From positions 288,001-352,000 of the forward strand of contig CAWHHI010000008.1 of the NCBI GenBank assembly GCA_963829055.1: 64,000 bases of DNA, read 5' to 3'. The notes under the pieces were generated by a model, which saw only the letters and a program-made list of their open reading frames with translations, made no database searches and was not told where the DNA came from. The first letter of the stretch is position 1. Each line of letters starts with the position of its first letter. Both the position numbers and the translations under genes were made by a program. The DNA is from an uncultured Gemmatimonadaceae bacterium (GTDB lineage Bacteria > Gemmatimonadota > Gemmatimonadetes > Gemmatimonadales > Gemmatimonadaceae). Shown one piece after another: positions 1 to 64,000 of this stretch.

Positions 1-828
1 AATCCAGTCGCGGTAGATCGGCTCGAGGAGCTGGCGTTCGAGAACGTGAGCTTCTCGCACCGCACGGCGAGCGCCCCTGCCCTGCAGGACATCTCGTTCA
101 CGGTGGACCGTGGCGACACGGTCGCATTCGTCGGTCCGTCAGGCTCGGGCAAGACCACGCTCGTGAAGCTGCTGGTTGGTCTCTATGCGCCGCAGGAGGG
201 CAGAATCCTCTACAACGGCAACCCGAGCACGCGCGTGGACCTCGACCGCTTCCGTGAACGAATGGGACTCGTCACGCAGGACACGCAGCTGTTCTCGGGC
301 TCCATTCGCGAGAACCTCGTGTTCGTTCGCCCGGATGCGACGGACGAGGAGTGTCTCGACGTGCTCCGGCGCGCCGCGGCGAGTGGGTTGCTCGCCCGCG
401 CGGACCGCGGTCTCGACACGGTGATCGGAGAAGGTGGGGTGAAGGTCTCCGGCGGCGAGAAGCAGCGCCTGTCCATCGCGCGCGCATTGCTGCGTCGTCC
501 GCAGCTGCTCGTGTTCGACGAGGCGACGTCGGCGCTCGACTCGCTGACGGAAGAAGAGATCACGCAGACGGTGCGAACAGTCTCGAGCGCGGAGGACGGC
601 ATCACGATCCTGATCGCGCATCGCCTGTCGACGATCATGCACGCGGACAGGATCTACGTGCTCGAGCGCGGCCGCATCGTGGAATCAGGCGCGCACGATG
701 AGCTGCTCGAGCAGCGCGGCCTTTACTACGCGATGTGGCGGCAGCAGGTGGGCGAGCGTCGCGAGCGCGCGCTGCCACCCACACCGTCAGCGGAACGTCG
801 TCCGACGCTCGTGGCGAGCCACGGCTGA
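1..828 (+). CDS. ABC transporter ATP-binding domain (C-terminal part of an exporter; 5' truncated by window edge)
   Basis: Walker A GPSGSGKT, signature VSGGEKQR, Walker B LLVFDEATSALD, H-loop IAHRLST. Confidence 0.93.
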   Translation, partial: NPVAVDRLEELAFENVSFSHRTASAPALQDISFTVDRGDTVAFVGPSGSGKTTLVKLLVGLYAPQEGRILYNGNPSTRVDLDRFRERMGLVTQDTQLFSGSIRENLVFVRPDATDEECLDVLRRAAASGLLARADRGLDTVIGEGGVKVSGGEKQRLSIARALLRRPQLLVFDEATSALDSLTEEEITQTVRTVSSAEDGITILIAHRLSTIMHADRIYVLERGRIVESGAHDELLEQRGLYYAMWRQQVGERRERALPPTPSAERRPTLVASHG

Positions 829-849
829 CGCCATAGTAGTGCGCGCACG

Positions 850-1111
850 TCCAACAGCGACGCAGAATCGCAGGCGCCGCTTTTGCGGCCGCAACGCAGA
901 GGGACGCAGAAAACAGCCGCTCGGGACGCGCGCGTTGCGCCACGCCTTGAAAAGAATGAACGCCTCGGGACGCATTGGCCTACCCGAGGCCGCTCGCCAT
1001 TTGCACGGCCCGGCGGATGAGCGGGTGCGCTCCCGCCGGGTGATGCAGCTTTCTGCGTCCTTCTGCGTTGCGGCCGCAGCGTCCGCCTGCGTATTCTGCG
1101 TCGCTGTTGGA
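850..1111. repeat. MITE/REP-like element with ~62-bp imperfect terminal inverted repeats
   Basis: 850-912 TCCAACAGCGACGCAGAAT...GGACGCAGAAA is the reverse complement of 1049-1111; related sequence ACGCAGAAAACAGCCGCTCGGGACGC recurs at ~36239. Confidence 0.75.
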
Positions 1112-1163
1112 TCTAGGAACCCAACGGTATTGCTGACGTGGCCTCTTCGGCCGCCATTCGCGA

Positions 1164-2324
1164 CTAGAAGCTCAGATGCGACGCCAACCGCTCCAGACTC
1201 GCGAGATCATGCGCCGGAGCGAAGACGTCCACGTGAGGCAGCGCCGCTTCCATGCCTCGGGTCAGCGGACGATACGTCGGGCTCCCGAGAAGCGGGTTGA
1301 GCCAGATCACGCGCCCCGCCTTCCTGCGGATCTCACGAAGCGCGGTGCTCAGGACCTCGGGATCGCCAGTATCCCAGCCATCGCTCAACACGATCACCGC
1401 CGTGCGTCGATCGAACAGCCGAGGCCAGCCGAGTCGCAGCGCCTCGAGGCTCTCGCCGATCTTCGTTCCGCCGGACCACCCACCATCGGGCACGGCGGCG
1501 AGCGCGTCGAGCGCCTCGCGATACGTGTCTCGCGACAACGACTCCGTGATGCGAACGAGTCGTGTGCTGAACGCGAACGTCTCGATACGCGCGAACGCGT
1601 GCTGTAACGCGTAGAGCACCTGCAGCAGGAACCGGCTGTAGAGGTCCATCGAGCCAGAGACGTCGCACGCAACGACCAGCTTCGTTCGCCGAACTTTGCG
1701 TTGCCGCCGGACGAGCCGGATGGGATCGCCGCCCGTCGCGAGTGCGAGACGGACAATGCGCCGCGGATCCAGGCGCCCGCGGTGACCCGCACTTCGCCAC
1801 CGCCGGCTGCGACGGGCACGGAGGCGCCTAACGATCCGGGCAATTGCGCCCGCCAGCGCATCGAGATCGTCACCGCCGTAGAGGCGAAAGTCCTTCGTCG
1901 CCGCGCCCTCCCGCACGCTCGGCGCCGCCAACGGAATCGTCTCCTCTCCTTCGGCGTCAGCCAGCGACGACGCCCAGCGGGTGAGCGCGGTACTTCCCGT
2001 CGCCGTCTTCGGCTCATCCGTCGGGGAGATGACGGGAGGGTTCGTCGCCGCGCCGCGCCTGCTTGGCACGGTCCCGTCGTGACTCGCGTCGCGTCGCCCC
2101 CACCAGGCCTCGAACAGCTCGTCGAACAAGTCGAGGTCCTGCCGGCGCGTCACGAAGAGCGTCCGGAGCGCCAGATACACGTCCATGCGATCCGTAGCGT
2201 CCACGGCAGCCAGGACGCGAACCGCCTCGATGGACGTCGCCGGCGTCGCGGCGATCCCACGTTCGCGCAGCAGCCGGCTGAACTGCGTGGCGAAGGTGAC
2301 GGGATCGACCGCCGCGGCCGTCAC
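1164..2324 (-). CDS. coxE: CoxE-like vWA-domain protein
   Basis: MIDAS motif DVSGSM, WSGGTKIG, LSDGWD, WLNPL; overlaps the MoxR ATPase gene. Confidence 0.88.
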   Translation of the reverse strand: MTAAAVDPVTFATQFSRLLRERGIAATPATSIEAVRVLAAVDATDRMDVYLALRTLFVTRRQDLDLFDELFEAWWGRRDASHDGTVPSRRGAATNPPVISPTDEPKTATGSTALTRWASSLADAEGEETIPLAAPSVREGAATKDFRLYGGDDLDALAGAIARIVRRLRARRSRRWRSAGHRGRLDPRRIVRLALATGGDPIRLVRRQRKVRRTKLVVACDVSGSMDLYSRFLLQVLYALQHAFARIETFAFSTRLVRITESLSRDTYREALDALAAVPDGGWSGGTKIGESLEALRLGWPRLFDRRTAVIVLSDGWDTGDPEVLSTALREIRRKAGRVIWLNPLLGSPTYRPLTRGMEAALPHVDVFAPAHDLASLERLASHLSF

Positions 2325-3217
2325 CCCGCGGTGCGCCCTGCCGCGACCATCGCGCTGGCGCCTCGGTCGCTGACCTCACGTCGAACCTGGCGGACGTCCG
2401 CTTCGTCCTTGAGCACGCAGCCTAACGTCTCGGACACGACGTCGTCATCCAGCGTGTTTGCCCCGATCACCACCAGCGCGCGCGCCCAATCGATCGTCTC
2501 GGCCACGCCTGGCGTCTTCACGAGACGCTGGCGTCGAACGGCCTGCACGAACGCCGCGACATCGGCGGCGAGCTGCTGGTCGATCACCGGAACCTTGGCG
2601 CGAACGATCTCGATCTCCTTCGACAGCGACGGATAGTCGATCCACAGGTAGAGACACCGGCGGCGCAGCGCCTCGGACAGCTCGCGCGTCCGGTTCGACG
2701 TCAGCACCGTACATGGCTCGTTCGTCGCGCGGATCGTCCCGATCTCGGGGATCGTCACCTGATGTTCCGACAGCACCTCCAGCAGGAACGCCTCGAACTC
2801 CTCGTCGCTGCGATCGACCTCGTCGATGAGCAGCACCGTCGTCTGCGTGGCGCGGATGGCGCGAAGCAACGGTCGCTCGAGCAGAAACGCCTCGCTGAAG
2901 ATCTGCGCCTCGCGCTCGCCGACCGATTGCCCGGAGCCTTCCCCCAGCTTGATGTGCAGGAGTTGCTTGGCGTAGTTCCACTCGTAGAGCGCCGTCGCGA
3001 CGTCGAGTCCCTCGTAGCACTGCAGCCGGATGAGGTCCGTTGCGAGCACGCGCGCGAGAACCTTCGCCACCTCGGTCTTGCCAACGCCCGGCGGACCTTC
3101 GATGAGCAGCGGCTTGTGGAGCGTCATGGCGAGGTACGCCGACGTCGCTGTCGCGCGATCGGTGACGTACCCCTGCTCTGCCATCGCTTGCTGAACGCGC
3201 GCGATCTCTTCCTTCAC
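2321..3217 (-). CDS. coxD: CoxD-like MoxR AAA+ ATPase
   Basis: EGPPGVGKT, RLQCYEGLD, LLIDEVDR, TSNRTRELSEALRRRC; GTG start overlaps the xdhC stop (GTGA). Confidence 0.9.
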   Translation of the reverse strand: MKEEIARVQQAMAEQGYVTDRATATSAYLAMTLHKPLLIEGPPGVGKTEVAKVLARVLATDLIRLQCYEGLDVATALYEWNYAKQLLHIKLGEGSGQSVGEREAQIFSEAFLLERPLLRAIRATQTTVLLIDEVDRSDEEFEAFLLEVLSEHQVTIPEIGTIRATNEPCTVLTSNRTRELSEALRRRCLYLWIDYPSLSKEIEIVRAKVPVIDQQLAADVAAFVQAVRRQRLVKTPGVAETIDWARALVVIGANTLDDDVVSETLGCVLKDEADVRQVRREVSDRGASAMVAAGRTAG

Positions 3218-4242
3218 GTCGCCTGTCCCGCCTGACGACGCAGGTAGGTCGCCTTGCATCCGGGGCAGCAGAAGTAGACGGTGCGCTCGCCTTCGACGAT
3301 CGTGTGGCGAGCGGTCGTCGTGTCCACTGGCATGCCACACACCGGGTCGACCGCCATTGCCGGTACAGCGGTGCGAGGACCGGTGCGCCTCGCGAGCGGC
3401 GTCGGCACGTCCACCGAGTGCGGAGCAGCAGTCACCGCCTGCGTGGCGTTAGGCTTCCGGTACCGCCGCTGCACGATCTCCGCCAGCACGCTGAGGGCTA
3501 TCTCCGAGGCGCTCATGCCGCCGAGGTCGAGTCCGGCCGGAAATTTCACGCGCGCGAGTCGATCGGCACCGATCCCCGTCGCCGCGACGTAGTCGATGAG
3601 GTAATGCGCCTTCTTGCGACTGGCGACCAGTCCTATGTACGCCGCGTCGCTCGCCGCCGCCGCCGCGAGCGCCTCTTCGTCGCCGGCACCCATCGTTCCC
3701 ACGACGACGAACGTGGAGTCATCGGCACGAGCAACGGCCGCGGTGATGTCAGACGTTAGGCGTATGCCCGGGGGAAACAGGTCCGCCGGCAGCGCAGCGG
3801 AACCGACGACGACCTCGAACCCGAGCTCGGCGCCTTGCCTCGCGAGGGACTGCACCACCGGTGTATGCCCGAGCAGCACGAGGCGCGGCGCCGCGAGCAC
3901 CGGCTCCAGGTAGATCTCGATGCCCCCTTCACCCTGGCAGGTCATGGGATACTCGCGCACGTCGCCATGGCGGGTCGGGTCGGTATTGGCGGGCCCCGCG
4001 CCGGCATTCATGCGAACGAGCCGAGGCCGTCCGTCGGCGAGCGCGTCGGCCGCTTCCTGCCTGACGACTGGCTGCACACACCCACCGCCAACCCACCCGT
4101 CGATGGCCCCGTCCGCCCGCACGATCGCCTTCGCACCCGGCCGCACACTCTGCGGTGGGTAGCTCGCGACGACGGTCGCCATGACGAATGGCGTCCGGTC
4201 GGCGCGAAGCTGAGCAGCGGTCGTGAAGATATCGTTGGTCAT
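3214..4242 (-). CDS. XdhC/CoxF-CoxI family molybdenum-cofactor chaperone with C-terminal YHS domain
   Basis: GWVGGGCVQ, YPMTCQGEG, YIGLVASRKK, PAGLDLG, EIALSVLAEI; C-terminal DPVCGM...YFCCPGC. Confidence 0.88.
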   Translation of the reverse strand: MTNDIFTTAAQLRADRTPFVMATVVASYPPQSVRPGAKAIVRADGAIDGWVGGGCVQPVVRQEAADALADGRPRLVRMNAGAGPANTDPTRHGDVREYPMTCQGEGGIEIYLEPVLAAPRLVLLGHTPVVQSLARQGAELGFEVVVGSAALPADLFPPGIRLTSDITAAVARADDSTFVVVGTMGAGDEEALAAAAASDAAYIGLVASRKKAHYLIDYVAATGIGADRLARVKFPAGLDLGGMSASEIALSVLAEIVQRRYRKPNATQAVTAAPHSVDVPTPLARRTGPRTAVPAMAVDPVCGMPVDTTTARHTIVEGERTVYFCCPGCKATYLRRQAGQAT

Positions 4243-4253
4243 CGGATGACAGC

Positions 4254-4415
4254 GGGGACTGGGGACTGGGGACTGGGGACTGGGTCGTTCAGGCGAGCAG
4301 CGAGCAGCGCGTGGTGTGCCGGGCGGTATTAGCAGCAGCGGGCAGCGTGCGGCCGCAGCATGCAGCCGTCGGCAGATGTGCCCAGCGTGCAGCTCAGTCC
4401 CCAGTCCCCAGTCCC
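4254..4415. repeat. Heptamer inverted-array element, copy 1: (GGGGACT)4 - core - (AGTCCCC)~3
   Basis: Read directly from the sequence. Confidence 0.9.
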
Positions 4416-4421
4416 GATGTC

Positions 4422-4548
4422 CTATCCTGTCCCTCTCTTCTCTCCAAGAATCTGCCACACCTCGAACGGCGTGATGGGAATGTAGATGCACCTGACCCCC
4501 GGATGCCACGGGGCGTCCACTACCGCGTCCGCGATCCCCGGCGGTGCG
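4422..4548 (-). pseudogene. Decayed duplicate of the coxL 3' end
   Basis: Aligns without gaps to 13451-13577 with 16 substitutions in 127 nt (manual count); translates APPGIADAVVDAPWHPGVRCIYIPITPFEVWQILGEKRGTG* versus intact [41 protein letters not shown]. Confidence 0.88.
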
Positions 4549-4571
4549 ATACGGTACGTGATGTCACCACG

Positions 4572-6098
4572 TCACCGGCCTTTCGGAATCGAATTGCCGT
4601 GACACGCGGTGCACAGCGATGGATTCTTCGCCCGCATCCGATCGGCGTTGAACCCCGGCCCGTGAGGGCTGAATCTGAACCCGCCGTTCACGGCCGAATG
4701 GCACGCCGTGCAGTCGCGCTCCGCATGGCAGGCCACGCACGACTCCAGACTCTGCCGCGCCGCCTGGCCGTGGCCGAGGCTGAAGTTGCGATAGGCGTCG
4801 TGATAGCCAGCCTGGCCGAGTCGCGAAGTAGCGACGAGACCTGACTTTTGGTGACAGGCCTGGCAGAACTGCGCCGCGTTGTGGCAGTCGCTGCAGTTCG
4901 CCTCGCGAGCGTACGCGGAGCTCGGGTGCCGCGTGAGAAACTGCGGAGGATGGTAGCCGACCTGTCGCGTGACGTCGGGGCGATGACAGTCGAGACATGT
5001 CGAGCGCACGTGGCAGGTCTCGCACGAGGACGGACGTGAATTTGCGGCTGACCCGTGCCGTTCCTTGAACTCGGGCGTGTGGTTCGCCGGCGGCACTCGC
5101 GCGAGCTGCACTCCTACCCCACGGCCCGGACCGGCGACTGGCATGGCATTCACAACGCGGGTCTGCACCCCGATGTGGCAGCTCACGCAGCTCTCACGGG
5201 CGTGGCACGTGACGCAGTTCGCACCGGTGCGCTGCGCGTCCTTCCCATGCGCGCGGATGAAGTTGGCGGATTCGTGACTTGGCGGCGCTGGCAGCGATGA
5301 CGTGTAGGCAGGCGACCGATCATCCATCGCGAGCGCGCGAATCACGGGCGATTCGGGCGCGTTGACGTGGCAGGTAATGCAGAAGTTCTGCGCGTGGCAG
5401 GTGGCGCAGCTGGCCGAGACCGCCATCGGTCCGGAGGTGGCTGATCCTTTCGCGGCTCTGCCGTGGCCTCCGGTCAGGAAGTCGGCCGCGTCGTGGGACC
5501 GTGGCTTCGGGAACAGCGCGATGTCCTCACGCGTTAGGCTCCGTGCAGCCGTAACGGGCACGTGACAGGTCGCGCACGCCTCGCTCGGGACGTCCACGTG
5601 AGGCCCCCTGAATCCGTGACAGCTCACGCATTGATTCACGACCGCGCGCGTGACCTCCATGCGCGGCGCGCCGCGCTCGTTATGACAGGCGGCGCAATTC
5701 CCGTTGAGCGTACTGTCGGCAGGATTCTTCGCCGTTGCGGCGCGGGCGTGCGCCTCGTGCGTGAACCGGAGGTTGCGCGTTGGCAGGCCGGCGGTGCGAG
5801 GCTGCCAGGTCACGCGCTGCTGGATGACACCATCGTGGCACGACGCGCACCCCGATGGATTCGGCAATATCGGCTGGCCCGCCTGCGTGACTCCCGCATG
5901 GCACGTTGCGCAGAGCGGAAAGAGCCGAGCGTGTCTCGAGTGCTGGAAGCGGTCCTCGCGTGCCGCGCTGGCACGAACCGCCGGCGGCAGGACACGTGCA
6001 GCGACCGCGTCCACACCCCACGTTGCCACCCCGAGCGCGACGGCGCCGAGCGCACCGACGGCGAGCAGCGTACCGACGACGTGGCGACGTGCGGTCAT
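4572..6098 (-). CDS. Exported 16-heme c-type cytochrome
   Basis: 16 CxxCH motifs counted, hydrophobic N-terminal signal/anchor, intact ORF, ATGA overlap with the porin gene. Confidence 0.92.
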   Translation of the reverse strand: MTARRHVVGTLLAVGALGAVALGVATWGVDAVAARVLPPAVRASAAREDRFQHSRHARLFPLCATCHAGVTQAGQPILPNPSGCASCHDGVIQQRVTWQPRTAGLPTRNLRFTHEAHARAATAKNPADSTLNGNCAACHNERGAPRMEVTRAVVNQCVSCHGFRGPHVDVPSEACATCHVPVTAARSLTREDIALFPKPRSHDAADFLTGGHGRAAKGSATSGPMAVSASCATCHAQNFCITCHVNAPESPVIRALAMDDRSPAYTSSLPAPPSHESANFIRAHGKDAQRTGANCVTCHARESCVSCHIGVQTRVVNAMPVAGPGRGVGVQLARVPPANHTPEFKERHGSAANSRPSSCETCHVRSTCLDCHRPDVTRQVGYHPPQFLTRHPSSAYAREANCSDCHNAAQFCQACHQKSGLVATSRLGQAGYHDAYRNFSLGHGQAARQSLESCVACHAERDCTACHSAVNGGFRFSPHGPGFNADRMRAKNPSLCTACHGNSIPKGR

Positions 6099-7576
6099 CG
6101 CCGCGTCGGTCGTGCGGGAGGCAACGCCAGCCGGTCCGCGCCGGAGCCGAACGACGCACTCACCCCGGTGCGGATGCGAAACTGCGACAACGATGACGCG
6201 CTGGCATCGGGTCGATCGCGCTCATCATTGACGAGTGTGACGTCAGCCCAGAGGCGGTACTCGGTACCGAACTGGCGCTCGCCGCGGGCGCCGATCCACA
6301 GACTGCTGGCGTCGTAGAAGCGCAGCTCGAGCGGCCGGTCCAGGGCCCCGCCGTGGACGTCGAACGAGTACGCGGCGTTAGGCGCCCAGCGCACGGCAGC
6401 GTCGGCGAACCGGGCGGAGGCGCCGGGCCCGTGCTCGAATCCGAGGTTGCCGTCGACGCTCCAGCGCGGATTCAGCGTGGCGGTCCCACCGCCGCTCGTC
6501 CGCCAGCCGCGATCCTCGAGGTCCGGGACGAGCGCCGTCGAGACGCCGGCGTCCTCGTACCGGTATGCTTCGCCGCGAGCATGCAGCGTCAGGCGGTCGG
6601 TCGCGCGAACGTCGGCCGACGCATTCACCGCGTTGTACGGCACCGGGCTGAACGCGCTCCACAGCGACCACAGACTGAAATAGGGCCGGTAGCGCCGCGC
6701 TCCACCGGTGACCGACAACCGCGGGCGCGTGTACGTGACTGTGACGTCCGCGCTCCCCACGGCGCCTTCGGCAATGTTGTAGTCGGCGCTGCCGGCGACA
6801 TGAAACGACGCGAGCTGTGCGCCGAGCGAGATGACCGTGCGCTCCGAGACGATGTTGTTGTCCCGCGGGTCGATTTCCCGGCGGTACTCCGCGCGGGTGT
6901 CGATGTCGCTGGAGTGCCACCCGGCTTCGACGCCCGCCACGATCTGCCGATCGGCAGGGCGCCACTCATCCAGCGGATTCAACGCGGGACTGTACACCGG
7001 AACGACGGCCGCCCGACCCAGGCCCCACCCGGCGTAGCCGCCAAACTCGATCGATGCATCGCGCCAGCGGCCCTCGACCGATGCACCGTCGAATCCGAGC
7101 GGCTCGAGACGCGACGCCAGAAGCAGACGCCCGCCTCGGGCGATGAGCGACGGACGCCGGTACTCGACGAAGCCCTCGATCAGCTGCCCGGTCGGTTCGG
7201 TCGCGGGCCATGCGTCGTCCGGGCCCAGATCCGCGACCAGTCGGCCAGTCGCATGGATCGTGAGACCGGGGACACGCAGTCCCCAGAGGATCACGCTGCC
7301 GCTGGTCGACACGGGCACGCCACGGAGCTCGTCACCCGGCCTCGTGTAATAGCAGTAGGCGCTGTCGCTGCAGCGCACCGCGTGACCATCGGGCGTCTGG
7401 AACCCGCCGCTCGGGGATGGCACTACGGCCGTGGCCAGAATGCTGTCGGCGATGAGGCCGCGGTACGACACGGCCTGCCCTCGCGCGTCGAGGCGCACGC
7501 GGTAGTTCTGCGCGCCTAACGAACCGGCCCACACCGCGAGGATGCTCGCGGCGATCCACGCGCGACGCCGCCTCAT
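6095..7576 (-). CDS. Putative outer-membrane beta-barrel (porin of a porin-cytochrome complex)
   Basis: Sec signal peptide, alternating aromatic/Gly beta-strand pattern, no CxxCH, translationally coupled between two multiheme cytochromes. Confidence 0.72.
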   Translation of the reverse strand: MRRRRAWIAASILAVWAGSLGAQNYRVRLDARGQAVSYRGLIADSILATAVVPSPSGGFQTPDGHAVRCSDSAYCYYTRPGDELRGVPVSTSGSVILWGLRVPGLTIHATGRLVADLGPDDAWPATEPTGQLIEGFVEYRRPSLIARGGRLLLASRLEPLGFDGASVEGRWRDASIEFGGYAGWGLGRAAVVPVYSPALNPLDEWRPADRQIVAGVEAGWHSSDIDTRAEYRREIDPRDNNIVSERTVISLGAQLASFHVAGSADYNIAEGAVGSADVTVTYTRPRLSVTGGARRYRPYFSLWSLWSAFSPVPYNAVNASADVRATDRLTLHARGEAYRYEDAGVSTALVPDLEDRGWRTSGGGTATLNPRWSVDGNLGFEHGPGASARFADAAVRWAPNAAYSFDVHGGALDRPLELRFYDASSLWIGARGERQFGTEYRLWADVTLVNDERDRPDASASSLSQFRIRTGVSASFGSGADRLALPPARPTRR

Positions 7577-9591
7577 CCTGAGGACTTGGTGAGCTTCGCC
7601 CGATACGCGCCTGGCTCAGTGAGAAAATGACAGGTGCTGCATTCCTGCTGCGGGTAGTGGTTCGCGGCCTTGGCCGAGTGGCACGTGCTGCAAAACGTTC
7701 TGGTGGGCGTGAGCTGCGCGACGGTTGCGGCCGCGTGGCAGGCGTCGCATCGCTGGTGCGCCACCTCGAGCGTCGCGTGGGCGGCTTTCGGGTCGGCGAG
7801 TGTATGGCATCCCGAACACGCGCGGCCGGCCGCGTGATGATCGCTGTGACAATCCTTGCACTGGGCAGTGGCCGGTGACGGCGCGAGCGTGACCGGCGTG
7901 GTGTGACACGCGGTGCACGTTCGCATGGAATGAGTGGCGTGCGAGAATTCCACAGGGCGCGGCGCGGCCTTGTGACCCGGGACGGTGACCGTCAGCGAGG
8001 CCGCGATGGGGGCGGCGAGCTCGTTAGGCTTGTGACACGAAGGGCACCGGGCCGCCGTGGGCTGCTGATGGTGGCAGATGGTGCACCCACGCGGCGGCTC
8101 GAACGTCAGGTGGCTCCGGGTCGACGTCGTCTGATGACAGACGAGGCACGCGATCTTTGCGTGCCTCGCGTGGGCAAACGTGTCGGCCTTGACGGGTGGT
8201 GGCCGTAACGGTGGAGCAATCCCTGGCGGGTCGTCGGCGATGCCTGGCGGGGGGCTCGTCGGCCGAGGGCCCGCTGGTCCGCGGCCGCGCGAGGAACGAC
8301 TCGATGGCCTGACGTACCACGGGCGGCGTCGGCGCGGCGCTCGTGCGGCGGAGTGCCCTGGTCGTATCGAAGGGCACCGGTGGCCGCACGTTCCCGCGAG
8401 ACCGGGCATTCGCGTGGCATCCCGTGCAGTCGCTCGCGTCGACCTTCGCCTGGTGCGGGGTGTGACACGTTAGGCATTGCGTCGGCTGCGAGGCGACCTT
8501 CTTGTGCGCGGCGCCGGCGTGGAACGGGTTGTCGCGCCAGCTGCCGTGACACGCGGCCGTCGTGCAGGTCTTGGCGGCCGCCGCTGTCGTCTCCTGCGTG
8601 TGCGGGTTGTGACACGTGCCGCACTTCCCACCGTGCGGGTCCTTGGCCGGGTCGAAATCCGGGAGCGCCTTCTTCATGTCGTGGCACCCGAAACACTGCG
8701 GCCCGCCCGGGACGAGCGTTCCGCGCGCCGAATCGCGCGTCGCGAGCGCGGGGACCTGAGCGGTGAAGTGCGTGACACACGGTGCAATGACGGATCGTCT
8801 GGTCGCGCATCTTGTCGAGCACGATCTTCGTGTCGTTCGCCTTGTGACACCCACTCTGGCCGCAGGTCGCGCGAGCGGGCTGGAAGCGGTGCACCTCCAC
8901 GCCGTGGCACGTCACGCATTTGACGTCCTTGAGCGCGCTCGAATCGGACTCGAGGTGGACGCGGTGCCCCGCCGTCGCCCGGATGCGCTGCCAGTTGGCG
9001 GTGTCCCCGGTGACGTGACACGTCTCGCAGACGCGATTCTCCACGGTCGCGTGCACGCCGATCTTGTCCGGCCGCTCCAGGAGCCAGAAGTAGAGCTGCC
9101 ACGCACTGGCGAACACCGACTGCGTGTGGCACGAGTGGCACGACAGCTCACCGTGCTTGTTCTCCGCGCTCGCGAACTTCGAGTACGCCGGGTGCATCAC
9201 GTGACACGACGTGCAGAAGTCGTTCGAGTGCTGCGTGTAGTTCCAGGTGGCGGTTCCCATGCCGACCGTCGCCACGAGCAGCACGGCCGCCCCGGCAACC
9301 AGCGCCACCGTCACGCCTCGGCTGCGTGACCTGAGCCAGGCGATGATGGCCGCGCGGTGCCTAACGAGGTACCAGACGACCACCACCGGCGACGATAGCC
9401 GCGACCACGAGCCCCGCCAGTTGCACCCACTGCGGAACCGTGGACAACAGGAACCGGGTGACCGCGGCAACGCCGCCGGGCAGCGGCGACTTGACGATGA
9501 CCGAATCCGGCGGTTGCACCGGCGTCGCTTGCTGCAACGCCGCCACCCAGAAGCGAATCGGGATGGCGGCGCTCGCGTGCAGTCCGGTCAC
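7573..9591 (-). CDS. Membrane-anchored ~20-heme cytochrome with an N-terminal NapC/NirT-like domain (frameshifted in this assembly)
   Basis: TM segments then WNYTQHSNDFCTSCHVM and ELSCHSCH (NapC/NirT-like); 18 CxxCH plus 2 CX4CH across joined frames; Pro-rich linker ~8190-8350; start approximate. Confidence 0.82.
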
Positions 9592-9610
9592 GAGGCGCGG
9601 CGTGAGTGGT

Positions 9611-11181
9611 TTACCGGGCCTGACGCGCGGCGCCGGTCCGCGCCGCGGTGCTCGGCAGTCTGGCAACCAACGTCCTCATGAAGGCCTGTTGGGAGGTCTG
9701 TCCACTCGTCGCAACGTCCGCCAACGCGTAGTAGGTCTTGATGTAGGCGGTCGTCGACGACAGCAGCGCGTCGCACAGGAAGGGATTGTGAACCCCTTTC
9801 GAGTTGTCACTGTTCGACGCGCCGTACTCGCCGCAGAGTCGAGCGTTGAACTCGGCGCCCTCAGCTGCCGTGATGTCCGCGTGGTCCATTCGGCAGGACG
9901 CTGCTGCTTCACGATGGCGAGCAATCCGCCATCGGTTGGCGCGGCCTGAAGCGTGTTGTCCTTATTCGTGTCCAGCCACAGCTGTTCCGTGGCCGTCTTC
10001 ATGCGAGTGCGAACGCTGTTGAACACCGAGACCGCCACAGCCGCGTCTGCGTGACACCCGGACTGCGTGCAGGACTGCCAGGTTCGCGCGGCCGTCGTGT
10101 ACGCGCACGTCTTGTCGGCTGTCGGCTTGCCCGTGCGCATCCAGGCACGGGATCGGGCGGAACAAGTGGCCGGTCGCCTTGAACACGAAGTTGCCCGACG
10201 TCGGGTCGTTTACCGTGAACTGGAGCACGTGACAGCCCGCGCAGAGCTTCGGGTTCTTGGTCGTGGCGTGCGACCCATAGATCCGTGCGGTGTCGTACAC
10301 GAATCCGGGCGGGCGCCAGCCGGCGTAGCCCAGCAGCACGGCTCCCTGTGGCGCGTGCGGTGTGACCGTCGACGGCGGCTCCGGCTCTGCGCGCCGATTG
10401 TGGCACTTCATGCACAGGTTCTGATCGGGATCCGCGGAGGTCACCGGATAGCGCAACTGATTCGGATTCGACGACCCATGTGGGTCGTGGCAGGTTGCGC
10501 AGGTGGCCGGCGGTTGATAGTCGGTCGGGTTCGCCTTCTCGACGTAAGTTGGCATCGATGCCCCAGCGCGCGAGCGCACCGCGAGCCTCGTGGCAGCCGA
10601 CGCACGACGGATTCGACGCCCGCGACGTGTTCAGGTTCGCGTGTCGTGACTGCTTCCACTCATCCGTGAATGGATGGTGAGCCCCGGAATGACAGTCGCT
10701 ACAGTTGCCGGTGCCGTTCACGCCCAGCTCTGCCAGCGGTCTCACCAGGTTGCCCTGGCCCACCCCTTCCACGTGCTCCAGGCCTGCCCCATGGCAGCTC
10801 TCGCACTGGACGTCGTGGTAGACCGGGTCCTTGACGCCGTCCCATCCGGCAGTCGTGCCAGCGGCCGCGTTGCCCCTGCCGTTCGTTGTATGGCACCCGA
10901 AGCACGAGTCCTTCTTGCCCGGATTCGAGTTCAGTGTGTTGTAGGCCTTGGCATGATTCGTCATGCCCCAGCTGCCCTGGAAGTCGGCGTGACAATTACC
11001 GCACGTCGTCTTTTGCGTTGGTCGCGTCGTAGTAGCCGAGGAAGCTCGCCGCAGCCGCCGCCGGCGGATTGAACGGCGGCCGATCCTGGTACACGACGTC
11101 ATCTTCGCACGCCGTGAGCACGGCAACGGCGATCAGCGTGGCCTTCGCGAGAGCGAGCGGACTGAACGACGTGATGCGCAT
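9611..11181 (-). CDS. Lipoprotein 9-heme c-type cytochrome (c554/c552-like; frameshifted)
   Basis: Lipobox VLTAC; 8 CxxCH plus CTQSGCH across joined frames; C-terminal DNSKGVHNP. Confidence 0.85.
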
Positions 11182-11472
11182 GGTGCGATGCAGGTTCGGG
11201 GCGAAGCCGTACCTACGAATGAGCGGAGTTCCGCCGAGAGATTGATGGCTCCATCCGGTCCGGAGCGATAGTCGGCGATTCCCCTAGAGCACCTCCTATA
11301 AAGGAAGAATCGGGCAATCTCCCGCCATTAGCCGTTCGTACCACTATCGGTAGTATTACGGACCGCCCATCGAGCCGCCTGGGCGGCGGAGACCTAACGC
11401 CGCCCGTTCAACGTAATTTGGGGTTCCGGGCACAGCCCAGCTCGGGTTGACTGCCGACCAGGAGGAGAGCTG

Positions 11473-13156
11473 ATGGCGGAGATCCGTCCCTGGCTTGCCC
11501 ATTACGACCCGGACGTGCCGGCCACGCTGGAGCCGTATCCGGAGCGGACGCTCCTCGACTACCTGTCCGAGAGCGCGCGCACGCATCCCGACAGCCCGGC
11601 CCTGCTCTTCAAGGGGCGTCGAGTGAGCTACGCGGAGCTCGAGCGCCAGAGCGACGCGTTCGCCGCCGCACTCGCAGCCAGTGGCGTCGTACCCGGAGAT
11701 CGGGTCGCGCTCTGCCTGCCTAACTGCCCACAGTTCCTCATCGGCGAGTTTGGTGCGTGGAAGGCCGGTGCCATCGCCTGCCCGCTGAATCCCACCTATA
11801 CCGAACGCGAGCTGCAGGAGGCGCTTTCCGCGAGCGGTGCGAAAACGGTCGTGGTGCTCAACCGCTACTACGACAAGCTGAAGGCCATCCAGTCTCAGAC
11901 GTCGCTGACGCGACTCATCGCCACGGGCATTAAGGAGTACCTGCCGCCTGAGCTCAGGATGGGTTACGAGCTGTTGAAGGAGCAGGAAGAGGGCGAGCAC
12001 ATCACGCTCCGTGACGACGACGAACGATTTGCCGAGGCTCTCGAGCGCCATCACACGGCGACGCGTCCTGCGCATCGTGTAGCCCCCAACGATCCCGCCG
12101 TGATTCTCATGAGTGGCGGGACGACGGGCACGCCGAAAGGCGTGCTCGGAACACATGGCGGCATGGTTGCAGCGGGCATGCAGCTCCGCGCGTGGCTTCG
12201 GCAGCGCGATGAACGAGTGGAGCGACACGATCATGCTCCCACTGCCGCTCTTTCATACGTACGCCAATAGCGGCGTGCAAAGCCTCGCGCTCGTCAACCA
12301 CAACCCGATCTCGCTCATCCCTAACGCGGGCGACTTCGGTGACATGCTGAAGGAGATCGCGACGGTGAAGCCGGCGTTCATCTGCGTCGTGCCAACGCTT
12401 CTCAGCGCAATCCTGAACCACAAGCTGGCCCGCGCCGGAAAGGTGGACTTTCGCTCGATCAAGCTCTGTTTCTGCGGCGCCGCCCCGCTCATGGCGGAAA
12501 CGCAGCGTCGCTTCGAGGAGCTGACTGGCGGCGTGATCGTGGAGGGCTACTCGCTGACCGAGGCGCAGATGGCGGTGCTCGCGAACCCCGTACGCGGCGA
12601 GAAGAAAATCGGATCGGTGGGCATGCCGCTGCCCGATGTCGATCTGCGCATCGTGGACAGCGACGACGGTACCACGCCCGTGCCGTTAGGCGACGTGGGC
12701 GAGATCGTGCTGTCCGCGCCGCAGCTCATGCTCGGGTACTGGCAGAGGCCGGAAGAAACCAGAGAGATGCTGCGCACGACCGACGACGGTCAGCGCTTGC
12801 TCTATACGGGCGACCTCGGGTACGTCGACCCGGACGGGTACGTCTTCATCGTCGACCGCAAGAAGGACCTCATCAAGACGAGCGGCTACCAGGTCTGGCC
12901 GCGCGAGATCGAAGAGGCGATCTCGACCCACTCGAGCGTCGCCGAAGTCGGGGTCGTGGGGCTGCCTGACAAGATGAGGGGTGAGTCGGTGAAAGCGTTC
13001 GTCGTGCTCCGGCCGGGAATGACCGCGACCGAGGCCGAGCTCAAGACGTTCTGCCGCGAGCGGCTCGCGCCGTACAAGGTGCCGTCGGACTTCGAGGTGG
13101 TGGCGGAGTTGCCGAAGTCACAGGTTGGCAAGGTGCTGCGCCGAGCGCTCAAATAG
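11473..13156 (+). CDS. Long-chain fatty-acid--CoA ligase (one frameshift near 12205)
   Basis: SGGTTGTPKG, EGYSLTE, YTGDLG, DRKKDLIK, LPKSQVGKVLRR. Confidence 0.9.
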
Positions 13157-13173
13157 CGGACCGGTGTTGGCGG

Positions 13174-13210
13174 GAAGCTGAGCAGCGGTCGTGAAGATAT
13201 CGTTGGTCAT
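13174..13210 (-). pseudogene. Duplicate of the xdhC 5' end (MTNDIFTTAAQL)
   Basis: Identical to 4206-4242, then diverges. Confidence 0.85.
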
Positions 13211-13221
13211 CGGATGACAGC

Positions 13222-13444
13222 GGGGACTGGGGACTGGGGACTGGGGACTGGGGACTGGGGCTGCACGCTGGGCACCTCAGCCGACGGCTGCATGCTGCGG
13301 CCGCACGCTGCCCGCTGCTGCTATTAGCGCCCGGTCACCCACGCGCTGCTCCGCGCAGCCGCACCCAGCGTCACCCAGCAACAAGCACGACCACCCAGCC
13401 ACCAGCTTGTAGTTGCCAGTCCCCAGTCCCCAGTCCCCAGTCCC
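13222..13444. repeat. Heptamer inverted-array element, copy 2; core inverted relative to copy 1 and carrying a solo four-helix-element end
   Basis: (GGGGACT)5 ... (AGTCCCC)~4; 13260-13350 is the reverse complement of ~4303-4393; 13358-13415 matches the reverse complement of 39598-39655. Confidence 0.88.
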
Positions 13445-13450
13445 GATGTC

Positions 13451-15820
13451 CTATCCTGTCACTCCCTTCTCTCGAAGAATCTGCCAGACCTTGAACGGCG
13501 TGATGGGAATGTCGATGTGCCTGACCCCCAGATGCCACAGCGCGTCCACGACTGCGTTCGCGATCGCCGGCGGCGCGCCGACCGTCGCGCTCTCACCCAC
13601 CCCCTTCGCGCCTAACGGGTGATGCGGGCTCGGCGTGATCGTCTTCGCCACCTCCCAGCTCGGCGTCTCCATGGCCGTCGGCACCAGATAGTCCATGAAG
13701 CTGCCGCCCTGAATGTTGCCGTTCTCGTCGTACTGGATCTCCTCGAACAGTGCCGGTGCGAGCCCCTGCGTCAGCCCGCCGTGGATCTGCCCGTCGACGA
13801 TCATCGGATTGATGATGTTCCCGCAGTCATCGACCGCCACGAAGCGACGCACCTTCACCTCGCCCGTGCCCTTGTCGATGTCCACGACGCAGATGTAGCT
13901 GCCGAACGGGAACGTGAGGTTCGGCGGATCGTAGTAGCTCACCGCCTCGAGGCCCGCCTCCATGCCCTGCGGGTGGTTCGTGTACGCGGCGAACGCGATC
14001 TCCTGAATCGTCTTCGAGCGCTCGGGCGAGCCGCGCACGGTGAATTTCCCGGGCGTCCACTCGAGGTCATCCTCGCTGGCTTCGAGCAGGTACGCCGCGA
14101 TCTTGCGAGCCTTGTCGCGAATCTTGCGCGCGGCCATCGCGCCGGCCGCGCCCGCCACCGGCGTCGAGCGACTGGCGTACGTCCCGAGTCCGTAGGGCGC
14201 CGTGTCCGTGTCACCCTCCTCGACCTGCACGTGCGCGGCGGGAATGCCCAGCTCTTCGGCGACGATCTGCGCGTAGGTCGTCTCGTGCCCCTGGCCCTGT
14301 GACTTCGTGCCGAAGCGCGCGATCGCCTTGCCCGTCGGATGAATCCGGATCTCGGCCGAATCGAACATCTTGAGACCCAGGATGTCGAACTGGTGCGACG
14401 GGCCCGCGCCGACGATCTCGGTGAAGCTCGAGATGCCGATGCCCATGAGCTCACCGCGCGCGCGTTTCTCGAGCTGTTCGCGGCGCAGGTCGGCATACCC
14501 GATGCTGCTCCATCGCGAGGTCGAGCGCGCCCTTGTAGTTGCCGCTGTCGTACGTCCACCCGGTGGCCGACTTGTACGGGAACTGCTCCGGCTTGATGAA
14601 GTTCTTCAGGCGGAACTCCGCCGGATCCATCTTCAGCTCGTGCGCCGCAATATCGGCGAGCCGTTCGATCGCGTGGACGGCTTCGGTCACGCGGAAGGAG
14701 CAGCGATACGCGACGCCGCCGGGCGGCTTCGTCGTGTACGCCGCATCCACCGCCACGTGCGCGGCCGGAATGTCGTACGACCCGGTGATCACACTGTAGA
14801 GTCCCGCGGGATACTTCGACGGGTTCGCGGCAGCATCCGCACATCCGTGATCCGCGAGCGTCTTCACACGCAGCCCCGTGATCGTCCCGTCCTTCTTGAG
14901 CGCGAGCTCGGCGTCGATGTGATAGTCGCGCGCGAACGAGTCGGCCTGGAGGTTCTCCATCCGATCCTCGATCCACTTGACCGGCTTGCCTAACAGGAAC
15001 GAGACGGCGATCGCGATCACGTAGCCCGGGTAGACCGGCACTTTGCCACCGAACCCGCCCCCAATGTCCGGAGAGATGATACGGATGCGCTCCTCGGAGA
15101 GACCGACGTGTCCCGCGACCAGCGCGACGCACCGTGCGCACCGCGTGCGGCGCCTGAGTGGTCATGTAGACCGTGAGCTGCTCGCGCGCCTTGTCGTAGC
15201 TCGCCACGCACCCGCACGTCTCGATCGACGCAACGTGAATGCGCGGGATGTACATGTGCTGCGACACCGTGAGGTCGGCGTCGGCGAACATCTGCTCGGT
15301 TGCGTCCTTGTTGCCCGCTTCCCAGTGCCAGATGTGGTTCGTGTCCTTCCGGTCCGGTCGCACGAGCGTGGCGCCCGGCTCCATCGCCTTGTACGGATCG
15401 ATCACCGGCGGCAGCGGATCGTACTCCACATCCACCACGGCGACGCCGTCCGCGGCCGCATAACGACTCGTGGCGATCACCGCCGCGACTTCCTGCGACT
15501 GATAGACGACGCGATCCGTCGGCAACACCATCTGGGTGTCGCTCATGAGCGTCGGCATCATGTGCAGGTTGTACTTCTCGAGGTCACGCCCCGTGATCAC
15601 CGCGAGCACGCCGGGTGTCGCGAGCGCGCGCGACGAGTCGATGCTCACGATCTTCGCGTGCGGGTACGGCGTGCGGACAATGTCCATGTAGAGCATGTCG
15701 GGGAGCACGACGTCGTCGACGTAGTTGCCCTTCCCGCGCAGGAAGCGGCCATCTTCCTTGCGCTTGATCGAATGCCCCATCCCACCGACTTCGGGAGCTG
15801 GTACGCGGCTGCGGTATCAT
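13451..15820 (-). CDS. coxL: Aerobic CO dehydrogenase large subunit, form I (frameshifted)
   Basis: Active-site loop VAYRCSFRVTEA; GHSIKRKEDGRFLRGKG; QGQGHETTYAQI; HHPLGAKGVGES. Confidence 0.93.
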
Positions 15821-15822
15821 GG

Positions 15823-16404
15823 TCAGTCGTCTTCCCGCGTGTCGAGGCGGCGAGTTAGGTCGGCTCTCGGCAGAGTCTCGGCGACGCAGCGCCTTCGCGT
15901 GGCGGGCAGTCGCGCGCGCTCGCGCGGCGCCGCATCCGCGCTCTCGGCGGCGTGCTGGATGGCCTTCACGATGTTCACGTAGCCCGTGCACCGGCACAGG
16001 TTGCCCGAGATCGCCTGCCGGATCTCTCCCTCGGTCGGGTTGTCGTTGTGCTCCAGCAAGCGCGGTCGCCGTCATCATCATGCCCGGCGTGCAGTAGCCA
16101 CACTGGAGACCGTGTTCTTCCTTGAACCCCGCCTGAACTGGGATGCAGGGCACCGCCCTGCTCGAGCCCTTCCACCGTGCGGATCGAATGCCCATCGGCC
16201 TGGACCGCGAACATGGTGCACGACTTCACCGGCGTGATCATCGACCAGCACGGTGCACGCACCGCAATGCGTCGTATCGCAGCCGATGTGCGTTCCCGTT
16301 AGGCGGAGGTTCTCCCGGATGAAGTGCACGAGCAGCAGCCGCGATTCGACGTCGGCCGAGTGCGCCTGGCCATTGACCGTGACGGTGATGTTGTGTGTGG
16401 ACAT
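15823..16404 (-). CDS. coxS: CO dehydrogenase small (2Fe-2S) subunit (frameshifted)
   Basis: [30 protein letters not shown]. Confidence 0.92.
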
Positions 16405-16406
16405 GG

Positions 16407-17304
16407 TCAGCTCTCTCGGTTGCCGATCTCGCCACGCGCGCGGCGCCCGGCGAGCGCCGAGCGCCCGCGTCGCGAGCACGCGAATGAGATCGCGTTTGTA
16501 CTCCTCGCTGCCACGTCGATCCGCGACAGGATCGGCGGCCGATGCGGCGAGCGTCGCCGCCTGCTCGATCGTACGCGGCGATCGAGCGGCTTGTTGAGCA
16601 GGAACGCCTCCGCCGCTCTCCGCGCGAATCGGCGTCGGTCCGACATTCGTTAGGGCGATGCCGGCCCGCTGGCACGGAACCGCTCGCGTCGACCGTCACC
16701 TGCGCGGCGACCGCCGCCGTCGCGAAGTCGCCGACCTTCCGCTCGAGCTTGAAGTACGCGCCACCGGACCGCGCCGGCGGCGACGGCATCGACGATCTCG
16801 GTCACGATCTCGTCCGGCTCGAGCACCGTCGTGAACAGTCCCACGAAAAAGTCGCGCGCAGCGACGGTGCGCGTTCCGGTCGCGCCGCGAATCACGAACG
16901 ACGCGTCGAGCGCGATCATCGTCGCCGGATGATCGTTGCCCGGATCTCCGTGCGCGACGTTGCCGCAGATCGTCGCCGAGTTGCGCACGATCGGGTCGGC
17001 GATCACGCGTGCCGTGTCGTAGCAGCAACGGATACCGATCGCGCACGACCGCAGAGCGCTCGAGCTCTGCCTCGCGCGCGAGCGCGCCAATGCGCAGCGC
17101 ACCATCGCGTTCCTCGACGTAATCGAGCCCGGGAATCCGGTTGATGTCCACGAGCACGGTGGGAGTGGCGAGGCGAAGCTTGAGCATCGGAATCAGACTC
17201 TGACCACCCGACAGCACCTTCGCTTCACCGCCGTGCTCGCGCAGCAGCGTCACGGCATCGTCCAGGGTGGAGGGCGCGACATAATCGAACCGCGACGGAA
17301 TCAT
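16407..17304 (-). CDS. coxM: CO dehydrogenase medium (FAD) subunit (frameshifted)
   Basis: [61 protein letters not shown]. Confidence 0.92.
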
Positions 17305-17349
17305 CGGCACCTCCTCGAGTTTTGTTGGTGCATAACAGACAACCACGAC

Positions 17350-17377
17350 TTGACCCGCGCGCTGCTCGCGCTAAAGT
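17350..17377 (+). promoter_or_regulatory. Candidate sigma70 promoter for coxG in the divergent coxM/coxG region
   Basis: TTGACC-N16-TAAAGT; a TTGACA lies on the opposite strand at 17395-17400. Confidence 0.35.
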
Positions 17378-17434
17378 GTCTCGCGGTTTCGCGGTGTCAA
17401 TGACCCGACGTGGTCGCACGACCAGAGGCTCGCC

Positions 17435-18170
17435 ATGTCGATCCGAATCGAAGAGGTCTTCGAGATTCAGGCGCATCCCGATCGTGTGTGGGCCTACCTC
17501 ACCGATCCGCGACAGGTCGTGAATTGTCTTCCCGGCGCCGAGCTCACGTCCGTGCAGGACGAGACGACGTTTCTCGGCCGAGTGAAGGTGAAGGTCGGAC
17601 CGATTTCGACCGCGTACGCCGGCAAGGTGATTCTCACCGGAGCGACGATGACGCCAATCGCGTCGTGCAGATGATCGGCGAAGGACGCGAGAGCGGCGGC
17701 ACCGGGTCAGCGAAGATGACGATGACGAGCATCGGTCGTTCGAGGCTCGCAAGCGGCAGCCACCGAGGTCCGCGTCGTCGCGGACATCGACATTGTCGGA
17801 CGCATCGCGCAGTTCGGGCGTGGGATGATCGAGAGCGTGAACAAGCAGATGTTCAAGCAGTTCACGGAGTGCGTCCGCGCGACGCTGGCGACGCCGATCG
17901 CGCCGACGCCCGCCGAGTCGGCGACCGACGCCATCAGCGCCATCTTCGATGATGCCGACCAGCCGCCCGCCGCAGCCGACCCGTCGGCGACGCCAGCCGC
18001 GCAATCGCAGTCATCCGTCGCTGGCGACACCCACGTCGGGCTCCATCGTACCTGGCGATCGCCACTGCCGAGCGCACCACCCGCCGCGCCCGCCCACGAT
18101 CGCGGGCAACCGGTGCGCTGATCCCGGTCTTGCTCCCGCGCTTCGTCGACTACCTCGGTCGGTCTCCTGA
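17435..18170 (+). CDS. coxG: CoxG (SRPBCC family) with Pro/Ala linker and C-terminal amphipathic segment (frameshifted)
   Basis: VWAYLTDPRQVVNCLPGA, VKVKVGPI, GRIAQFGRGMIESV. Confidence 0.85.
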
Positions 18171-18252
18171 GCAGACTGTTCCGTCGCTGAGGTCGCGCCC
18201 GGCAGGCCATTGGAAGCCGCCGATAGGCACAAGGGAACTGTTGCGATATGTG

Positions 18253-19208
18253 ATGTACATCACTATCTTGTCGCGGCCGTCTCCTTCCGCAGATCACCCC
18301 CCGCGACCGCTTCATCGCTTTTCGACGCTCGCGCCCAGCGTCACCGCGCCTGACACGGCGCGCCGTTCGCGCACGCGGACTCGAGTTCGCCGTGTACCTC
18401 TCGCCTGAGAGTACACGGTGCCGATACCGCTCGTCTGCGTGAACGGCGGATTGTTGTTCGATCACAACCTGTTGTGGCCCGCTCTCGCTCCGCTCGCCGA
18501 GCGCCGTCAGCTCATCCTCTACGACCAGCGCGGTCGCGGTGCATCGCAGGTCACCGCCGGGTGCTCGCAGCGCACGCATCGAGCATGACGCCGGCGATCT
18601 CCCCGCGCTTCGCGAAGCGATCGGCCTCGCGCGGTGGGATGTCCTCGGCCACTCGTGGGGTGGCGGCCTCGCCATGCTCGCGACTGAACGCGATCAAGGG
18701 CGGCGTTCGACGACTCGTGCTCGTCGACAGCGTCGGGCCCGTCGGCAACTGGCAGGAGAATCTCCTGCGCGATGCACTGCCGCGACTTGGCGCCAGGCGA
18801 TCGCGCGATTCTCGAGCGCATCGATCAGCAAGCGCTGCTCGCAGCCGGACCCCGGCGTTCACAGCGCGTACTCGCGCGCGATGTACGCGGCGTGGTTCGC
18901 CGACTCGTCGCTCGCCACGATGTTTTCGCCGCCACGATCGGATAGTCAGACCGGTGCCGCAGTCGCGTCGCAGCTCCGTGGCGAGGGCTACGACTGGCGA
19001 CGCGCTGCTCCGTGCCGTTTCGGTGCCCACGCTCGTCATTCACGGAGATCGAGATCTGCTACCCGTCAGCGTAGCATGAGAGATCGTCGCAACGCTCGGG
19101 AACGCGCGTCTCGAGATCATCCCCGATGCGGGCCATATGCCGTTCTGGGAATCGCCGGAGCTGTTCTTCACCCTCATCGAGTCGTTTCTCTCGACTCCTA
19201 CGTCGTAA
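18253..19208 (+). CDS. Alpha/beta hydrolase (proline iminopeptidase-like; frameshifts and one in-frame TGA)
   Basis: YDQRGRG, GHSWGG nucleophile elbow, IHGDRD, DAGHMPF; start approximate. Confidence 0.8.
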
Positions 19209-19219
19209 CCACGAGTACG

Positions 19220-19995
19220 ATGCGTCGTCTCGAACTGGTGTTCGGTGCTATTGTCACTGCGCTCGCAGTCTTCGTCGCGGTCGAGGCGCGTGGCGCGCGT
19301 GTGTACTCGCGAGTACCTCGGCGGAGCGGTGTCCGCACCGATCGCGAGCAGTCCGTCCGAGACGCCGCGTCGCGCGCGCCCTGCCGACGACGCCGGTCAC
19401 CGATGAGACGTGTCAGCGCCGCGCGACCTCGAGGACATTCGTCGACGGCTGCGCGAGGGGTCCCCGGGCACGTACGTGGACGAGCTGCTGCTGCAGCGCG
19501 ACTCCGCGCTCGCTCGATGGCCGGATCGCCGCAAGCGTCCGCTTCGCGTGTGGATTCAGCCCGAGACGACGATGTCGGACTTCAGCGCCGAGCTATCCGG
19601 ACATCGTTCGCAACGCCTTCGAGGAGTGGACCGCGACGGGCATTCCGCTCGTCTTCACGTTCGTTCATCGACTCGGCGAAGGCCGACGTCCACGTCACGT
19701 GGATCGATCGCTTCGACGAGCAGATCAGCGGCAAGACGTTGTGGGCGCACGACGATGACTGGTGGATCGTCGAGGCGAACATCGTCCTCGCGATTCACCA
19801 CCGCGGCGGCGAGCCGCTCGACAGCTCCGCCGTGCGCGCCATCGCGCTCCACGAAGTCGGCCACCTGATCGGTCTCGATCATACGACCGACACGGCGAAC
19901 ATCATGACGCCGAAGGTTCGCGTGAAGGAGCTGTCCGACGCCGACCGCGCCACCGCGCGACTGCTCTACACCTACCGCCGGGAAAGGTGAAATAG
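19220..19995 (+). CDS. Matrixin (M10-like) zinc metalloprotease (frameshifted)
   Basis: HEVGHLIGLDH plus Met-turn NIMTP; N-terminal hydrophobic segment. Confidence 0.85.
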
Positions 19996-19997
19996 AC

Positions 19998-20138
19998 CGG
20001 GCATCCCGAGCGGGAGACGGGAACCGGGAAGCATCGAGCCGAACCGGCTCGGGATGCTTCACACGAGGTCCCTCGTCGCTGGCGCTCCTCGGGATGCCCG
20101 TCTCCCGTCTCCCGCCGTCCCGTTCCCGCTTCCCGTCC
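19998..20138. repeat. REP-like palindrome (GCATCCCGAG...CTCGGGATGC) with GGGAGAC/GTCTCCC-type heptamers
   Basis: Inverted ends visible; shares GGTCCCTCGTCGCT...CTCCTCGGGATG with the 47258 element. Confidence 0.7.
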
Positions 20139-20141
20139 GCG

Positions 20142-21249
20142 TTGGCACCGGTCCTGCCCTCGCTACACGAACGGCGAGGGAATCGACTTCGACGTAGCGA
20201 TAGTTGGCGGCGGTCCCGCGGGACTGACGGCCGCGCTCTGGCTCGGCCGCTACCTGCACCGCGTCGTCGTCATCGACTCCGGCGACCCACGAAACTGGGA
20301 GACGCGCGGCGTCAACGGTTTTCCCGGGCACCCAGGCATCACGCCCGCGGAGTTCCGCGGGAAGACGCGCGACGAGTGTCGCGAGTACGGTGTCGAGCTC
20401 ATCGATGGGTTCGTCGCACGCGTCAGCGCGACGACGTACGGCTTCGAGATCCAGTTCGACCCGATGCACGGGACGAAGGCGCGCGAAGACCACCGCGGCT
20501 CCGGGCGCCCCGCGCGCGCCGTCGGACAACGCACCTCGCCCGGAGACGCGGACGCTCCGCGCGCAGCGCGATTGCTGCTCGCGTTCGGGCTCCGCGACGA
20601 GTGGCCGAAAGTACCCGGGCTGCAGCAGGTGTACGGAAGCGCCGCGCACGTCTGTCCCGACTGCGACGGCTACGACACGCGCGGCAAGAAAGTCGTTGTG
20701 CTCGCGTCCGGCCGGAAAGCAGCGGGCATGGCGCTCAACCTCACGACGTGGACACACGACATCGTGATCTGCACGAACGGCCGCGATCCCGACCTCGACG
20801 CCGAGCAGTGCGCGAAGCTCGACGCGCTGAACATTCCCGTGCTGTCCGCGCGCATCGAGCGGGTCGTGCCCGCAGGGCGACCGGATCTACTCCCTCGAGC
20901 TCGAGGGCGGTATGCACCTCGACTGCGACCACCTCTTCTTCGCGCTGTCGCAGCGTCCCGCCGACGACCTCGGTGCCCAGCTCGACTGCGAGCGCGACGA
21001 CGACGGGCAGATCATCGTGGATGAGCACCAGCACACCTCGGTCGAGTACGTGTGGGCCGCAGGCGACATCACACCCGGCGCCGCAGCTCGCCATCGTCGC
21101 CGTCGGCGGAGGGCGCGGTGGCGGCCCTCTCGATTCACAAGAGCCTCGTGCCTAACGAGCGCAAGCTGGAGCCGCCCGGCCGAAAGGCCGGGCGGACGCT
21201 ACCTGCTACCAGCGCAGCGTCAGGGACTGCTCCTTCTTCTTGCGGATGA
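20142..21249 (+). CDS. FAD/NAD(P)-dependent thioredoxin-reductase-like oxidoreductase (frameshifted; ends approximate)
   Basis: DVAIVGGGPAGL, HVCPDCDGY, TSVEYVWAAGD. Confidence 0.82.
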
Positions 21250-22549
21250 TCGCGAAGCGGAAGCTCCGTGCCATCCGGCGTTCTCGATCGCCCGCTGGAC
21301 CGACAGCGGCGACGTCACGGCGATTCGGCCAACGGACACGATGATGTCGCCGCCCTTGAGGCCCGACGCTGTAGGCGGGCGATCCGCGGGCCACGTCGAG
21401 CACGAGCACACCGCTCTTCACGCCGAACGTCTCGCGCAGATCCGCGTTGGTCCGCACGATCGTCGCGCCGGCAATGACCATCGGCGCCGCCGATCCGCGC
21501 GAGAACACGAACACGCTTCGCTCGCCCCGATCCGCGCGGCCTTCGGCGACGTTAGGTGCAGGCATCGGCAGCGCTCGGAACGAGCGGCGCACGGCGTGAC
21601 CGTGACGACACCGTTCGTGCCTCCGGCCACGACCGGCTCGCGGCTCCGCGCGCTGGGCGAGCGACGCGCACCCGCCCGACGACCGGCGCGGTACCCGGTG
21701 CTGGCGGCGCGGTGCGCGAACGATCGCACCGCTCAGCGGGAGCTGCGACGATCGAGATCGGATCACCGAACGCCGCCATGATACGCGCGTCGAGGAACGG
21801 GCATCCGCTGTCGAGCGACGGCGGCCGCTGCTTGATGAGCGAGCAGCACGTCGCGCGTGTCGCCGTCGCGCCTAACGCGGAGCGGCAGCCGAGTACCCGG
21901 CCGCAGCAGTCTGCGTGAACACGATGTCGCGCCCCACCACCGACTGCCCGTCGATCAGAATGATCTCGTCGCCCTTCGCCACGCCCGCGCGCTCGGCCGG
22001 CGAGCCCGGCTCGACCGTCTCGACTGTCGGGTTCTCGGCGAACCGGAAGACCTCGCCGCCGGACGCCCCCGCATCGGCACGCATGGTCGCCGAGAACGTG
22101 ATCCCCATGTAGCCGCTGCGGCTTCGCGTTGCGATCGCACAGCGAGGCGAGCTGCGTGCGAAGCATCTGGGACCGTTGCGGCCGCCTGGTCGATCTGCTC
22201 GCGGAGCTGGCGCGCGACCGCCTCCACCTGCGACGCGATTCGCTTCCGCCACCTGGCCGGACCGCAGTGCGTCGAGCGCCTGACTCGCCTGCGTCTGCAT
22301 CTGCGTCGCCATGAGCAGCTGCGCCGCAATGCTCTCGATCTCGCCCTCGAACCCGGCGCGCGCAAGCGAAGCGAGTCTCTCGCACTGCGCGAGACGCGCT
22401 TCCGTCGATGCACGTCGCCTCGGCGGTCGTGGCGCAGTCGCGACAGCGCGCGCTGTCGGGCTGTTGCCCGACCGCCACGTCGCCGACGACACGGTGAGAA
22501 TGAGGAACGTGAGTGATCGCATACGCGGAGCCGAATACCTGCTATCCAT
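21206..22549 (-). CDS. Exported PDZ-domain protein with two PDZ domains (frameshifted)
   Basis: GYMGITF...VEPGSPAERAGVAKGDEIILIDG and GVLVLDVARGSPA...GLKGGDIIVSV. Confidence 0.72.
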
Positions 22550-22603
22550 CTTCTGAAGGTTCACGTGGCAATGCCACATCGTCGGGTTCGTATAAGGCAC
22601 GGG

Positions 22604-23390
22604 CTAGAACCGTGACAGCCGCGTGCCCGGCGGTGAGCACGCTCCCGAGCTGTCGCAGCGTCACTTCACGCGCGCCGAGCGTCGAGAGGTAGTACTGGTT
22701 GAGCACGGGATCGGCCGGAGCCACGGAGAGTGCCTGACGCGACGTCTCGGCCATCTCGTCGAGCGCCGCGAGACGCGTCCGGAACATGTCGCCCGCTTCG
22801 GGCGACTGGACCGTCGAGTCGTGCGCGGCGATGAACGCGACGGCGCGATCGTAGTTGCGCTGTGAGGTCTCGAGGGTGGCCAGCGCCTCCTCGACGGACG
22901 TGAACGGTGAGCCTGATCGCCGAACACGGACGGCATGAGCTGTTACGTCGAGCCCGGAAGACCCGACTCGCCAATGTCGCCGAGCACTTCCTTGCCGGAT
23001 GGCGCCGGCGATGCGCCGGCGCTCATCCTGCCTAACGCACCGAAGCCCGCGGCGAACACGAGTCCCGCGGCGACGCGGAGTCCGACGAGCCACGCGCGCC
23101 GGTGCGGTCGCGGCCTGCGCGATGGGCACGACGCTCGTCTCGACGGCCGTGGCGCACCGGCGTAGTCGTCGCGATGATGCCGCTGCTCACGCAGCTGCGC
23201 CGCCAGCGTGGACCACTGCGTGAGCGGTGGCGCGACGCGGTCGCGCTCGTCGCAGTGCCATGGACAGCAGTCGTTGGTGTGCACTCCGCTCGGTGGCGCA
23301 GATCGCGCACGCGGCGAGGTGCTCCGCTTCCGCGACGGTGGGTTCGCCGTCGGCAAGCTCGGCGAGGCGCTCAGAAGACAGGTGCAACAT
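22604..23390 (-). CDS. Putative zinc-finger (HxxxCxxC) membrane anti-sigma factor (frameshifted)
   Basis: EHLAACAIC followed by TM segment [15 protein letters not shown]; directly downstream of the ECF sigma gene. Confidence 0.72.
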
Positions 23391-23948
23391 TGCTCGGGAT
23401 CCGTGTCCGGTCTGAGTCCATCCACCACGTGCGCAAGCAGCCGGCGAAGCTTCGCGCGCGCCTTGAACAGCTGGGATTTCGAGCCGCCCGCCGTGATGCC
23501 GAGCTCTCGAGCAATCTCTTCGTGCGTGTAGCCTTCGACGTCGTGCATCATGAATACGGTCCTGGCGCCCGGGCGACAGCCGGTTCGCTGCTTCCTCGAT
23601 GCTCGCGGCGAGCAGGGCGCGCTCGCTGTCGTGTTCCACCGCGACCGTGTCGTCCTCGATGTCTGCCTCGGACTTGGCGATCCGTCGCGATGCGCCGGAG
23701 CGCGTTGAGCGTGCGGTTGACGGCGATGCGGTGCGCCCACGTTCCGAACTGCGATTCCCCGCGATACGACGGGAGCGCCCTGAAGATCTGAATCCACACT
23801 TCCTGCGCGATGTCGGCGGCGAGGTCGGGGTCGCCGACCAGACGCCGGATGACGGCGTCGATGTGCGGCGAGTGCTGCGACCAAAGGTCTGCAGCGCCCG
23901 CTCATCGCCTTCGATGGCGCGCTGGATGAGGACTTGATCCATTCCCAT
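23371..23948 (-). CDS. ECF (sigma-24-like) RNA polymerase sigma factor (frameshifted)
   Basis: [48 protein letters not shown]. Confidence 0.9.
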
Positions 23949-23966
23949 GGGGTTCTGCTACTTGGT

Positions 23967-23992
23967 CACGCGAGGACGGTCCAGTGGTTTAC
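23967..23992 (-). promoter_or_regulatory. Candidate autoregulatory ECF promoter
   Basis: GTAAAC-N16-CGTG on the minus strand, resembling the AAC/CGT pattern of ECF promoters. Confidence 0.4.
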
Positions 23993-24389
23993 CGATCCGG
24001 CTATCAACCGTCTGCTCGGCAGCTCGTTCGGCGGGAACTCAGCGGCTCGCCGGCCGACGACCTTATCAGTGCAACTGAAATGAGCTGAATCACTTGTGAT
24101 CCAGATCACAAAACCGGCCGGTTACTGTGACCCGAAGCCGAACGTATTCGTCTTGACAGAAGAGGCGCCAACAATAAGAGTAGACCGTGTAAGTCGCGTC
24201 GTCTACGGAACTTCCCAGCGGCGCGAGCAGTATGTGAGTCGTGAAAGCGGCAGTGCGGGCTCTCTCGAGCCTGACACCGCCGTGCATCACGCTCTTTTGT
24301 CGTTCACCACCGGCGCCTTCGGTCACCGGCTCAGTTCGTCAGTACCCGCGATCGCCATCGAGATCGTCAGCCGTCGATCGGAGCATCAC

Positions 24390-25950
24390 GTGGTCCACCT
24401 CCTCCTCGGCGCGTACGTCGCGCTGGCCGCGTCCGATGGGTTGCCGGTCAACACGCCAAAGTCGGTCGGCATGTCCGCCGCCCGCCTGGCGTCGATCGAC
24501 CGCATCGTCATGCGCGGTATCAAGGCGGGAGGATATCCGGGCGCCTCGGTGGTCATCGGCCGTAACGGATACGCGGTCTACCAGAAGGGGTTCGGCAAGC
24601 TCGGGTGGACGACGAGCAGCCCGCGCGTCACCGCCGATCGCTCCATCTACGATCTCGCGTCGCTGACAAAGGTCGTCGGCACGACGACCGCGGCGATGGT
24701 GCTGTACGACCAGGGCCGTCTCGACCTCGACGCGCCGGTGTCGACCTACCTCCCGGCGTTCTCCGGCGGCTGGAAGGATTCCGTCACCGTCCGCCATCTG
24801 CTCACGCACCGCTCCGGCCTTCCGGCCGGCCGCGATCTCTGGCGCATCGCGCGCACGCCCGACGAAGCGCGCGCCGCGGTGCTCTCGACGAACCTCGAGT
24901 GCAAGCCCGGGCCAGTGCTACATCTACTCCGACCTCGGCGCCGACGTCCTCGGCTTCGTGATCGAAGCGATCGCCGGCGAGTCGCTCGACGTCTTCCTGC
25001 ACGACAAGGTGTTCGAGCCGCTCGGCATGAACGACACGTTCTTCCGCCCGGCCGACTCGCTCACGTATCGCATCGCGCCAACCGAGATCGCCCCGCCCCG
25101 CGGCTATCCGCTCCAGGGTCAGGTGCACGACGAGAACGCGTACGCGTTAGGTGGCGTGGCCGGCCACGCGGGACTGTTCAGCACCGCGGCGGATCTGTCG
25201 ATCTTCGCGCAGATGATGCTGAACGGCGGATCGTACAACGGCGTCCGCATCCTCAGCGACACGACGGTCGCGCTGTTCACGCACCGCGCGGCGGGCACCC
25301 GCGCGCTCGGCTGGGACACGGCCGACGGCGACGGCGGCTCCGGCAAGTTCCTCGATTCGCGCGCCTACGGTCACACCGGCTACACGGGCACGTCGATCTG
25401 GATCGATCCCGAGCGGCAGATGTTCGTGCTGCTGCTGACGAATCGCGTTCACGCAGCCCGGGCTCGTCGTCCGGCCAAGGTGATCTCGGACGTGCGCGCC
25501 GACCTCGCGGACGCGGCGGTCGCGTCGCGTCGTCGACAACCCGGACAACGTCATCTGCGATGCCGCGCACGTTCCGCGCGGACAAGGCAGCCGGCTGGAA
25601 CCGTCCGGTTCGCAGCGTGCGCCGCAAGGCGCGCCGGCGAAGCCACGCAAGGCGGCGGCGTCGAAGAGCGCCGAAGGCTGTCCAAGAAGCCGCCGCTCGA
25701 AGGTCGTCGGCGAAGAGCTCGAGCAGCCAAGAGCTCCGCCGGCAAGAGCGTCCGCGAAGCCGTCCGCGGCGAAGAAGCCGTCAGCTCGTCAAGTCCAAGA
25801 GCAGATCGTCGAAGACCGCGTCCGCTCGAAGTGCGCTTCGTCCAAGAAAGCCTCGGCCTGACGCGTCGCCGTCGCGGTCGCCGCTCGGCTTGCCGCAAGC
25901 GTCGCTCGCCGCCGATCTTTCGAGCATACGAGCGACGGAGTGATCGATGA
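24390..25950 (+). CDS. Serine hydrolase (class C beta-lactamase/PBP family) with basic low-complexity C-terminal tail (frameshifted)
   Basis: SxxK motif ASLTK, LLTHRSG, AGHAGLFSTA, GHTGYTGT. Confidence 0.87.
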
Positions 25951-26462
25951 CCGAGCCAAGCCTGCCACTTTCCGCCAGATGCGGACGCGTGACCAGCACG
26001 CCGCCGCGACGGCGCCAGCCCGCCCGTCGCACGATCGCGAGCTGCCCGTGAGCGCGTCTGAAGGCGACCGTCCGACGCAGTACGCCTCGATTCCGCGGCC
26101 GCGGATGGCGTTCCGGACGATCGCGGACGCGCGAAACGAGTGCCGAGTCCACGGGCGACGCTGACGCCCTCTCGGAGGATCAGGTGAAGCTCGCGCTCCG
26201 GCGCGTGAAGGATCCGGAGCTCAACCTGAACATTCTCGACCTCGGCCTCGTCTACGCGATTCGCGTGGAGGGCAACGGCGGTGTCGGTCGACATGACGTT
26301 GACGTCGCCGGGCTGCCCGTCGGGTCCCGAGATCATGACCGACGCCGAGCGACACCTCAAGGCGATTCCGGGCGTCGGCGACGTCGCGGTGAACCTCGTG
26401 TGGTCGCCGTTCTGGAGCCCGGAGCGGATCGAGCCGAGAGTCGGGCGTATCTCGGGTTCTAG
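25947..26462 (+). CDS. Metal-sulfur cluster assembly factor (DUF59/SufT-like; frameshifted)
   Basis: VKDPELNLNILDLGLVY, MTLTSPGCP. Confidence 0.88.
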
Positions 26463-26484
26463 CCAGTCTACGAGGCAGATCCTG

Positions 26485-28145
26485 CTACGTAGACGGCCCG
26501 TTCGTCTGCCTGAGGCCGTCAGCAGGTCGAATTCGCGTCTCCGGCGACTCCATCCCCGTCCGTCCGATCGCGGTGACGACAATGAGATCCGGACGCGCCG
26601 ACGCGTCGCTCGCCGCGAACGAATGCTCGCGCACCGAGCCCGGCACAACGCTCGTCGTCCACGTGTCCGCCGAAGCGCGACCGCACGACCCAGAGCCTCA
26701 CCGGCGTCGTGTCCGACCGGGTGCGATCGTGACCGTCGTGCGCCCCGAGAGCGTGTCCACCTGCGCCTGTGCGCGCGGCGCGCTCGGCGCGCGCTTGTCG
26801 AGCCACGGCGACGCCGGCACGAGCGCCGGCACCGCGTACGGACCGGCAATGAGCCGGTCGCCCAGGCTGTCGCGGTTCTGCATGAACACGCTCATGCTGA
26901 AATGCAGGTTCCCGCTCGCGCCGGAGTCGGCTCGCGTTAGGCGTACCTGCTCGAGCAGCTCCGACGCCGGCCAGTTCGCCCCCTCGCCCATCACGCGGCT
27001 CGTGTAGTTCCCCACCCACAGGTGGCGGCCGAACGTGTTCTGCTCGGCCCACCAGTGCAGCAGCTCGTCGTACCGCTGCTGCGGATGCGCTCGAGCGCCA
27101 GTAGAGCTGCGGCGTGAAGTAGTCAGCCCAGCCGCGCTGCAGCCACTTCCGCGAGTCGGCGTAGAGCTCGACGTAACGCGTCCAGCCCGCGCACCGACGG
27201 CGGACTGCCCGGCCGCCAGATGCCGAACGGACTGATGCCGAACTTCACCCACGGCTTCTCCTCCTTCACCGTCTTGTACAGCTGCTCGATGAGGAGATCC
27301 ACGTTCCGCCGCCGCCAGTCGTCGCGCGCGAGCGTTCCGCCCCCCCGGCGATACGCGCGCCAGGTTCGGTCGTCGGGGAACGGGATCTCGCGGCCGCGAC
27401 GCGTGTGCTCGCGGTACGGGTAGAAGTAGTCGTCGATGTGGATCCCGTCGATGTCGTAGCGCCTAACGATGTCGCGCACGACACCGACCGTGTACGCCCG
27501 CACCTCGCTGCTTCCCGGATCCATCCAGAGGTACGGACCGTACTTCACGACGAGGTCCGGCCGCCGGCGAGCAATGTGATTCGCGCAGATGGGCGACTTG
27601 TCCGCCGGGAAGTGCGCACGGTACGGATTGACCCACGCATGCAGCTCGAGCCCACGCGCGTGCGCCTCTTCGCACCGCGAACGCGAGCGGGTCGTAGAAC
27701 GGCACCGGCGCCTTGCCCATCGTGCCCCGTCAGAAACGCCGACCACGGCTCCTTCTGCGACGCGTACAACGCGTCGGCCGATGGGCGCACCTGCAGCACG
27801 ACCGCGTTCAGGTTGAGCGCCGCCGCGCGATCGAGAATCGCGATCAGCTCGGCCTTCTGCTGAGCGACGGGCAGGCCGGGACGCGACGGCCAATCCATGT
27901 TGCCGACCGACGCGACCCACACGCCGCGAAACTCGCGCGCGACGGGCGGCGCGATCGCCGATGAGTCGACCGCTTCGCGTCGGCCGTGGTGACGGGCGCG
28001 CGAGCACTCGAGTCGGGGCGCGATCTGCGCAGCGGCCACGAGGCGACGGCGCGAACGCGAGCACCGCGAGCAAGCGACGGTGCACCAGATGCGTGCCGCA
28101 GACGCGGCAAGCGAATCGCCGGCGTGGGCGAGACCGAGCTTCCAA
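26485..28145 (-). CDS. GHL10/YddW-like glycoside hydrolase (frameshifted; start approximate)
   Basis: REFRGVWVASVGNMDWPS, LELHAWVNPYR, GIHIDDYFYP, FGISPFGIW. Confidence 0.87.
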
Positions 28146-28171
28146 GGATCGAATTCGCCCGCGACTGATTC

Positions 28172-29424
28172 CTACTGCTTATAGGGCGAATCGTCGCGAT
28201 TTGTGCCACTCGCGCGCGCCGGTCGATGCGCGGTCGGCCGCGCGCGCGTCGCTCTTTCGGGAAGACGACGGTGCGTCGCGCAGGGCACGAACGAAATCTT
28301 CTCCGAGCTGCTCGATCTGCCAGCGACGCAGGTCGGGAATCTCGCTCAGCTCCTCGACGGACTTCGGGCGGCGTCGAGCCACCGCCTCGAGACGCTCGCG
28401 CGAGGCACAGCACACCGGGATCGAGGTCGAGTCTCGCCGCGGCCGCGTCGCGCACGGTCTTGAGTCGCGCGACGACGTCGTCGAAATCCGGATCGCGCTC
28501 CCAGCGCTGCGCGCGCGGAAATCGCGGAAGCTCCGCCTCGGGTACGGCGAGCCCGCGCTCCACCGCGGCGAGCATCTCACCCGATCGCGATTCGAGGATC
28601 CCGCGCGGCATTCCCTTCACTGCCCGACAGCTGCGCGCGTCGCGTTCGGAGCAAGCCGCGCGATCTCGAGCAGCGTCTCGTTGCTGACGACGCGAAACGT
28701 CGCGCGATCGAGCGCGCGCGCCACGCTCGTCGCGCCAGATCACGAGCTCGCGCAGGATGGCGAGCTGACGCCGGGTGAGGTCGCGCGCGCCCTTCACGCG
28801 GAGGAACGCATTCGCGCTCGTCTTCGGCGTCCCACTGCGTGCCCTCGAGGCGCCCGAACTCCTCGGCCGCCCAGCGTCGACCGGCCCGAGCTTCTCGAGC
28901 TCGTTGCCAAGTCGATCGCGAAGGTCGAGCAGGTACTCGGTGTCCTGTGCCGCGTACTCGAGCATGCCCGCGGTGAGTGGCCGCATGGACCAGTCGGCGC
29001 GCTGGTGCTTCTTGTCGAGCTTCACGCCGAAGAACCGCTCGAGCAGCGCGGCCAGCCCGAACGCCCGAATACCGAGGAGCTGCGCCGCGACGCGCGTGTC
29101 GAAGATGTTCGTGACCCGCCAGCCGTAGTCCTGGTGCAGGAGCCGCAGGTCGTAGTCGGCGTCGTGGAAGACGACTTCGACCTTCCGCGACTCGAGCAAG
29201 GCGCCCGAGACCCTCGGGAACGCCGATCGTGAGCGGATCGAGAATCGCGCTCGCTTCGCGCGTGGAGAGCTGGAGCAGGTAGATCCGGTCGATGAACCGG
29301 TGGAAGCTCGCCCCCTCGGTATCGAGCGCGATGGCACGCGTGTTCGCGATGCTGGCGATGAACCGCTCGACTGCCTCCTTCCCGTCGAGGTACAAGGGCG
29401 GTTTTTGATCTCGGAGGCAGTCAC
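28172..29424 (-). CDS. rnd: Ribonuclease D (3'-5' exonuclease plus HRDC; frameshifted)
   Basis: ALDTE, FHDADYD, FDTRVAAQLLG, QRADWSMRPL, YAAQD. Confidence 0.88.
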
Positions 29425-29637
29425 GAATCGGGAATCGGGAGATCGGGAGTCGGGAATCGGTGCTCGCATGCCGATTCGCCCATACGTCGCCGCGGCTCGC
29501 AGGCCTTGGATATTCCCGTCGAGTCCCGGCTCGGGTAATCTAGCACGCGGCTGAACGGGGCACCTCGCTTGCCTCGACGTCGGCCGTGGCGGCGCTGACG
29601 TCGTTTCGATTCCCGATTCCCTATTCCCGATTCCCGA
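29425..29637. repeat. Heptamer inverted-array element (GGGAATC)n - core - (GATTCCC)n filling the divergent intergenic region
   Basis: Arrays at 29425-29460 and 29607-29637. Confidence 0.8.
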
Positions 29638-29642
29638 CGACG

Positions 29643-30982
29643 ATGAGCGAAAGACGAGCCCTCCGAGTCCGCACGCCACCACGAGCGCGGCCAACCCGAC
29701 GCCCGACCACGCCGGTTCGCGCCGCCGATCGACGGCGCACGCCAGGTCGGCTGGCGCACGTCCGACGTCCTGCGTGCTGCCGCGCGCCGTCATCGCGATG
29801 TACCTCGTCCTTCGGCTCATCTGGGTCGCGCAGACGGTCTTTCTCACGGCGTTTCTCGGTGTCCTGTTCGGACTCGCGGTGTCGGCCGGCGTGGATTGGG
29901 TGCGGACGCGCGTCCGCGCTCCCTCGCGGCCTGCATCGCCGCGCTCATCGTGCTTGGCTCGGCCGGCGCGATCGTCGGCTTCTTCGTCGTGTCCGGTCCC
30001 GTCCTCGCGACACAGTCGCGCGAGCTCCAGACGAAGCTTCCCGAGGCGATCGACAAGATCGACAGTGGGTTCAGAGCAAGGGCGGTTTCTCGGCTCGTTG
30101 ATCGCGGGGTCGCAGGGTCGTCGACCACGCGCGACCCGGACGCCGCTCCTCGCAGCCGGTGCACGAGGCCCGGCGCCGCCCGCCGAGCGCGACCGTACCG
30201 GCGCCGCACCTGCGCCAGATGCCCACCGACAGCGCCGACTTGACCGCAGGGCGCGGCTCGAAGGCGGCCGCGGCGGCCAGGCTCCACCTCAGACGCTCAA
30301 GCAGCGAATCATCGGACAGCTCGCGGGGCTGACGCGATACCTGTTCGGGTTCCTGTCGTCGACCGATCGCGGTGTTCGCCGGGCTGGTGCTGATTCTCGT
30401 GCTGTCGATCTACATCGGCGCCGACCCGGACACGTACCACGACGGCCTGATGAAGCTCTTCCCGCGTCCGTGGAGGAAGCGCGCCGGCGAGGTGCTGACC
30501 GCGATGTCGCGTCGCGCTTCGGAAGTGGCTCGTGACGCAGCTCATCGCGATGGTCGTGATCGGCGTCGTTTCGACCGTCGTCCTGCTCATCCTCGGCGTG
30601 AACGCCGCGGTGCCGCTCGGCGTCATCGCGGGGCTTCTCGAGTTCGTGCCGACCGTCGGGCCGATCCTGAGCGCGCTGCCCGCCATCGCGATGGGCTTCG
30701 TCGAGTCGCCGCGAGAAGGCGCTCGCCGTGATCGTGGCGTACATCGCCATCCAGCAGATGGAGAACTATCTGCTGATTCCGTTTCTCATGCGTGAGGGCG
30801 TCGACCTGCCGCCGGCGCTGACGATCATCGCGCAGGCGCTCATGGCGCTGATCTTCGGGTTCCTCGGACTGCTGTGCGCCGTGCCGGTACTCGCGGCAAC
30901 GATGGTCGCGGTGAAGATGCTGTACGTGCAGGACGTGGTCGGCGAGCCGGTCGAAGTGTTCGAGGATCTCGACGATGACTGA
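29643..30982 (+). CDS. AI-2E family transporter (frameshifted)
   Basis: Multiple TM segments; LLEFVPTVGP, QQMENYLLIP, GLLCAVP. Confidence 0.85.
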
Positions 30983-32050
30983 CTCCGGGCCTGATGGGCC
31001 CGGGGCAGCCGAACTACGCCGTCGGCGCGCCATCCGGCGTCGCGACGATCCCATTCCGCTCGTCCGACGCTTCCCTGCCCTCGCCGCGATCCCGCGCGCG
31101 CGGCTGGGGCGATTTCCGACGCCGGTGGAGCGATCTCGACGGGCTTTCGCGACGTCGACTCGTTGTGGGTGAAGCACGAGGACCTGTCGTCGGACGTGTT
31201 AGGCGGCAACAAGGTGCGATCGCTCGAATTCCTGCTCGGACGACGTCGGCCGAGGGCGACACGGTGCTCACGCTCGGCGGCGTGGGATCGACGCACGTCC
31301 TCGCGACCGCCGTTCACGCCGCGCGCCTCGGCGCGAAGACGATCGCCGTGCGGTGGCGCCACGACATGCACCCGGCTGCGCAGGAGGTGCGGAGCGGACG
31401 CGCAGCGGAATGTGCCGAGGTCGTGACGGCGTCGAACTTCGTGACGGCGATGTCCGCCGCTGCATCCGCCTGCGACTCACGCGGCGTGCCCACTACATCC
31501 CGCTCGGCGGCAGCAACGCCGTTAGGCACGTTAGGCCACGTGAACGCGGCGCTCGAGCTGGCCGAGCAGATCGAAGCCGGCGAGCTTCCGCCGCCGGCTC
31601 GAGTCGTCGTGCCGCTCGGAAGCGGCGGAACGGCCGCAGGGCTCGCACTCGGGTTCGCCATCGCCGGCCTGGAGCACGGTCGTCGTCGGCGCGCGCGTGG
31701 GGCCGCGCATTGGGGCGAATCGCTGGCACGTGCTTCGTCTGGCGGAGCGAACGCGTCAGCTGATCGCGCGGTATACAGGTCGGCCGCCGGCGCCGGTGCG
31801 CCGTGAGCCGCGTCGTCGTCTCACACGATCTCTACGGCGGGGCGTATGCTCGACCGCACCCGACGGCCGAGCACGCGGCCGTCCTCGTGGATGCGCTTCG
31901 CGGGTGGCGGCTCGACGCGACGTACAGCGCGAAGGCGTTCGCTGTCGCGCTGGACATGGCCGCCAGCGACACGGAACACCGACATTGTTCTGGATGACGT
32001 TCGACGCTCGGTGGATGAAGACCCTCGGCGTGGAGGAACCTCGATCGTGA
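30975..32050 (+). CDS. PLP-dependent D-cysteine desulfhydrase/ACC deaminase family enzyme (frameshifted)
   Basis: PTPVE, GGNKVRSLEF, GSGGTAAGL, LDATYSAKA. Confidence 0.85.
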
Positions 32051-32842
32051 TCGCGCTGTGTGATGGCGTCGAGATCGGCTACGACGATGTCGGCACCGGG
32101 ATGCCGGTGGCGTTCATTCACGGCTTTCCGCACAACCGGACGCTCTGGGCGCCGCAGGTGAGCGCGCTGGTGGATCGAGCGCGATGCATTGCGCTCGACC
32201 TCCGCGGCTTCGGCGAGAGCTCGAAGAACGGCCCGTTCACCATCGACCAGTTCGCTGACGACGTCGCGATGCTGCTCCGGACGCTCGGGATCGAGCGCGC
32301 CGTGGTCGCCGGGCTGTCGATGGGCGGCTACGTCGCGTTCGCGTTCTGGCGTCGCCATCGCGAGATGGTGCGCGCGCTCGTGCTGGCGGACACGCGCGCG
32401 GGCGCGACAGCGAGGAGACGCGAGCGAAGCGAATCGCGCTGATCGATGCTCGCGCGCACACGCGGCAGCGGCGCCGTCGCGGACGGTCAGATCATCGGGA
32501 TGATCGGCAAGTCCACGCGCGACAAGCGTCCTGCGCTGATCGACGACGTGCATCGCATGCTCGAGCAGCGCGTCGGTGGACGGAATCGCGGTGCGCTCGA
32601 GGCCATGATGGGCCGCATCGACTCGACGCCGACGCTCGCGACGATCGACGTGCCGACGCTGGTGGTCGTTGGCGCGGAGGATGTGCTCACGCCGGTCAGC
32701 GAGGCGGAGATCCTGCACGACGCGATTCGCGGAAGCGCACTCGAGGTGATCGAGCACGCCGGCCACGTGAGCAACCTCGAGCGGCCGGCGGCGTTCAACC
32801 ACGTGCTGAGCGAGTTTCTGGCCGCGCTTGGACTACGCCTGA
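32047..32842 (+). CDS. Alpha/beta hydrolase (enol-lactonase-like; frameshifted)
   Basis: FIHGFP, DLRGFGES, GLSMGG, AGHVSNLE. Confidence 0.85.
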
Positions 32843-32851
32843 GCGCGAGCC

Positions 32852-33115
<264 letters not shown>

Positions 33116-33218
33116 TGCGGGCTCTGAGGGTAGCGATGGAGGTCGTTCGGTTATGATATCCGGCGCGGTGCCGGCCAGACAAGGGCGCGAGCCGAGCTCG
33201 CGTAAGTTATCATCCGCC

Positions 33219-33708
33219 ATGCGCCTCACGGTCAACGGCCGCATCTGCCAGCTCGACGTCGCCCCGGACGCCACGCTGCTCTCGGTTCTTCGGGACCAGC
33301 TTTATCTCACCGGCGCCAAGCCGTCGTGCGAGCGAGGCGAATGCGGTGCATGCACCGTGCTCGTCGCCGATCCCGACGGCAAGCCTGAGCCCGTCTACTC
33401 GCTGCCTCGCGCTCGCGCACGCCTACGAGGACGACTCCGTCACGACTATCGAAGGGCTCGCCGTCCGGCTCGGCGGCCTCATCCGGTGCAGGCCGCATTC
33501 ATCGAGCACGACGCCGTGCAGTGCGGGTTCTGCACGCCCGGACAGGTGCTCGCCGCAGTCGCGCTGCTTGCCGCGCGATCCCGACCCGTCGGACGAGGCG
33601 ATCGTGCAGGCCATGAGCGGCAACCTGTGTCGGTGCGGCACCTACCCGAAGATCGTTCGCGCGATCCACAGCGCCGCGTCGGCGATGCGAGGATCCAATG
33701 GCGATTGA
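33219..33708 (+). CDS. Mo-hydroxylase small (2Fe-2S) subunit, PaoA/YagT-like (frameshifted)
   Basis: [27 protein letters not shown]. Confidence 0.88.
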
Positions 33709-36134
33709 TACGCAGGGACACGCGTGACGCGCGGGCACGTTCCCCCGGCGGTTCGTCACGACCACGGTCGAGGTCGAGGGCCGCGAGGAGACGAAGGTCG
33801 TCGAGCTGCCCGAACACGAGCCGACGCCATGGGACGAGGACGCCGAGCTGCACATCGTCGGCCAGCGCGCGACCCGCGTGGATGCGCCGGAGAAGGTCGC
33901 GGCCGGGCTCGCTACACGGCGGACCTAACGCGTCCGCGGGCTGCTGCACGCCGCCATCCTTCGCTCGACGATCGCGCGCGGCGCGCGTGAGCCTCGACCT
34001 CGCGCCGGCGCGCGCCGTCGCCGGCGTCGTCGACGTCATTGGCAGCGCGGAGCTCGAGCGACGGATCCGACTCGCCGGCGGCGCGCTGTTCGACACGAGC
34101 GATTGCGTACGCGGGTCAGCCGCTCGCCGCGGTGTGTGCCGAGACCGCCGACGCCGCGTGGCGCGGCGTCGAGGCCATCGTCGCGCGCTACGAGCCGGAG
34201 CCGCACGTCGGGACCTTCGACGCCGCCGTGGCCGAGGGCGCGCCGACGGTGCGCCGATCGTCGAAGAAGCCTGCGTCCGACGACCCGGCGACGGTCGCCA
34301 AACCTGGCGCCCGGCGTCGCCGGACATCGTCGAGCGCGGCGACGTCACGCGCGGCCTGGCCGAGGCGGACGTCGTCGTTAGGCGCGAGTACCGCACGCCG
34401 GTGCAGCTGCACACGGCGCTCGAGCCGCACGGCGCCGTCGCCGAGTGGGACGGCGACCGGCTGACGATCTGGGAGTCGACGCAGGCGGTCTTCCGCGTTC
34501 GCGAGCAGGTCGCGCTCGGCCTCGGGATCAGCCAGTCGTCCGTGCGGGTCATCAAGGAGCACATGGGCGGCGGCTTCGGCGCGAAGACGTCGGCCGGCGC
34601 GCACACCTTCGTCGCGGCGATGCTCGCCCGTCGCACGGGTCGTCCGGTGCGCTGCGTCAACGACCGCGAGGCCGAACAGACCGACACCGGCAACCGTCCA
34701 TCGCACGGCAGCAGCGCGTCACGTTAGGCGCCCGGCGCGACGGCCGGCTCACCGCCATCGTCTGCGAGGCCGACGTGCCGCTCGGCATCGGCGGCTGGGA
34801 GGGCGGGCCGGCGGGCATGTTCCACGAGATGTACTCGTGTCCCAACGTGCGCACCGTGGAATCGCTTCGCCTGGGTGAACACGCCGGCGATGACGGCGTT
34901 CCGCGCGCCGGGCCACGTCGAGGGCGCGTTCGCGCTCGAGAGCGCAATGGATGCGCTCGCGCGCGAGCTCGGCATGGACCCGCTCGAGCTCCGCCGGGTC
35001 AACTTCGCCGAGCGCGACGAGAAGAAGGACCGGCCGTTCTCGAGCAACCGGCTGCGCGAGTGCTACGACCGCGGCGCCGCGACGGTTCGATTGGGACGCG
35101 CCGCGCGCGTCGAGCGGACGGTGGCGTCGCGGCAAGGGGATGGCGGCGCAGGTCTGGGGCGCGGGCGGCGGCCCACCCGCGTACGCGATCGTCAAGATCA
35201 ACGGCGACGGCTCGGCCGACGTGCTCACGGGCACGCAGGACCTCGGCACCGGCTCGCGGACGATCCTCGCGCAGATCGCCGCCGAGTCGTTAGGCGCGCG
35301 GCTCGCAGGACGTGCGCATCGTGCTCGGCGACACCGAGCGGACGCCGTACACGGGCCCATCGTGGGGATCGATGACGACGGCGTCGGTCGGCCCGGCGGT
35401 GCGCGTGTCGCGGCCGAGGATGCGCTGCGCCAACTGCTCGAGGCGGCGTCGGAGGTGCTCGACGTCCATCGTCACGGCTGACGACGCGACGGACAGCGTC
35501 ATCGCGACGGAGGACGGCACCGGCATCGATCACGTTCCGCTCGTTCTGCGACCGGCTCGGCGACGTCATGATCCTCGGACGCGGCGCGCGCGGCCCGAAT
35601 CCCGACAGGCGTCGGGCTGGCGAGCTTCGGCGCGCAGTTCGCCGAGGTCGAGGTCGACGTCGACACGGGCGTGGTTCGCGTGCTCCGCATCGTCGCGGTG
35701 CACGACGCGGGACGCATCATCAACCCGACGCTGGCCGAGAGCCAGGTCGAGGGCGGCATCATCCAGGGGCTCGGCTACGCGCTGTTCGAGGAGCGCGTGC
35801 TCGACCCGGCGACCGGCCGGCATGCTCAACGCGAACATGCACGACTACAAGATCCCGACGATCGGCGACGTGCCGCGGATCGACGTCGAGCTGCTGGACG
35901 TCGCCGGATCCGACGGCGAATCACACGGGCGCGCGCGGCCTCGCGGAGCCGCCGATCATCCCGACGGCGCCGGCGATCGCGAACGCGGTGGCGAACGCGA
36001 TCGGCGTCGAGGTGCACGAGCTCCCGCTGACGCCGTGGCGCGTGTTAGGCGCCTTCGTCATCCCGAGCGTAGAACCCTGTCATCCCGAGCGCAGGACCTT
36101 GTCATCCCGAGCGGCAGCGAGGGATCTCCTGTGA
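33698..36134 (+). CDS. Xanthine-dehydrogenase-family molybdopterin subunit, PaoC/YagR-like (frameshifted)
   Basis: GGGFGAK, TAFRAPGHVEG, TQDLGTG, QVEGGIIQGLG, GLAEPPIIPTA. Confidence 0.87.
36056..36130. repeat. Tandem GTCATCCCGAGCG REP-like units
   Basis: Three copies of GTCATCCCGAGCG ending in GAGGGATCTC. Confidence 0.75.
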
Positions 36135-36169
36135 TGCTCCGGTAGCCTGTTCGCACCACGAGTACAGTC

Positions 36170-36320
36170 GAACGCGCAGACTCCAACTACGCAACGCAGA
36201 CCGACACAGGCGGCCGCGACGCGGCGCATCGCAGACACACGCAGAAAACAGCCGCTCGGGACGCCGACGGTGCACCAGGCCTTGGCGAGGGACCGCATTG
36301 GGACGCATGAGAGGCTGCGA
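36170..36320. repeat. Partial copy of the 850-1111 repeat family
   Basis: ACGCAGAAAACAGCCGCTCGGGACGC shared with 904-929. Confidence 0.6.
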
Positions 36321-36352
36321 ACGTCCGCCGTCTTCACCCCCGCGCAACAACG

Positions 36353-36670
36353 CTAGCCCAACGCTCTCCACGGCGGCGGGTCGCCGCGCTTCCGCTTCAG
36401 CTCGGGGTTGTAGCGGTAGAACGTCGCCGTCTTGCCGATGACCTGCACGACCGTGGAGTCCGTTGCGGTCGCGAGCTCCGCCGCCGCTTCCTTCGCCGTG
36501 AGATCGACGTTGCGTCCGAGCTGGACCTTCACCAGCTCGTGTGTCCGCAGCGCGTCGTCGAGTGACTGAATGACCGTTGGACTCAGGCCGTGCTGGCCGA
36601 CGTGCACCAGGGCCGTGAGATGATGCGCTTCCGCGCGGAGCTCGGCGCGGTCGCGCCCGGACAGGGTCAT
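36353..36670 (-). CDS. yhbY: YhbY/CRM-domain RNA-binding protein
   Basis: LRAEAHHL, VGQHGL, HELVKV, QVIGKT. Confidence 0.9.
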   Translation of the reverse strand: MTLSGRDRAELRAEAHHLTALVHVGQHGLSPTVIQSLDDALRTHELVKVQLGRNVDLTAKEAAAELATATDSTVVQVIGKTATFYRYNPELKRKRGDPPPWRALG

Positions 36671-37230
36671 CGTGGTTCTCCGGTCTTCACGAAATAGGGC
36701 CGAGGGTCGAGGGCGTCACCGTCCCACCAGCGCGCGTCGAAGCGTGCGCGCATCAGCTGGAAATGTAGGTGCGGGGTGTCCGGAGGCGCGTTGCCCGTGG
36801 TGCCGACGTAGCCAATGACTTCGCCCTGCGTGAGCTTCGCGCCTTCGGTGAGCCCCGGCCGAAACGTATCGAGGTGCGCGTAGTAAAACATCCAGTGCCG
36901 CGCGCTGTCCGTCGCGTAGATGGACCGCCCGCCCGGGCCCGTTTCGCGGATGCGATAGACGTTGCCGTCCGCGACCGCCATGACAGGCGTCCCGCGCGCC
37001 GCGAGAAAATCGATTGCGCGGTGCGTGCGGTCCCCGCGGGCCGCGTTGAACGTGTCGGGCACGCGAGCAGGCGACACGCCCGCCACCGGTACCATCAGCG
37101 CTGGCGGCGCGTCGGCGGACGTGGGCGACGGTGGTGCCGGCGCTCGCGCCGGCCGGCTCGCGCAGCCCGCCGCGAAGAACAGCAGCGAGCAGGCGCAAGC
37201 CGGTACACCCGGTATCCGGCGAAGCCGCAA
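36667..37230 (-). CDS. M23 family metallopeptidase (probable lipoprotein)
   Basis: HRAIDF, YYAHLD, GTTGNA, PHLHF; AAGC lipobox-like motif. Confidence 0.88.
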   Translation of the reverse strand: MRLRRIPGVPACACSLLFFAAGCASRPARAPAPPSPTSADAPPALMVPVAGVSPARVPDTFNAARGDRTHRAIDFLAARGTPVMAVADGNVYRIRETGPGGRSIYATDSARHWMFYYAHLDTFRPGLTEGAKLTQGEVIGYVGTTGNAPPDTPHLHFQLMRARFDARWWDGDALDPRPYFVKTGEPR

Positions 37231-37245
37231 CGACTGCCTAACGAT

Positions 37246-37927
37246 CTACCCCGCGTAGCAGTACGTGCATTTTCCCTTCTCCTGCGCGCGGTGCACGGCG
37301 AGCACGCCGGACGGTACGAGGGTGAACCCGGGGATGAGCCCCTTCTCCATCTCCGCCTTCGCCGCGTCCGCGGTCATCCCCAGTTTCTGTCGCCAGGATT
37401 CCGCTGATGACGGTGTGCGCCACGTTGCACACGACGAACGTCACACCGCGGTCCTGCAGCTTCTCGATCGCCATCCCGGGGAATGGAACGTCGCCAGCCT
37501 TGGAGTGGAAGAAAATGTTTCGCGTGGCAGGCGCCTTCGTGGCCGGGTCCGTGATGCTGACGAACTCGCCGAGCTTGTACTTCGCCCAGATGGCGTCGTT
37601 ATACGCCATGGGGATCGAGAAGTGACGCAAGCCGATCACCGCGTTCAGATCCTTGTCGGTCCCGCCGTACGTCGACTTCATCGTGTCCAGCCAATTCATC
37701 GCATAGCCGAGAACCCACCCCGAATTCACGGCGGTCGCGTCGAAGTACTGGCGGTTCTTCCCTTTGAGATTGTCCAGCCACTTGTCGTCGAACGGCGAGC
37801 TTGGCAGCAGCGAGTCGGCATGCAACAGCGCGGGCGCTGCCAACAGCGCGACGGTGCTGGCGCCGACCTGCGTGAGAAATCCGCGGCGCGCGCTGTCGTT
37901 GGGGGAGTCGGAATCGTGGGTACTCAT
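37246..37927 (-). CDS. Tat-exported hypothetical protein, possibly DsrE-like fold (frameshift near C-terminus)
   Basis: Twin-arginine motif SARRGFL; RGVTFVVCNVA. Confidence 0.65.
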
Positions 37928-38138
37928 GGCTGCTTTCTCCTTCCGAGGGGTGCGGTCGATGGTCCTGACGGCGACGCCCGGACCTCTCGACCCGGTATGA
38001 CGATACGGGTTCTGGGCTGAGACGCAACTGCCCAATCGGCGATCGGATGTCGGCAGAAAAAAGCCGACACCGACGCCGCCGATACCTAATCGCCAAACCG
38101 GGCTGGAAGCGGACACGCCGTTCGTCGCTGGCCGCTCC

Positions 38139-39477
<1,339 letters not shown>

Positions 39478-39483
39478 TTGTCT

Positions 39484-39568
39484 GACTCCCTACGCCGGTG
39501 CGAACCGGATCAGGTTCAACGGGACTCTCTCAGCCGTATGACTCCGAATGAGCCATGGCACCCCGGTC
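39484..39568 (-). promoter_or_regulatory. TPP riboswitch
   Basis: Minus strand GGGGTGCC...GGCTGAGA...CCCGTTGAACCTGATCCGG...CCGGCGTAGGGAG immediately upstream of thiC. Confidence 0.95.
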
Positions 39569-39606
39569 AGCGGCGAATACTAGCAGCACGGTTGCTACAA
39601 CTACTA

Positions 39607-40277
39607 GCTGGTGGCTGGGTGCTCGTGCTTGTTGCTGGGTGACGCTGGGTGCGGCGGCGATACGGATCGTACGCGCGACGCCGTGATGACGGTTCGACGA
39701 CGCCGCCTGCGTACACTCAGGCATGGAAGAACCCGAAGGACTTCTCGAGTGGGCAGTCAGCGTCCCGGACGTCATGCGCGACGATCCGATCTGGCGACTA
39801 CCAGCCTATCGGTACGCGCTGTTCCTCGGAGATCTCGTGCAGAACGATGCCCCGGCGATACAGCGCGACCCTCGAACACGGCGTCATCTCGACCAGCTAC
39901 TCGACGCCGTTGGGATCGATCAGCGCGAATATCGCCGAGGGTTACTCGCGAACGACGGGGCCAGAGCGGGCGAAGTTCTTCGAGTATGCACACAGCTCAG
40001 CGCGCGAAGCCAGGGACTGGCTATTCAAGGTGCGGCATGCGCTGGACCCTAACGTGGCAACCGCGCGTATACAGCTCGCAACACGGATCATGAAAATCCT
40101 GACGGTCGCGATTCCACGCGAACGAGCGGACCCAGAATCTCGCGCGCGCCGATGGGAGCGACGCCCGCCCGCGTCGGGCGAAGCGCCCGAGCCGCCGGCG
40201 ACCGGGACCTGACGCGAGTTGTGTGTCGCCCTCACCCAGCGTCACCCAGCAACAAGCACGAGCACCCAGCCACCAGC
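39607..40277. mobile_element. Putative small mobile cassette: four-helix-bundle gene inside perfect 45-bp terminal inverted repeats
   Basis: 39607-39651 is the exact reverse complement of 40233-40277. Confidence 0.6.
39723..40212 (+). CDS. Four-helix-bundle protein (23S IVS protein/Avd-like; one frameshift near 39913)
   Basis: DQLLDAV(G)SISANIAEGYSR...FFEYAHSSAREARDW. Confidence 0.88.
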
Positions 40278-40290
40278 CCCGCCGTTGTCG

Positions 40291-41260
40291 TTAGGCAGCG
40301 ACCTCAGCCTGCAGCGGAAATCCATGCTGCTTCCGTCCGATATCGGCCTCATGCTTCGCCGTCGTCTTGTACAGCTCGAATCGTCCGTCGGCCGCGAGAC
40401 CGGCAACCCGCGCACGCAGCGCCTGCCATTTCGTCGTCCGACATCGGAACAAAGCCCGCAGCGATGCGCACGTTCTGACGCAGCACGCGCATCGAGTCGA
40501 TGCCGCTTACCGTCGTCGTCACCGGGAGACTCATCGCGTAGCGTAGCGCCTCCTCGGCCGTCACGACGCGTTTGCGGACTGCGTCGCCCTCGCCGCCCAT
40601 GCTCTTCATGCCGAGGATCGCGAGGCCCTGGCGTCTCGCTTCCGGCAACACCGCCTGCTCGAACGAACGGAACGACGCGTCGAAGCAGTTGAGCGGCATC
40701 TGCACCGAGTCGAACGGGAAGCCGTGCGACAGCATCTCCAGATGGATCTCCGGCAGTTTGTGTCCGGTAAAGCCCACGTAGCGCACGAGCCCGCGCTCCT
40801 TCGCTTCAACGAGCGCCTCGATCACACCGCCTGACGCGAAGTGGTGCTCGGGATCGTTAGGGTACACGCACTCGTGTACCTGCCAGAGATCGAGGTGGTC
40901 GGTCTTGAGGCGCTTGAGGCTTTGCGTCAGCTGGCGCATGGCGACTTTGCGGTCGCGGCCGTGGGTGCAGACTTTCGTCATGAGGAAGACCTGGTCACGA
41001 CGATCGACCAGCGCCTTCCCCATGATCTCCTCGCTCTCGCCCTCGTTGTACTCCCACGCGTTGTCCATGAACGTGATGCCGCGATCGATCGCCGCGTGCA
41101 CGATCCGGATCGCCTCGCGCTGGTTGCCCACGACCCCGAGATGATAGCCGCCGAGTGCGAGGGCGCTGACGGTTTCGGCCGCGCGACCGAAGGGGCGCTT
41201 GGGAATCTCACCGTCACTGGCGCGCGGGACGCTCGTCCGGCGCGATTTCGTCGTAGGCAT
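40291..41260 (-). CDS. Aldo/keto reductase (frameshift near C-terminus)
   Basis: LALGGYH, FMDNAWEY, FLMTK, SLKRLKTDHLDLWQVH. Confidence 0.92.
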
Positions 41261-41338
41261 GGCGGTCCTGGCAGCTGGAGGGCAGGTCGAAGACTGTGAT
41301 CCAGGTCGCAGGAACTGCGCCGACGGGCGCGTGCCCGT

Positions 41339-41498
41339 GTGTCATTCCGAGCGGTGTTGTCATTCCGAGCGGAGGGCCGAAGGCGCGCGGGTGCCCTCGG
41401 GCGCATGAGGAATCCTCGGCGTCCCGGTAGAGAGCCCTCTACCCGTTATGGTCTCGATTCCTCGACTCCGCCGCTGCGCGGCTCCGCTCGGAATGACA
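41339..41498. repeat. REP-like palindrome GTCATTCCGAGCG...CGCTCGGAATGAC
   Basis: Inverted ends with internal GAGGAATC/GATTCCTC stem. Confidence 0.8.
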
Positions 41499-41569
41499 AC
41501 ACGACACGGACTGGAAACCAATGCCAGGGTCCGGTGTACGATCAACCAACCAAGAACCTTACGGACCCC

Positions 41570-42061
41570 ATGACTATGACCTCCTTGCTTCGTTCGAGTC
41601 GTTCCCTGCTCGGTGCTCTCGCGTTGCTGCCATTGCTCGCAGCGTGTGACAGCGTCACCGGCACCGATGATCTCAGTCGCGCGCAGTCCGAGCTCGACCG
41701 CAACTGGAATCGCTTCGAGAGCTCAGCACCGTTGAGCTACTCGTACACTGTGCGCGTCAACTGCGAATGCCCCTCCGAGATCACGCGCCCGGTGGTGGTG
41801 TGGGTCGATCGCGGATCGATCGAGTATCAGTACTACGAGGACACGGGGCGCCCGGTCCCGCTCTCGATCTCGAACTCGTTCCCGAGCGCCGAGCAGCTCT
41901 TCGACGCGATTCAGGATGGCATCGACCGCCGCGCCGACAACATCGACGTGCAGTACGACTTCACGTACGGCTATCCGACGAGCGTCTACATCGACTATGA
42001 CCGCCGCGTGTCGGATGAGGAGCTCTCGTTGACGACGCGCGGGTTGACGCGCTGGGACTGA
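41570..42061 (+). CDS. Hypothetical lipoprotein (DUF6174-like)
   Basis: Lipobox LLAAC; YSYTVRVNCEC; YDFTYGYPTSVYID...DEE. Confidence 0.75.
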   Translation: MTMTSLLRSSRSLLGALALLPLLAACDSVTGTDDLSRAQSELDRNWNRFESSAPLSYSYTVRVNCECPSEITRPVVVWVDRGSIEYQYYEDTGRPVPLSISNSFPSAEQLFDAIQDGIDRRADNIDVQYDFTYGYPTSVYIDYDRRVSDEELSLTTRGLTRWD

Positions 42062-42068
42062 GCGAGTC

Positions 42069-42195
42069 GATTCCGAGCGGAGGACCGAGGGACGGGAGTC
42101 GAGGAATCGCGATCTCCCGCAGAGGGGCCCTCTACCGCGTATGATCGCGATTCCTCGACTCCCCGGTCCTCCGGTCCCCAGTCCCCGGAATGACC
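42069..42195. repeat. Second, directly oriented copy of the 41339 palindromic element
   Basis: ATTCCGAGCGGAGG...GAGGAATC...GCCCTCTACC...GATTCCTCGACTCC...CGGAATGAC. Confidence 0.78.
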
Positions 42196-42199
42196 CGCG

Positions 42200-43634
42200 T
42201 TAGGCAGCCCTGTCGATACACGCCGGCCGGCTGTTCAGCGCCGGGTTGTTCTCCTCGGCCTGCGGGACCGGCAGGTTCACGTCAGCACCGTAGTTACCGC
42301 CCCGGTAGTGCTCGCCCACCGGGAAGACCTGGTCCGCCGTCCGACCGTACTGGCGGATCAGCCGGCGCATGTCACCCAGCCGCTGGCCGCGGCTGAACGT
42401 CCAGAACGCCTTCTCGCGGAAGTAGAGATCCTCCGCCAGCTTCTGCGTCGCCGGAACCGCCAGCGCCGCCATCGCCGTGGGCTGGATCTCCCCGAGCTTC
42501 GGTGGCGTTGCGCGCAGGGCGTTGAGGATCGTCATCGTCCCCACGATGTCGCCCGCCTTGAGCCGCCCCTCCGCCTCGATCAGCCGCGCGTCGAGCCCGT
42601 TCACGACGGGCACGGGCGTTAGGCGGCCCCAGAGCGTCGTCGTCCGCGCGAACGTCTTCCCGTCCTGCGACTTCGTCGTGTCACGCCCATTGGACGCGAG
42701 CACGTACTGCGCGGGAACGCGCGGATCCTTCGCCGACACGAACGGGATCGCGTTTCGCACGAGCAGGTTCCGTGCGTTCCCCTCGAGACTGTCGCCAACC
42801 GCATACCGCAGCTGGCTGTTCGGTTGGCTCCAGAGAATGTTGCTGCCCGACGTCACCGCGAACGTGACCTCGTAGCTGAAGCTCGTCGGCACGGCGGTCG
42901 TCGGTACGAGCGCGGCCGCCTCCGCCTGCCGATTCAGTCCAACGAGTGCACGAGCTTTCGTCACCAGCAACGCGCGACGGATCTTCGTCCCGTCCGCATC
43001 CGTCGCGGTCTGCACGAGGGCGAGCCCCGAATCCGCGGACGCAATGGCCACCTGGAACACCTCGGCCCCGGTGCGCGGTGTGTCGTACTCGATCTCGGCG
43101 TTACTGCCATTGGTCAGCGGAATGCCGTTACAGAAGTCGCTCGCCATCTGCATCTCCGCGAACGCGCGAGCGAAGTACAGCTCGGCGATGCGCGCGACCT
43201 CCGTCGGACGGAACTCGTTCATCGACTTGATCGCCTGCGTCGACGACGTGCGGACGCGCGCCAGGTCGCGGAACATGCCCTCCACGGTGCCGTTGTTCGT
43301 CTGGGTGGAACGCTGATCCGTCTCGTCGTTCTGCACGAACGTCGAGCTCGTGGACCACTCGTCCGCGAGCAAACCGCCGAACAACCAACTGCTCCCCTCT
43401 CCGTTGGATCCGCGCAGTCGCCTGACGAAGACGTCCGAGCGCGCCGAAGTAGAGCGCCTGCGCGCCCTCGATGGAGTTCACCGCGATCGGATCGATGATG
43501 TCGGGGTCGGTCGCTTCGAGAAGCGAGTCCTTCGTGCCACAGGCAACGAGCCCGCCCATCAGCGGGAGGACGGCTACGGCCACGGCTCCGACGGCGTTCC
43601 GGAGCCGGCCGCTCAACGCGATTGTATTCATCAT
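42200..43634 (-). CDS. SusD/RagB-like lipoprotein 1 (frameshift near 43400)
   Basis: Lipobox LVAC, ARLIEAE, FREKAFW...GQRLGDMRR; follows the SusC-like gene. Confidence 0.85.
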
Positions 43635-43659
43635 GGGTCGATTGAGTCGTCGTTAGGCG

Positions 43660-46600
43660 TCAGAAGCCGAGGGACATGCGGAGGATGTAGTACGACGCCG
43701 GGCCGGCCGTCTGAAAATCCGACGGGACGTCGCGCGTCGTCGTGCTCGTGACCAGATAGTCGTTCTCCGGATCGAGCCCGCGGTACTTGGTCCAGGTCCC
43801 GAGGTTGCGCGCCGTGACGATGATGTCCGCGCTGCGGGCGCGCAGCAGGTTCGCGAACCGCGGTGCCAGCGCATACCGCATCGTGACCTCGCGCAGCTTG
43901 AGGAACGTGCCGTCCTGCATGAAGCCGTCGAGCGTCTTCGCGGGGTGGTTGAGGTGCGCCACCGCCATCGCCTGCTCCTCGAACGACGCGTCAGGGTTCA
44001 TCATGCCGTTGCAGTTCTGACGGCTCGCACAGCGAATGCGCTCGGTGTTGTTGTACGCCTTGTAGCCACCGCGATAATCCAGTAGCGCCTGCAGCCGCAG
44101 CCGGCGGCTGAACAGGTCGACGCCGTTCGTGAGCGTGACGATGTTCCTCGGCTGCGTATAGCCGCGGAACACGGCCGAGTCGCCGACGAAAACCTCGCAC
44201 GCGGCCGTGTCGTCCTTCGAGTAAGGTCCGCAGCCAGTGGCCGTCAGGATGCCGTCGTTGTTCTTGTCGTTCCAGCCCGTGATGGGACGCGCCCACCAAC
44301 CGAACATCGGATAGCCCTGAACGACGCGCGTCTCGACGTTGATCTGCTGCGGCGTGCCGCCGAGATCGAGCAGCTTGTTCCGGTTCGTCGACGCATTGAG
44401 CGTCACGTCCCAGGCGAACGTCCGGCGATTCAACACCTGCGCGTTCCCGAGGAACTCGAGACCCTGGTTCATCGTGGCGCCCAGGTTGCGGCGTACGGTC
44501 GTGCCGGCCTCGTTGTTCTGTCCGCCCACGCCGGCGGATGGCGCGACGATCGCGCTGATCAGCGCGTCCTGCGTCTTCTTGTGATAGAACGTCAGGTCGA
44601 GGCTGAGCCGGTTGTTCGCGAGCTTCGTCTCGAATCCCGCCTCGAACTCGGTGGACTTCTCGGGCTTGAGCGCGGTGTTGCCGAGCAGGTTGTAGCGCAC
44701 GCCCGGCTGGTCGGTCGAGAGAATGTTCACCGGGTTCGCCTCGAACGTGCGCAGCGCGTCGTTAGGTCCGGGCTGTACGCCCGACGCGCCGTAGGCCGAG
44801 CGGAGCCGGAGCGAGTTGAGCCACGAGAGCTGCGGGAAGAAGCTCTCGTCGGAAAGAATCCACGAGATGCCCGCCTTCGGATACCAGACGCTCTGGAAGT
44901 CCGTCCCGAACGCGCTGTTCTGGTCGGAGCGAACGGCGGCGGTCACGAACAGCCGATCGTTGAAGCCCAGCGCCTCTTCCGCGAAGAAGCCGAGCGTCTT
45001 CTGCAGCGTCGTCGCGCTTGCCGCGTTAGGCTCGGCGCCTGCGGCCGGCGTCTGCGTGCCAGGCGGCAGGTTGGTGCCCTCGCCGGCATTCTGGCTGGAG
45101 CTGTAGTTCACGTATTGCACGCCCGCCGTCGTCTTGGCGTTCAGCCATGGCCGTGGGTTGAACGATCCAGTGCTCGACAGGTTCGCGGTGAGGTTTCGGA
45201 TGTTCGTGCGTCCCTCACCAGCGAAGCCGAGCCGGTAGGTGGAGTTCAGCGGTGGCGCCTCGCCACGATAGCGCAGATCGACGTCCGCGCGATCCGTGAA
45301 GTCGTTTCCGATGGTGACGCGCGTCTGGTTCCAGCTGAAGGGCCGGTAGTTCGCGTCGCCGGACAGGATGAAGCGGTTCACGCCCTGCTCGACCTTCTCC
45401 TGCCACGTGTACCCCGGCGTCCAGGCGCGATAGCCGTTGCACGGCGTCGCGGGCGTCACGGCTACGTTGCAGTTGTCCTTGTAGCCCGGGCCGCCGAACA
45501 GGTGCGAGCCCAGTCCCGCTGTCGCGTTCGACTCGAGTGTGTAGCGCTGATTCAGGTTGATGTACCCGCTCGACACGGCGAGGTCGAGCTTCGGGCCTAA
45601 CGAGGCGCCGACGTTCGCGCGGATGCTGTTCTTGCCGAGCGTGTTCGGGCGGTCCGTCCAGTCGTGGAGCGGGATTCCCTGCTCCTTGAACCGACGCCGC
45701 TCGAAATCCGGAAGCTCCAGCGTGCCGACTTCCTCCTCGCGCTCAGCGGAGACGAAGTACCGGATCGCGTCGGATCCGGCCGACACCTGCGCGCCTGCCT
45801 GCCAGCGGTTGCCGCTCCCGATCGGCGTCGCATCCGGATCATGCGCCGGCGCGTAGACGCGCAGGCTGTCGAACGCACAGCTGCCCGCCGACACCTGCGG
45901 AAGCGTGCATTCGCGATACGCGGTCGATCCCGGCGAGTGGCCAGCGAGCGTGTAGTTCCACGGATACGTGTTGCGGTCTTCGAGATAGCCGCCTTCACCG
46001 TAGACATTCCAGCGTGGCGCGCCGGCGCGGCCCTTCTTGGTCGTGATCACGATGACGCCGTTCGCGGCGTCGGTGCCGTACAGCGTCGCGGCCGACGGCC
46101 CCTTCACGACCTCGATGTTCTCGATCTCCTCGGGATTGATATCGCCGACGCGGCTGGCGTTACCACCGCCGGTGCCGTAGCGGTTGCTCCCAATGTCGCT
46201 CGTCATGCGGATGCCATCGATCACGTAGATCGGATCGTTGGACAGGTTGAGCGAGTTCTGGCCGCGGATACGCACACGCGAGCCCGTGCCCGTCTGCGTC
46301 CCCGTCTGCACCGCGACGCCCGCGGTCCGCGAGTTGATCAGGTCGTCCACACTGCGAACCGGTGCCTCGTCGACGACCTTCGCCGCATCGATCTGCGCGA
46401 CCGAGTTGCCGATCTCGACGCGGCGCTGTTCGCCGGTAGCGGTGGTTACGACCGGCGCCAGGCTGACCGCTACCGCCCCGAGCGCGAAGTCGACGGTCGC
46501 TTCCTCATTGGCCACGACGGTGACCTGCTTCTTCTGCTCCGCGTAGCCGACGCGAAGCACACGGACCTGCTGGACTTGAGGCACGACGCCACGAATGAGT

Positions 46601-46812
46601 GCGCGGCCGTCGGCGCCCGTGAGCGCACCCTGCGTCGTGCCCACGATCTGCACCTGTGCCTGCGCGATCGGCTGCTGAGTTGCGGCGTCGGTCACGCGCA
46701 CGGTGATCCTGCCCTGCTGTGCCTCCGCCGCGGCGGTGAACACGGCCAGTGAGGCACTCACGGCGAGTGCCCATGGAATCCTGCGACTGACGATGGACGT
46801 GAGAGTTTGCAT
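43660..46812 (-). CDS. SusC/RagA-like TonB-dependent transporter 1
   Basis: Intact ORF; CarboxypepD-like N-terminal domain, [44 protein letters not shown], C-terminal Phe. Confidence 0.93.
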   Translation of the reverse strand: [1050 protein letters not shown]

Positions 46813-47257
46813 CCGTTCGAGCCCTCCGCTGAAGGGAACGCGAGCGGCCGCCCCGACTGCGGAGCGCCGCGGGTCCAGCACCGGATCGGTCTGGCGGCGT
46901 CAGGTGGCGTTGCCTAACGACTCGCCGCCGAACTGTCGAGGTCGCGGAGACTCGGCCGAGTCCGGGCCAGCCGGACCGACCGCGCGCCTGGGGTTGGTGT
47001 TCGCTTGGTGCCTGACGAGCTGCCTGACGAGTGGCCGAGCAGACACGGCGGCGCCGGCGCGGGCGCCGCGGTGACTCGGGACTGGGACGAGACCCACTCG
47101 CGCCGCACAAACTCCGTTTCGTCGCGGCGCCTCACAATTCGTTAGGGACGCGCCGCATTTCGAGAGTGGCGAAGCCAACGAGCAACAGGGCTACCTGATG
47201 CCGTGACAAGGCGAGCCGGGCGATTGAGGCGCGTGTCCTCCCGAGGAGCGCCAGCGG

Positions 47258-47370
47258 TTGTCATCCCGAGCGACAGCGAGGGACCTTGTGTGAAGTCATC
47301 GTGGCCGAGACCGGCCACGATGACTTCACAGAAGGTCCCTCGTCGCTCGCTGCACTCCTCGGGATGACAG
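47258..47370. repeat. REP-like palindrome TGTCATCCCGAG...CTCGGGATGACA
   Basis: Inverted ends with near-perfect internal hairpin GTGAAGTCATCGTGGCCG/CGGCCACGATGACTTCAC. Confidence 0.8.
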
Positions 47371-47383
47371 GTTCCCGGATGCA

Positions 47384-47422
47384 CGAAGCCCCTGAATCGT
47401 CACCGACGATTCAGGGGCTTCG
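47384..47422 (-). terminator. Strong hairpin downstream of susD-like 2
   Basis: CGAAGCCCCTGAATCGTC-acc-GACGATTCAGGGGCTTCG; no clear U-tract. Confidence 0.6.
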
Positions 47423-47476
47423 CTTCACGCGTTAGGCGTGGAACAGTCGCCTAGGGGTTTCTGTTACAGCGTTGTG

Positions 47477-48915
47477 TTACGGGTTTCTGTCGATACAGGC
47501 CGGGGCGCCGTTCAGCTCCGGGTTGTTCTCCTCTGCCTGCGTCACCGGGAGGTTCACATCCGGGCCGTACTGGCCACCGCGATAGTGCTCGCCAACCGGG
47601 AAGACCTGGTTGACCGTGCGGCCGTACTGACGAACCTGACGACGCATGTCGCCGAGGCGGAAGCCACGGCCGAACTCCCAGAACGCCTTCTCGCGGAAGA
47701 AGAGGCTGGTCGCCGCGTCCTGCGTCGCCGGAGTCGGCAGCGGCCGCCATGGCCGCTGGCTGCACTTCACCGAGCTTCGGCGGAGCAGCGCGCAGCGCAT
47801 TGAGGATCGCCATCATGCCGGGGATGTCATTGGCCTTGAGCTTGCCTTCCGCCTCGATCAGACGCGCGTCGATACCGTTGTAGATCGCGACGGTCGTGCT
47901 GCGTGCCCACAACGTCGTCGTCCGCGATGGAATCGACCCGTCCTGCGACAGCGTGGTGTCCTTTCCATTCGACGAGATCGTGTAACTGCGACGGCACGCG
48001 CGGATCCTGTGCCGAGTAGAACGGAATCGCGTTCTTCACGAGCAGGTTGTGACCGCGGCCCTCGAGCGAGTCACCGACCGTATAGCGACGCTGGCTGGAT
48101 GGCTGATTCCAGAGCGTGTTGTCGCCCGAGCTCGTGCGCGAACGTGATGTCGTACGTGAACGTGTTAGGCACCGCGGTGGTCGTGACCAGCGCCGCGGCC
48201 TCGGCGATCTGGCCGAGCCCGAGGAGCGCACGAGCCTTCGTCACGAGCAGCGCGCGACGCACCAGCAGATCGCCAGCCGCGGTCGCAGTCGCCGGAATCA
48301 GGGCCAGGCCCGGAGTCAGCCGAGGCAACCGCCGCGGTGAACACGAATGCGCCCGGACGCGGTATGTCGTAGACGATCGTGCCGGTGGAATCGATGCCGG
48401 ACAGCGGGATGCCGTTGCAGTAAGTCGTTCGCCAACTGCTGCTCGGCATACGCTCGCACGAAATACATCTCCGCGATACGCGTCGCCTCGGTTGGGCGCC
48501 ACTGCTTCAGGCCGCGAATGCGCCTCGTTGGCCGACGTGCGTGCCCGTGCCAGCTGACGGTACATCGTGTTGACCGTGCCGTTGTTGATCTGGATCGAGC
48601 GCTGATCCGTCTCGTCGTTCTGCACGAACGTGGAGCTCGTGGACCACTCGTCCGCGAGCAAGCCGCCGAAGAGCCAGCGTGCTGCCTTCGCCGGCCGTGC
48701 TCGGTCCGATCGTCTTCAGTCGCCCGAGCGCGCCGTTGTAGATCGCGAGCGCGCCTTCCGCGGAGTTGGCGTTCTCCGGAACGAATGAGGTCGGGGTCGA
48801 CCGCCTCGAGCAGGTTGTCCGTGGCATTGCAGGCGCCGAGCAGCGGGATGAGCGCCACCGTCGAGATTCCGACGGCGACGCGCACCCGCGCGGCGATAGT
48901 GTTGTATAGTCTCAT
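47477..48915 (-). CDS. SusD/RagB-like lipoprotein 2 (frameshifted paralog)
   Basis: Lipobox [23 protein letters not shown] shared with paralog 1. Confidence 0.85.
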
Positions 48916-48941
48916 GGAATCAGCTAGTCGTCGTTAGGGTC

Positions 48942-51900
48942 TTAGAAGCCGATGTTGAAGCGCACGGTCCAGTAGCTCGCGAGGCCGATCGTCTGGAAGT
49001 CAGACGGAACGTCGCCGCCACCGGTGGCCGTGTAGTCGTTCTCCGGATCGATGCCGCGATACTTCGACCACGTGCCGAGGTTACGGCCGGAGAAGATCAT
49101 GTCGGCGTTCCGGGCCCGCATCAGGCTGGCGACGCGCGTCGGCATCGACCATCGGACCGACATCTCGCGCAGCTTGACGAAGTCACCGTCCTGGTAGAAC
49201 CCATCGAGCGTCTTCGGACGGGTCGTCGCGCGTGGCAACGACCATCGCCTGCTCCTCGAGCGAGGAGTTCGGATTCTCGAGACCGTTGCAGTTCTGGCGG
49301 CTCGTGCAGCGAATGCGCTCGGTGTTGTTGTACGCCTTGTAGCCGCCGCGGTAGTCGAACAGCGCCTGGACGCGCAGCTTGCGGTTCAGGAACTCGAACC
49401 CGGGCGTCGCGGTGACGATGTGGCGCGGCTGCGTGTAGCCACGGAAGATCGACGGAATCGCCGACGAACACCTCGTTCAACGCCGGATTGGCGTTGTACG
49501 TGAGGATGCCGTCCTTGTTCTTGTCCTCGTAGCCCGTTGATCGGCTGCGCCCACCAGCCGAACAGCGGGTACCCCTCGACCACGCGCGTGCTGACTCCGA
49601 TCTGCGGCGGCGTGCCGCCGAGGTCGAGCAGCTTGTTGGCGTTCGTGCGAGCCGTTGATCGTGATGTCGAACGCGAACGACTTGCGATCGATGATCTGCG
49701 CGTTCGTGAGCATCTCGAAACCGTGGTTACGCACCGCGCCGAGGTTCTGCAGCACGGTCGTCGCGCCCGTGCCGACCGACGGCGCGATGACGGCCGCGAT
49801 GAGCGCGTCCTTCGTGCGCTTCTGGTACGCGGTGACGTCGAGGCTCAGGCGGTTGTTGAGCATCTTCATCTCGAAGCCGCCCTCGAGCTCCGTCGTGCGC
49901 TCCGGCTTGAGATCCGTCGTTGCCTAACGCGTTGTTCGTCAGCGTGGGCGTGTCGACGCCCTTCACGTTGACGGCAGCGCGTGGAGATGGTGCGAAGCGC
50001 GTCGTTCGGTCCCGGCTGAACGCCGGCGGCGCCGTACGCCGAGCGCAGACGCAGCGAGTTGAGCCAGCCCCACTGCGGGAAGAAGCCTTCGTCGCTGATG
50101 ACGTAGCTGGCGGCGAACTTCGGGTACCACACGCTCTGGAAGTCCGTACCGAACGCGCTGTTCTGGTCCGTACGAACCGCGGCGGTGAGGAACAGGCGGT
50201 CATGAATGCCCGCCGATTCCTCGATGAAGAAGCCGAGGGTCTTCGTGAGCGTCGTCGTTTCCGTGACGTCCGTAGCGGAACGCGTGATCGTCGACGAGCA
50301 CGTCTGCGCGCCCGGGGGCAGCTCGGTACCGCCGCACTGGTTGCCGTCGAACTGATAGTTCACGTACTGGGTGCCGACCGTGGTGCGAGAGTTCAACCAC
50401 GACAGCGGGTTGAAGTTCGCGCCCGACGTCAGGTCGAGCGTCGTGTTACGAATGTTGTTGCGGCCGTTGTACTTGAAGCCGAGACGGTAGTTCGTCGTGA
50501 TCGGCGGACCTTCGCCACGATACAGGAGGTTGTCGTCGACGCGATCCGTGAGGTCCGTGCCGAACGTGAGGCGGGTCTGGTTCCACGTGAACGGACGCCA
50601 CGTGGCGTTCGTGCTGCCGATGAACCGGTTGATGCCCTGCCCCGTCTTCTCCTGCCAGGTGTAGCCCGGCGTCCACGCGCGGTAGCCGTTGAGCGGCGTG
50701 CCCGTGGTGGCAACGGTGCCGTTCTCCTTGTAGCCCTGACCGCCGAACGCCTGCGAGCCGATACCGGCCGTCGCGTTCGACTCCAGCGTGTAGCGCTGGT
50801 TCAGGTTGATGTAGCCGACGTTCAGCGCGAGGTCGAGCTTCGAGCCCACCGACGCGTTGACGTTCGTGCGGACCGTGTTGCGGGCGAGCGCGTTCGGACG
50901 CTTCGTCCAATCGCGAATCGGCACCTTCTCGGCGGTGAGCCGGCGGACTTCGAAGTCCGGAAGCTCGAGCACGCCCGTTTCCTCTTCGCGCTCACCCGAC
51001 ACGAAGTAGCGAATGCTCTCCGTACCAGCGGACAGGTTGGCGCCGACCTGGTAGCGATTGCCGGTGCCGATCGGGGTCGCGTCCGTGTCGAAGAACGGGC
51101 TGTAGATGCGGACGCTGTCCACCTTGCAGGCGCCGGACGACACGAGCGGCAGCGTGCAGGAGGCGGCGCTACGGGGGCCGCCGGTCGCAGCGTCCTTGCC
51201 CGTCAGCGTGTAGTTCCACGGATACGTGTTGCGATCGTCGAGGTAGCCGCCCTCGCCGTACGTGTTCCAGCGCGCCGAGCCGGCGCGGCCCTTCTTGGTC
51301 GTGATCACGATGACGCCGTTCGCGGCGTCGGTGCCGTACAGCGTCGCCGCCGACGGCCCCTTCACGATCTCGACGTTCTCGATCTCGTCCGGGTTCAGGT
51401 CGCCGACGCGGCTGGCGTTGTTGCCACCCGTGCCGAAGCCGGAGCCGAGGTTGCTCGTCATGCGGATCCCGTCGATGACGTAGATCGGATCGTTCGAGAG
51501 GCTGAGCGAGCTCGCGCCGCGGATACGGACGCGCGACCCGGTTCCCGTCTGCGTGCCGGTCTGCACCGCCACGCCTGCCGTCCGCGAGTTGATCAGGTCA
51601 TCGATGCTTCTGATCGGCGCTTCCGCCGCGATCTTCGACGGCGTCGATCTGCGCAATGGAGTTGCCCTGCTCGACCGTGCGCTGGTCGCCCGTGGCCGTC
51701 GTGACGACGGGCGACAGGCTGATCGCGACCGCGCCGATCGCGAAGTCGACCGTGACTTCCTGGTCGCGCGCGTAACCGTGACCTGCTTCTTCTGCTCCGC
51801 CGTATCCGACGCGGAGCACGCGAACCTGGTGACGTACCGGCGGGAACGCCGCGAAGGAGGAACCGCCCTTCAGGGCCCGTCAGGCCGCCGAGCGTGGTCC

Positions 51901-52063
51901 CAACGATTTGCACCTGAGCCTGACTCACTGGTTGCTGATTCGCGACGTCGGTGACGCGGACCATGACCCGGCCCTGCTGTGCCTGGGCGGTGAACGAAGT
52001 GGCGCACAGCGCCACCGCTATCCCGGCCGCCCATCGAACAGAAATCGACGGGAGAGATCTCAT
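48942..52063 (-). CDS. SusC/RagA-like TonB-dependent transporter 2 (frameshifted paralog)
   Basis: Same plug motif [25 protein letters not shown]; ends ...FNIGF. Confidence 0.9.
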
Positions 52064-52088
52064 CCTAACTACCCTCCTGACTGGTGGG

Positions 52089-52123
52089 AAAAAAAACGAC
52101 CCCGCCCATTTTGGCGGGTCGTT
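52089..52123 (-). terminator. Intrinsic-terminator-like hairpin in the susC-like 2 leader
   Basis: Minus strand AACGACCCGCC-aaaat-GGGCGGGGTCGTT then T-run, about 10 nt before the GGAGG RBS. Confidence 0.65.
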
Positions 52124-52225
52124 GAGGAATCAATCTGAACGGCTCGGTCCTGACCCGTCGCAACGCGGGGTGAGGCGCACGCGATGTGACCAAACGCCGT
52201 TAGGGCATGTTGAGTTGTGTCAGCT

Positions 52226-52254
52226 AGGTTACCGACCGTCGCCACGCCCGTCAA
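52226..52254 (-). promoter_or_regulatory. Candidate sigma70 promoter for susC-like 2
   Basis: TTGACG-N17-TAACCT on the minus strand. Confidence 0.5.
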
Positions 52255-52375
52255 CGGGCGTCGCGTCGTCACCTGTAAGGATTCGGTGAATGGGCGTTCA
52301 CGGTCGGCCAAGGCATGACAAACCGACCGAAAAACGCGCTTTGTCCCAGCCTGATTAGTAGCTTCCAACGGCAAT

Positions 52376-52416
52376 AAAAAGGGGCCCGGCTGAGTGAGCC
52401 GGGCCCCTCGTGTTTT
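52376..52416 (-). terminator. Intrinsic terminator (possibly bidirectional)
   Basis: AAAAA-GGGGCCCGGCT-gagtg-AGCCGGGCCCC...TTTT. Confidence 0.75.
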
Positions 52417-52470
52417 GCCAATCCCTGAGCCGTGTGGGACCGCCCCCGGATACCCGCCGGCGTCCCTCCG

Positions 52471-53679
52471 CTAGCGGTTCTCCCACGCGAAGCCGGTCGC
52501 CATTCGCTCGAGCCGTCGCGGGTCCTTTGGCGTTCGTCCGTCCATGATCCGAAGCACGCTCGTTCCGCCAAGGCTCGGCCCGTATCCCTTGGTCGCCAGG
52601 TCGTCGATCCCGTCGCCGTCGCCGTCGAGCGCGTAGACCGCTTCGTGGCCCCGGAACCGGTAGTCGCGGAGACGAAGCGGACTGAGCTTCCCCGCGTCGT
52701 CGATGAGGATCGACGATCTCGCGCACCCACTCGTACTCGCCCGCCCACGCCGTCGCGACGACGATCGCTCGGCCGCCCGGGAAGCAGCCCGGCACCGCCG
52801 TCGACCGGTACTTGAGCGACTTGAGCAGGCGCTCGTACGGCGGTTTCTCGCCGAGCCGAAGCACCTCCTCGAGGGAGTCACGGACCGCCTTCACGCGCGC
52901 GTCGAGCGGGGGCGGCAGCGGACCGCGAACACATGCCGTGTCGGTCAACGCTTCGCTGGCCGAATCCACCAGCTGGGCCGTGACCGGAAGCGGTTCGACC
53001 GTGCGCGCCAGCGAATCCACGCGCGGTGCCGTCGCAACCGTCGCGACGATGCGCCCGTTCCACGTATCGAAGCCGTTGATCGTCGCGTCGTCCGCGCCCC
53101 ACGGTCCGCGCAGTCGGAAGCGGGTACCCGTCGGAAACGGCGTGCGCGCCGCGACCGCCAGCTTGTACGCGGCGAGCCGCGCCGGGTTGCGCCGCACTTC
53201 CATGTCTACACGCCCAATGTCCACGAGCAGACGCTTGCCGCGAGCAGCGGCGAGGAACCAGCCCTGCGTCACCGGCGGGAATACGAGCTTGTCGGCGATG
53301 GAATCCGCCAGCGGTGGCAGCACCTTGGGTCGCGCCCGCGCAGCGGGCCGGTTGCGACGCACCGTCGCCGCGACCGCGCTGTCGATCGAGCCCCGCAGGC
53401 TGCCGACGCCGGTCGCGAGCGCAGTGTCGGACTGGGGACTGGGGACTGGGGACTGGGGACTGGACGCCACGAGGGTGGAGTCGACGGTGGCGCTGTCGGA
53501 GTCCGCGACAGCCGCCGCGCGCGACTCGCAGGCCGCGACGGCGATGACCGTCAGGCACGGAGATCCCGAGTCGGGCGGCGCGGTCCAGAATGGTCAAGCG
53601 AGTTCGCAGGCGAGTGTGGATGCGATCACGCGATGCGTCGATCGGCTGAATCGCGATAGTGAACGCGCGTGGCTGACAT
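52471..53679 (-). CDS. Hypothetical (lipo)protein with a DGDGDG Ca-binding/FG-GAP-like motif (frameshifted; start uncertain)
   Basis: VIAVAAC lipobox-like motif, translated heptamer repeat SPQSPVPSPQS, LDGDGDGIDDLA. Confidence 0.6.
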
Positions 53680-53722
53680 AAATTGGTCTGCCGAGTCCCC
53701 AGTCCCTCAGTCCCCAGTCCCC
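53430..53722. repeat. Heptamer inverted arrays (GGGGACT)n / (AGTCCCC)n
   Basis: Arrays at ~53430-53462 and ~53694-53722. Confidence 0.8.
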
Positions 53723-53727
53723 ACGTG

Positions 53728-54742
53728 ATGGTCCACCAGTTCGCGTACAGCCCGGGCAACGTCCGAGGACGACGCCGAGCGGCAACTCGCAGCGCCCGGC
53801 TCCGCGCCGCTTGGCGGCGGGACGGACCTGATGGTGTGCATTCGCGAAGACCTCGCGCGCCCTGACGTGCTCGTTGACCTCACGCGCATCCCCGACGCCC
53901 GCGAGCTCACCTGGCGGGACGACGGTGGCCTCCGCATTGGCGGCTCCGTTCGGCTCGCGCAGCTGGCGCGCGACCCGCGCGTCCGCGAGCGATTCGGTGC
54001 ACTCGCCCAGGCCTGCGAGAGCGTCGGAACGCCCGCGCTCCGCACCATGGGGACGATTGCGGGCAATCTTTGTCAACGTCCGCGCTGCTGGTACCTCCGA
54101 AGTGGCTTCGCCTGCCACAAGCACGGGGGCGACTCGTGCCCCGCCGCGTCGGGCGAGAACCAGTACCACGCGATCTTCGGCGGCGGTCCGTGCTACATCG
54201 TGCACCCGTCGGACCCGGCGGTGGCCCTGACCGCGCTCGAGGCGGAGGTGGAGATTCGGAGCGCCCGTTCGGCGGCCAGCGCCGGCGGCGAGGCTGCTGC
54301 TCACGTTAGGCGTGTGCCGATCGCCGAGTTCTTCGTCTTGCCGAGCGAGCGCCTGGACCACGAGACGGTCCTGGGCGCGGGCGAGTACGTGAGCGCCATC
54401 GAGATCCCGGGTGGCTCCGCGGGTGGCGTGCAGTGGTTCGAGAAGGTGATGCAGCGTGCCGCGTGGGACTTCGCGCTGGTGTCGCTGGCGGCGGTGCGCC
54501 GTGAGGACGGTGCGGTGCGCCTCGTGTTCGGCGGCGTGGCGCCGAAGCCGTGGCGGGTGTCGGAGTCGGTGGAGGAGGACGTGGCGTCGGGTGGACTGTC
54601 GGAGGACGACATTGCGACGTTGGCGGAGCGGGCGATGTACGACGCGAAGCCGCTGGCGAAGAACGGCTACAAGGTGGAGATGGCGGCGGCGGTGTTGAGG
54701 AGAGGCATTGGCAAGATCCTGATCGACGACCTGCGGCGTTGA
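53728..54742 (+). CDS. Mo-hydroxylase FAD subunit, PaoB/YagS-like with Cys-rich 4Fe-4S insert (frameshift near N-terminus)
   Basis: GGGTDL, GTIAGNLCQRPRCWYLR, CHKHGGDSC, CYIVHPSD. Confidence 0.9.
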
Positions 54743-54835
54743 GTGTTGCCATGACACACCACCATGACACACCACACTGTCGTCTTTCCAGCGCCTGAAC
54801 TCAGTCGTAGTTCGTGTTCGAGTTCTCGACCGCCC

Positions 54836-55588
54836 ATGGACGAACATCTCTACGACGCGTTTTTTCGCCTGGAACGATCGCATTGGTGGTTCGTCGCGAG
54901 GCAGCAGATCCTTCTTCGATTGACGCGCCGGTTTTTACCGCCGGGCGGAAAGTTCCTGGACGTCGGGTGTGGCACCGGAGACTACCTCGAGACGGCATCG
55001 CGAGAATTCAATGGGCACGGGATCGATTGCTCCGCTACGGCCGTTCGGATTTGTCGTGAGCGCGGGCTGACGAACGTCACGGCAACCACGCTGGAAGACC
55101 TCACAGAGCAGCCACAGGCTCAATTCAACGCTGTCATGTTCTTCGACGTCATCGAGCACCTCGACGACGACACCGGCGCACTGGCGGCCGCAAGACGAGT
55201 CCTCGTGCCCGGGGGCGTCGTGATGGTGACCGTGCCGGCGTATCAATTTTTGTGGTCTCGTCACGATGACGAGAACCAGCATCGGCGACGGTATGCCGCC
55301 CGTCAGCTACGGGCGCGCCTCAAGACCGCTGGGTATCGCGTCGAGATGCTGACTTACTTCAACACGCTGCTGTTTCCGCTAGCGGTGGCTCGGCGTACCG
55401 CACAGCGTTTTTTTCCACAACCCGATTATGACGAGCTGGCAATGCCTCGCGGGTGGAGGAACGCTTGCCTGCGCCGGGTGTTCGGGGTGGAGGCCCCTTT
55501 CGTCAAACGGGCTAGCGCGTACGAGTTGTTTCCGTTCGGACTATCGATTGCCGCGGTCGGCCGATTCGTCGGTGGGCCAGTCAATTGA
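54836..55588 (+). CDS. Class I SAM-dependent methyltransferase (glycan-cluster type)
   Basis: HWWF, LDVGCGTG, DVIEHLDDD, TVPAYQFLWSRHD...HRRRY. Confidence 0.9.
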   Translation: MDEHLYDAFFRLERSHWWFVARQQILLRLTRRFLPPGGKFLDVGCGTGDYLETASREFNGHGIDCSATAVRICRERGLTNVTATTLEDLTEQPQAQFNAVMFFDVIEHLDDDTGALAAARRVLVPGGVVMVTVPAYQFLWSRHDDENQHRRRYAARQLRARLKTAGYRVEMLTYFNTLLFPLAVARRTAQRFFPQPDYDELAMPRGWRNACLRRVFGVEAPFVKRASAYELFPFGLSIAAVGRFVGGPVN

Positions 55589-55597
55589 GCGACCGGC

Positions 55598-56656
55598 ATG
55601 GTCGAAGGCCACAGCGTGCCTAACGACGTCGCAGGCCCGCGGAATCGTGACCGCCTTCTCGTAGCCCTTGGAGTCGCGTGTGCTGCGGCAGCCATCGCGA
55701 CGTACGCGATTCGTTTAAATGGCGATCCGAACAACGCCAGCGACTTCACATGGTACTGGCGCGCCGGCCGCGCCATTCTCGAGGGGCGGAGTCCGTATCG
55801 GGTGATCAACCCGGACGGCCCGTACCCCAGAAACGCCGGCTTTCTGTATCCATTGCCCGCTGCGCTCATCGCCGCGCCGTTCGCGCTCTTCCCGCTATGG
55901 CACGGCATGGCCGCGTTTTCCGCTTTGCCGCAGGCACTCTGGCATTCGTGATGACGCGAGACGGATACTGGCGGCTTCCGTTGCTCATGTCATTCCCAAT
56001 GCTGTGGTGCGTCCAGTCAGGACAATGGACCCCGCTCGTCGTTGCTGCCGCGTTGTCACCGGTGCTTGCGTGCCTAGCCGTAGGCAAACCGACGATTGCC
56101 GCGGCGGCATTCGCGCACAGCCCGACTCGTCGCTTCGCCGCGTCGGCGACTGCCATCCTGCTGCTCGCATTGGCACTCGCTCCCGGGTGGCCGTCGGAAT
56201 ACCTGGCGGAGATTCGCGTTCGCGCAGCGGTGAACTACAGCATTCCCTTTCTGGTTTTCCCGGGACCGCTGCTCCTGCTAGCCGTGGCTCGGTGGCGCCG
56301 GTCTGAGGCGCGTTTGCTGCTGGCGCTGGCCTGTGTCCCACAGACCATGCTCTTCTACGATCAGTTACCGCTTCTGGTTCTCGCGCGCTCGTTCCGAGAA
56401 GCACTCGTGATGGCGGTGGCCAGCTACGTACCGATCGCCGTCATCTTCTTTGCCGCGCCCGCCGAATGACAGCGTCGCCGCCACGCTCGTCATAACTAGT
56501 CCGGTAATCGTCTGCTTGTACTATCTGCCGTGTCTCGTGGCGGTGCTCCTGCGGCCTAACGTCGGGAATGTGCCTGCGTTCGTCGACCGCTTGGCTCGGT
56601 ACGCCCCTCAGTGGCTTCGCGGCGTTCCGTCAACCGCGGGACTGCGACAGGGCTAG
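55598..56656 (+). CDS. GT-C/GT87-like polytopic membrane protein, paralog 1 (frameshifted)
   Basis: SDFTWYW..GRSPY, YPLPA, GQW, KPT, RWRRSEARLL, YLPCL..LLRPN. Confidence 0.65.
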
Positions 56657-56717
56657 CCTTATTTCTGTCCGCCGAGCTGGTAGCCGGCGACTGTCAGGCG
56701 CTCGTCGAAGCGACGAC

Positions 56718-57730
56718 TCATTCTGGCAGCGGCTGACCGCGAGCCCACCGCGGTAGTACACCGGCTGCCTTCTCGACCCATGCCGGTATCCTTCCCTCGT
56801 TAGGTCGTCTCAGGATCAGGTAGAGGGCCGGCAAGTAAACGCAGACGAACACGGCTATTCCGTTGTTGCGGAAGTACGTCACCAGGTCGTCCTTGGGCCC
56901 CAGCGCGTAGTACGCGAGCGCGAGGTCGGTGCCGATGACGAGTGCATAGGTCTGGAAACGGGTTCGTGCGATGACGAACAACGGCAGCACTTCATAGACG
57001 AACGGTGATTGTGGCACGATGGCCATCGCGACGAGCAGCCTCGCCTCGGGGCGCCGCCAACGGCAGAGCGCCAGAAGCGCGAGAAACCCGCCGGGTCCGC
57101 GCAGCGGCGAGTAATGAATCGGGGTGCCCGATGTCGGCGAGTCGCCGAGAGCCGCTAACCACTGTTTGGGCCAGTCGGGGATTATCAGCAGGCATAACGC
57201 CGCGAACAGCAGCATGGCTACCGCAGTCCAGAGCGTAGGTCGGTACAGCCAGGATGGCCAAGCCAATGTTCGGCTTGATGGCACCGACGGCCGAGAGGGA
57301 CGGCGCGAAAACCGCCGCCGCGAGCAGCATGGACCATTGGCCCTGCACGGCTCCGTGCGCGAACGCGGCACTGAGAAAGATTGGGAGGTAATGATACGAC
57401 CGCTGCGTCACTACCCAGGCGAGCAGCGCACTGGTTACGCCCGAGAAAACCGCCGTTGCTACGTCCGAAGCGAAGACTGTGAACGGTGCGGCCGCAACGA
57501 ACGCGGGAAGCGGGTAGTAGGTCCCTACGAACGGGTTCTGCCCGTTGAGGAGTGTTTTGGCGGCGAGCCAGCTCCAGGTGAAAGTCCGGCGGCGCGCCAA
57601 ACTGTGGGCGATGTATCGCGAACCACGAGGCACCCGCCGCGAAGAGCCCGACGCCGAGTGCGATGCGCAGCCGGTGCACTCGACGCGGGAGACGGCGGGC
57701 GGTCAGCCTCCCGGGCGGGACGGTCTCCAT
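56718..57730 (-). CDS. GT-C/GT87-like membrane protein, paralog 2 (frameshifted)
   Basis: DF..W..GQNPF, YPLPA, GQW, KPN, RWRRPEARLL, YLPAL..LRRPN. Confidence 0.65.
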
Positions 57731-57733
57731 CGC

Positions 57734-58785
57734 CTAACGATTTCCGCGGAGTGAAAGGCACGGCGACCCCGCCATGCGTGGTGGGGGCCGTAGGCGTGAA
57801 TACGCGCTGCATGATCGGGAGATCGACGCTGAGCAGCAACACCAGCAGCAGCGCGGCACCCACCACCGACGCCATGAGCGCAGGCTCTCGATACAGCTTC
57901 TCGGGGTTCTGCGCGGCGCTGTCGTCTTTCATCGCGACGTGCAGGTACAACGCCATCACCAGCGCGATTGCGGGAAAGGCGAGAATCATCTCGAGGCGAT
58001 ATCGCATGCAGAACGCGCCGAAGAAAAGCATGGCCGACGACGCGTAGAACATCACCGACACGAGCAACCGTTCGCCGGTGAAGTAGCGAAACGACTTCCG
58101 ATACGCAGTTGCCCGGGTCGCATCGCCAATGTTCCTGAACTCGGCGAATCGTTTGAGTGCCATGAAGTAGCAGCCAATCATCCAGTAGCTGAGCAGCAAC
58201 GACGCTGGCGCGACGGTGACCGAGGTGACAATGAACCACCCGGCAAGCATCCGAATCGGGTTGTTGATGGCCTCGCTGAGTACGTCCACATATGGCAGAT
58301 CCTTACTTCGCACGGGCGGGATGTTGTACAATGCATCCCATTACCCAGAGCGACAGCACGGACAGTGTGAACGGCATGGAGATGGAAGACGCCACGGCGA
58401 TGCCCGCAACCATCAGCGCGATCCACTGCGCGTATCCGAGAGCCACGTTCACCTGACCGGAGGGAACTGGCCGCCGATGCTTCGTGGGGTGGAAGCGATC
58501 GAACGGCGCGTCGATCAGCTCGTTGAGCGTGTAGTTGCTCGATGCGATGAGGCACACCGAGGCAAGTCCGACGACGATCCTCCACCCGAATCCCGCGCGA
58601 TCCACGAACGGGTCGGTACCGAGCGCGATCACGATGCCCGGGAACACGAACACGTTCTTGAACCAATGGTCGACACGGGCGATCGCGACGTGCCCACGCC
58701 AGGTCGGAGTACCACGGCTTGCGCCGATGGTGTTCGCCTGCTCGCTGCCCGGCTCGCGCGCCTGTTGGCCAACTTCAGGTGTCAT
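57734..58785 (-). CDS. UbiA-family prenyltransferase, decaprenyl-phosphate phosphoribosyltransferase-like (frameshifted)
   Basis: ARVDHWFKN, YTLNELIDAPFDRFHPTKHRRPVPSG, KRFAE. Confidence 0.82.
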
Positions 58786-59022
58786 GGTCAATCGGAGAGG
58801 GCATGGGCCGGGCGTGGGGAGTGCGTTACGAACGGCACGCTGAATCGACATCGACTACAGCATACCCCAATGTAATCAGACGACCGAGCGTTCGACGACG
58901 TTGCGCGCTGCTCAATGCTTATGGTAGCGCGTCTGTCTCTGTGGGTGTCATGTTCCGGCAGCAGCCTGATCAACGAGATCGTCCCGAATCCGACCGAACT
59001 GATGGCGACGAATGCAGTGGCC

Positions 59023-59983
59023 ATGACCTCGAGCGTGGCAAGCGAGAGCACCGACGTCAAACCACCGTTATGGGTGCGGCTCCTCATCGCCGCGGCCGTA
59101 GCGGCTATCGCCGTGGTCCTGGCTGATCACCCACTCTCCGACGACTTCGCGCAGGTCTGGATGGCTGCCCGAGTCATGCTGGGAGGGGGTGACCCGTACA
59201 CGCTCGTTGGACCAGGGCTGCTTCATGACTCCGCCCTATCCGCTCTACTACCCGGAGACCGCGGGGGTGGCGGTTCTGCCGCTCACTCCATTGCCGTTGC
59301 ACATCGCCCGCGTGACCTTCGCGGCGGGCGGCGCCGCGGTCTTTCGCGATGATGCTCACCCGCGACGGGCTTTCAAAGTTACCGTGGCTCCTGAGTTACG
59401 CGTTTCTGAGCTGCCTCTACGTGGTACAATGGACGACCTGGCTCGCGGCGGCCGCCGTGTACCCGGTGATCGGGTTCCTTGCGTCCGCAAAGCCGAACGC
59501 GGGGATCGCCGCTCTTGCTTCGAATGCGTCACGGCGCTCGCTGCTCATCATCGCTCGCGGGTTGCGCCGTGGTGGGGGTGGTGTCGCTCGCGATGGATCC
59601 CGGTTGGCCCATGCAATGGTTCCCGATGACGCGGAACGTGCCGCACTTCCGCACGCTCGCTGCTCGTTCATCCGGCCGGCGTGTTGCTGCTCGCAAGCCT
59701 GCTTCGGTGGCGCCGCCCCGAGGCAAGAGCGCTCGCGGCGCTCGCGGTCATCCCGCACAATCCCCTGCCTCACAACATCTTGCTGCTCGCGGTGGGGCGA
59801 TGGACGGTCGGCGAGTCGGCGGTGCTCTCGGTGCTCTCGTGGTGCGTGGTACCGCTCATCTGGCCCGGCGGGCAACAATCGGCTGATTTCGCCGCGCTGA
59901 GCATCGTATCGGGGCGCGCGAGTCTCTTCCTGCTTTATCTGCCGGCACTAGCGATGTTGCTGAGAAAGCCGAATTCGGCGTAG
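59023..59983 (+). CDS. GT-C/GT87-like membrane protein, paralog 3 (frameshifted)
   Basis: DDFAQVW..GGDPY, YYPET, VQW, KPN, RWRRPEAR, YLPAL..LLRKPN. Confidence 0.65.
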
Positions 59984-60151
59984 GGCGATGCGCTCGCGCT
60001 CGTTCGTGGGCCGCGCTCCGGACAGCGCGCTTCACGCTATATCTCAGCATTGTGCAAAACGAACCCTGGTCTCGCGTCGGCAGGCGTGATCGACGTTAGG
60101 CGTGAACGGCCGGGCGAACCTCTTCGGACAGGATCAGAGGAACAGAAGCAT

Positions 60152-61435
60152 ATGCAGAAGCTGTGGGCAATCGTGCAGCGGGAGTATCTGGAACGCGTGC
60201 GAACGCGTTGGTTCGCCATCGCTACGGTGTTCGGGCCAATCGTGTTCGGCGCGCTCATGTACCTCCCGGCATATGCCGCCATGAGGTCCAACGCATCGGT
60301 AGACGTCGCGCGCATTCAGATTCTCGACGCGACCGCTACCGAATTGGGGCAGCGTGTCGCGAATGAGCTCAACGGCGGTCTGACCGGTGACACCACGCGC
60401 ACGCGGGTCGTTAGGCTGGATCCGGCGTCGCTGACGGCTGCCGAGTCGACCGCGACGAAAGCGGTGCTCGCCAAAGACATCAAGGGGTATCTCGTCCTGG
60501 ACCATAACGCGTTGATTGGACGAGGCGCGCGCTACGCGGGAACGAATGCCACGTCGCTCACGGACATGAGGCGGATCGAAGGCGCGGTGAACCGTGAGGT
60601 GCTCGCACAGCAGTTGCGCACGGCGGGGCTCTCGTCCACCGATGCGGAGCGGCTCAAGGGAATGCGATTCGAGCTTCGGGCGGACCGCATAACGGCGACC
60701 GGTCGTGGAGGATCAGGGCAGATAAGCATCCTCATCGCGCTGTCGATCGCGTTCCTGCTCTACATGACGATCTTCATCTACGGCCAGAACGTCCTGCGCG
60801 GCGTGATGGAGGAGAAGCAGACGCGGGTCGCCGAGATCGTGATCTCGAGCGTGCGATCCACCACGCTGCTTGCCGGAAAGGTGCTCGGCGTAGGCGCGGT
60901 GGGGCTCACGCAACTCCTCATCTGGATTGGTGTGAGCTTCGCCATGGCTCGCTACCGTGCATCGTTGCTGAACATGATGGGCATCGACGCATCGCCGGTG
61001 CAGTTTCCGTCCACATCCATCGGACAGGTCGCACTGCTTGTCGTGTTCTTCATGCTCGGCTACACGTTCTACGCGGCCCTGTTCGCGGCCATCGGCGCGA
61101 TGGTGAATACGGAACAGGAAGCGCAGCAGGCACAGTTGCCGGTGGTCATGCTGTTGATCGTGAGCATCATGTTCCTGCAACCGGTATTGAACGCACCGGA
61201 CGGCAAGTTGGCGAATACGCTCACGTGGCTTCCGTTCTCGTCGCCCATCGTGATGCCACTGCGTATGAGCGCGGTGACTGTGCCCGCCTGGGAGATCGCG
61301 GCGTCGATATTCGCCTTGATGGCAGGCTGCTACATCGCGGTCTGGCTCGCGGCGCGTATTTACCGAACAGGCTTACTCATGTACGGCAAGCGACCGTCGA
61401 TCGGAGAGCTTGCGCGATGGGTCAGACAGGGGTGA
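60152..61435 (+). CDS. ABC-2 type permease (NatB/YhaP-like)
   Basis: REYLERVR, VMEEKQTRVAEI, GKVLGVG, PFSSPIVMPLR, IYRTGLLMYGK. Confidence 0.9.
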   Translation: MQKLWAIVQREYLERVRTRWFAIATVFGPIVFGALMYLPAYAAMRSNASVDVARIQILDATATELGQRVANELNGGLTGDTTRTRVVRLDPASLTAAESTATKAVLAKDIKGYLVLDHNALIGRGARYAGTNATSLTDMRRIEGAVNREVLAQQLRTAGLSSTDAERLKGMRFELRADRITATGRGGSGQISILIALSIAFLLYMTIFIYGQNVLRGVMEEKQTRVAEIVISSVRSTTLLAGKVLGVGAVGLTQLLIWIGVSFAMARYRASLLNMMGIDASPVQFPSTSIGQVALLVVFFMLGYTFYAALFAAIGAMVNTEQEAQQAQLPVVMLLIVSIMFLQPVLNAPDGKLANTLTWLPFSSPIVMPLRMSAVTVPAWEIAASIFALMAGCYIAVWLAARIYRTGLLMYGKRPSIGELARWVRQG

Positions 61436-61465
61436 CCGCGGGCGGTCTATCGTGCAACGCGGAAT

Positions 61466-61843
61466 TCAGCGGAGGAACGTTCCCACTGATCTCTGTCGAT
61501 CGAACGTGAGACTATCGACACGCCATCCGGCCGATTCGTCGCTCGTCACACACGTGTACCATTCTGGACGCGTGCTGCCTCGTGGCTCGAAGAAGCCGCG
61601 GACCGTATAGCGATTCAGTCGCTGTTGCGATACACGGATCAGATCCCCCGTAGGAAACGGAATCCGGGCAGCTTCGGGTCGGACGTGTCGAATCGCAGCT
61701 CGGCACTCGGCGTACGCCTCGACTGTCCGATCGACACGCGGCCTCGCGCGAACGTTCGCCATGAGCCAGACAGCGTTCGCGACGACAAGGCCCGCAAACA
61801 GCAGCCACCAATTGTTGAAACGGGATGTCACGTCTGCGTTCAT
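61466..61843 (-). CDS. Hypothetical protein with N-terminal TM segment
   Basis: ORF with hydrophobic N-terminus and two Cys; follows the GT2 gene. Confidence 0.5.
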   Translation of the reverse strand: MNADVTSRFNNWWLLFAGLVVANAVWLMANVRARPRVDRTVEAYAECRAAIRHVRPEAARIPFPTGDLIRVSQQRLNRYTVRGFFEPRGSTRPEWYTCVTSDESAGWRVDSLTFDRQRSVGTFLR

Positions 61844-61847
61844 CGCA

Positions 61848-62714
61848 TCAACGTGAAGGACGGTGACGCCACCGTCCTGTCAGCGTGATCGGCTCGCGCG
61901 TAGCCAGTCGGAGGCGGCAGGAGCATCGACGCGCGCCTCGCGGTCGGCTGCGATCGAACACGCGCTGGTAGTCGGCGCGCACGGTGTTCTCGAGGACTGC
62001 GCTCTGGTAGTCGCCTGAAGCTGATGCCACTTGATGCGAAACACGTCGACCACGCTGCACTGCATCGCGAAGGAGACGAACCGTCGACGTCTCGTTTTGC
62101 CGGAGCTGCACCGGGATTCGCTTGATGTCGAGCTTGTGCTTGAGCGCGAGATAGACCAGCTCGACGTCGAACGAGAATCGCTCGAGTCGCTGGAGTCGGA
62201 ATAGCTCGTCGGCAATGTCGCCGCGCATCCCCTTGAGACCACACTGGGTGTCGAAGAATCCGCCGGTCACCAGTCGCCCAACGAACTGAGAGAAGATCGT
62301 CGACGCGAGCCGCCGCTGCAACGACAGGTCAGCGAGGTAGACCGAGTCGGGGAGCGTGCGATCGCCGATGACGACGTGAAAGCCGTAATCGCGAATGTAC
62401 CCCACGATCACGGGCAGCAGCTCGAGATCGTACGGGAGATCGACATCGGTGAACACCCGCACATTGCCGCGGGCGGCACGCATTCCGCTCGCGACGGCCG
62501 CGCCCTTGCCGCGGTTGGTCGGTAGCCTGATGAGCCGCGCGCCAAGGGCGGGGTCCCACGGCTGCTCGGTAAAGTCGCCGCCGCCATCGTCCACGACGAT
62601 GATCTCCGACGAGAGCCCAGTTCCGCGCAAAAACGCATCGAGGCGCACGACCGACGCGACAGCGAGTGGCGCCGAGCGGTAGCACGGCAGTATGACGGAC
62701 AGGTCTGGGTTCAT
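61848..62714 (-). CDS. GT2 polyprenyl-phosphate glycosyltransferase (Dol-P-Glc/Man synthase-like; frameshift near C-terminus)
   Basis: SVILPCY, IVVDDG, NRGKGAAV, FTDVDL, DTQCGLK, FSFDVEL. Confidence 0.88.
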   Translation of the reverse strand: MNPDLSVILPCYRSAPLAVASVVRLDAFLRGTGLSSEIIVVDDGGGDFTEQPWDPALGARLIRLPTNRGKGAAVASGMRAARGNVRVFTDVDLPYDLELLPVIVGYIRDYGFHVVIGDRTLPDSVYLADLSLQRRLASTIFSQFVGRLVTGGFFDTQCGLKGMRGDIADELFRLQRLERFSFDVELVYLALKHKLDIKRIPVQLRQNETSTVRLLRDAVQRGRRVSHQVASASGDYQSAVLENTVRADYQRVFDRSRPRGARRCSCRLRLATREPITLTGRWRHRPSR

Positions 62715-62963
62715 CCTGCTTCGTCGAGACGGATCGCTGAGGCGCATGGGGTCACATTCAGACGACCTGGATGGGTCGCAGTTGCGCCGCCCGGCCTCGA
62801 ATGTCGCAGACGTCCTTGGACGCAGCAACGGATACGCACCTTCCCGCCCCGATTCGTTGCCTGCGGTGACGGGCGCGGTCGGCAGTCGTAAGTTCTAGCG
62901 TGCGCTCCCCTTCTCCAACAACTGCTCGGCTGCCTACACCGCAATCTCGCGCCGCCACGATCC

Positions 62964-63908
62964 GTGTTCGGCTGGCATTCGCCCTGGTCATCGGGGTTTC
63001 TGAGCGCGCTGTACGTGCTTCTATATGCACGGGCCAACCCGGACTTCGTGAGTGACTTCGACCAGGTCTGGGCGGGCGCGAGAGCGTTATGGCACGGTCA
63101 GAACCCATACATCGTCGTCGGGCCTGGACGCGCATTCCACTGGCATTGGCCACTCTACTACCCGCTGCCAGCGCTGGTGCTGACCGCGCCGCTCGGTCTC
63201 ATTGCGGTGGTGCCGGCGAGAATGGTCTTCGCCGGCGTGTCAGCAGCGCTCCTCGCATTCGCGATCACTCGCGATGGCTTCGCACGCTGGCCGCTCTTCA
63301 TCAGCATCGCGTTCATGGTGAACGTGGAGCTCGTGCAGTGGTCGAACCTGCTCGCTGCAGCAATGCTACTCCCGGCACTCGGCGGTATCGCGGTCGCGAA
63401 GCCGAACATTGGGCTCGCCATGGGTGCACACGCCGACCGCGTGAGCTCCATCCGCTGGCTCGTCGCGGGAAGCGCGATTCTCATCGCGTCCAGCTTCGCG
63501 GTCTTCCCGGGCTGGCTCGGTTACTGGATCGAGAATGCTCGGAGCGCGCCCCATGTCACGCCTCTCCTTCTCCGCCCCGGCGGTCCGCTGCTGCTGGTGG
63601 CGTTGGTACGTTGGCGTCGTCCCGAGGCGAGGCTGCTCGTCGCCCTCGCCTGCACGCCGCTCACGCCGACGTTCTATGACCCAGTGCTTCTCTATCTCGT
63701 GACACGATCATTCCGCGAGGCGCTCACCCTCACGGTGTGCACGTTCGTGCTGTTCTTCATCGTGGCGTTCAACTCTCCGCTGCCGACGGCCGCGGCGTGG
63801 GGCGATCTCGTCGCGACCGCGTCCATCTGGGTCATCTATCTCCCCTGTCTCGTCATGGTGCTCTTGCGCCCTAACGAGGCTCCCGCATCCGCGGAGCGAG
63901 CAGCATGA
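62964..63908 (+). CDS. GT-C/GT87-like membrane protein, paralog 4 (start may lie near 62900)
   Basis: SDFDQVW..GQNPY, YYPLPA, VQW, KPN, RWRRPEARLL, YLPCL..LLRPN. Confidence 0.68.
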   Translation: MFGWHSPWSSGFLSALYVLLYARANPDFVSDFDQVWAGARALWHGQNPYIVVGPGRAFHWHWPLYYPLPALVLTAPLGLIAVVPARMVFAGVSAALLAFAITRDGFARWPLFISIAFMVNVELVQWSNLLAAAMLLPALGGIAVAKPNIGLAMGAHADRVSSIRWLVAGSAILIASSFAVFPGWLGYWIENARSAPHVTPLLLRPGGPLLLVALVRWRRPEARLLVALACTPLTPTFYDPVLLYLVTRSFREALTLTVCTFVLFFIVAFNSPLPTAAAWGDLVATASIWVIYLPCLVMVLLRPNEAPASAERAA

Positions 63909-64000
63909 CGATGGGGCGAACCGAGACAGAAACGCTCGCATCAGACACGCTTCCGGACAGGCTTCCGCTTGGACTCCGGTGCGTGCTCGCCACGGCGCTC

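What the first reader, a model, noticed from the sequence alone, without database searches (positions are those of the whole stretch)
1164..18170. Candidate CO-to-extracellular electron transfer locus: form I CO dehydrogenase operon with a porin-multiheme conduit inside it
Seen: coxM-coxS-coxL(AYRCSFR), then four co-oriented genes (9-heme lipoprotein, ~20-heme NapC/NirT-like protein, beta-barrel, 16-heme cytochrome), then xdhC-coxD-coxE, with coxG divergent. Known: form I Mo-Cu CODH oxidises CO; CoxG has been described as a menaquinone shuttle for CODH in mycobacteria; NapC/NirT/CymA proteins oxidise quinol; porin-cytochrome complexes (MtrCAB, Geobacter Omc/Ext types) carry electrons across the outer membrane. 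Inference: this could form a chain CO -> CODH -> CoxG/quinone -> NapC-like multiheme -> porin conduit -> Fe/Mn oxides, humics or partner cells. The opposite-strand acyl-CoA ligase separates coxL from the maturation genes, so xdhC-coxD-coxE may now be transcribed with the cytochrome operon. I do not know of this linkage being described. Proximity may be incidental and the direction of electron flow is unknown.
Basis: partly seen in the sequence, partly recalled or inferred. Interest (0 to 1): 0.9.

Follow-up and report, generated by a model that had tools for sequence, protein, structure and literature searches.

The report
CO dehydrogenase operon split by cytochrome conduit
In one soil Gemmatimonadaceae species, a gene block for a presumed cell-surface electron conduit has landed in the middle of an ordinary carbon monoxide dehydrogenase operon; the arrangement is real but occurs in this species only, so it is more likely an accident of rearrangement than a dedicated CO-to-mineral pathway.

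Summary
These look like assembly indels.

The layout is a derived insertion. An 8.6-kb block (ligase plus the four conduit genes, window 4549-13165) sits in the coxL-xdhC spacer. It is flanked by a roughly 350-410-bp direct duplication: the coxL 3' end, a palindromic repeat, and the first 40-45 bases of xdhC. An independent metagenome contig (96.7% identical) confirms the hem16-xdhC-coxD-coxE side.

The cox operon is uninterrupted on three same-genus contigs, and coxL-xdhC-coxD-coxE is contiguous on a fourth. Of 41 conduit loci with at least 3 kb after hem16, only that same-species contig carries cox genes.

Best reading (0.6): two independent modules that share only the quinone pool. A side effect is that the CODH maturation genes now lie downstream of the conduit operon. 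A dedicated CO-to-extracellular-acceptor pathway is possible but unsupported (about 0.12). Read mapping could not be done.

The parts
17435..18170 (+). coxG, divergent from coxM; broken by an in-frame stop between 17674 and 17726 in this assembly
   Evidence: PF06240 COXG in two pieces, 41.9 and 17.2 bits. The G005 orthologue aligns to 17432-18007 in one frame at 63%.
16420..17307 (-). coxM (FAD subunit), with 3 frame changes
   Evidence: PF00941 in two pieces. Frame switches against the G005 orthologue.
15890..16400 (-). coxS (2Fe-2S subunit), garbled reading frame; ends approximate
   Evidence: PF01799 Fer2_2. The G005 CoxS aligns to 16452-15919 at only 54.5% in one frame.
13451..15780 (-). 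coxL, form I Mo-Cu CO dehydrogenase large subunit, with 2 frame changes
   Evidence: TIGR02416 on the three pieces: 270.7, 282.2 and 563.3 bits. VAYRCSFR is present in the piece 14451-15041. The G005 orthologue (88-96% identical to the pieces) scores 1212.6 bits against a cut-off of 991.
13166..13577 (-). Junction J2, left copy of the duplicated target: the intact coxL 3' end, a palindromic repeat element, and a relic of the first 40-45 bases of xdhC that abuts the ligase stop codon
   Evidence: blastn within C8; alignment with the relatives' coxL-xdhC spacers; hairpin of -164.7 kcal/mol, z -7.8.
11473..13156 (+). Acyl-CoA ligase (AMP-binding), 1 frame change near 12202; part of the inserted block
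   Evidence: PF00501 and PF13193. It is a single ORF in L043, L051 and L031, and stands beside hem9 in L031/L100 (one contig held twice), L043, L051 and L064.
9611..11181 (-). hem9: 9-heme lipoprotein, with 4 frame changes
   Evidence: The orthologues are single ORFs.
7573..9590 (-). hem20: 20-heme protein with two N-terminal membrane helices and an NrfH/NapC-like first module, a Pro/Ala-rich linker, then 9 more hemes; 3 frame changes; start approximate
   Evidence: PF03264 scores 21.9 bits here and 24.3 bits in the L043 orthologue (cut-off 24.1).
6095..7576 (-). Outer-membrane beta-barrel of an unnamed family, intact
   Evidence: No Pfam or NCBIfam family. AlphaFold model with pLDDT 78.5 and about 22-24 strands. 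Found in 24 of 41 genomes searched, G000 included.
4572..6098 (-). hem16: 16-heme cytochrome, intact
4198..4548 (-). Junction J1, right copy of the duplicated target: a decayed relic of the coxL 3' end (120 of 147 columns identical to the genome's own coxL), a palindromic repeat element, and the true xdhC start
   Evidence: Hairpin of -98.4 kcal/mol, z -5.9. Present in the independent contig L042, with a 35-base deletion in the relic.
3214..4242 (-). xdhC/coxF-like maturation gene with a C-terminal YHS-like tail
   Evidence: PF02625, PF13478 and a weak PF04945.
2321..3340 (-). coxD-like AAA ATPase
   Evidence: AAA families. NF047784 MadB-type ATPase at 285.5 bits, below its cut-off.
1164..2324 (-). 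coxE-like VWA protein
   Evidence: PF05762 VWA_CoxE at 205.2 bits.

Best explanation
This is an ordinary form I CO dehydrogenase operon (coxG / coxM-S-L-xdhC-coxD-coxE), at its ancestral place in a Gemmatimonadaceae genome, that has been split by an insertion. The insert is an 8.6-kb block, window 4549-13165. It holds an acyl-CoA ligase gene and the four-gene porin-multiheme cytochrome operon that is conserved across Gemmatimonadales. It entered the short coxL-xdhC spacer and left a direct duplication of roughly 350-410 bp. The duplicated unit is the coxL 3' end, a palindromic repeat element, and the first 40-45 bases of xdhC. The event happened within this lineage and predates the split of the two sampled strains. 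It is absent from every other relative examined. Inferred, not shown: the two systems work as separate modules that meet only in the quinone pool. CODH with CoxG reduces menaquinone. The NrfH/NapC-like start of hem20 oxidises quinol and passes electrons along 45 heme sites, through the barrel, to the cell surface, or the reverse. One consequence of the insertion is that xdhC-coxD-coxE have lost their direct link to coxMSL. They now lie behind the conduit operon and a strong hairpin, so they are probably expressed by read-through from the conduit promoter. The many frame breaks are most likely errors of a patchily polished long-read assembly, not gene decay.
For: Block limits: homology to the relatives' ligase-plus-conduit block runs from 4572 to 13152, from stop codon to stop codon. 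Five related contigs (L043, L060, L076, L079, L082) lose homology to the window exactly at the hem16 stop. They share a different 1.1-kb downstream region that has no match in G000.

Duplication: window 4395-4548 matches 13424-13577 at 89.6%, and 4198-4284 matches 13166-13252 at 97.7%, both in the same orientation. The alignment shows these are the coxL 3' end and the xdhC 5' end. The relic is closest to this genome's own coxL: 120 of 147 columns, against 98-104 of 147 for four other species.

Ancestral state: coxMSL-xdhC-coxD-coxE is contiguous in G002 and G005. G001 and G003 each carry coxL-xdhC-coxD-coxE, on contigs that begin inside coxL. Both outer flanks of the split operon are syntenic with those loci.

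Independent assembly: L042 aligns to window 8352-1164 at 96.7%, and on to 829-1 at 98.7%, with the same gene order.

No recurrence: cox genes occur in 1 of 41 loci with at least 3 kb after hem16, and that one is L042. They occur in 0 of 22 loci with at least 3.5 kb before hem9. The set is 73 loci and includes 5 duplicate pairs.

Assembly errors: relatives have single intact ORFs for hem9, hem20, the ligase and coxL. The breaks are mostly single extra bases in the window, outside homopolymers. Orthologues elsewhere in G000 are also broken, at C6:329980, C6:265699 and C20:770499-774864. Of 771 10-kb bins, 22% have under 0.15 cover by long ORFs. Completeness is 85.9% in only 20 contigs.

Quinone link: CoxG as a menaquinone carrier (PMC12202499, passages read).
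Against: No expression data were obtained, so read-through into xdhC-coxD-coxE is inference. In relatives the conduit often stands beside quinone-linked respiratory enzymes. Of 36 distinct loci of at least 12 kb, 5 carry a NiFe hydrogenase, 7 a molybdopterin oxidoreductase and 6 a cytochrome b. Adjacency to a dehydrogenase may therefore not be pure chance. The arrangement has persisted: the relic differs at 27 of 147 columns from its source and at 10 of 112 between the two strains, so it is at least tolerated. No clean empty site for the block was found in G000. If the frame breaks are real, the locus is decaying instead.
Confidence: 0.6

Rival explanations
1. Adaptive respiratory island. The insertion was kept because it ties CO oxidation to the conduit. 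CODH maturation genes are co-transcribed with the conduit, so CO-derived electrons (CODH, CoxG/menaquinol, hem20, barrel complex) are disposed of on extracellular acceptors when oxygen is scarce.
For: Every step is plausible. xdhC-coxD-coxE now lie directly behind hem16. The arrangement is older than the split of the two sampled strains. Conduit loci in relatives often carry other quinone-reducing enzymes, including a NiFe hydrogenase in 5 of 36.
Against: It occurs in one species only. The ligase came along with the conduit, which points to a passive block move. A strong hairpin lies between hem16 and xdhC. There are no expression or activity data. Coupling through the quinone pool needs no linkage.
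Confidence: 0.12
2. Assembly artefact. The contig is mis-joined at the repeated junction sequence, and coxMSL is not really next to the ligase and conduit.
For: Both junctions carry a dispersed repeat with many copies in the genome. J2 lies in a low-quality patch.
Against: J1 is reproduced in an independent contig that has its own private differences. J1 holds a coxL relic and J2 holds the reciprocal xdhC relic, which a mis-join would not create. A genome of 7.8 Mb in 20 contigs suggests long reads, which would span 400 bases; this last point is an inference.
Confidence: 0.07
3. Decaying locus. The frame breaks are real, and coxMSL, hem9, hem20 and the ligase are pseudogenes in this strain.
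For: There are at least 13 frame changes between 8247 and 17346. The 17-base difference from L042 in hem20 is not a typical read error.
Against: The pieces stay 88-96% identical in protein to intact orthologues. The same kind of breaks occurs across the genome in patches. The flanking housekeeping-type genes up to 22377 are equally affected. L042 is open in hem20 where the two overlap.
Confidence: 0.08
4. The conduit runs inward, taking electrons from Fe(II), Mn(II) or a partner cell, and has nothing to do with disposing of CO electrons.
For: Direction cannot be read from sequence. A multicopper oxidase follows the conduit in the same-genus contig L031.
Against: An NrfH/NapC-like quinol module suits either direction. 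No Cyc2-type or MtoA-type family match was obtained.
Confidence: 0.1

Closest known systems
Form I cox clusters of Afipia (Oligotropha) carboxidovorans and Mycobacterium smegmatis (CoxMSL with CoxD, CoxE, CoxF and CoxG). Cluster names are recalled; the role of CoxG is from PMC12202499.
   Same: M-S-L gene order, the AYRCSFR active-site loop, the TIGR02416 large subunit, XdhC/CoxF-like, CoxD-like and CoxE-like maturation genes, and CoxG.
   Different: The structural and maturation genes are separated by an 8.6-kb unrelated block. coxG is divergent. The xdhC-like gene has a YHS-like tail.
MtrCAB with CymA of Shewanella, and the Pcc porin-cytochrome clusters of Geobacter (PMC4245776 and PMC6295460, passages read).
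   Same: A barrel gene sits among multiheme cytochrome genes, with a lipoprotein cytochrome and an inner-membrane quinol-dehydrogenase-like module. The general logic is a trans-envelope heme wire.
   Different: There is no family-level sequence match: the barrel matches no family, and DmsE/MtrA TIGR03508 scores 36.9 and 22.4 bits against a cut-off of 192. The heme counts are 9, 20 and 16. The quinol module is fused to a 20-heme protein. The barrel fold matches ushers and porins as well as it matches MtrB.
The same four-gene conduit elsewhere in Gemmatimonadota, beside hydrogenase, molybdopterin oxidoreductase or bc-type genes
   Same: Orthologous hem9-hem20-barrel-hem16 genes in the same order.
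   Different: Here the neighbour is a Mo-Cu CODH, and the conduit lies inside its operon rather than beside it.
CO oxidation with Fe(III) reduction in Carboxydocella thermautotrophica (PMC6085454; search listing and abstract only).
   Same: One organism holds both CO oxidation and multiheme extracellular electron transfer genes.
   Different: That organism is an anaerobic Gram-positive thermophile with a Ni-CODH, not a Mo-Cu CODH with a porin conduit.

Membership tests
Form I Mo-Cu CO dehydrogenase (CoxMSL) | Large subunit matches the aerobic CODH equivalog model TIGR02416 above its cut-off | tested here: met
   The three G000 pieces score 270.7, 282.2 and 563.3 bits over model positions 1-221, 248-425 and 448-769. 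The intact G005 orthologue (88-96% identical to the pieces) scores 1212.6 bits against 991.
Form I Mo-Cu CO dehydrogenase (CoxMSL) | Active-site loop AYXCSFR (motif definition recalled) | tested here: met
   VAYRCSFR is present in the translation of 14451-15041.
Form I Mo-Cu CO dehydrogenase (CoxMSL) | coxM-coxS-coxL order with coxD/E/F-type maturation genes and coxG | tested here: met
   Pfam. The order is interrupted by the insert. Relatives are contiguous.
Form I Mo-Cu CO dehydrogenase (CoxMSL) | Open reading frames for all three subunits | tested here: inconclusive
   There are 2 frame changes in coxL and 3 in coxM, and coxS is garbled. These are probably assembly errors.
Form I Mo-Cu CO dehydrogenase (CoxMSL) | CO oxidation activity | not testable with these tools
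   No culture or assay was available.
Porin-cytochrome conduits (MtrCAB, Pcc) | Outer-membrane barrel encoded among multiheme cytochrome genes | tested here: met
   Signal peptide and a model of about 22-24 strands, pLDDT 78.5. The genes overlap by 4 bases at 7573-7576 and 6095-6098.
Porin-cytochrome conduits (MtrCAB, Pcc) | Sequence-family membership (MtrB, or the MtrA/DmsE decaheme family) | tested here: not met
   The barrel matches 0 families in Pfam and NCBIfam. TIGR03508 scores 36.9 bits (hem9 orthologue) and 22.4 bits (hem16) against a cut-off of 192. Foldseek puts MtrB 6r2q_B at rank 16 (E 3.7e-9, TMq 0.42), behind ushers and porins.
Porin-cytochrome conduits (MtrCAB, Pcc) | A cytochrome threaded through the barrel, and electron transfer to external acceptors | not tested
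   No complex prediction or experiment was done.
NapC/NirT/NrfH/CymA quinol dehydrogenases | N-terminal membrane helix followed at once by a tetraheme module, with PF03264 above its cut-off | tested here: inconclusive
   The helices and the first CxxCH directly after them are readable. PF03264 scores 21.9 bits in G000 and 24.3 bits in the L043 orthologue, against a cut-off of 24.1. NrfH TIGR03153 scores 32.3 bits against 134.2.

The most novel reading that the evidence does not exclude
In this species the insertion has rewired regulation so that the factors that build the Mo-Cu active site are made only together with the conduit. That would tie atmospheric or soil CO oxidation by an 'aerobic' Mo-CODH to respiration of extracellular acceptors such as Fe/Mn oxides or humics. 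With the hydrogenase-linked conduits of other Gemmatimonadota, it would point to trace-gas-driven extracellular respiration in a major soil phylum.
Probability: 0.1. Interest if true: 0.8.

Novelty: new variant of a known kind. Interest (0 to 1): 0.4.

Why it matters
Mo-Cu CO dehydrogenases are regarded as feeding the aerobic respiratory chain. A natural strain in which the enzyme's maturation genes sit behind an extracellular-electron-transfer-type operon would be a ready-made test of whether CO electrons can leave the cell under hypoxia. The evidence here says the linkage is a one-species rearrangement. Its main value is therefore threefold. It is a well-documented case of an operon split by a block insertion with target duplication. 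It offers a natural comparison, since closely related lineages lack the insertion. It also warns that gene neighbourhood alone does not show a pathway. The conduit itself is conserved across Gemmatimonadales, and I found no description of it in the papers I searched. It remains the more important object.

Tried and rejected
There is therefore no read support for either junction, no check of the frame breaks and no RNA evidence.

Empty site: I looked in G000 for the place the block left. One gene that follows the conduit in L031, L043, L044 and L079 has an 86% orthologue at C6:329980-332639. One gene that precedes the ligase in the distant L064 matches C6:328157-329134. Their order and orientation do not give a simple empty site, and the upstream flanks of L043 and L051 have no clear counterpart.

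Promoter and terminator scan of 1000-18600: 2 promoter-like sites against 1.7 expected, and 7 terminator-like sites against 7.1 expected. This is uninformative.

Foldseek of the barrel gives generic large barrels only.

Earlier notes of this scan: nothing by place or by sequence.

G001's conduit contig ends 180 bases after hem16 without any coxL relic.

Alternative origin: I considered two cox copies that flanked the conduit and each lost half. G001 does have two coxL copies. I rate this model lower because both outer flanks match a single ancestral cox locus.

Literature: two searches (20 of 237 and 20 of 37 papers listed) showed no title or abstract describing cox genes linked to a porin-cytochrome cluster. 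The Gemmatimonadota ecogenomics paper PMC10581226 has 0 occurrences of 'multiheme' or 'extracellular electron'. No complex prediction was attempted.

Full report
WHAT IS THERE

The window is G000:C8:288001-352000, from a 7.78-Mb genome in 20 contigs with 85.9% completeness. Titles of related records place it in Gemmatimonadaceae.

Reading the minus strand from 17346 down to 1164, the gene order is:
- coxM, coxS and coxL;
- an acyl-CoA ligase on the opposite strand (11473-13156);
- a 9-heme lipoprotein (hem9, from 11181);
- a 20-heme protein (hem20);
- a beta-barrel (7576-6095);
- a 16-heme cytochrome (hem16, 6098-4572);
- an xdhC-like gene (4242-3214), a coxD-like gene and a coxE-like gene (to 1164).

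coxG is divergent from coxM, at 17435 to about 18170. Pfam and NCBIfam support each name. CoxL carries VAYRCSFR. The heme-site counts are 9, 20 and 16.

FRAME BREAKS

Intact orthologues from related contigs were used as the reference. Against them:
- hem9 has 4 shifts, hem20 has 3 and the ligase has 1;
- coxL has 2 and coxM has 3;
- coxS aligns only as a garbled frame at 54.5%;
- coxG has an in-frame stop;
- the barrel, hem16, xdhC, coxD and coxE are open.

The breaks are mostly single extra bases, not in homopolymers. They continue at similar density through the neighbouring genes up to at least 22377. Window 1164-8352 differs from an independent contig by only six gaps, and only one of them, a 17-base gap, shifts a coding frame.

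Orthologues elsewhere in the genome are broken in the same way. Of 771 10-kb bins, 22% have almost no long open frames. I read this as a patchily polished long-read assembly, not gene decay. Without reads this remains an inference.

THE LAYOUT IS AN INSERTION

Homology to the relatives' ligase-plus-conduit block runs from 4572 to 13152, which is from the hem16 stop codon to the ligase stop codon.

Immediately outside both ends lie two copies of the same roughly 350-410-bp unit in the same orientation. Aligned with the coxL-xdhC spacers of four same-genus genomes, the unit has three parts:
- the last ~130 bases of coxL;
- a palindromic element whose arms are tandem heptamers;
- the first 40-45 bases of xdhC.

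At 13166-13577 the coxL end is the working one and the xdhC start is a relic. At 4198-4548 the coxL end is a relic and the xdhC start is the working one.

The relic coxL end is closest to this genome's own coxL: 120 of 147 columns, against 98-104 of 147 for four other species. It differs at 10 of 112 columns between the two strains. It is therefore a decaying copy made within this lineage, before the two strains split.

The palindromic element belongs to a dispersed family with dozens of copies in the genome. It folds into very stable hairpins: -98.4 kcal/mol (z -5.9) and -164.7 kcal/mol (z -7.8).

THE INSERTION IS DERIVED AND CONFINED TO ONE SPECIES

In same-genus genomes the cox operon is uninterrupted:
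- G002 and G005 carry contiguous coxM-S-L-xdhC-coxD-coxE;
- a second G001 contig and a G003 contig carry coxL-xdhC-coxD-coxE, each beginning inside coxL.

Both outer flanks of the split operon in G000 are syntenic with those loci. Window 15947-22377 matches G005. The gene that follows coxE in G001, G002 and G005 lies about 7 kb beyond coxE in G000. So the cox operon is at its old place and the block came to it.

The four-gene conduit is widespread. The barrel is found in 24 of 41 genomes of the order that were searched, G000 included. Conduit loci came from three sources. In 73 such loci, of which 5 pairs are duplicates:
- cox genes occur in 1 of 41 loci with at least 3 kb after hem16;
- cox genes occur in 0 of 22 loci with at least 3.5 kb before hem9.

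The single positive is L042. It is a metagenome contig 96.7% identical to the window over 8352-1164, continuing into the ABC transporter gene at 829-1.

Contigs from slightly more distant lineages (hem16 DNA 84-91% identical, 83-97% in protein) lose homology exactly at the hem16 stop and carry a different downstream region.

L042 has its own private differences, including a 35-base deletion in the coxL relic. It is therefore independent confirmation of the hem16-xdhC junction. The coxL-ligase junction has no such confirmation. Its reciprocal relic argues against a mis-join.

HOW IT MOST LIKELY WORKS

Shown:
- the gene content, the insertion and its limits;
- conservation of the conduit;
- the membrane-anchored NrfH/NapC-like start of hem20 (two helices, then the first heme site; PF03264 borderline);
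- the lipobox of hem9;
- the signal peptide and large-barrel model of the barrel protein.

From the literature: CoxG extracts menaquinone and delivers it to Mo-CODH (PMC12202499, passages read).

Inferred: CODH reduces quinone. The conduit is a quinol:extracellular-acceptor wire, direction unknown. The two meet only in the quinone pool, which needs no genetic linkage.

The insertion does have one concrete consequence. xdhC-coxD-coxE used to follow coxL directly; in G003 there is no spacer at all. They now follow hem16 across a hairpin, so their expression probably depends on the conduit promoter in the ligase-hem9 divergent region. A consensus promoter scan was uninformative.

CONTEXT THAT KEEPS THE BOLDER READING ALIVE

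In relatives the conduit often stands beside respiratory enzymes. Pfam on 86 flanking ORFs from 11 loci, and a tblastn tally over 36 distinct loci of at least 12 kb, give:
- NiFe hydrogenase large subunit in 5 loci;
- molybdopterin oxidoreductase in 7;
- cytochrome b in 6;
- CcmF in 5.

These relatives are not independent of one another, so the tally is descriptive only. A CODH neighbour is seen only here.

COMPARISON WITH KNOWN SYSTEMS

The cox part is a member of form I Mo-Cu CODH by model score, motif and accessory genes.

The conduit works like MtrCAB/CymA or the Geobacter Pcc clusters, but it fails their sequence-family tests.

I found no paper describing cox genes linked to a porin-cytochrome cluster (searches, listings only). 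The Gemmatimonadota ecogenomics paper mentions neither multihemes nor extracellular electron transfer.

VERDICT

The finding is real as anatomy and is a well-resolved rearrangement. As a pathway it is unsupported. Interest is moderate.

Noticed in passing
window 4236-4430 and 13200-13460; many sites in G000: A dispersed palindromic element whose arms are tandem heptamers and their reverse complements. It has dozens of copies across the contigs (458 blastn lines for the two junction queries). It also sits in the coxL-xdhC spacer of G001, G002 and G005, but not G003. It looks like a REP- or MITE-like element.
   Followed up: partly
G000, all contigs; window 8200-22400: The assembly is a mosaic of clean stretches and stretches with dense single-base insertions. 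Of 771 10-kb bins, 22% have under 0.15 cover by long high-GC3 ORFs. Any pseudogene call in this genome needs reads.
   Followed up: partly
window 3214-3350 (C-terminus of the xdhC-like protein): The XdhC/CoxF-like maturation protein ends in a Cys-rich YHS-like metal-binding tail (PF04945, 21.8 bits, below the cut-off). This could bear on copper delivery to the Mo-Cu site.
   Followed up: no
G000 C6:358721-362064: A second cox-like cluster in S-L-M order. Its large subunit is about 50% identical to CoxL over the C-terminal half. This is the form II-like arrangement (recalled), of unknown substrate.
   Followed up: no
G001 contigs C315 and C100 (L106, L109): The same-genus genome G001 holds two form I coxL copies, 97% and 95% identical to the window's C-terminal piece. 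Duplication of cox genes therefore occurs in this genus.
   Followed up: partly
L046 (metagenome contig, 8981 bases): Two conduits in tandem: a barrel-hem16 pair (64-68% identity) directly upstream of a full hem9-hem20-barrel-hem16 set (about 74-84%).
   Followed up: no
window 8247 versus L042 position 106: A 17-base difference inside a tandemly repeated Pro/Ala-rich linker of hem20. L042 is in frame there and G000 is not.
   Followed up: partly
G000 C8:282062-289163 (includes window 1-1163): About 7 kb, including an ABC transporter gene, lies between coxE and the gene that follows coxE directly in G001, G002 and G005. This is a second difference at the same locus, and L042 shares it at least as far as it reaches.
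   Followed up: partly
L031 9909-11870: In the same-genus genome G005, a two-domain multicopper oxidase lies about 1.4 kb beyond the end of the conduit, on the opposite strand. This is a possible hint at metal oxidation.
   Followed up: no

Follow-up and report, generated by a model that had tools for sequence, protein, structure and literature searches.

The window analysed here is a stretch of 64,000 nucleotides (66.8% G+C) from an uncultured soil bacterium of the Gemmatimonadaceae, whose genome (G000) is a draft assembly of 20 contigs that contains frameshifts and chimeric contig ends. It carries a multiheme-cytochrome block, two susC-susD pairs and a glycosylation-type cluster, and an Rfam scan of it returned a TPP riboswitch alone. 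Between 1827 and 63876, the non-palindromic heptamer CGTTAGG (CCTAACG on the opposite strand) occurs in 56 exact copies, 33 on the plus strand and 23 on the minus strand.

CGTTAGG sites, plus strand (start positions): 3447, 3754, 5532, 6376, 8022, 8468, 12684, 16297, 16648, 21550, 25145, 26935, 31520, 31529, 34376, 34722, 35288, 38462, 40289, 40855, 42198, 42617, 43651, 44760, 45024, 47140, 47430, 48932, 52198, 54304, 56798, 60094, 60409
CGTTAGG sites, minus strand (low coordinates): 1827, 2421, 7515, 9360, 11393, 12320, 13611, 21151, 21871, 23031, 27462, 33924, 37237, 38731, 38803, 40048, 45596, 46913, 49923, 55619, 56555, 57733, 63870
4572..13007, no strand assigned: multiheme-cytochrome block and neighbours, common to congeners; 9 sites
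31520..31535, plus strand: two sites only 9 bp apart, an uncommon arrangement that is conserved in G001, G002, G005 and G006
43651..43657, plus strand: site in the first susC-susD spacer, 2 bases past the susC stop
44760..45602, no strand assigned: three sites within susC (44760, 45024, 45596), spanned by short-read contigs
48932..48938, plus strand: site in the second, paralogous susC-susD spacer, 3 bases past the susC stop
54037..64000, no strand assigned: glycosylation-type cluster (GT2, UbiA-family, methyltransferase); 8 sites in 10 kb

A first-pass annotation of this DNA had reported about 56 exact copies in both orientations and about seven six-base variants, and both counts hold: all 14 coordinates that it quoted are among the 56 sites, and the six-base core occurs 63 times, leaving seven variants. 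Its chance expectation of about 7 copies was too high, since 100 dinucleotide shuffles of the window gave 3.04 ± 1.69, with a maximum of 9. Across the genome we counted 6,391 copies in 7.78 Mb, against 249 expected under an order-2 Markov model, with a mean distance between sites of 1.2 kb. The top two 7-mers by genome-wide enrichment are CGTTAGG and a neighbour that overlaps it, and the eighth base is C after 78% of copies, so that we write the word as CGTTAGG(C). The excess extends to relatives, the word being rich in all seven genomes of the genus. In a literature search that covered mainly open-access papers, no paper on the CGTTAGG word was found.

A force on the DNA

The first-pass annotation took CGTTAGG for a selected cis signal that acts throughout the genome. 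Such a signal, maintained by selection or by drive, is supported by the Markov excess and by three further observations, on codon shuffles, reading phases and site conservation. When synonymous codons were shuffled, 3,846 observed copies stood against 231 to 316, so that the enrichment, which had been expected to vanish under such shuffles if it were a product of codon usage, remained 12- to 16-fold. The rare Leu codon TTA was said to be imposed by the motif, and 1,802 of the 2,601 TTA codons in confidently called genes do fall within the six-base core. In the four open phases, the word occupies 62%, 28%, 8% and 4% of compatible tripeptides, compared with 5.5%, 0.3%, 0.5% and 0.1% expected from codon usage, a log-odds excess of 2.9 to 5.0. 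These data show that the force acts on the DNA and not on the protein, with similar size in all four open phases. Pro-Asn ranks 7th of the 400 dipeptides in this genome.

Sites are also kept at orthologous positions. Where the dipeptide is conserved, 28 of 41 G000 sites are also present in the congener G001, compared with 17 of 460 contexts that lack the word in G000; A/T-ending four-fold codons are kept in 18% of cases. Window sites were kept in five congeners at 14/22, 17/20, 8/24, 27/39 and 2/2, against 20 to 35% for other 7-mers, and core genes such as pyrG carry sites common to several species. Between-species synonymous identity among congeners showed no clear trend with distance from sites.

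Site density follows the tolerance of the sequence context: it is 1.66 per kb in convergent spacers, 1.24 in co-directional and 0.54 in divergent ones, and even genes of the lowest GC3 carry 0.54 sites per kb. Aligned copies of rRNA, tuf and groEL hold zero sites, contigs rich in core genes carry fewer than the remaining contigs, native stretches of 10 to 16 kb have none, and three contig-end blocks of 31 to 50 kb in the same assembly are likewise empty. A stop-codon signal was considered and rejected: the word contains 228 of 705 TAA stops, and the core contains 7,103 of all 20,484 TAA triplets, the same share, and stops are therefore not special.

Two inferences of the first-pass annotation held in part. 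The word does sit at an equivalent position in both susC-susD spacers, 2 and 3 bases past the stop, but the pairs are tandem paralogues and therefore represent one event rather than two independent cases. Long residence, which the presence of the word had suggested, holds for the cytochrome block, which has 71 to 80% DNA identity in three congeners. It does not follow for the glycosylation cluster, for which no long match was found in the five congeners searched and which yet carries 8 sites in 10 kb; the word is therefore no gauge of residence time here.

Spacing, local G+C and taxonomic spread

Sites avoid one another at short range. Relative to background, pair density is 0.27 to 0.54 below 200 bp and recovers to 0.9 by 300 to 400 bp, whereas none of 150 control 7-mers, taken from 186 of like abundance, fell under 0.84. 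The avoidance is alike for direct and both inverted orientations, and its range in G014 equals that in G000, despite twice the site density. Inverted pairs below 200 bp are in deficit, close inverted pairs of the terminator type are in no excess, and inverted R''/R' pairs 50 to 140 bp apart, which in an attC site fold into a hairpin behind a cassette gene, show no genome-wide excess, true attC pairs being confined to a few loci. A search for autoregulatory-looking site clusters found none; the densest clusters are attC pairs or long spacers.

Within genes, four-fold-site G+C is higher 10 to 100 bp from a site than at 200 bp or more, by 1.84 ± 0.16 points in frame-filtered G000 genes, 1.89 ± 0.59 in congeners and 1.25 ± 0.68 in G014, while random placements gave differences of about 0.2 or less. 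The best of 40 control words gave a rise similar to that of CGTTAGG, and no rise was seen in 115 Gemmatirosa genes (0.31 ± 0.41).

Beyond the genus, the word is patchy in the Gemmatimonadaceae, and its density in related genomes is graded from 0 to about 1.8 per kb. The cultured Gemmatirosa kalamazoonensis KBS708 is word-rich (225 sites in 350 kb, counted in seven 50-kb megaplasmid blocks), and both of its megaplasmids carry the word. In G001, a type I restriction locus with its closest relatives mostly in other phyla has 12 sites in 10.6 kb, compared with 8 in 831 kb for 79 homologous loci, and amino-acid replacements at this locus generate the word. A phage contig binned with G001 contains no site over its 11.9 kb, and the three viral contigs closest to it have 0 in 17 kb, all of these being contigs without a proven host; a terminase, sought in G000 as a prophage test, was not found.

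Candidate readers of the word

We tentatively take CGTTAGG(C) for an uptake-sequence-like self-tag, spread by biased uptake and short-tract recombination, a putative reading on which, judging from sequence, our doubt slightly outweighs our confidence. A putative double-stranded DNA receptor of the competence pilus would bind the word, and fragments with a copy would enter the cell and recombine more frequently than others. Such a bias, with uptake as the presumed biased step, would bring the word to fixation at every place where the encoded protein can bear it. A single site on a short fragment would be enough, which may be why sites avoid each other, and the local G+C rise would be a mark of recombination tracts, higher G+C having been linked with recombination in bacteria (PMC4450053). 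Such a model needs close sites to be redundant, and a redundancy of this kind is supplied by Haemophilus, in which two USS within 100 bp are reported to give no gain in uptake (PMC7811141).

The competence and type IV pilus gene set is complete in the host. ComEC is present in 40 of 41 genomes, a ComEA-type HhH protein in 41 of 41 and PilM in 37 of 41. Of 151 genomes of the family, 136 encode a FimT-like pilin, and the aligned copies carry at the C-terminus the GRxR-type motif described for FimT (PMC8897410). Competence genes are equally common in word-poor genomes, and a comparison of FimT, other pilins, integrase, Xer and methylases across genomes found none that tracks word richness. ComEA, being in all 41 genomes, was rejected as the reader; the pilin operons of 20 genomes held no pilin confined to word-rich ones; and an aromatic residue in the FimT hairpin, present in 8 rich genomes and in none of the aligned word-poor ones, is missing from at least 6 rich genomes and is not a determinant.

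The reading is weakened by the full word density of lineage-specific and imported genes. In this the word differs from DUS and USS, which are reported to be missing from genes of recent acquisition and from those with no homologue in relatives (PMC2397512, PMC2817400); in our small samples, such absence holds for one phage contig only. A core of only 6 to 8 bases, the absence of a close inverted-pair excess and the lower density of contigs rich in core genes also count against it, as do the equal frequency of competence genes in word-poor genomes, the lack of a clear synonymous-identity trend near sites and the G+C result in Gemmatirosa.

The chief alternative is a putative intracellular protein that binds double-stranded DNA and has an effect over about 300 bp, in repair of C/G lesions, in loading of a recombination or repair complex, or in nucleoid organisation. 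It would account for the occurrence of the word throughout the cell's DNA, in lineage-specific and imported genes as well as on both megaplasmids of Gemmatirosa. Each site would bring a small benefit, to which a second site nearby would add little, and orientation-independent avoidance and the symmetric G+C rise would follow; HIP1 sites are likewise conserved and have been proposed to be structural (PMC5861425). We consider such a protein a serious but rather unlikely explanation: no candidate was found, the patchy and graded spread over the order would require repeated gain or loss of a housekeeping function, and native stretches of 10 to 16 kb lack the word, so coverage is not required.

Other readings start from the integron. 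attC core sites have the consensus GTTRRRY (R' and R'' boxes), and the word shares its letters with the termini of attC-like repeats in the cassette arrays of word-poor G027 and of G000. It is a speculative and unlikely idea that the word belongs to a third, independent uptake-tag system derived from the integron, in which a putative receptor for cassette ends evolved to fish cassettes from fragmented soil DNA and the same bias then wrote the cassette core into chromosomes in thousands of copies, a recombination site thereby becoming a genus-spanning self passport that stamps imports too.

More doubtful still is that the integron integrase or a derivative of it is itself the putative reader, which would bind the attC core of DNA that enters the cell or of the chromosome and would favour recombination with DNA that carries the word. 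Integrases are reported to recruit cassettes from transforming single-stranded DNA (PMC12614218) and to insert them at many genomic sites (bioRxiv 2022.09.11.507474), and the match to the repeat ends would fit; however, the reported genomic target consensus is of three bases only, the genomic sites are single, and attC-like inverted pairs are in deficit rather than excess. Of 41 genomes, 29 yielded an IntI, with word-rich and word-poor ones both among them; the search gave none in rich G004 (92% complete) and none in the moderately rich G010 and G020. The complete IntI of G000 lacks two catalytic residues, while other rich genomes have an intact IntI; a dead integrase was rejected as reader, this loss being confined to the complete IntI of G000; the other IntI copy there is truncated at a chimeric contig end. 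No stand-alone IntI N-terminal domain was confined to word-rich genomes.

By analogy with HIP1, the first-pass annotation had also suggested a modification site, which would serve strand discrimination or self/non-self marking; we find this very improbable. An Eco57I/type IIG-like adenine methylase beside a SNF2-type helicase looked promising as the cognate enzyme when found in all five rich genomes tried, and then proved order-wide, with trees that follow taxonomy and not word richness (G000, G009 and G011 were left out as partial or non-orthologous). A D12-class methylase, present in all four genus members tried, was not recovered from rich G014; five rich, incomplete genomes yielded no C5 methylase; no N6/N4 methylase family has a member in all seven genus genomes; and the three m6A motifs of the KBS708 methylome do not match the word (PMC3974934).

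A polar replication or recombination signal (Chi, KOPS or primase type) is marginally less credible again. The word is short, non-palindromic and present about once per kb, and in the seven Gemmatirosa megaplasmid blocks the strand richer in G carries 136 of the 225 sites (p 0.002 in a post hoc test, the origins not being located). Against the Chi-like analogy that had been drawn, the strand comparison gave no replication polarity in G000, either about dif on contig C16 (449 leading, 405 lagging; p 0.14) or over all blocks with clear skew (881 versus 858; p 0.60), and the avoidance is as strong between sites of opposite orientation as between sites of equal orientation, which is not expected of a directional signal. 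The word is absent from the dif arms, whose sequence differs from it, and a XerC/XerD half-site was rejected.

Codon bias, cassette scars or assembly artefact, to which the frameshifts, the chimeric contig ends and some true attC pairs might point, can be set aside in view of the codon shuffles, the pyrG sites shared across species, seven independent rich genomes and a finished one, the three word-free contig-end blocks of the same assembly, and short-read contigs of public runs, which span 44760, 45024 and 45596 with the seven bases unchanged (among the 40 of 75 differences listed) and thus speak against the basecalling error that had been considered. At two of these three sites the eighth base varies between C and T. 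A cassette-scar origin had no enrichment before starts in cassette orientation, and orientations are alike after stops.

Comparison with known genomic words

Sequence-tag uptake has been described for two proteobacterial families. Like the DUS of Neisseriaceae and the USS of Pasteurellaceae, CGTTAGG is non-palindromic, occurs about once per 1.2 kb on both strands and lies in genes in several phases; its encoded peptides are enriched, its sites are conserved, rRNA copies lack it, and the host has type IV pilus and competence genes. The mean spacing of DUS is given as 1.15 kb (PMC2397512). The word differs in its short core, its use of the rarest codons, the lack of terminator-type inverted pairs and its occurrence in a different phylum, and its short-range avoidance is strong, whereas 23% of USS are reported to lie within 100 bp of another (PMC7811141).

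With cyanobacterial HIP1 it shares hyper-abundance of a short word in and between genes, conservation beyond codons and patchiness among relatives; unlike HIP1, it is no palindrome, has no cognate methylase that we could find and no methylation reported in a rich strain, and avoids itself at 300 bp. A periodicity of 10 to 90 kb is a further trait of HIP1. It has the letters of the attC core, but in the genome it occurs as solitary copies that sit within core genes and do not pair into hairpins, and their number is independent of the presence of IntI. Chi and KOPS are similarly short, asymmetric and over-represented; unlike them, the word has no polarity about dif in G000, and its spacing is independent of orientation.

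Hyper-abundant genomic words are commonly sorted into just three kinds, Chi, uptake sequences and HIP1 (PMC4390886). A fourth one, from a soil phylum of high abundance and also present in a cultured type strain, gives natural contrasts, and its graded strength in relatives helps to ask whether drive, selection for recombination or an intracellular function gives rise to words of this sort, the same question that is posed by HIP1. Word-free blocks are a practical flag for foreign DNA in Gemmatimonadaceae assemblies. Should its agreement with the attC core turn out to be causal, the word would link natural transformation to the capture of integron cassettes.

Abundance of CGTTAGG as a DNA-level signal

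The first-pass annotation of the window had claimed about 56 exact copies of CGTTAGG, and a full count gave exactly 56, at the coordinates it quoted. Of these, 33 lie on the plus strand and 23 on the minus strand, against a chance expectation of 3.04 ± 1.69 (maximum 9 in 100 dinucleotide shuffles). The k-mer check under a Markov model that it had proposed extends the enrichment to the whole assembly (GCA_963829055.1, here G000; 7.78 Mb, 20 contigs, 86% complete), which holds 6,391 copies (3,237 plus, 3,154 minus) versus 249 expected under an order-2 model. The strict core of the word has six bases, with a C before it in 90% of cases and a C after it in 78%. We found no paper on the word in the literature searched. 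Several places in the window also hold a second over-represented family of G/C-run words (about 20-36 copies of 7-8-mers), apparently short tandem repeats 3' of genes.

Because the G000 assembly has frameshifts, gene-level figures use custom gene calling (7,178 genes, 76% coding). The 5,363 confident genes contain 3,846 sites, compared with 231-316 after synonymous shuffles that keep every protein, so the enrichment does not vanish when codons are shuffled. Occupancy of compatible contexts is 62% for Pro-Asn-x, 28% for x-Leu-Gly, 8% for x-Leu-Thr and 4% for x-Val-Arg. Relative to codon usage, the log-odds excess is 2.9-5.0 in each of the four open phases, on both strands; 69% of TTA codons in confident genes fall inside its core. 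Nor is it a basecalling artefact missing from short reads: in short-read contigs covering the window (four public runs, four studies), none of the 40 differences listed, out of 75, altered the seven bases at the three sites spanned, whereas adjacent bases vary. The word is a DNA-level signal, neither codon bias nor artefact. A stop-codon signal was rejected, as the word accounts for the same fraction of stops as of those triplets across the genome.

The same assembly has three contig-end blocks of 31-50 kb without any site, and a shorter one, whose genes look foreign when their translations are read by eye. These are probably chimeric joins or contamination.

C6:5-55 kb, word-free contig-end block
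C6:592-623 kb, word-free contig-end block
C11:1-44 kb, word-free contig-end block
C4:1-2.8 kb, word-free contig-end block

Maintenance, spacing and surroundings of sites

Of 41 G000 sites with a conserved dipeptide, the congener G001 shares 28. It has the word in 17 of 460 such contexts that are without it in G000, and A/T-ending four-fold codons persist in only 18% of cases. Conservation of window sites was borne out in five congeners, which keep 14/22, 17/20, 8/24, 27/39 and 2/2 of them versus 20-35% for other 7-mers. Intergenic density in G000 is highest where genes converge (1.66 sites per kb), followed by co-directional (1.24) and divergent neighbours (0.54); within genes it spans 0.54-0.88 per kb across GC3 deciles, and the word is absent from aligned rRNA, tuf and groEL copies. 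The word is maintained, and its density follows tolerance.

A Chi-like role had also been suggested, and strand skew was among the proposed checks; in G000 no polarity emerged. About dif (C16:560790, at 560.8 kb), the point at which gene strand and skew both change over, 449 copies are leading and 405 lagging (p 0.14); over all G000 blocks with clear skew the counts are 881 and 858 (p 0.60). This dif is unusually placed, among core-gene clusters and about 45 kb away from an rRNA operon. In 350 kb of the two megaplasmids of the cultured, word-rich Gemmatirosa kalamazoonensis KBS708 there are 225 sites, of which 136 lie on the G-richer strand, a lean found post hoc with origins not located.

Sites also avoid one another. 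In 50-bp steps to 300 bp, pair density in G000 relative to background is 0.27, 0.32, 0.45, 0.54, 0.73 and 0.81, and beyond that 0.9-1.0; none of 150 control 7-mers (from 186 of like abundance) drops under 0.84. The deficit is alike in direct and both inverted orientations. G014, a word-rich genome of another genus, shows avoidance over the same range despite twice the density, and KBS708 shows it at 50-250 bp, with an excess below 50 bp due to short tandem repeats. Such orientation-independent avoidance argues against Chi, KOPS and primase-type signals, and we infer that the reader, the protein recognising the word, binds double-stranded DNA without direction.

Within genes, four-fold-site G+C is higher 10-100 bp from a site than at 200 bp or more. 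The difference is 1.84 ± 0.16 points for G000, with out-of-frame stretches removed, 1.89 ± 0.59 for congeners and 1.25 ± 0.68 for G014. The rise is two-sided; random placements yield about 0.2 or less, and the word's rare codons, when outside it, show negative halos. Against the halo, the best of 40 control words gave a similar one. None was seen in KBS708 (0.31 ± 0.41), where 72% G+C maybe leaves little room, and synonymous identity to congeners showed no clear trend with distance from sites. The halo is consistent with G+C-biased conversion in site-centred tracts (PMC4450053) and equally with site-directed repair.

Distribution, imported DNA and integron likeness

Among 41 genomes (unpublished G013 included, here and in the other tally of 41), all seven of the genus are rich in the word (3,400-6,700 copies), and G014 has 9,004 in 5.1 Mb. 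Another five genomes, which belong to two families, have 560-800 copies, and the remaining 28 mostly fall under 270. At least three sites occurred in a 13-20 kb sample of 10 of 20 additional family genomes. In the first 150 kb of the KBS708 megaplasmid sequence the eighth base is C in 107 of 108 cores. One-inner-base variants are enriched in two moderately rich genomes, G010 (26 versus 5.4 expected; L043, L064-L068) and G036 (11 versus 1.9; L045, L069-L070), and are possible dialects of the word.

DUS and USS, the uptake sequences of Neisseriaceae and Pasteurellaceae, are missing from recently acquired genes and genes lacking homologues in relatives (PMC2397512, PMC2817400). Unlike them, the word is present in lineage-specific and imported genes. 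In the window, the glycosylation cluster carries 8 sites within 10 kb, and five congeners gave no long match to it (40 candidates were scored for each genome; genomes 77-92% complete). G001 has a type I restriction locus with its closest homologues (72-84% identity) chiefly in other phyla; this locus carries 12 sites within 10.6 kb versus 8 in 831 kb across 79 homologous loci; in its methylase gene, two of three sites are accompanied by amino-acid changes. Either imported genes spend a long time circulating in word-rich relatives, or all intracellular DNA is subject to the force. A phage contig in the G001 bin (L106, G001:C201; host putative) has no site in 11.9 kb; it encodes terminase, portal and capsid and has three IMG/VR relatives (terminase identity 78-79%).

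Other elements were observed in passing. A roughly 600-bp intergenic self-inverted repeat (C4:771.8-772.4 kb, C1:24.1-24.7 kb and about 8 other places in G000; about 10 copies, 84-90% identity), mostly with one word copy in one arm, resembles a MITE or structured RNA. Two window features are:

4572-11181, multiheme cytochrome cluster common to congeners (MtrC/MtrF-like and NapC/NirT-like matches, probable beta-barrel partner), a candidate extracellular electron-transfer locus
39470-39575, minus strand, TPP riboswitch upstream of a thiC-like gene

The word-poor genome G027 has the word in arrays, at intervals of 500-650 bp, where it forms the right end of inverted repeats of 80-130 bp, and one array adjoins an integron-integrase (IntI) match.

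L001-L003, G027 (family f2), large chromosomal integron cassette arrays with homogeneous attC repeats
L004:10009-10986 (C20:208 kb), G000, IntI gene (TIGR02249, 266 bits, cut-off 265)

The G000 IntI lacks the catalytic Lys and first His, and 3' of it lies a cassette array whose attC-like repeats end in the word and have decayed left ends; G001 appears to hold a similar divergent copy. Other true attC pairs occur elsewhere in G000, where chromosomal word copies are single, and IntI is found in 29 of 41 genomes irrespective of word richness. We take the word's letters to be the general attC core consensus. By sequence they are identical to attC-like repeat ends; a causal tie to the integron is only a candidate.

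The reader and the overall reading

Xer and IntI derivatives were rejected as readers. The methylation-site reading is unlikely: no methylase tracks the word among genomes examined, and none of the three m6A motifs in the KBS708 methylome matches it (PMC3974934). Separately, L335-L353 (e.g. L336:5098-10592) encode an Eco57I/type IIG-like adenine methylase (1,000-1,085 aa, motifs intact) overlapping an SNF2-type helicase; the pair is order-wide and vertically inherited, weakly resembles DISARM DrmMI/DrmD, and adjoins a HAD phosphatase and an ECF-type sigma factor.

Nearly all members of the order carry competence and pilus genes. In G000 these comprise comEA-pilB-pilT-pilC, two pilA genes alongside pilVWX-pilMNOPQ, a further three pilins and a FimT-like gene. 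A FimT-like pilin occurs in 136 of 151 family genomes, a tally that also takes in unpublished G099. Rich and poor genomes could not be told apart by any pilin gene or FimT residue. As the word departs from DUS/USS in two defining features and no receptor was found, we do not file it as a DUS/USS. The main rival to an uptake role, a site that works inside the cell with a reach of about 300 bp, we consider less likely. CGTTAGG is a real, conserved, orientation-free, self-spacing genomic word in part of Gemmatimonadales, and our tentative reading, a little short of an even chance, is that it works most like an uptake sequence.
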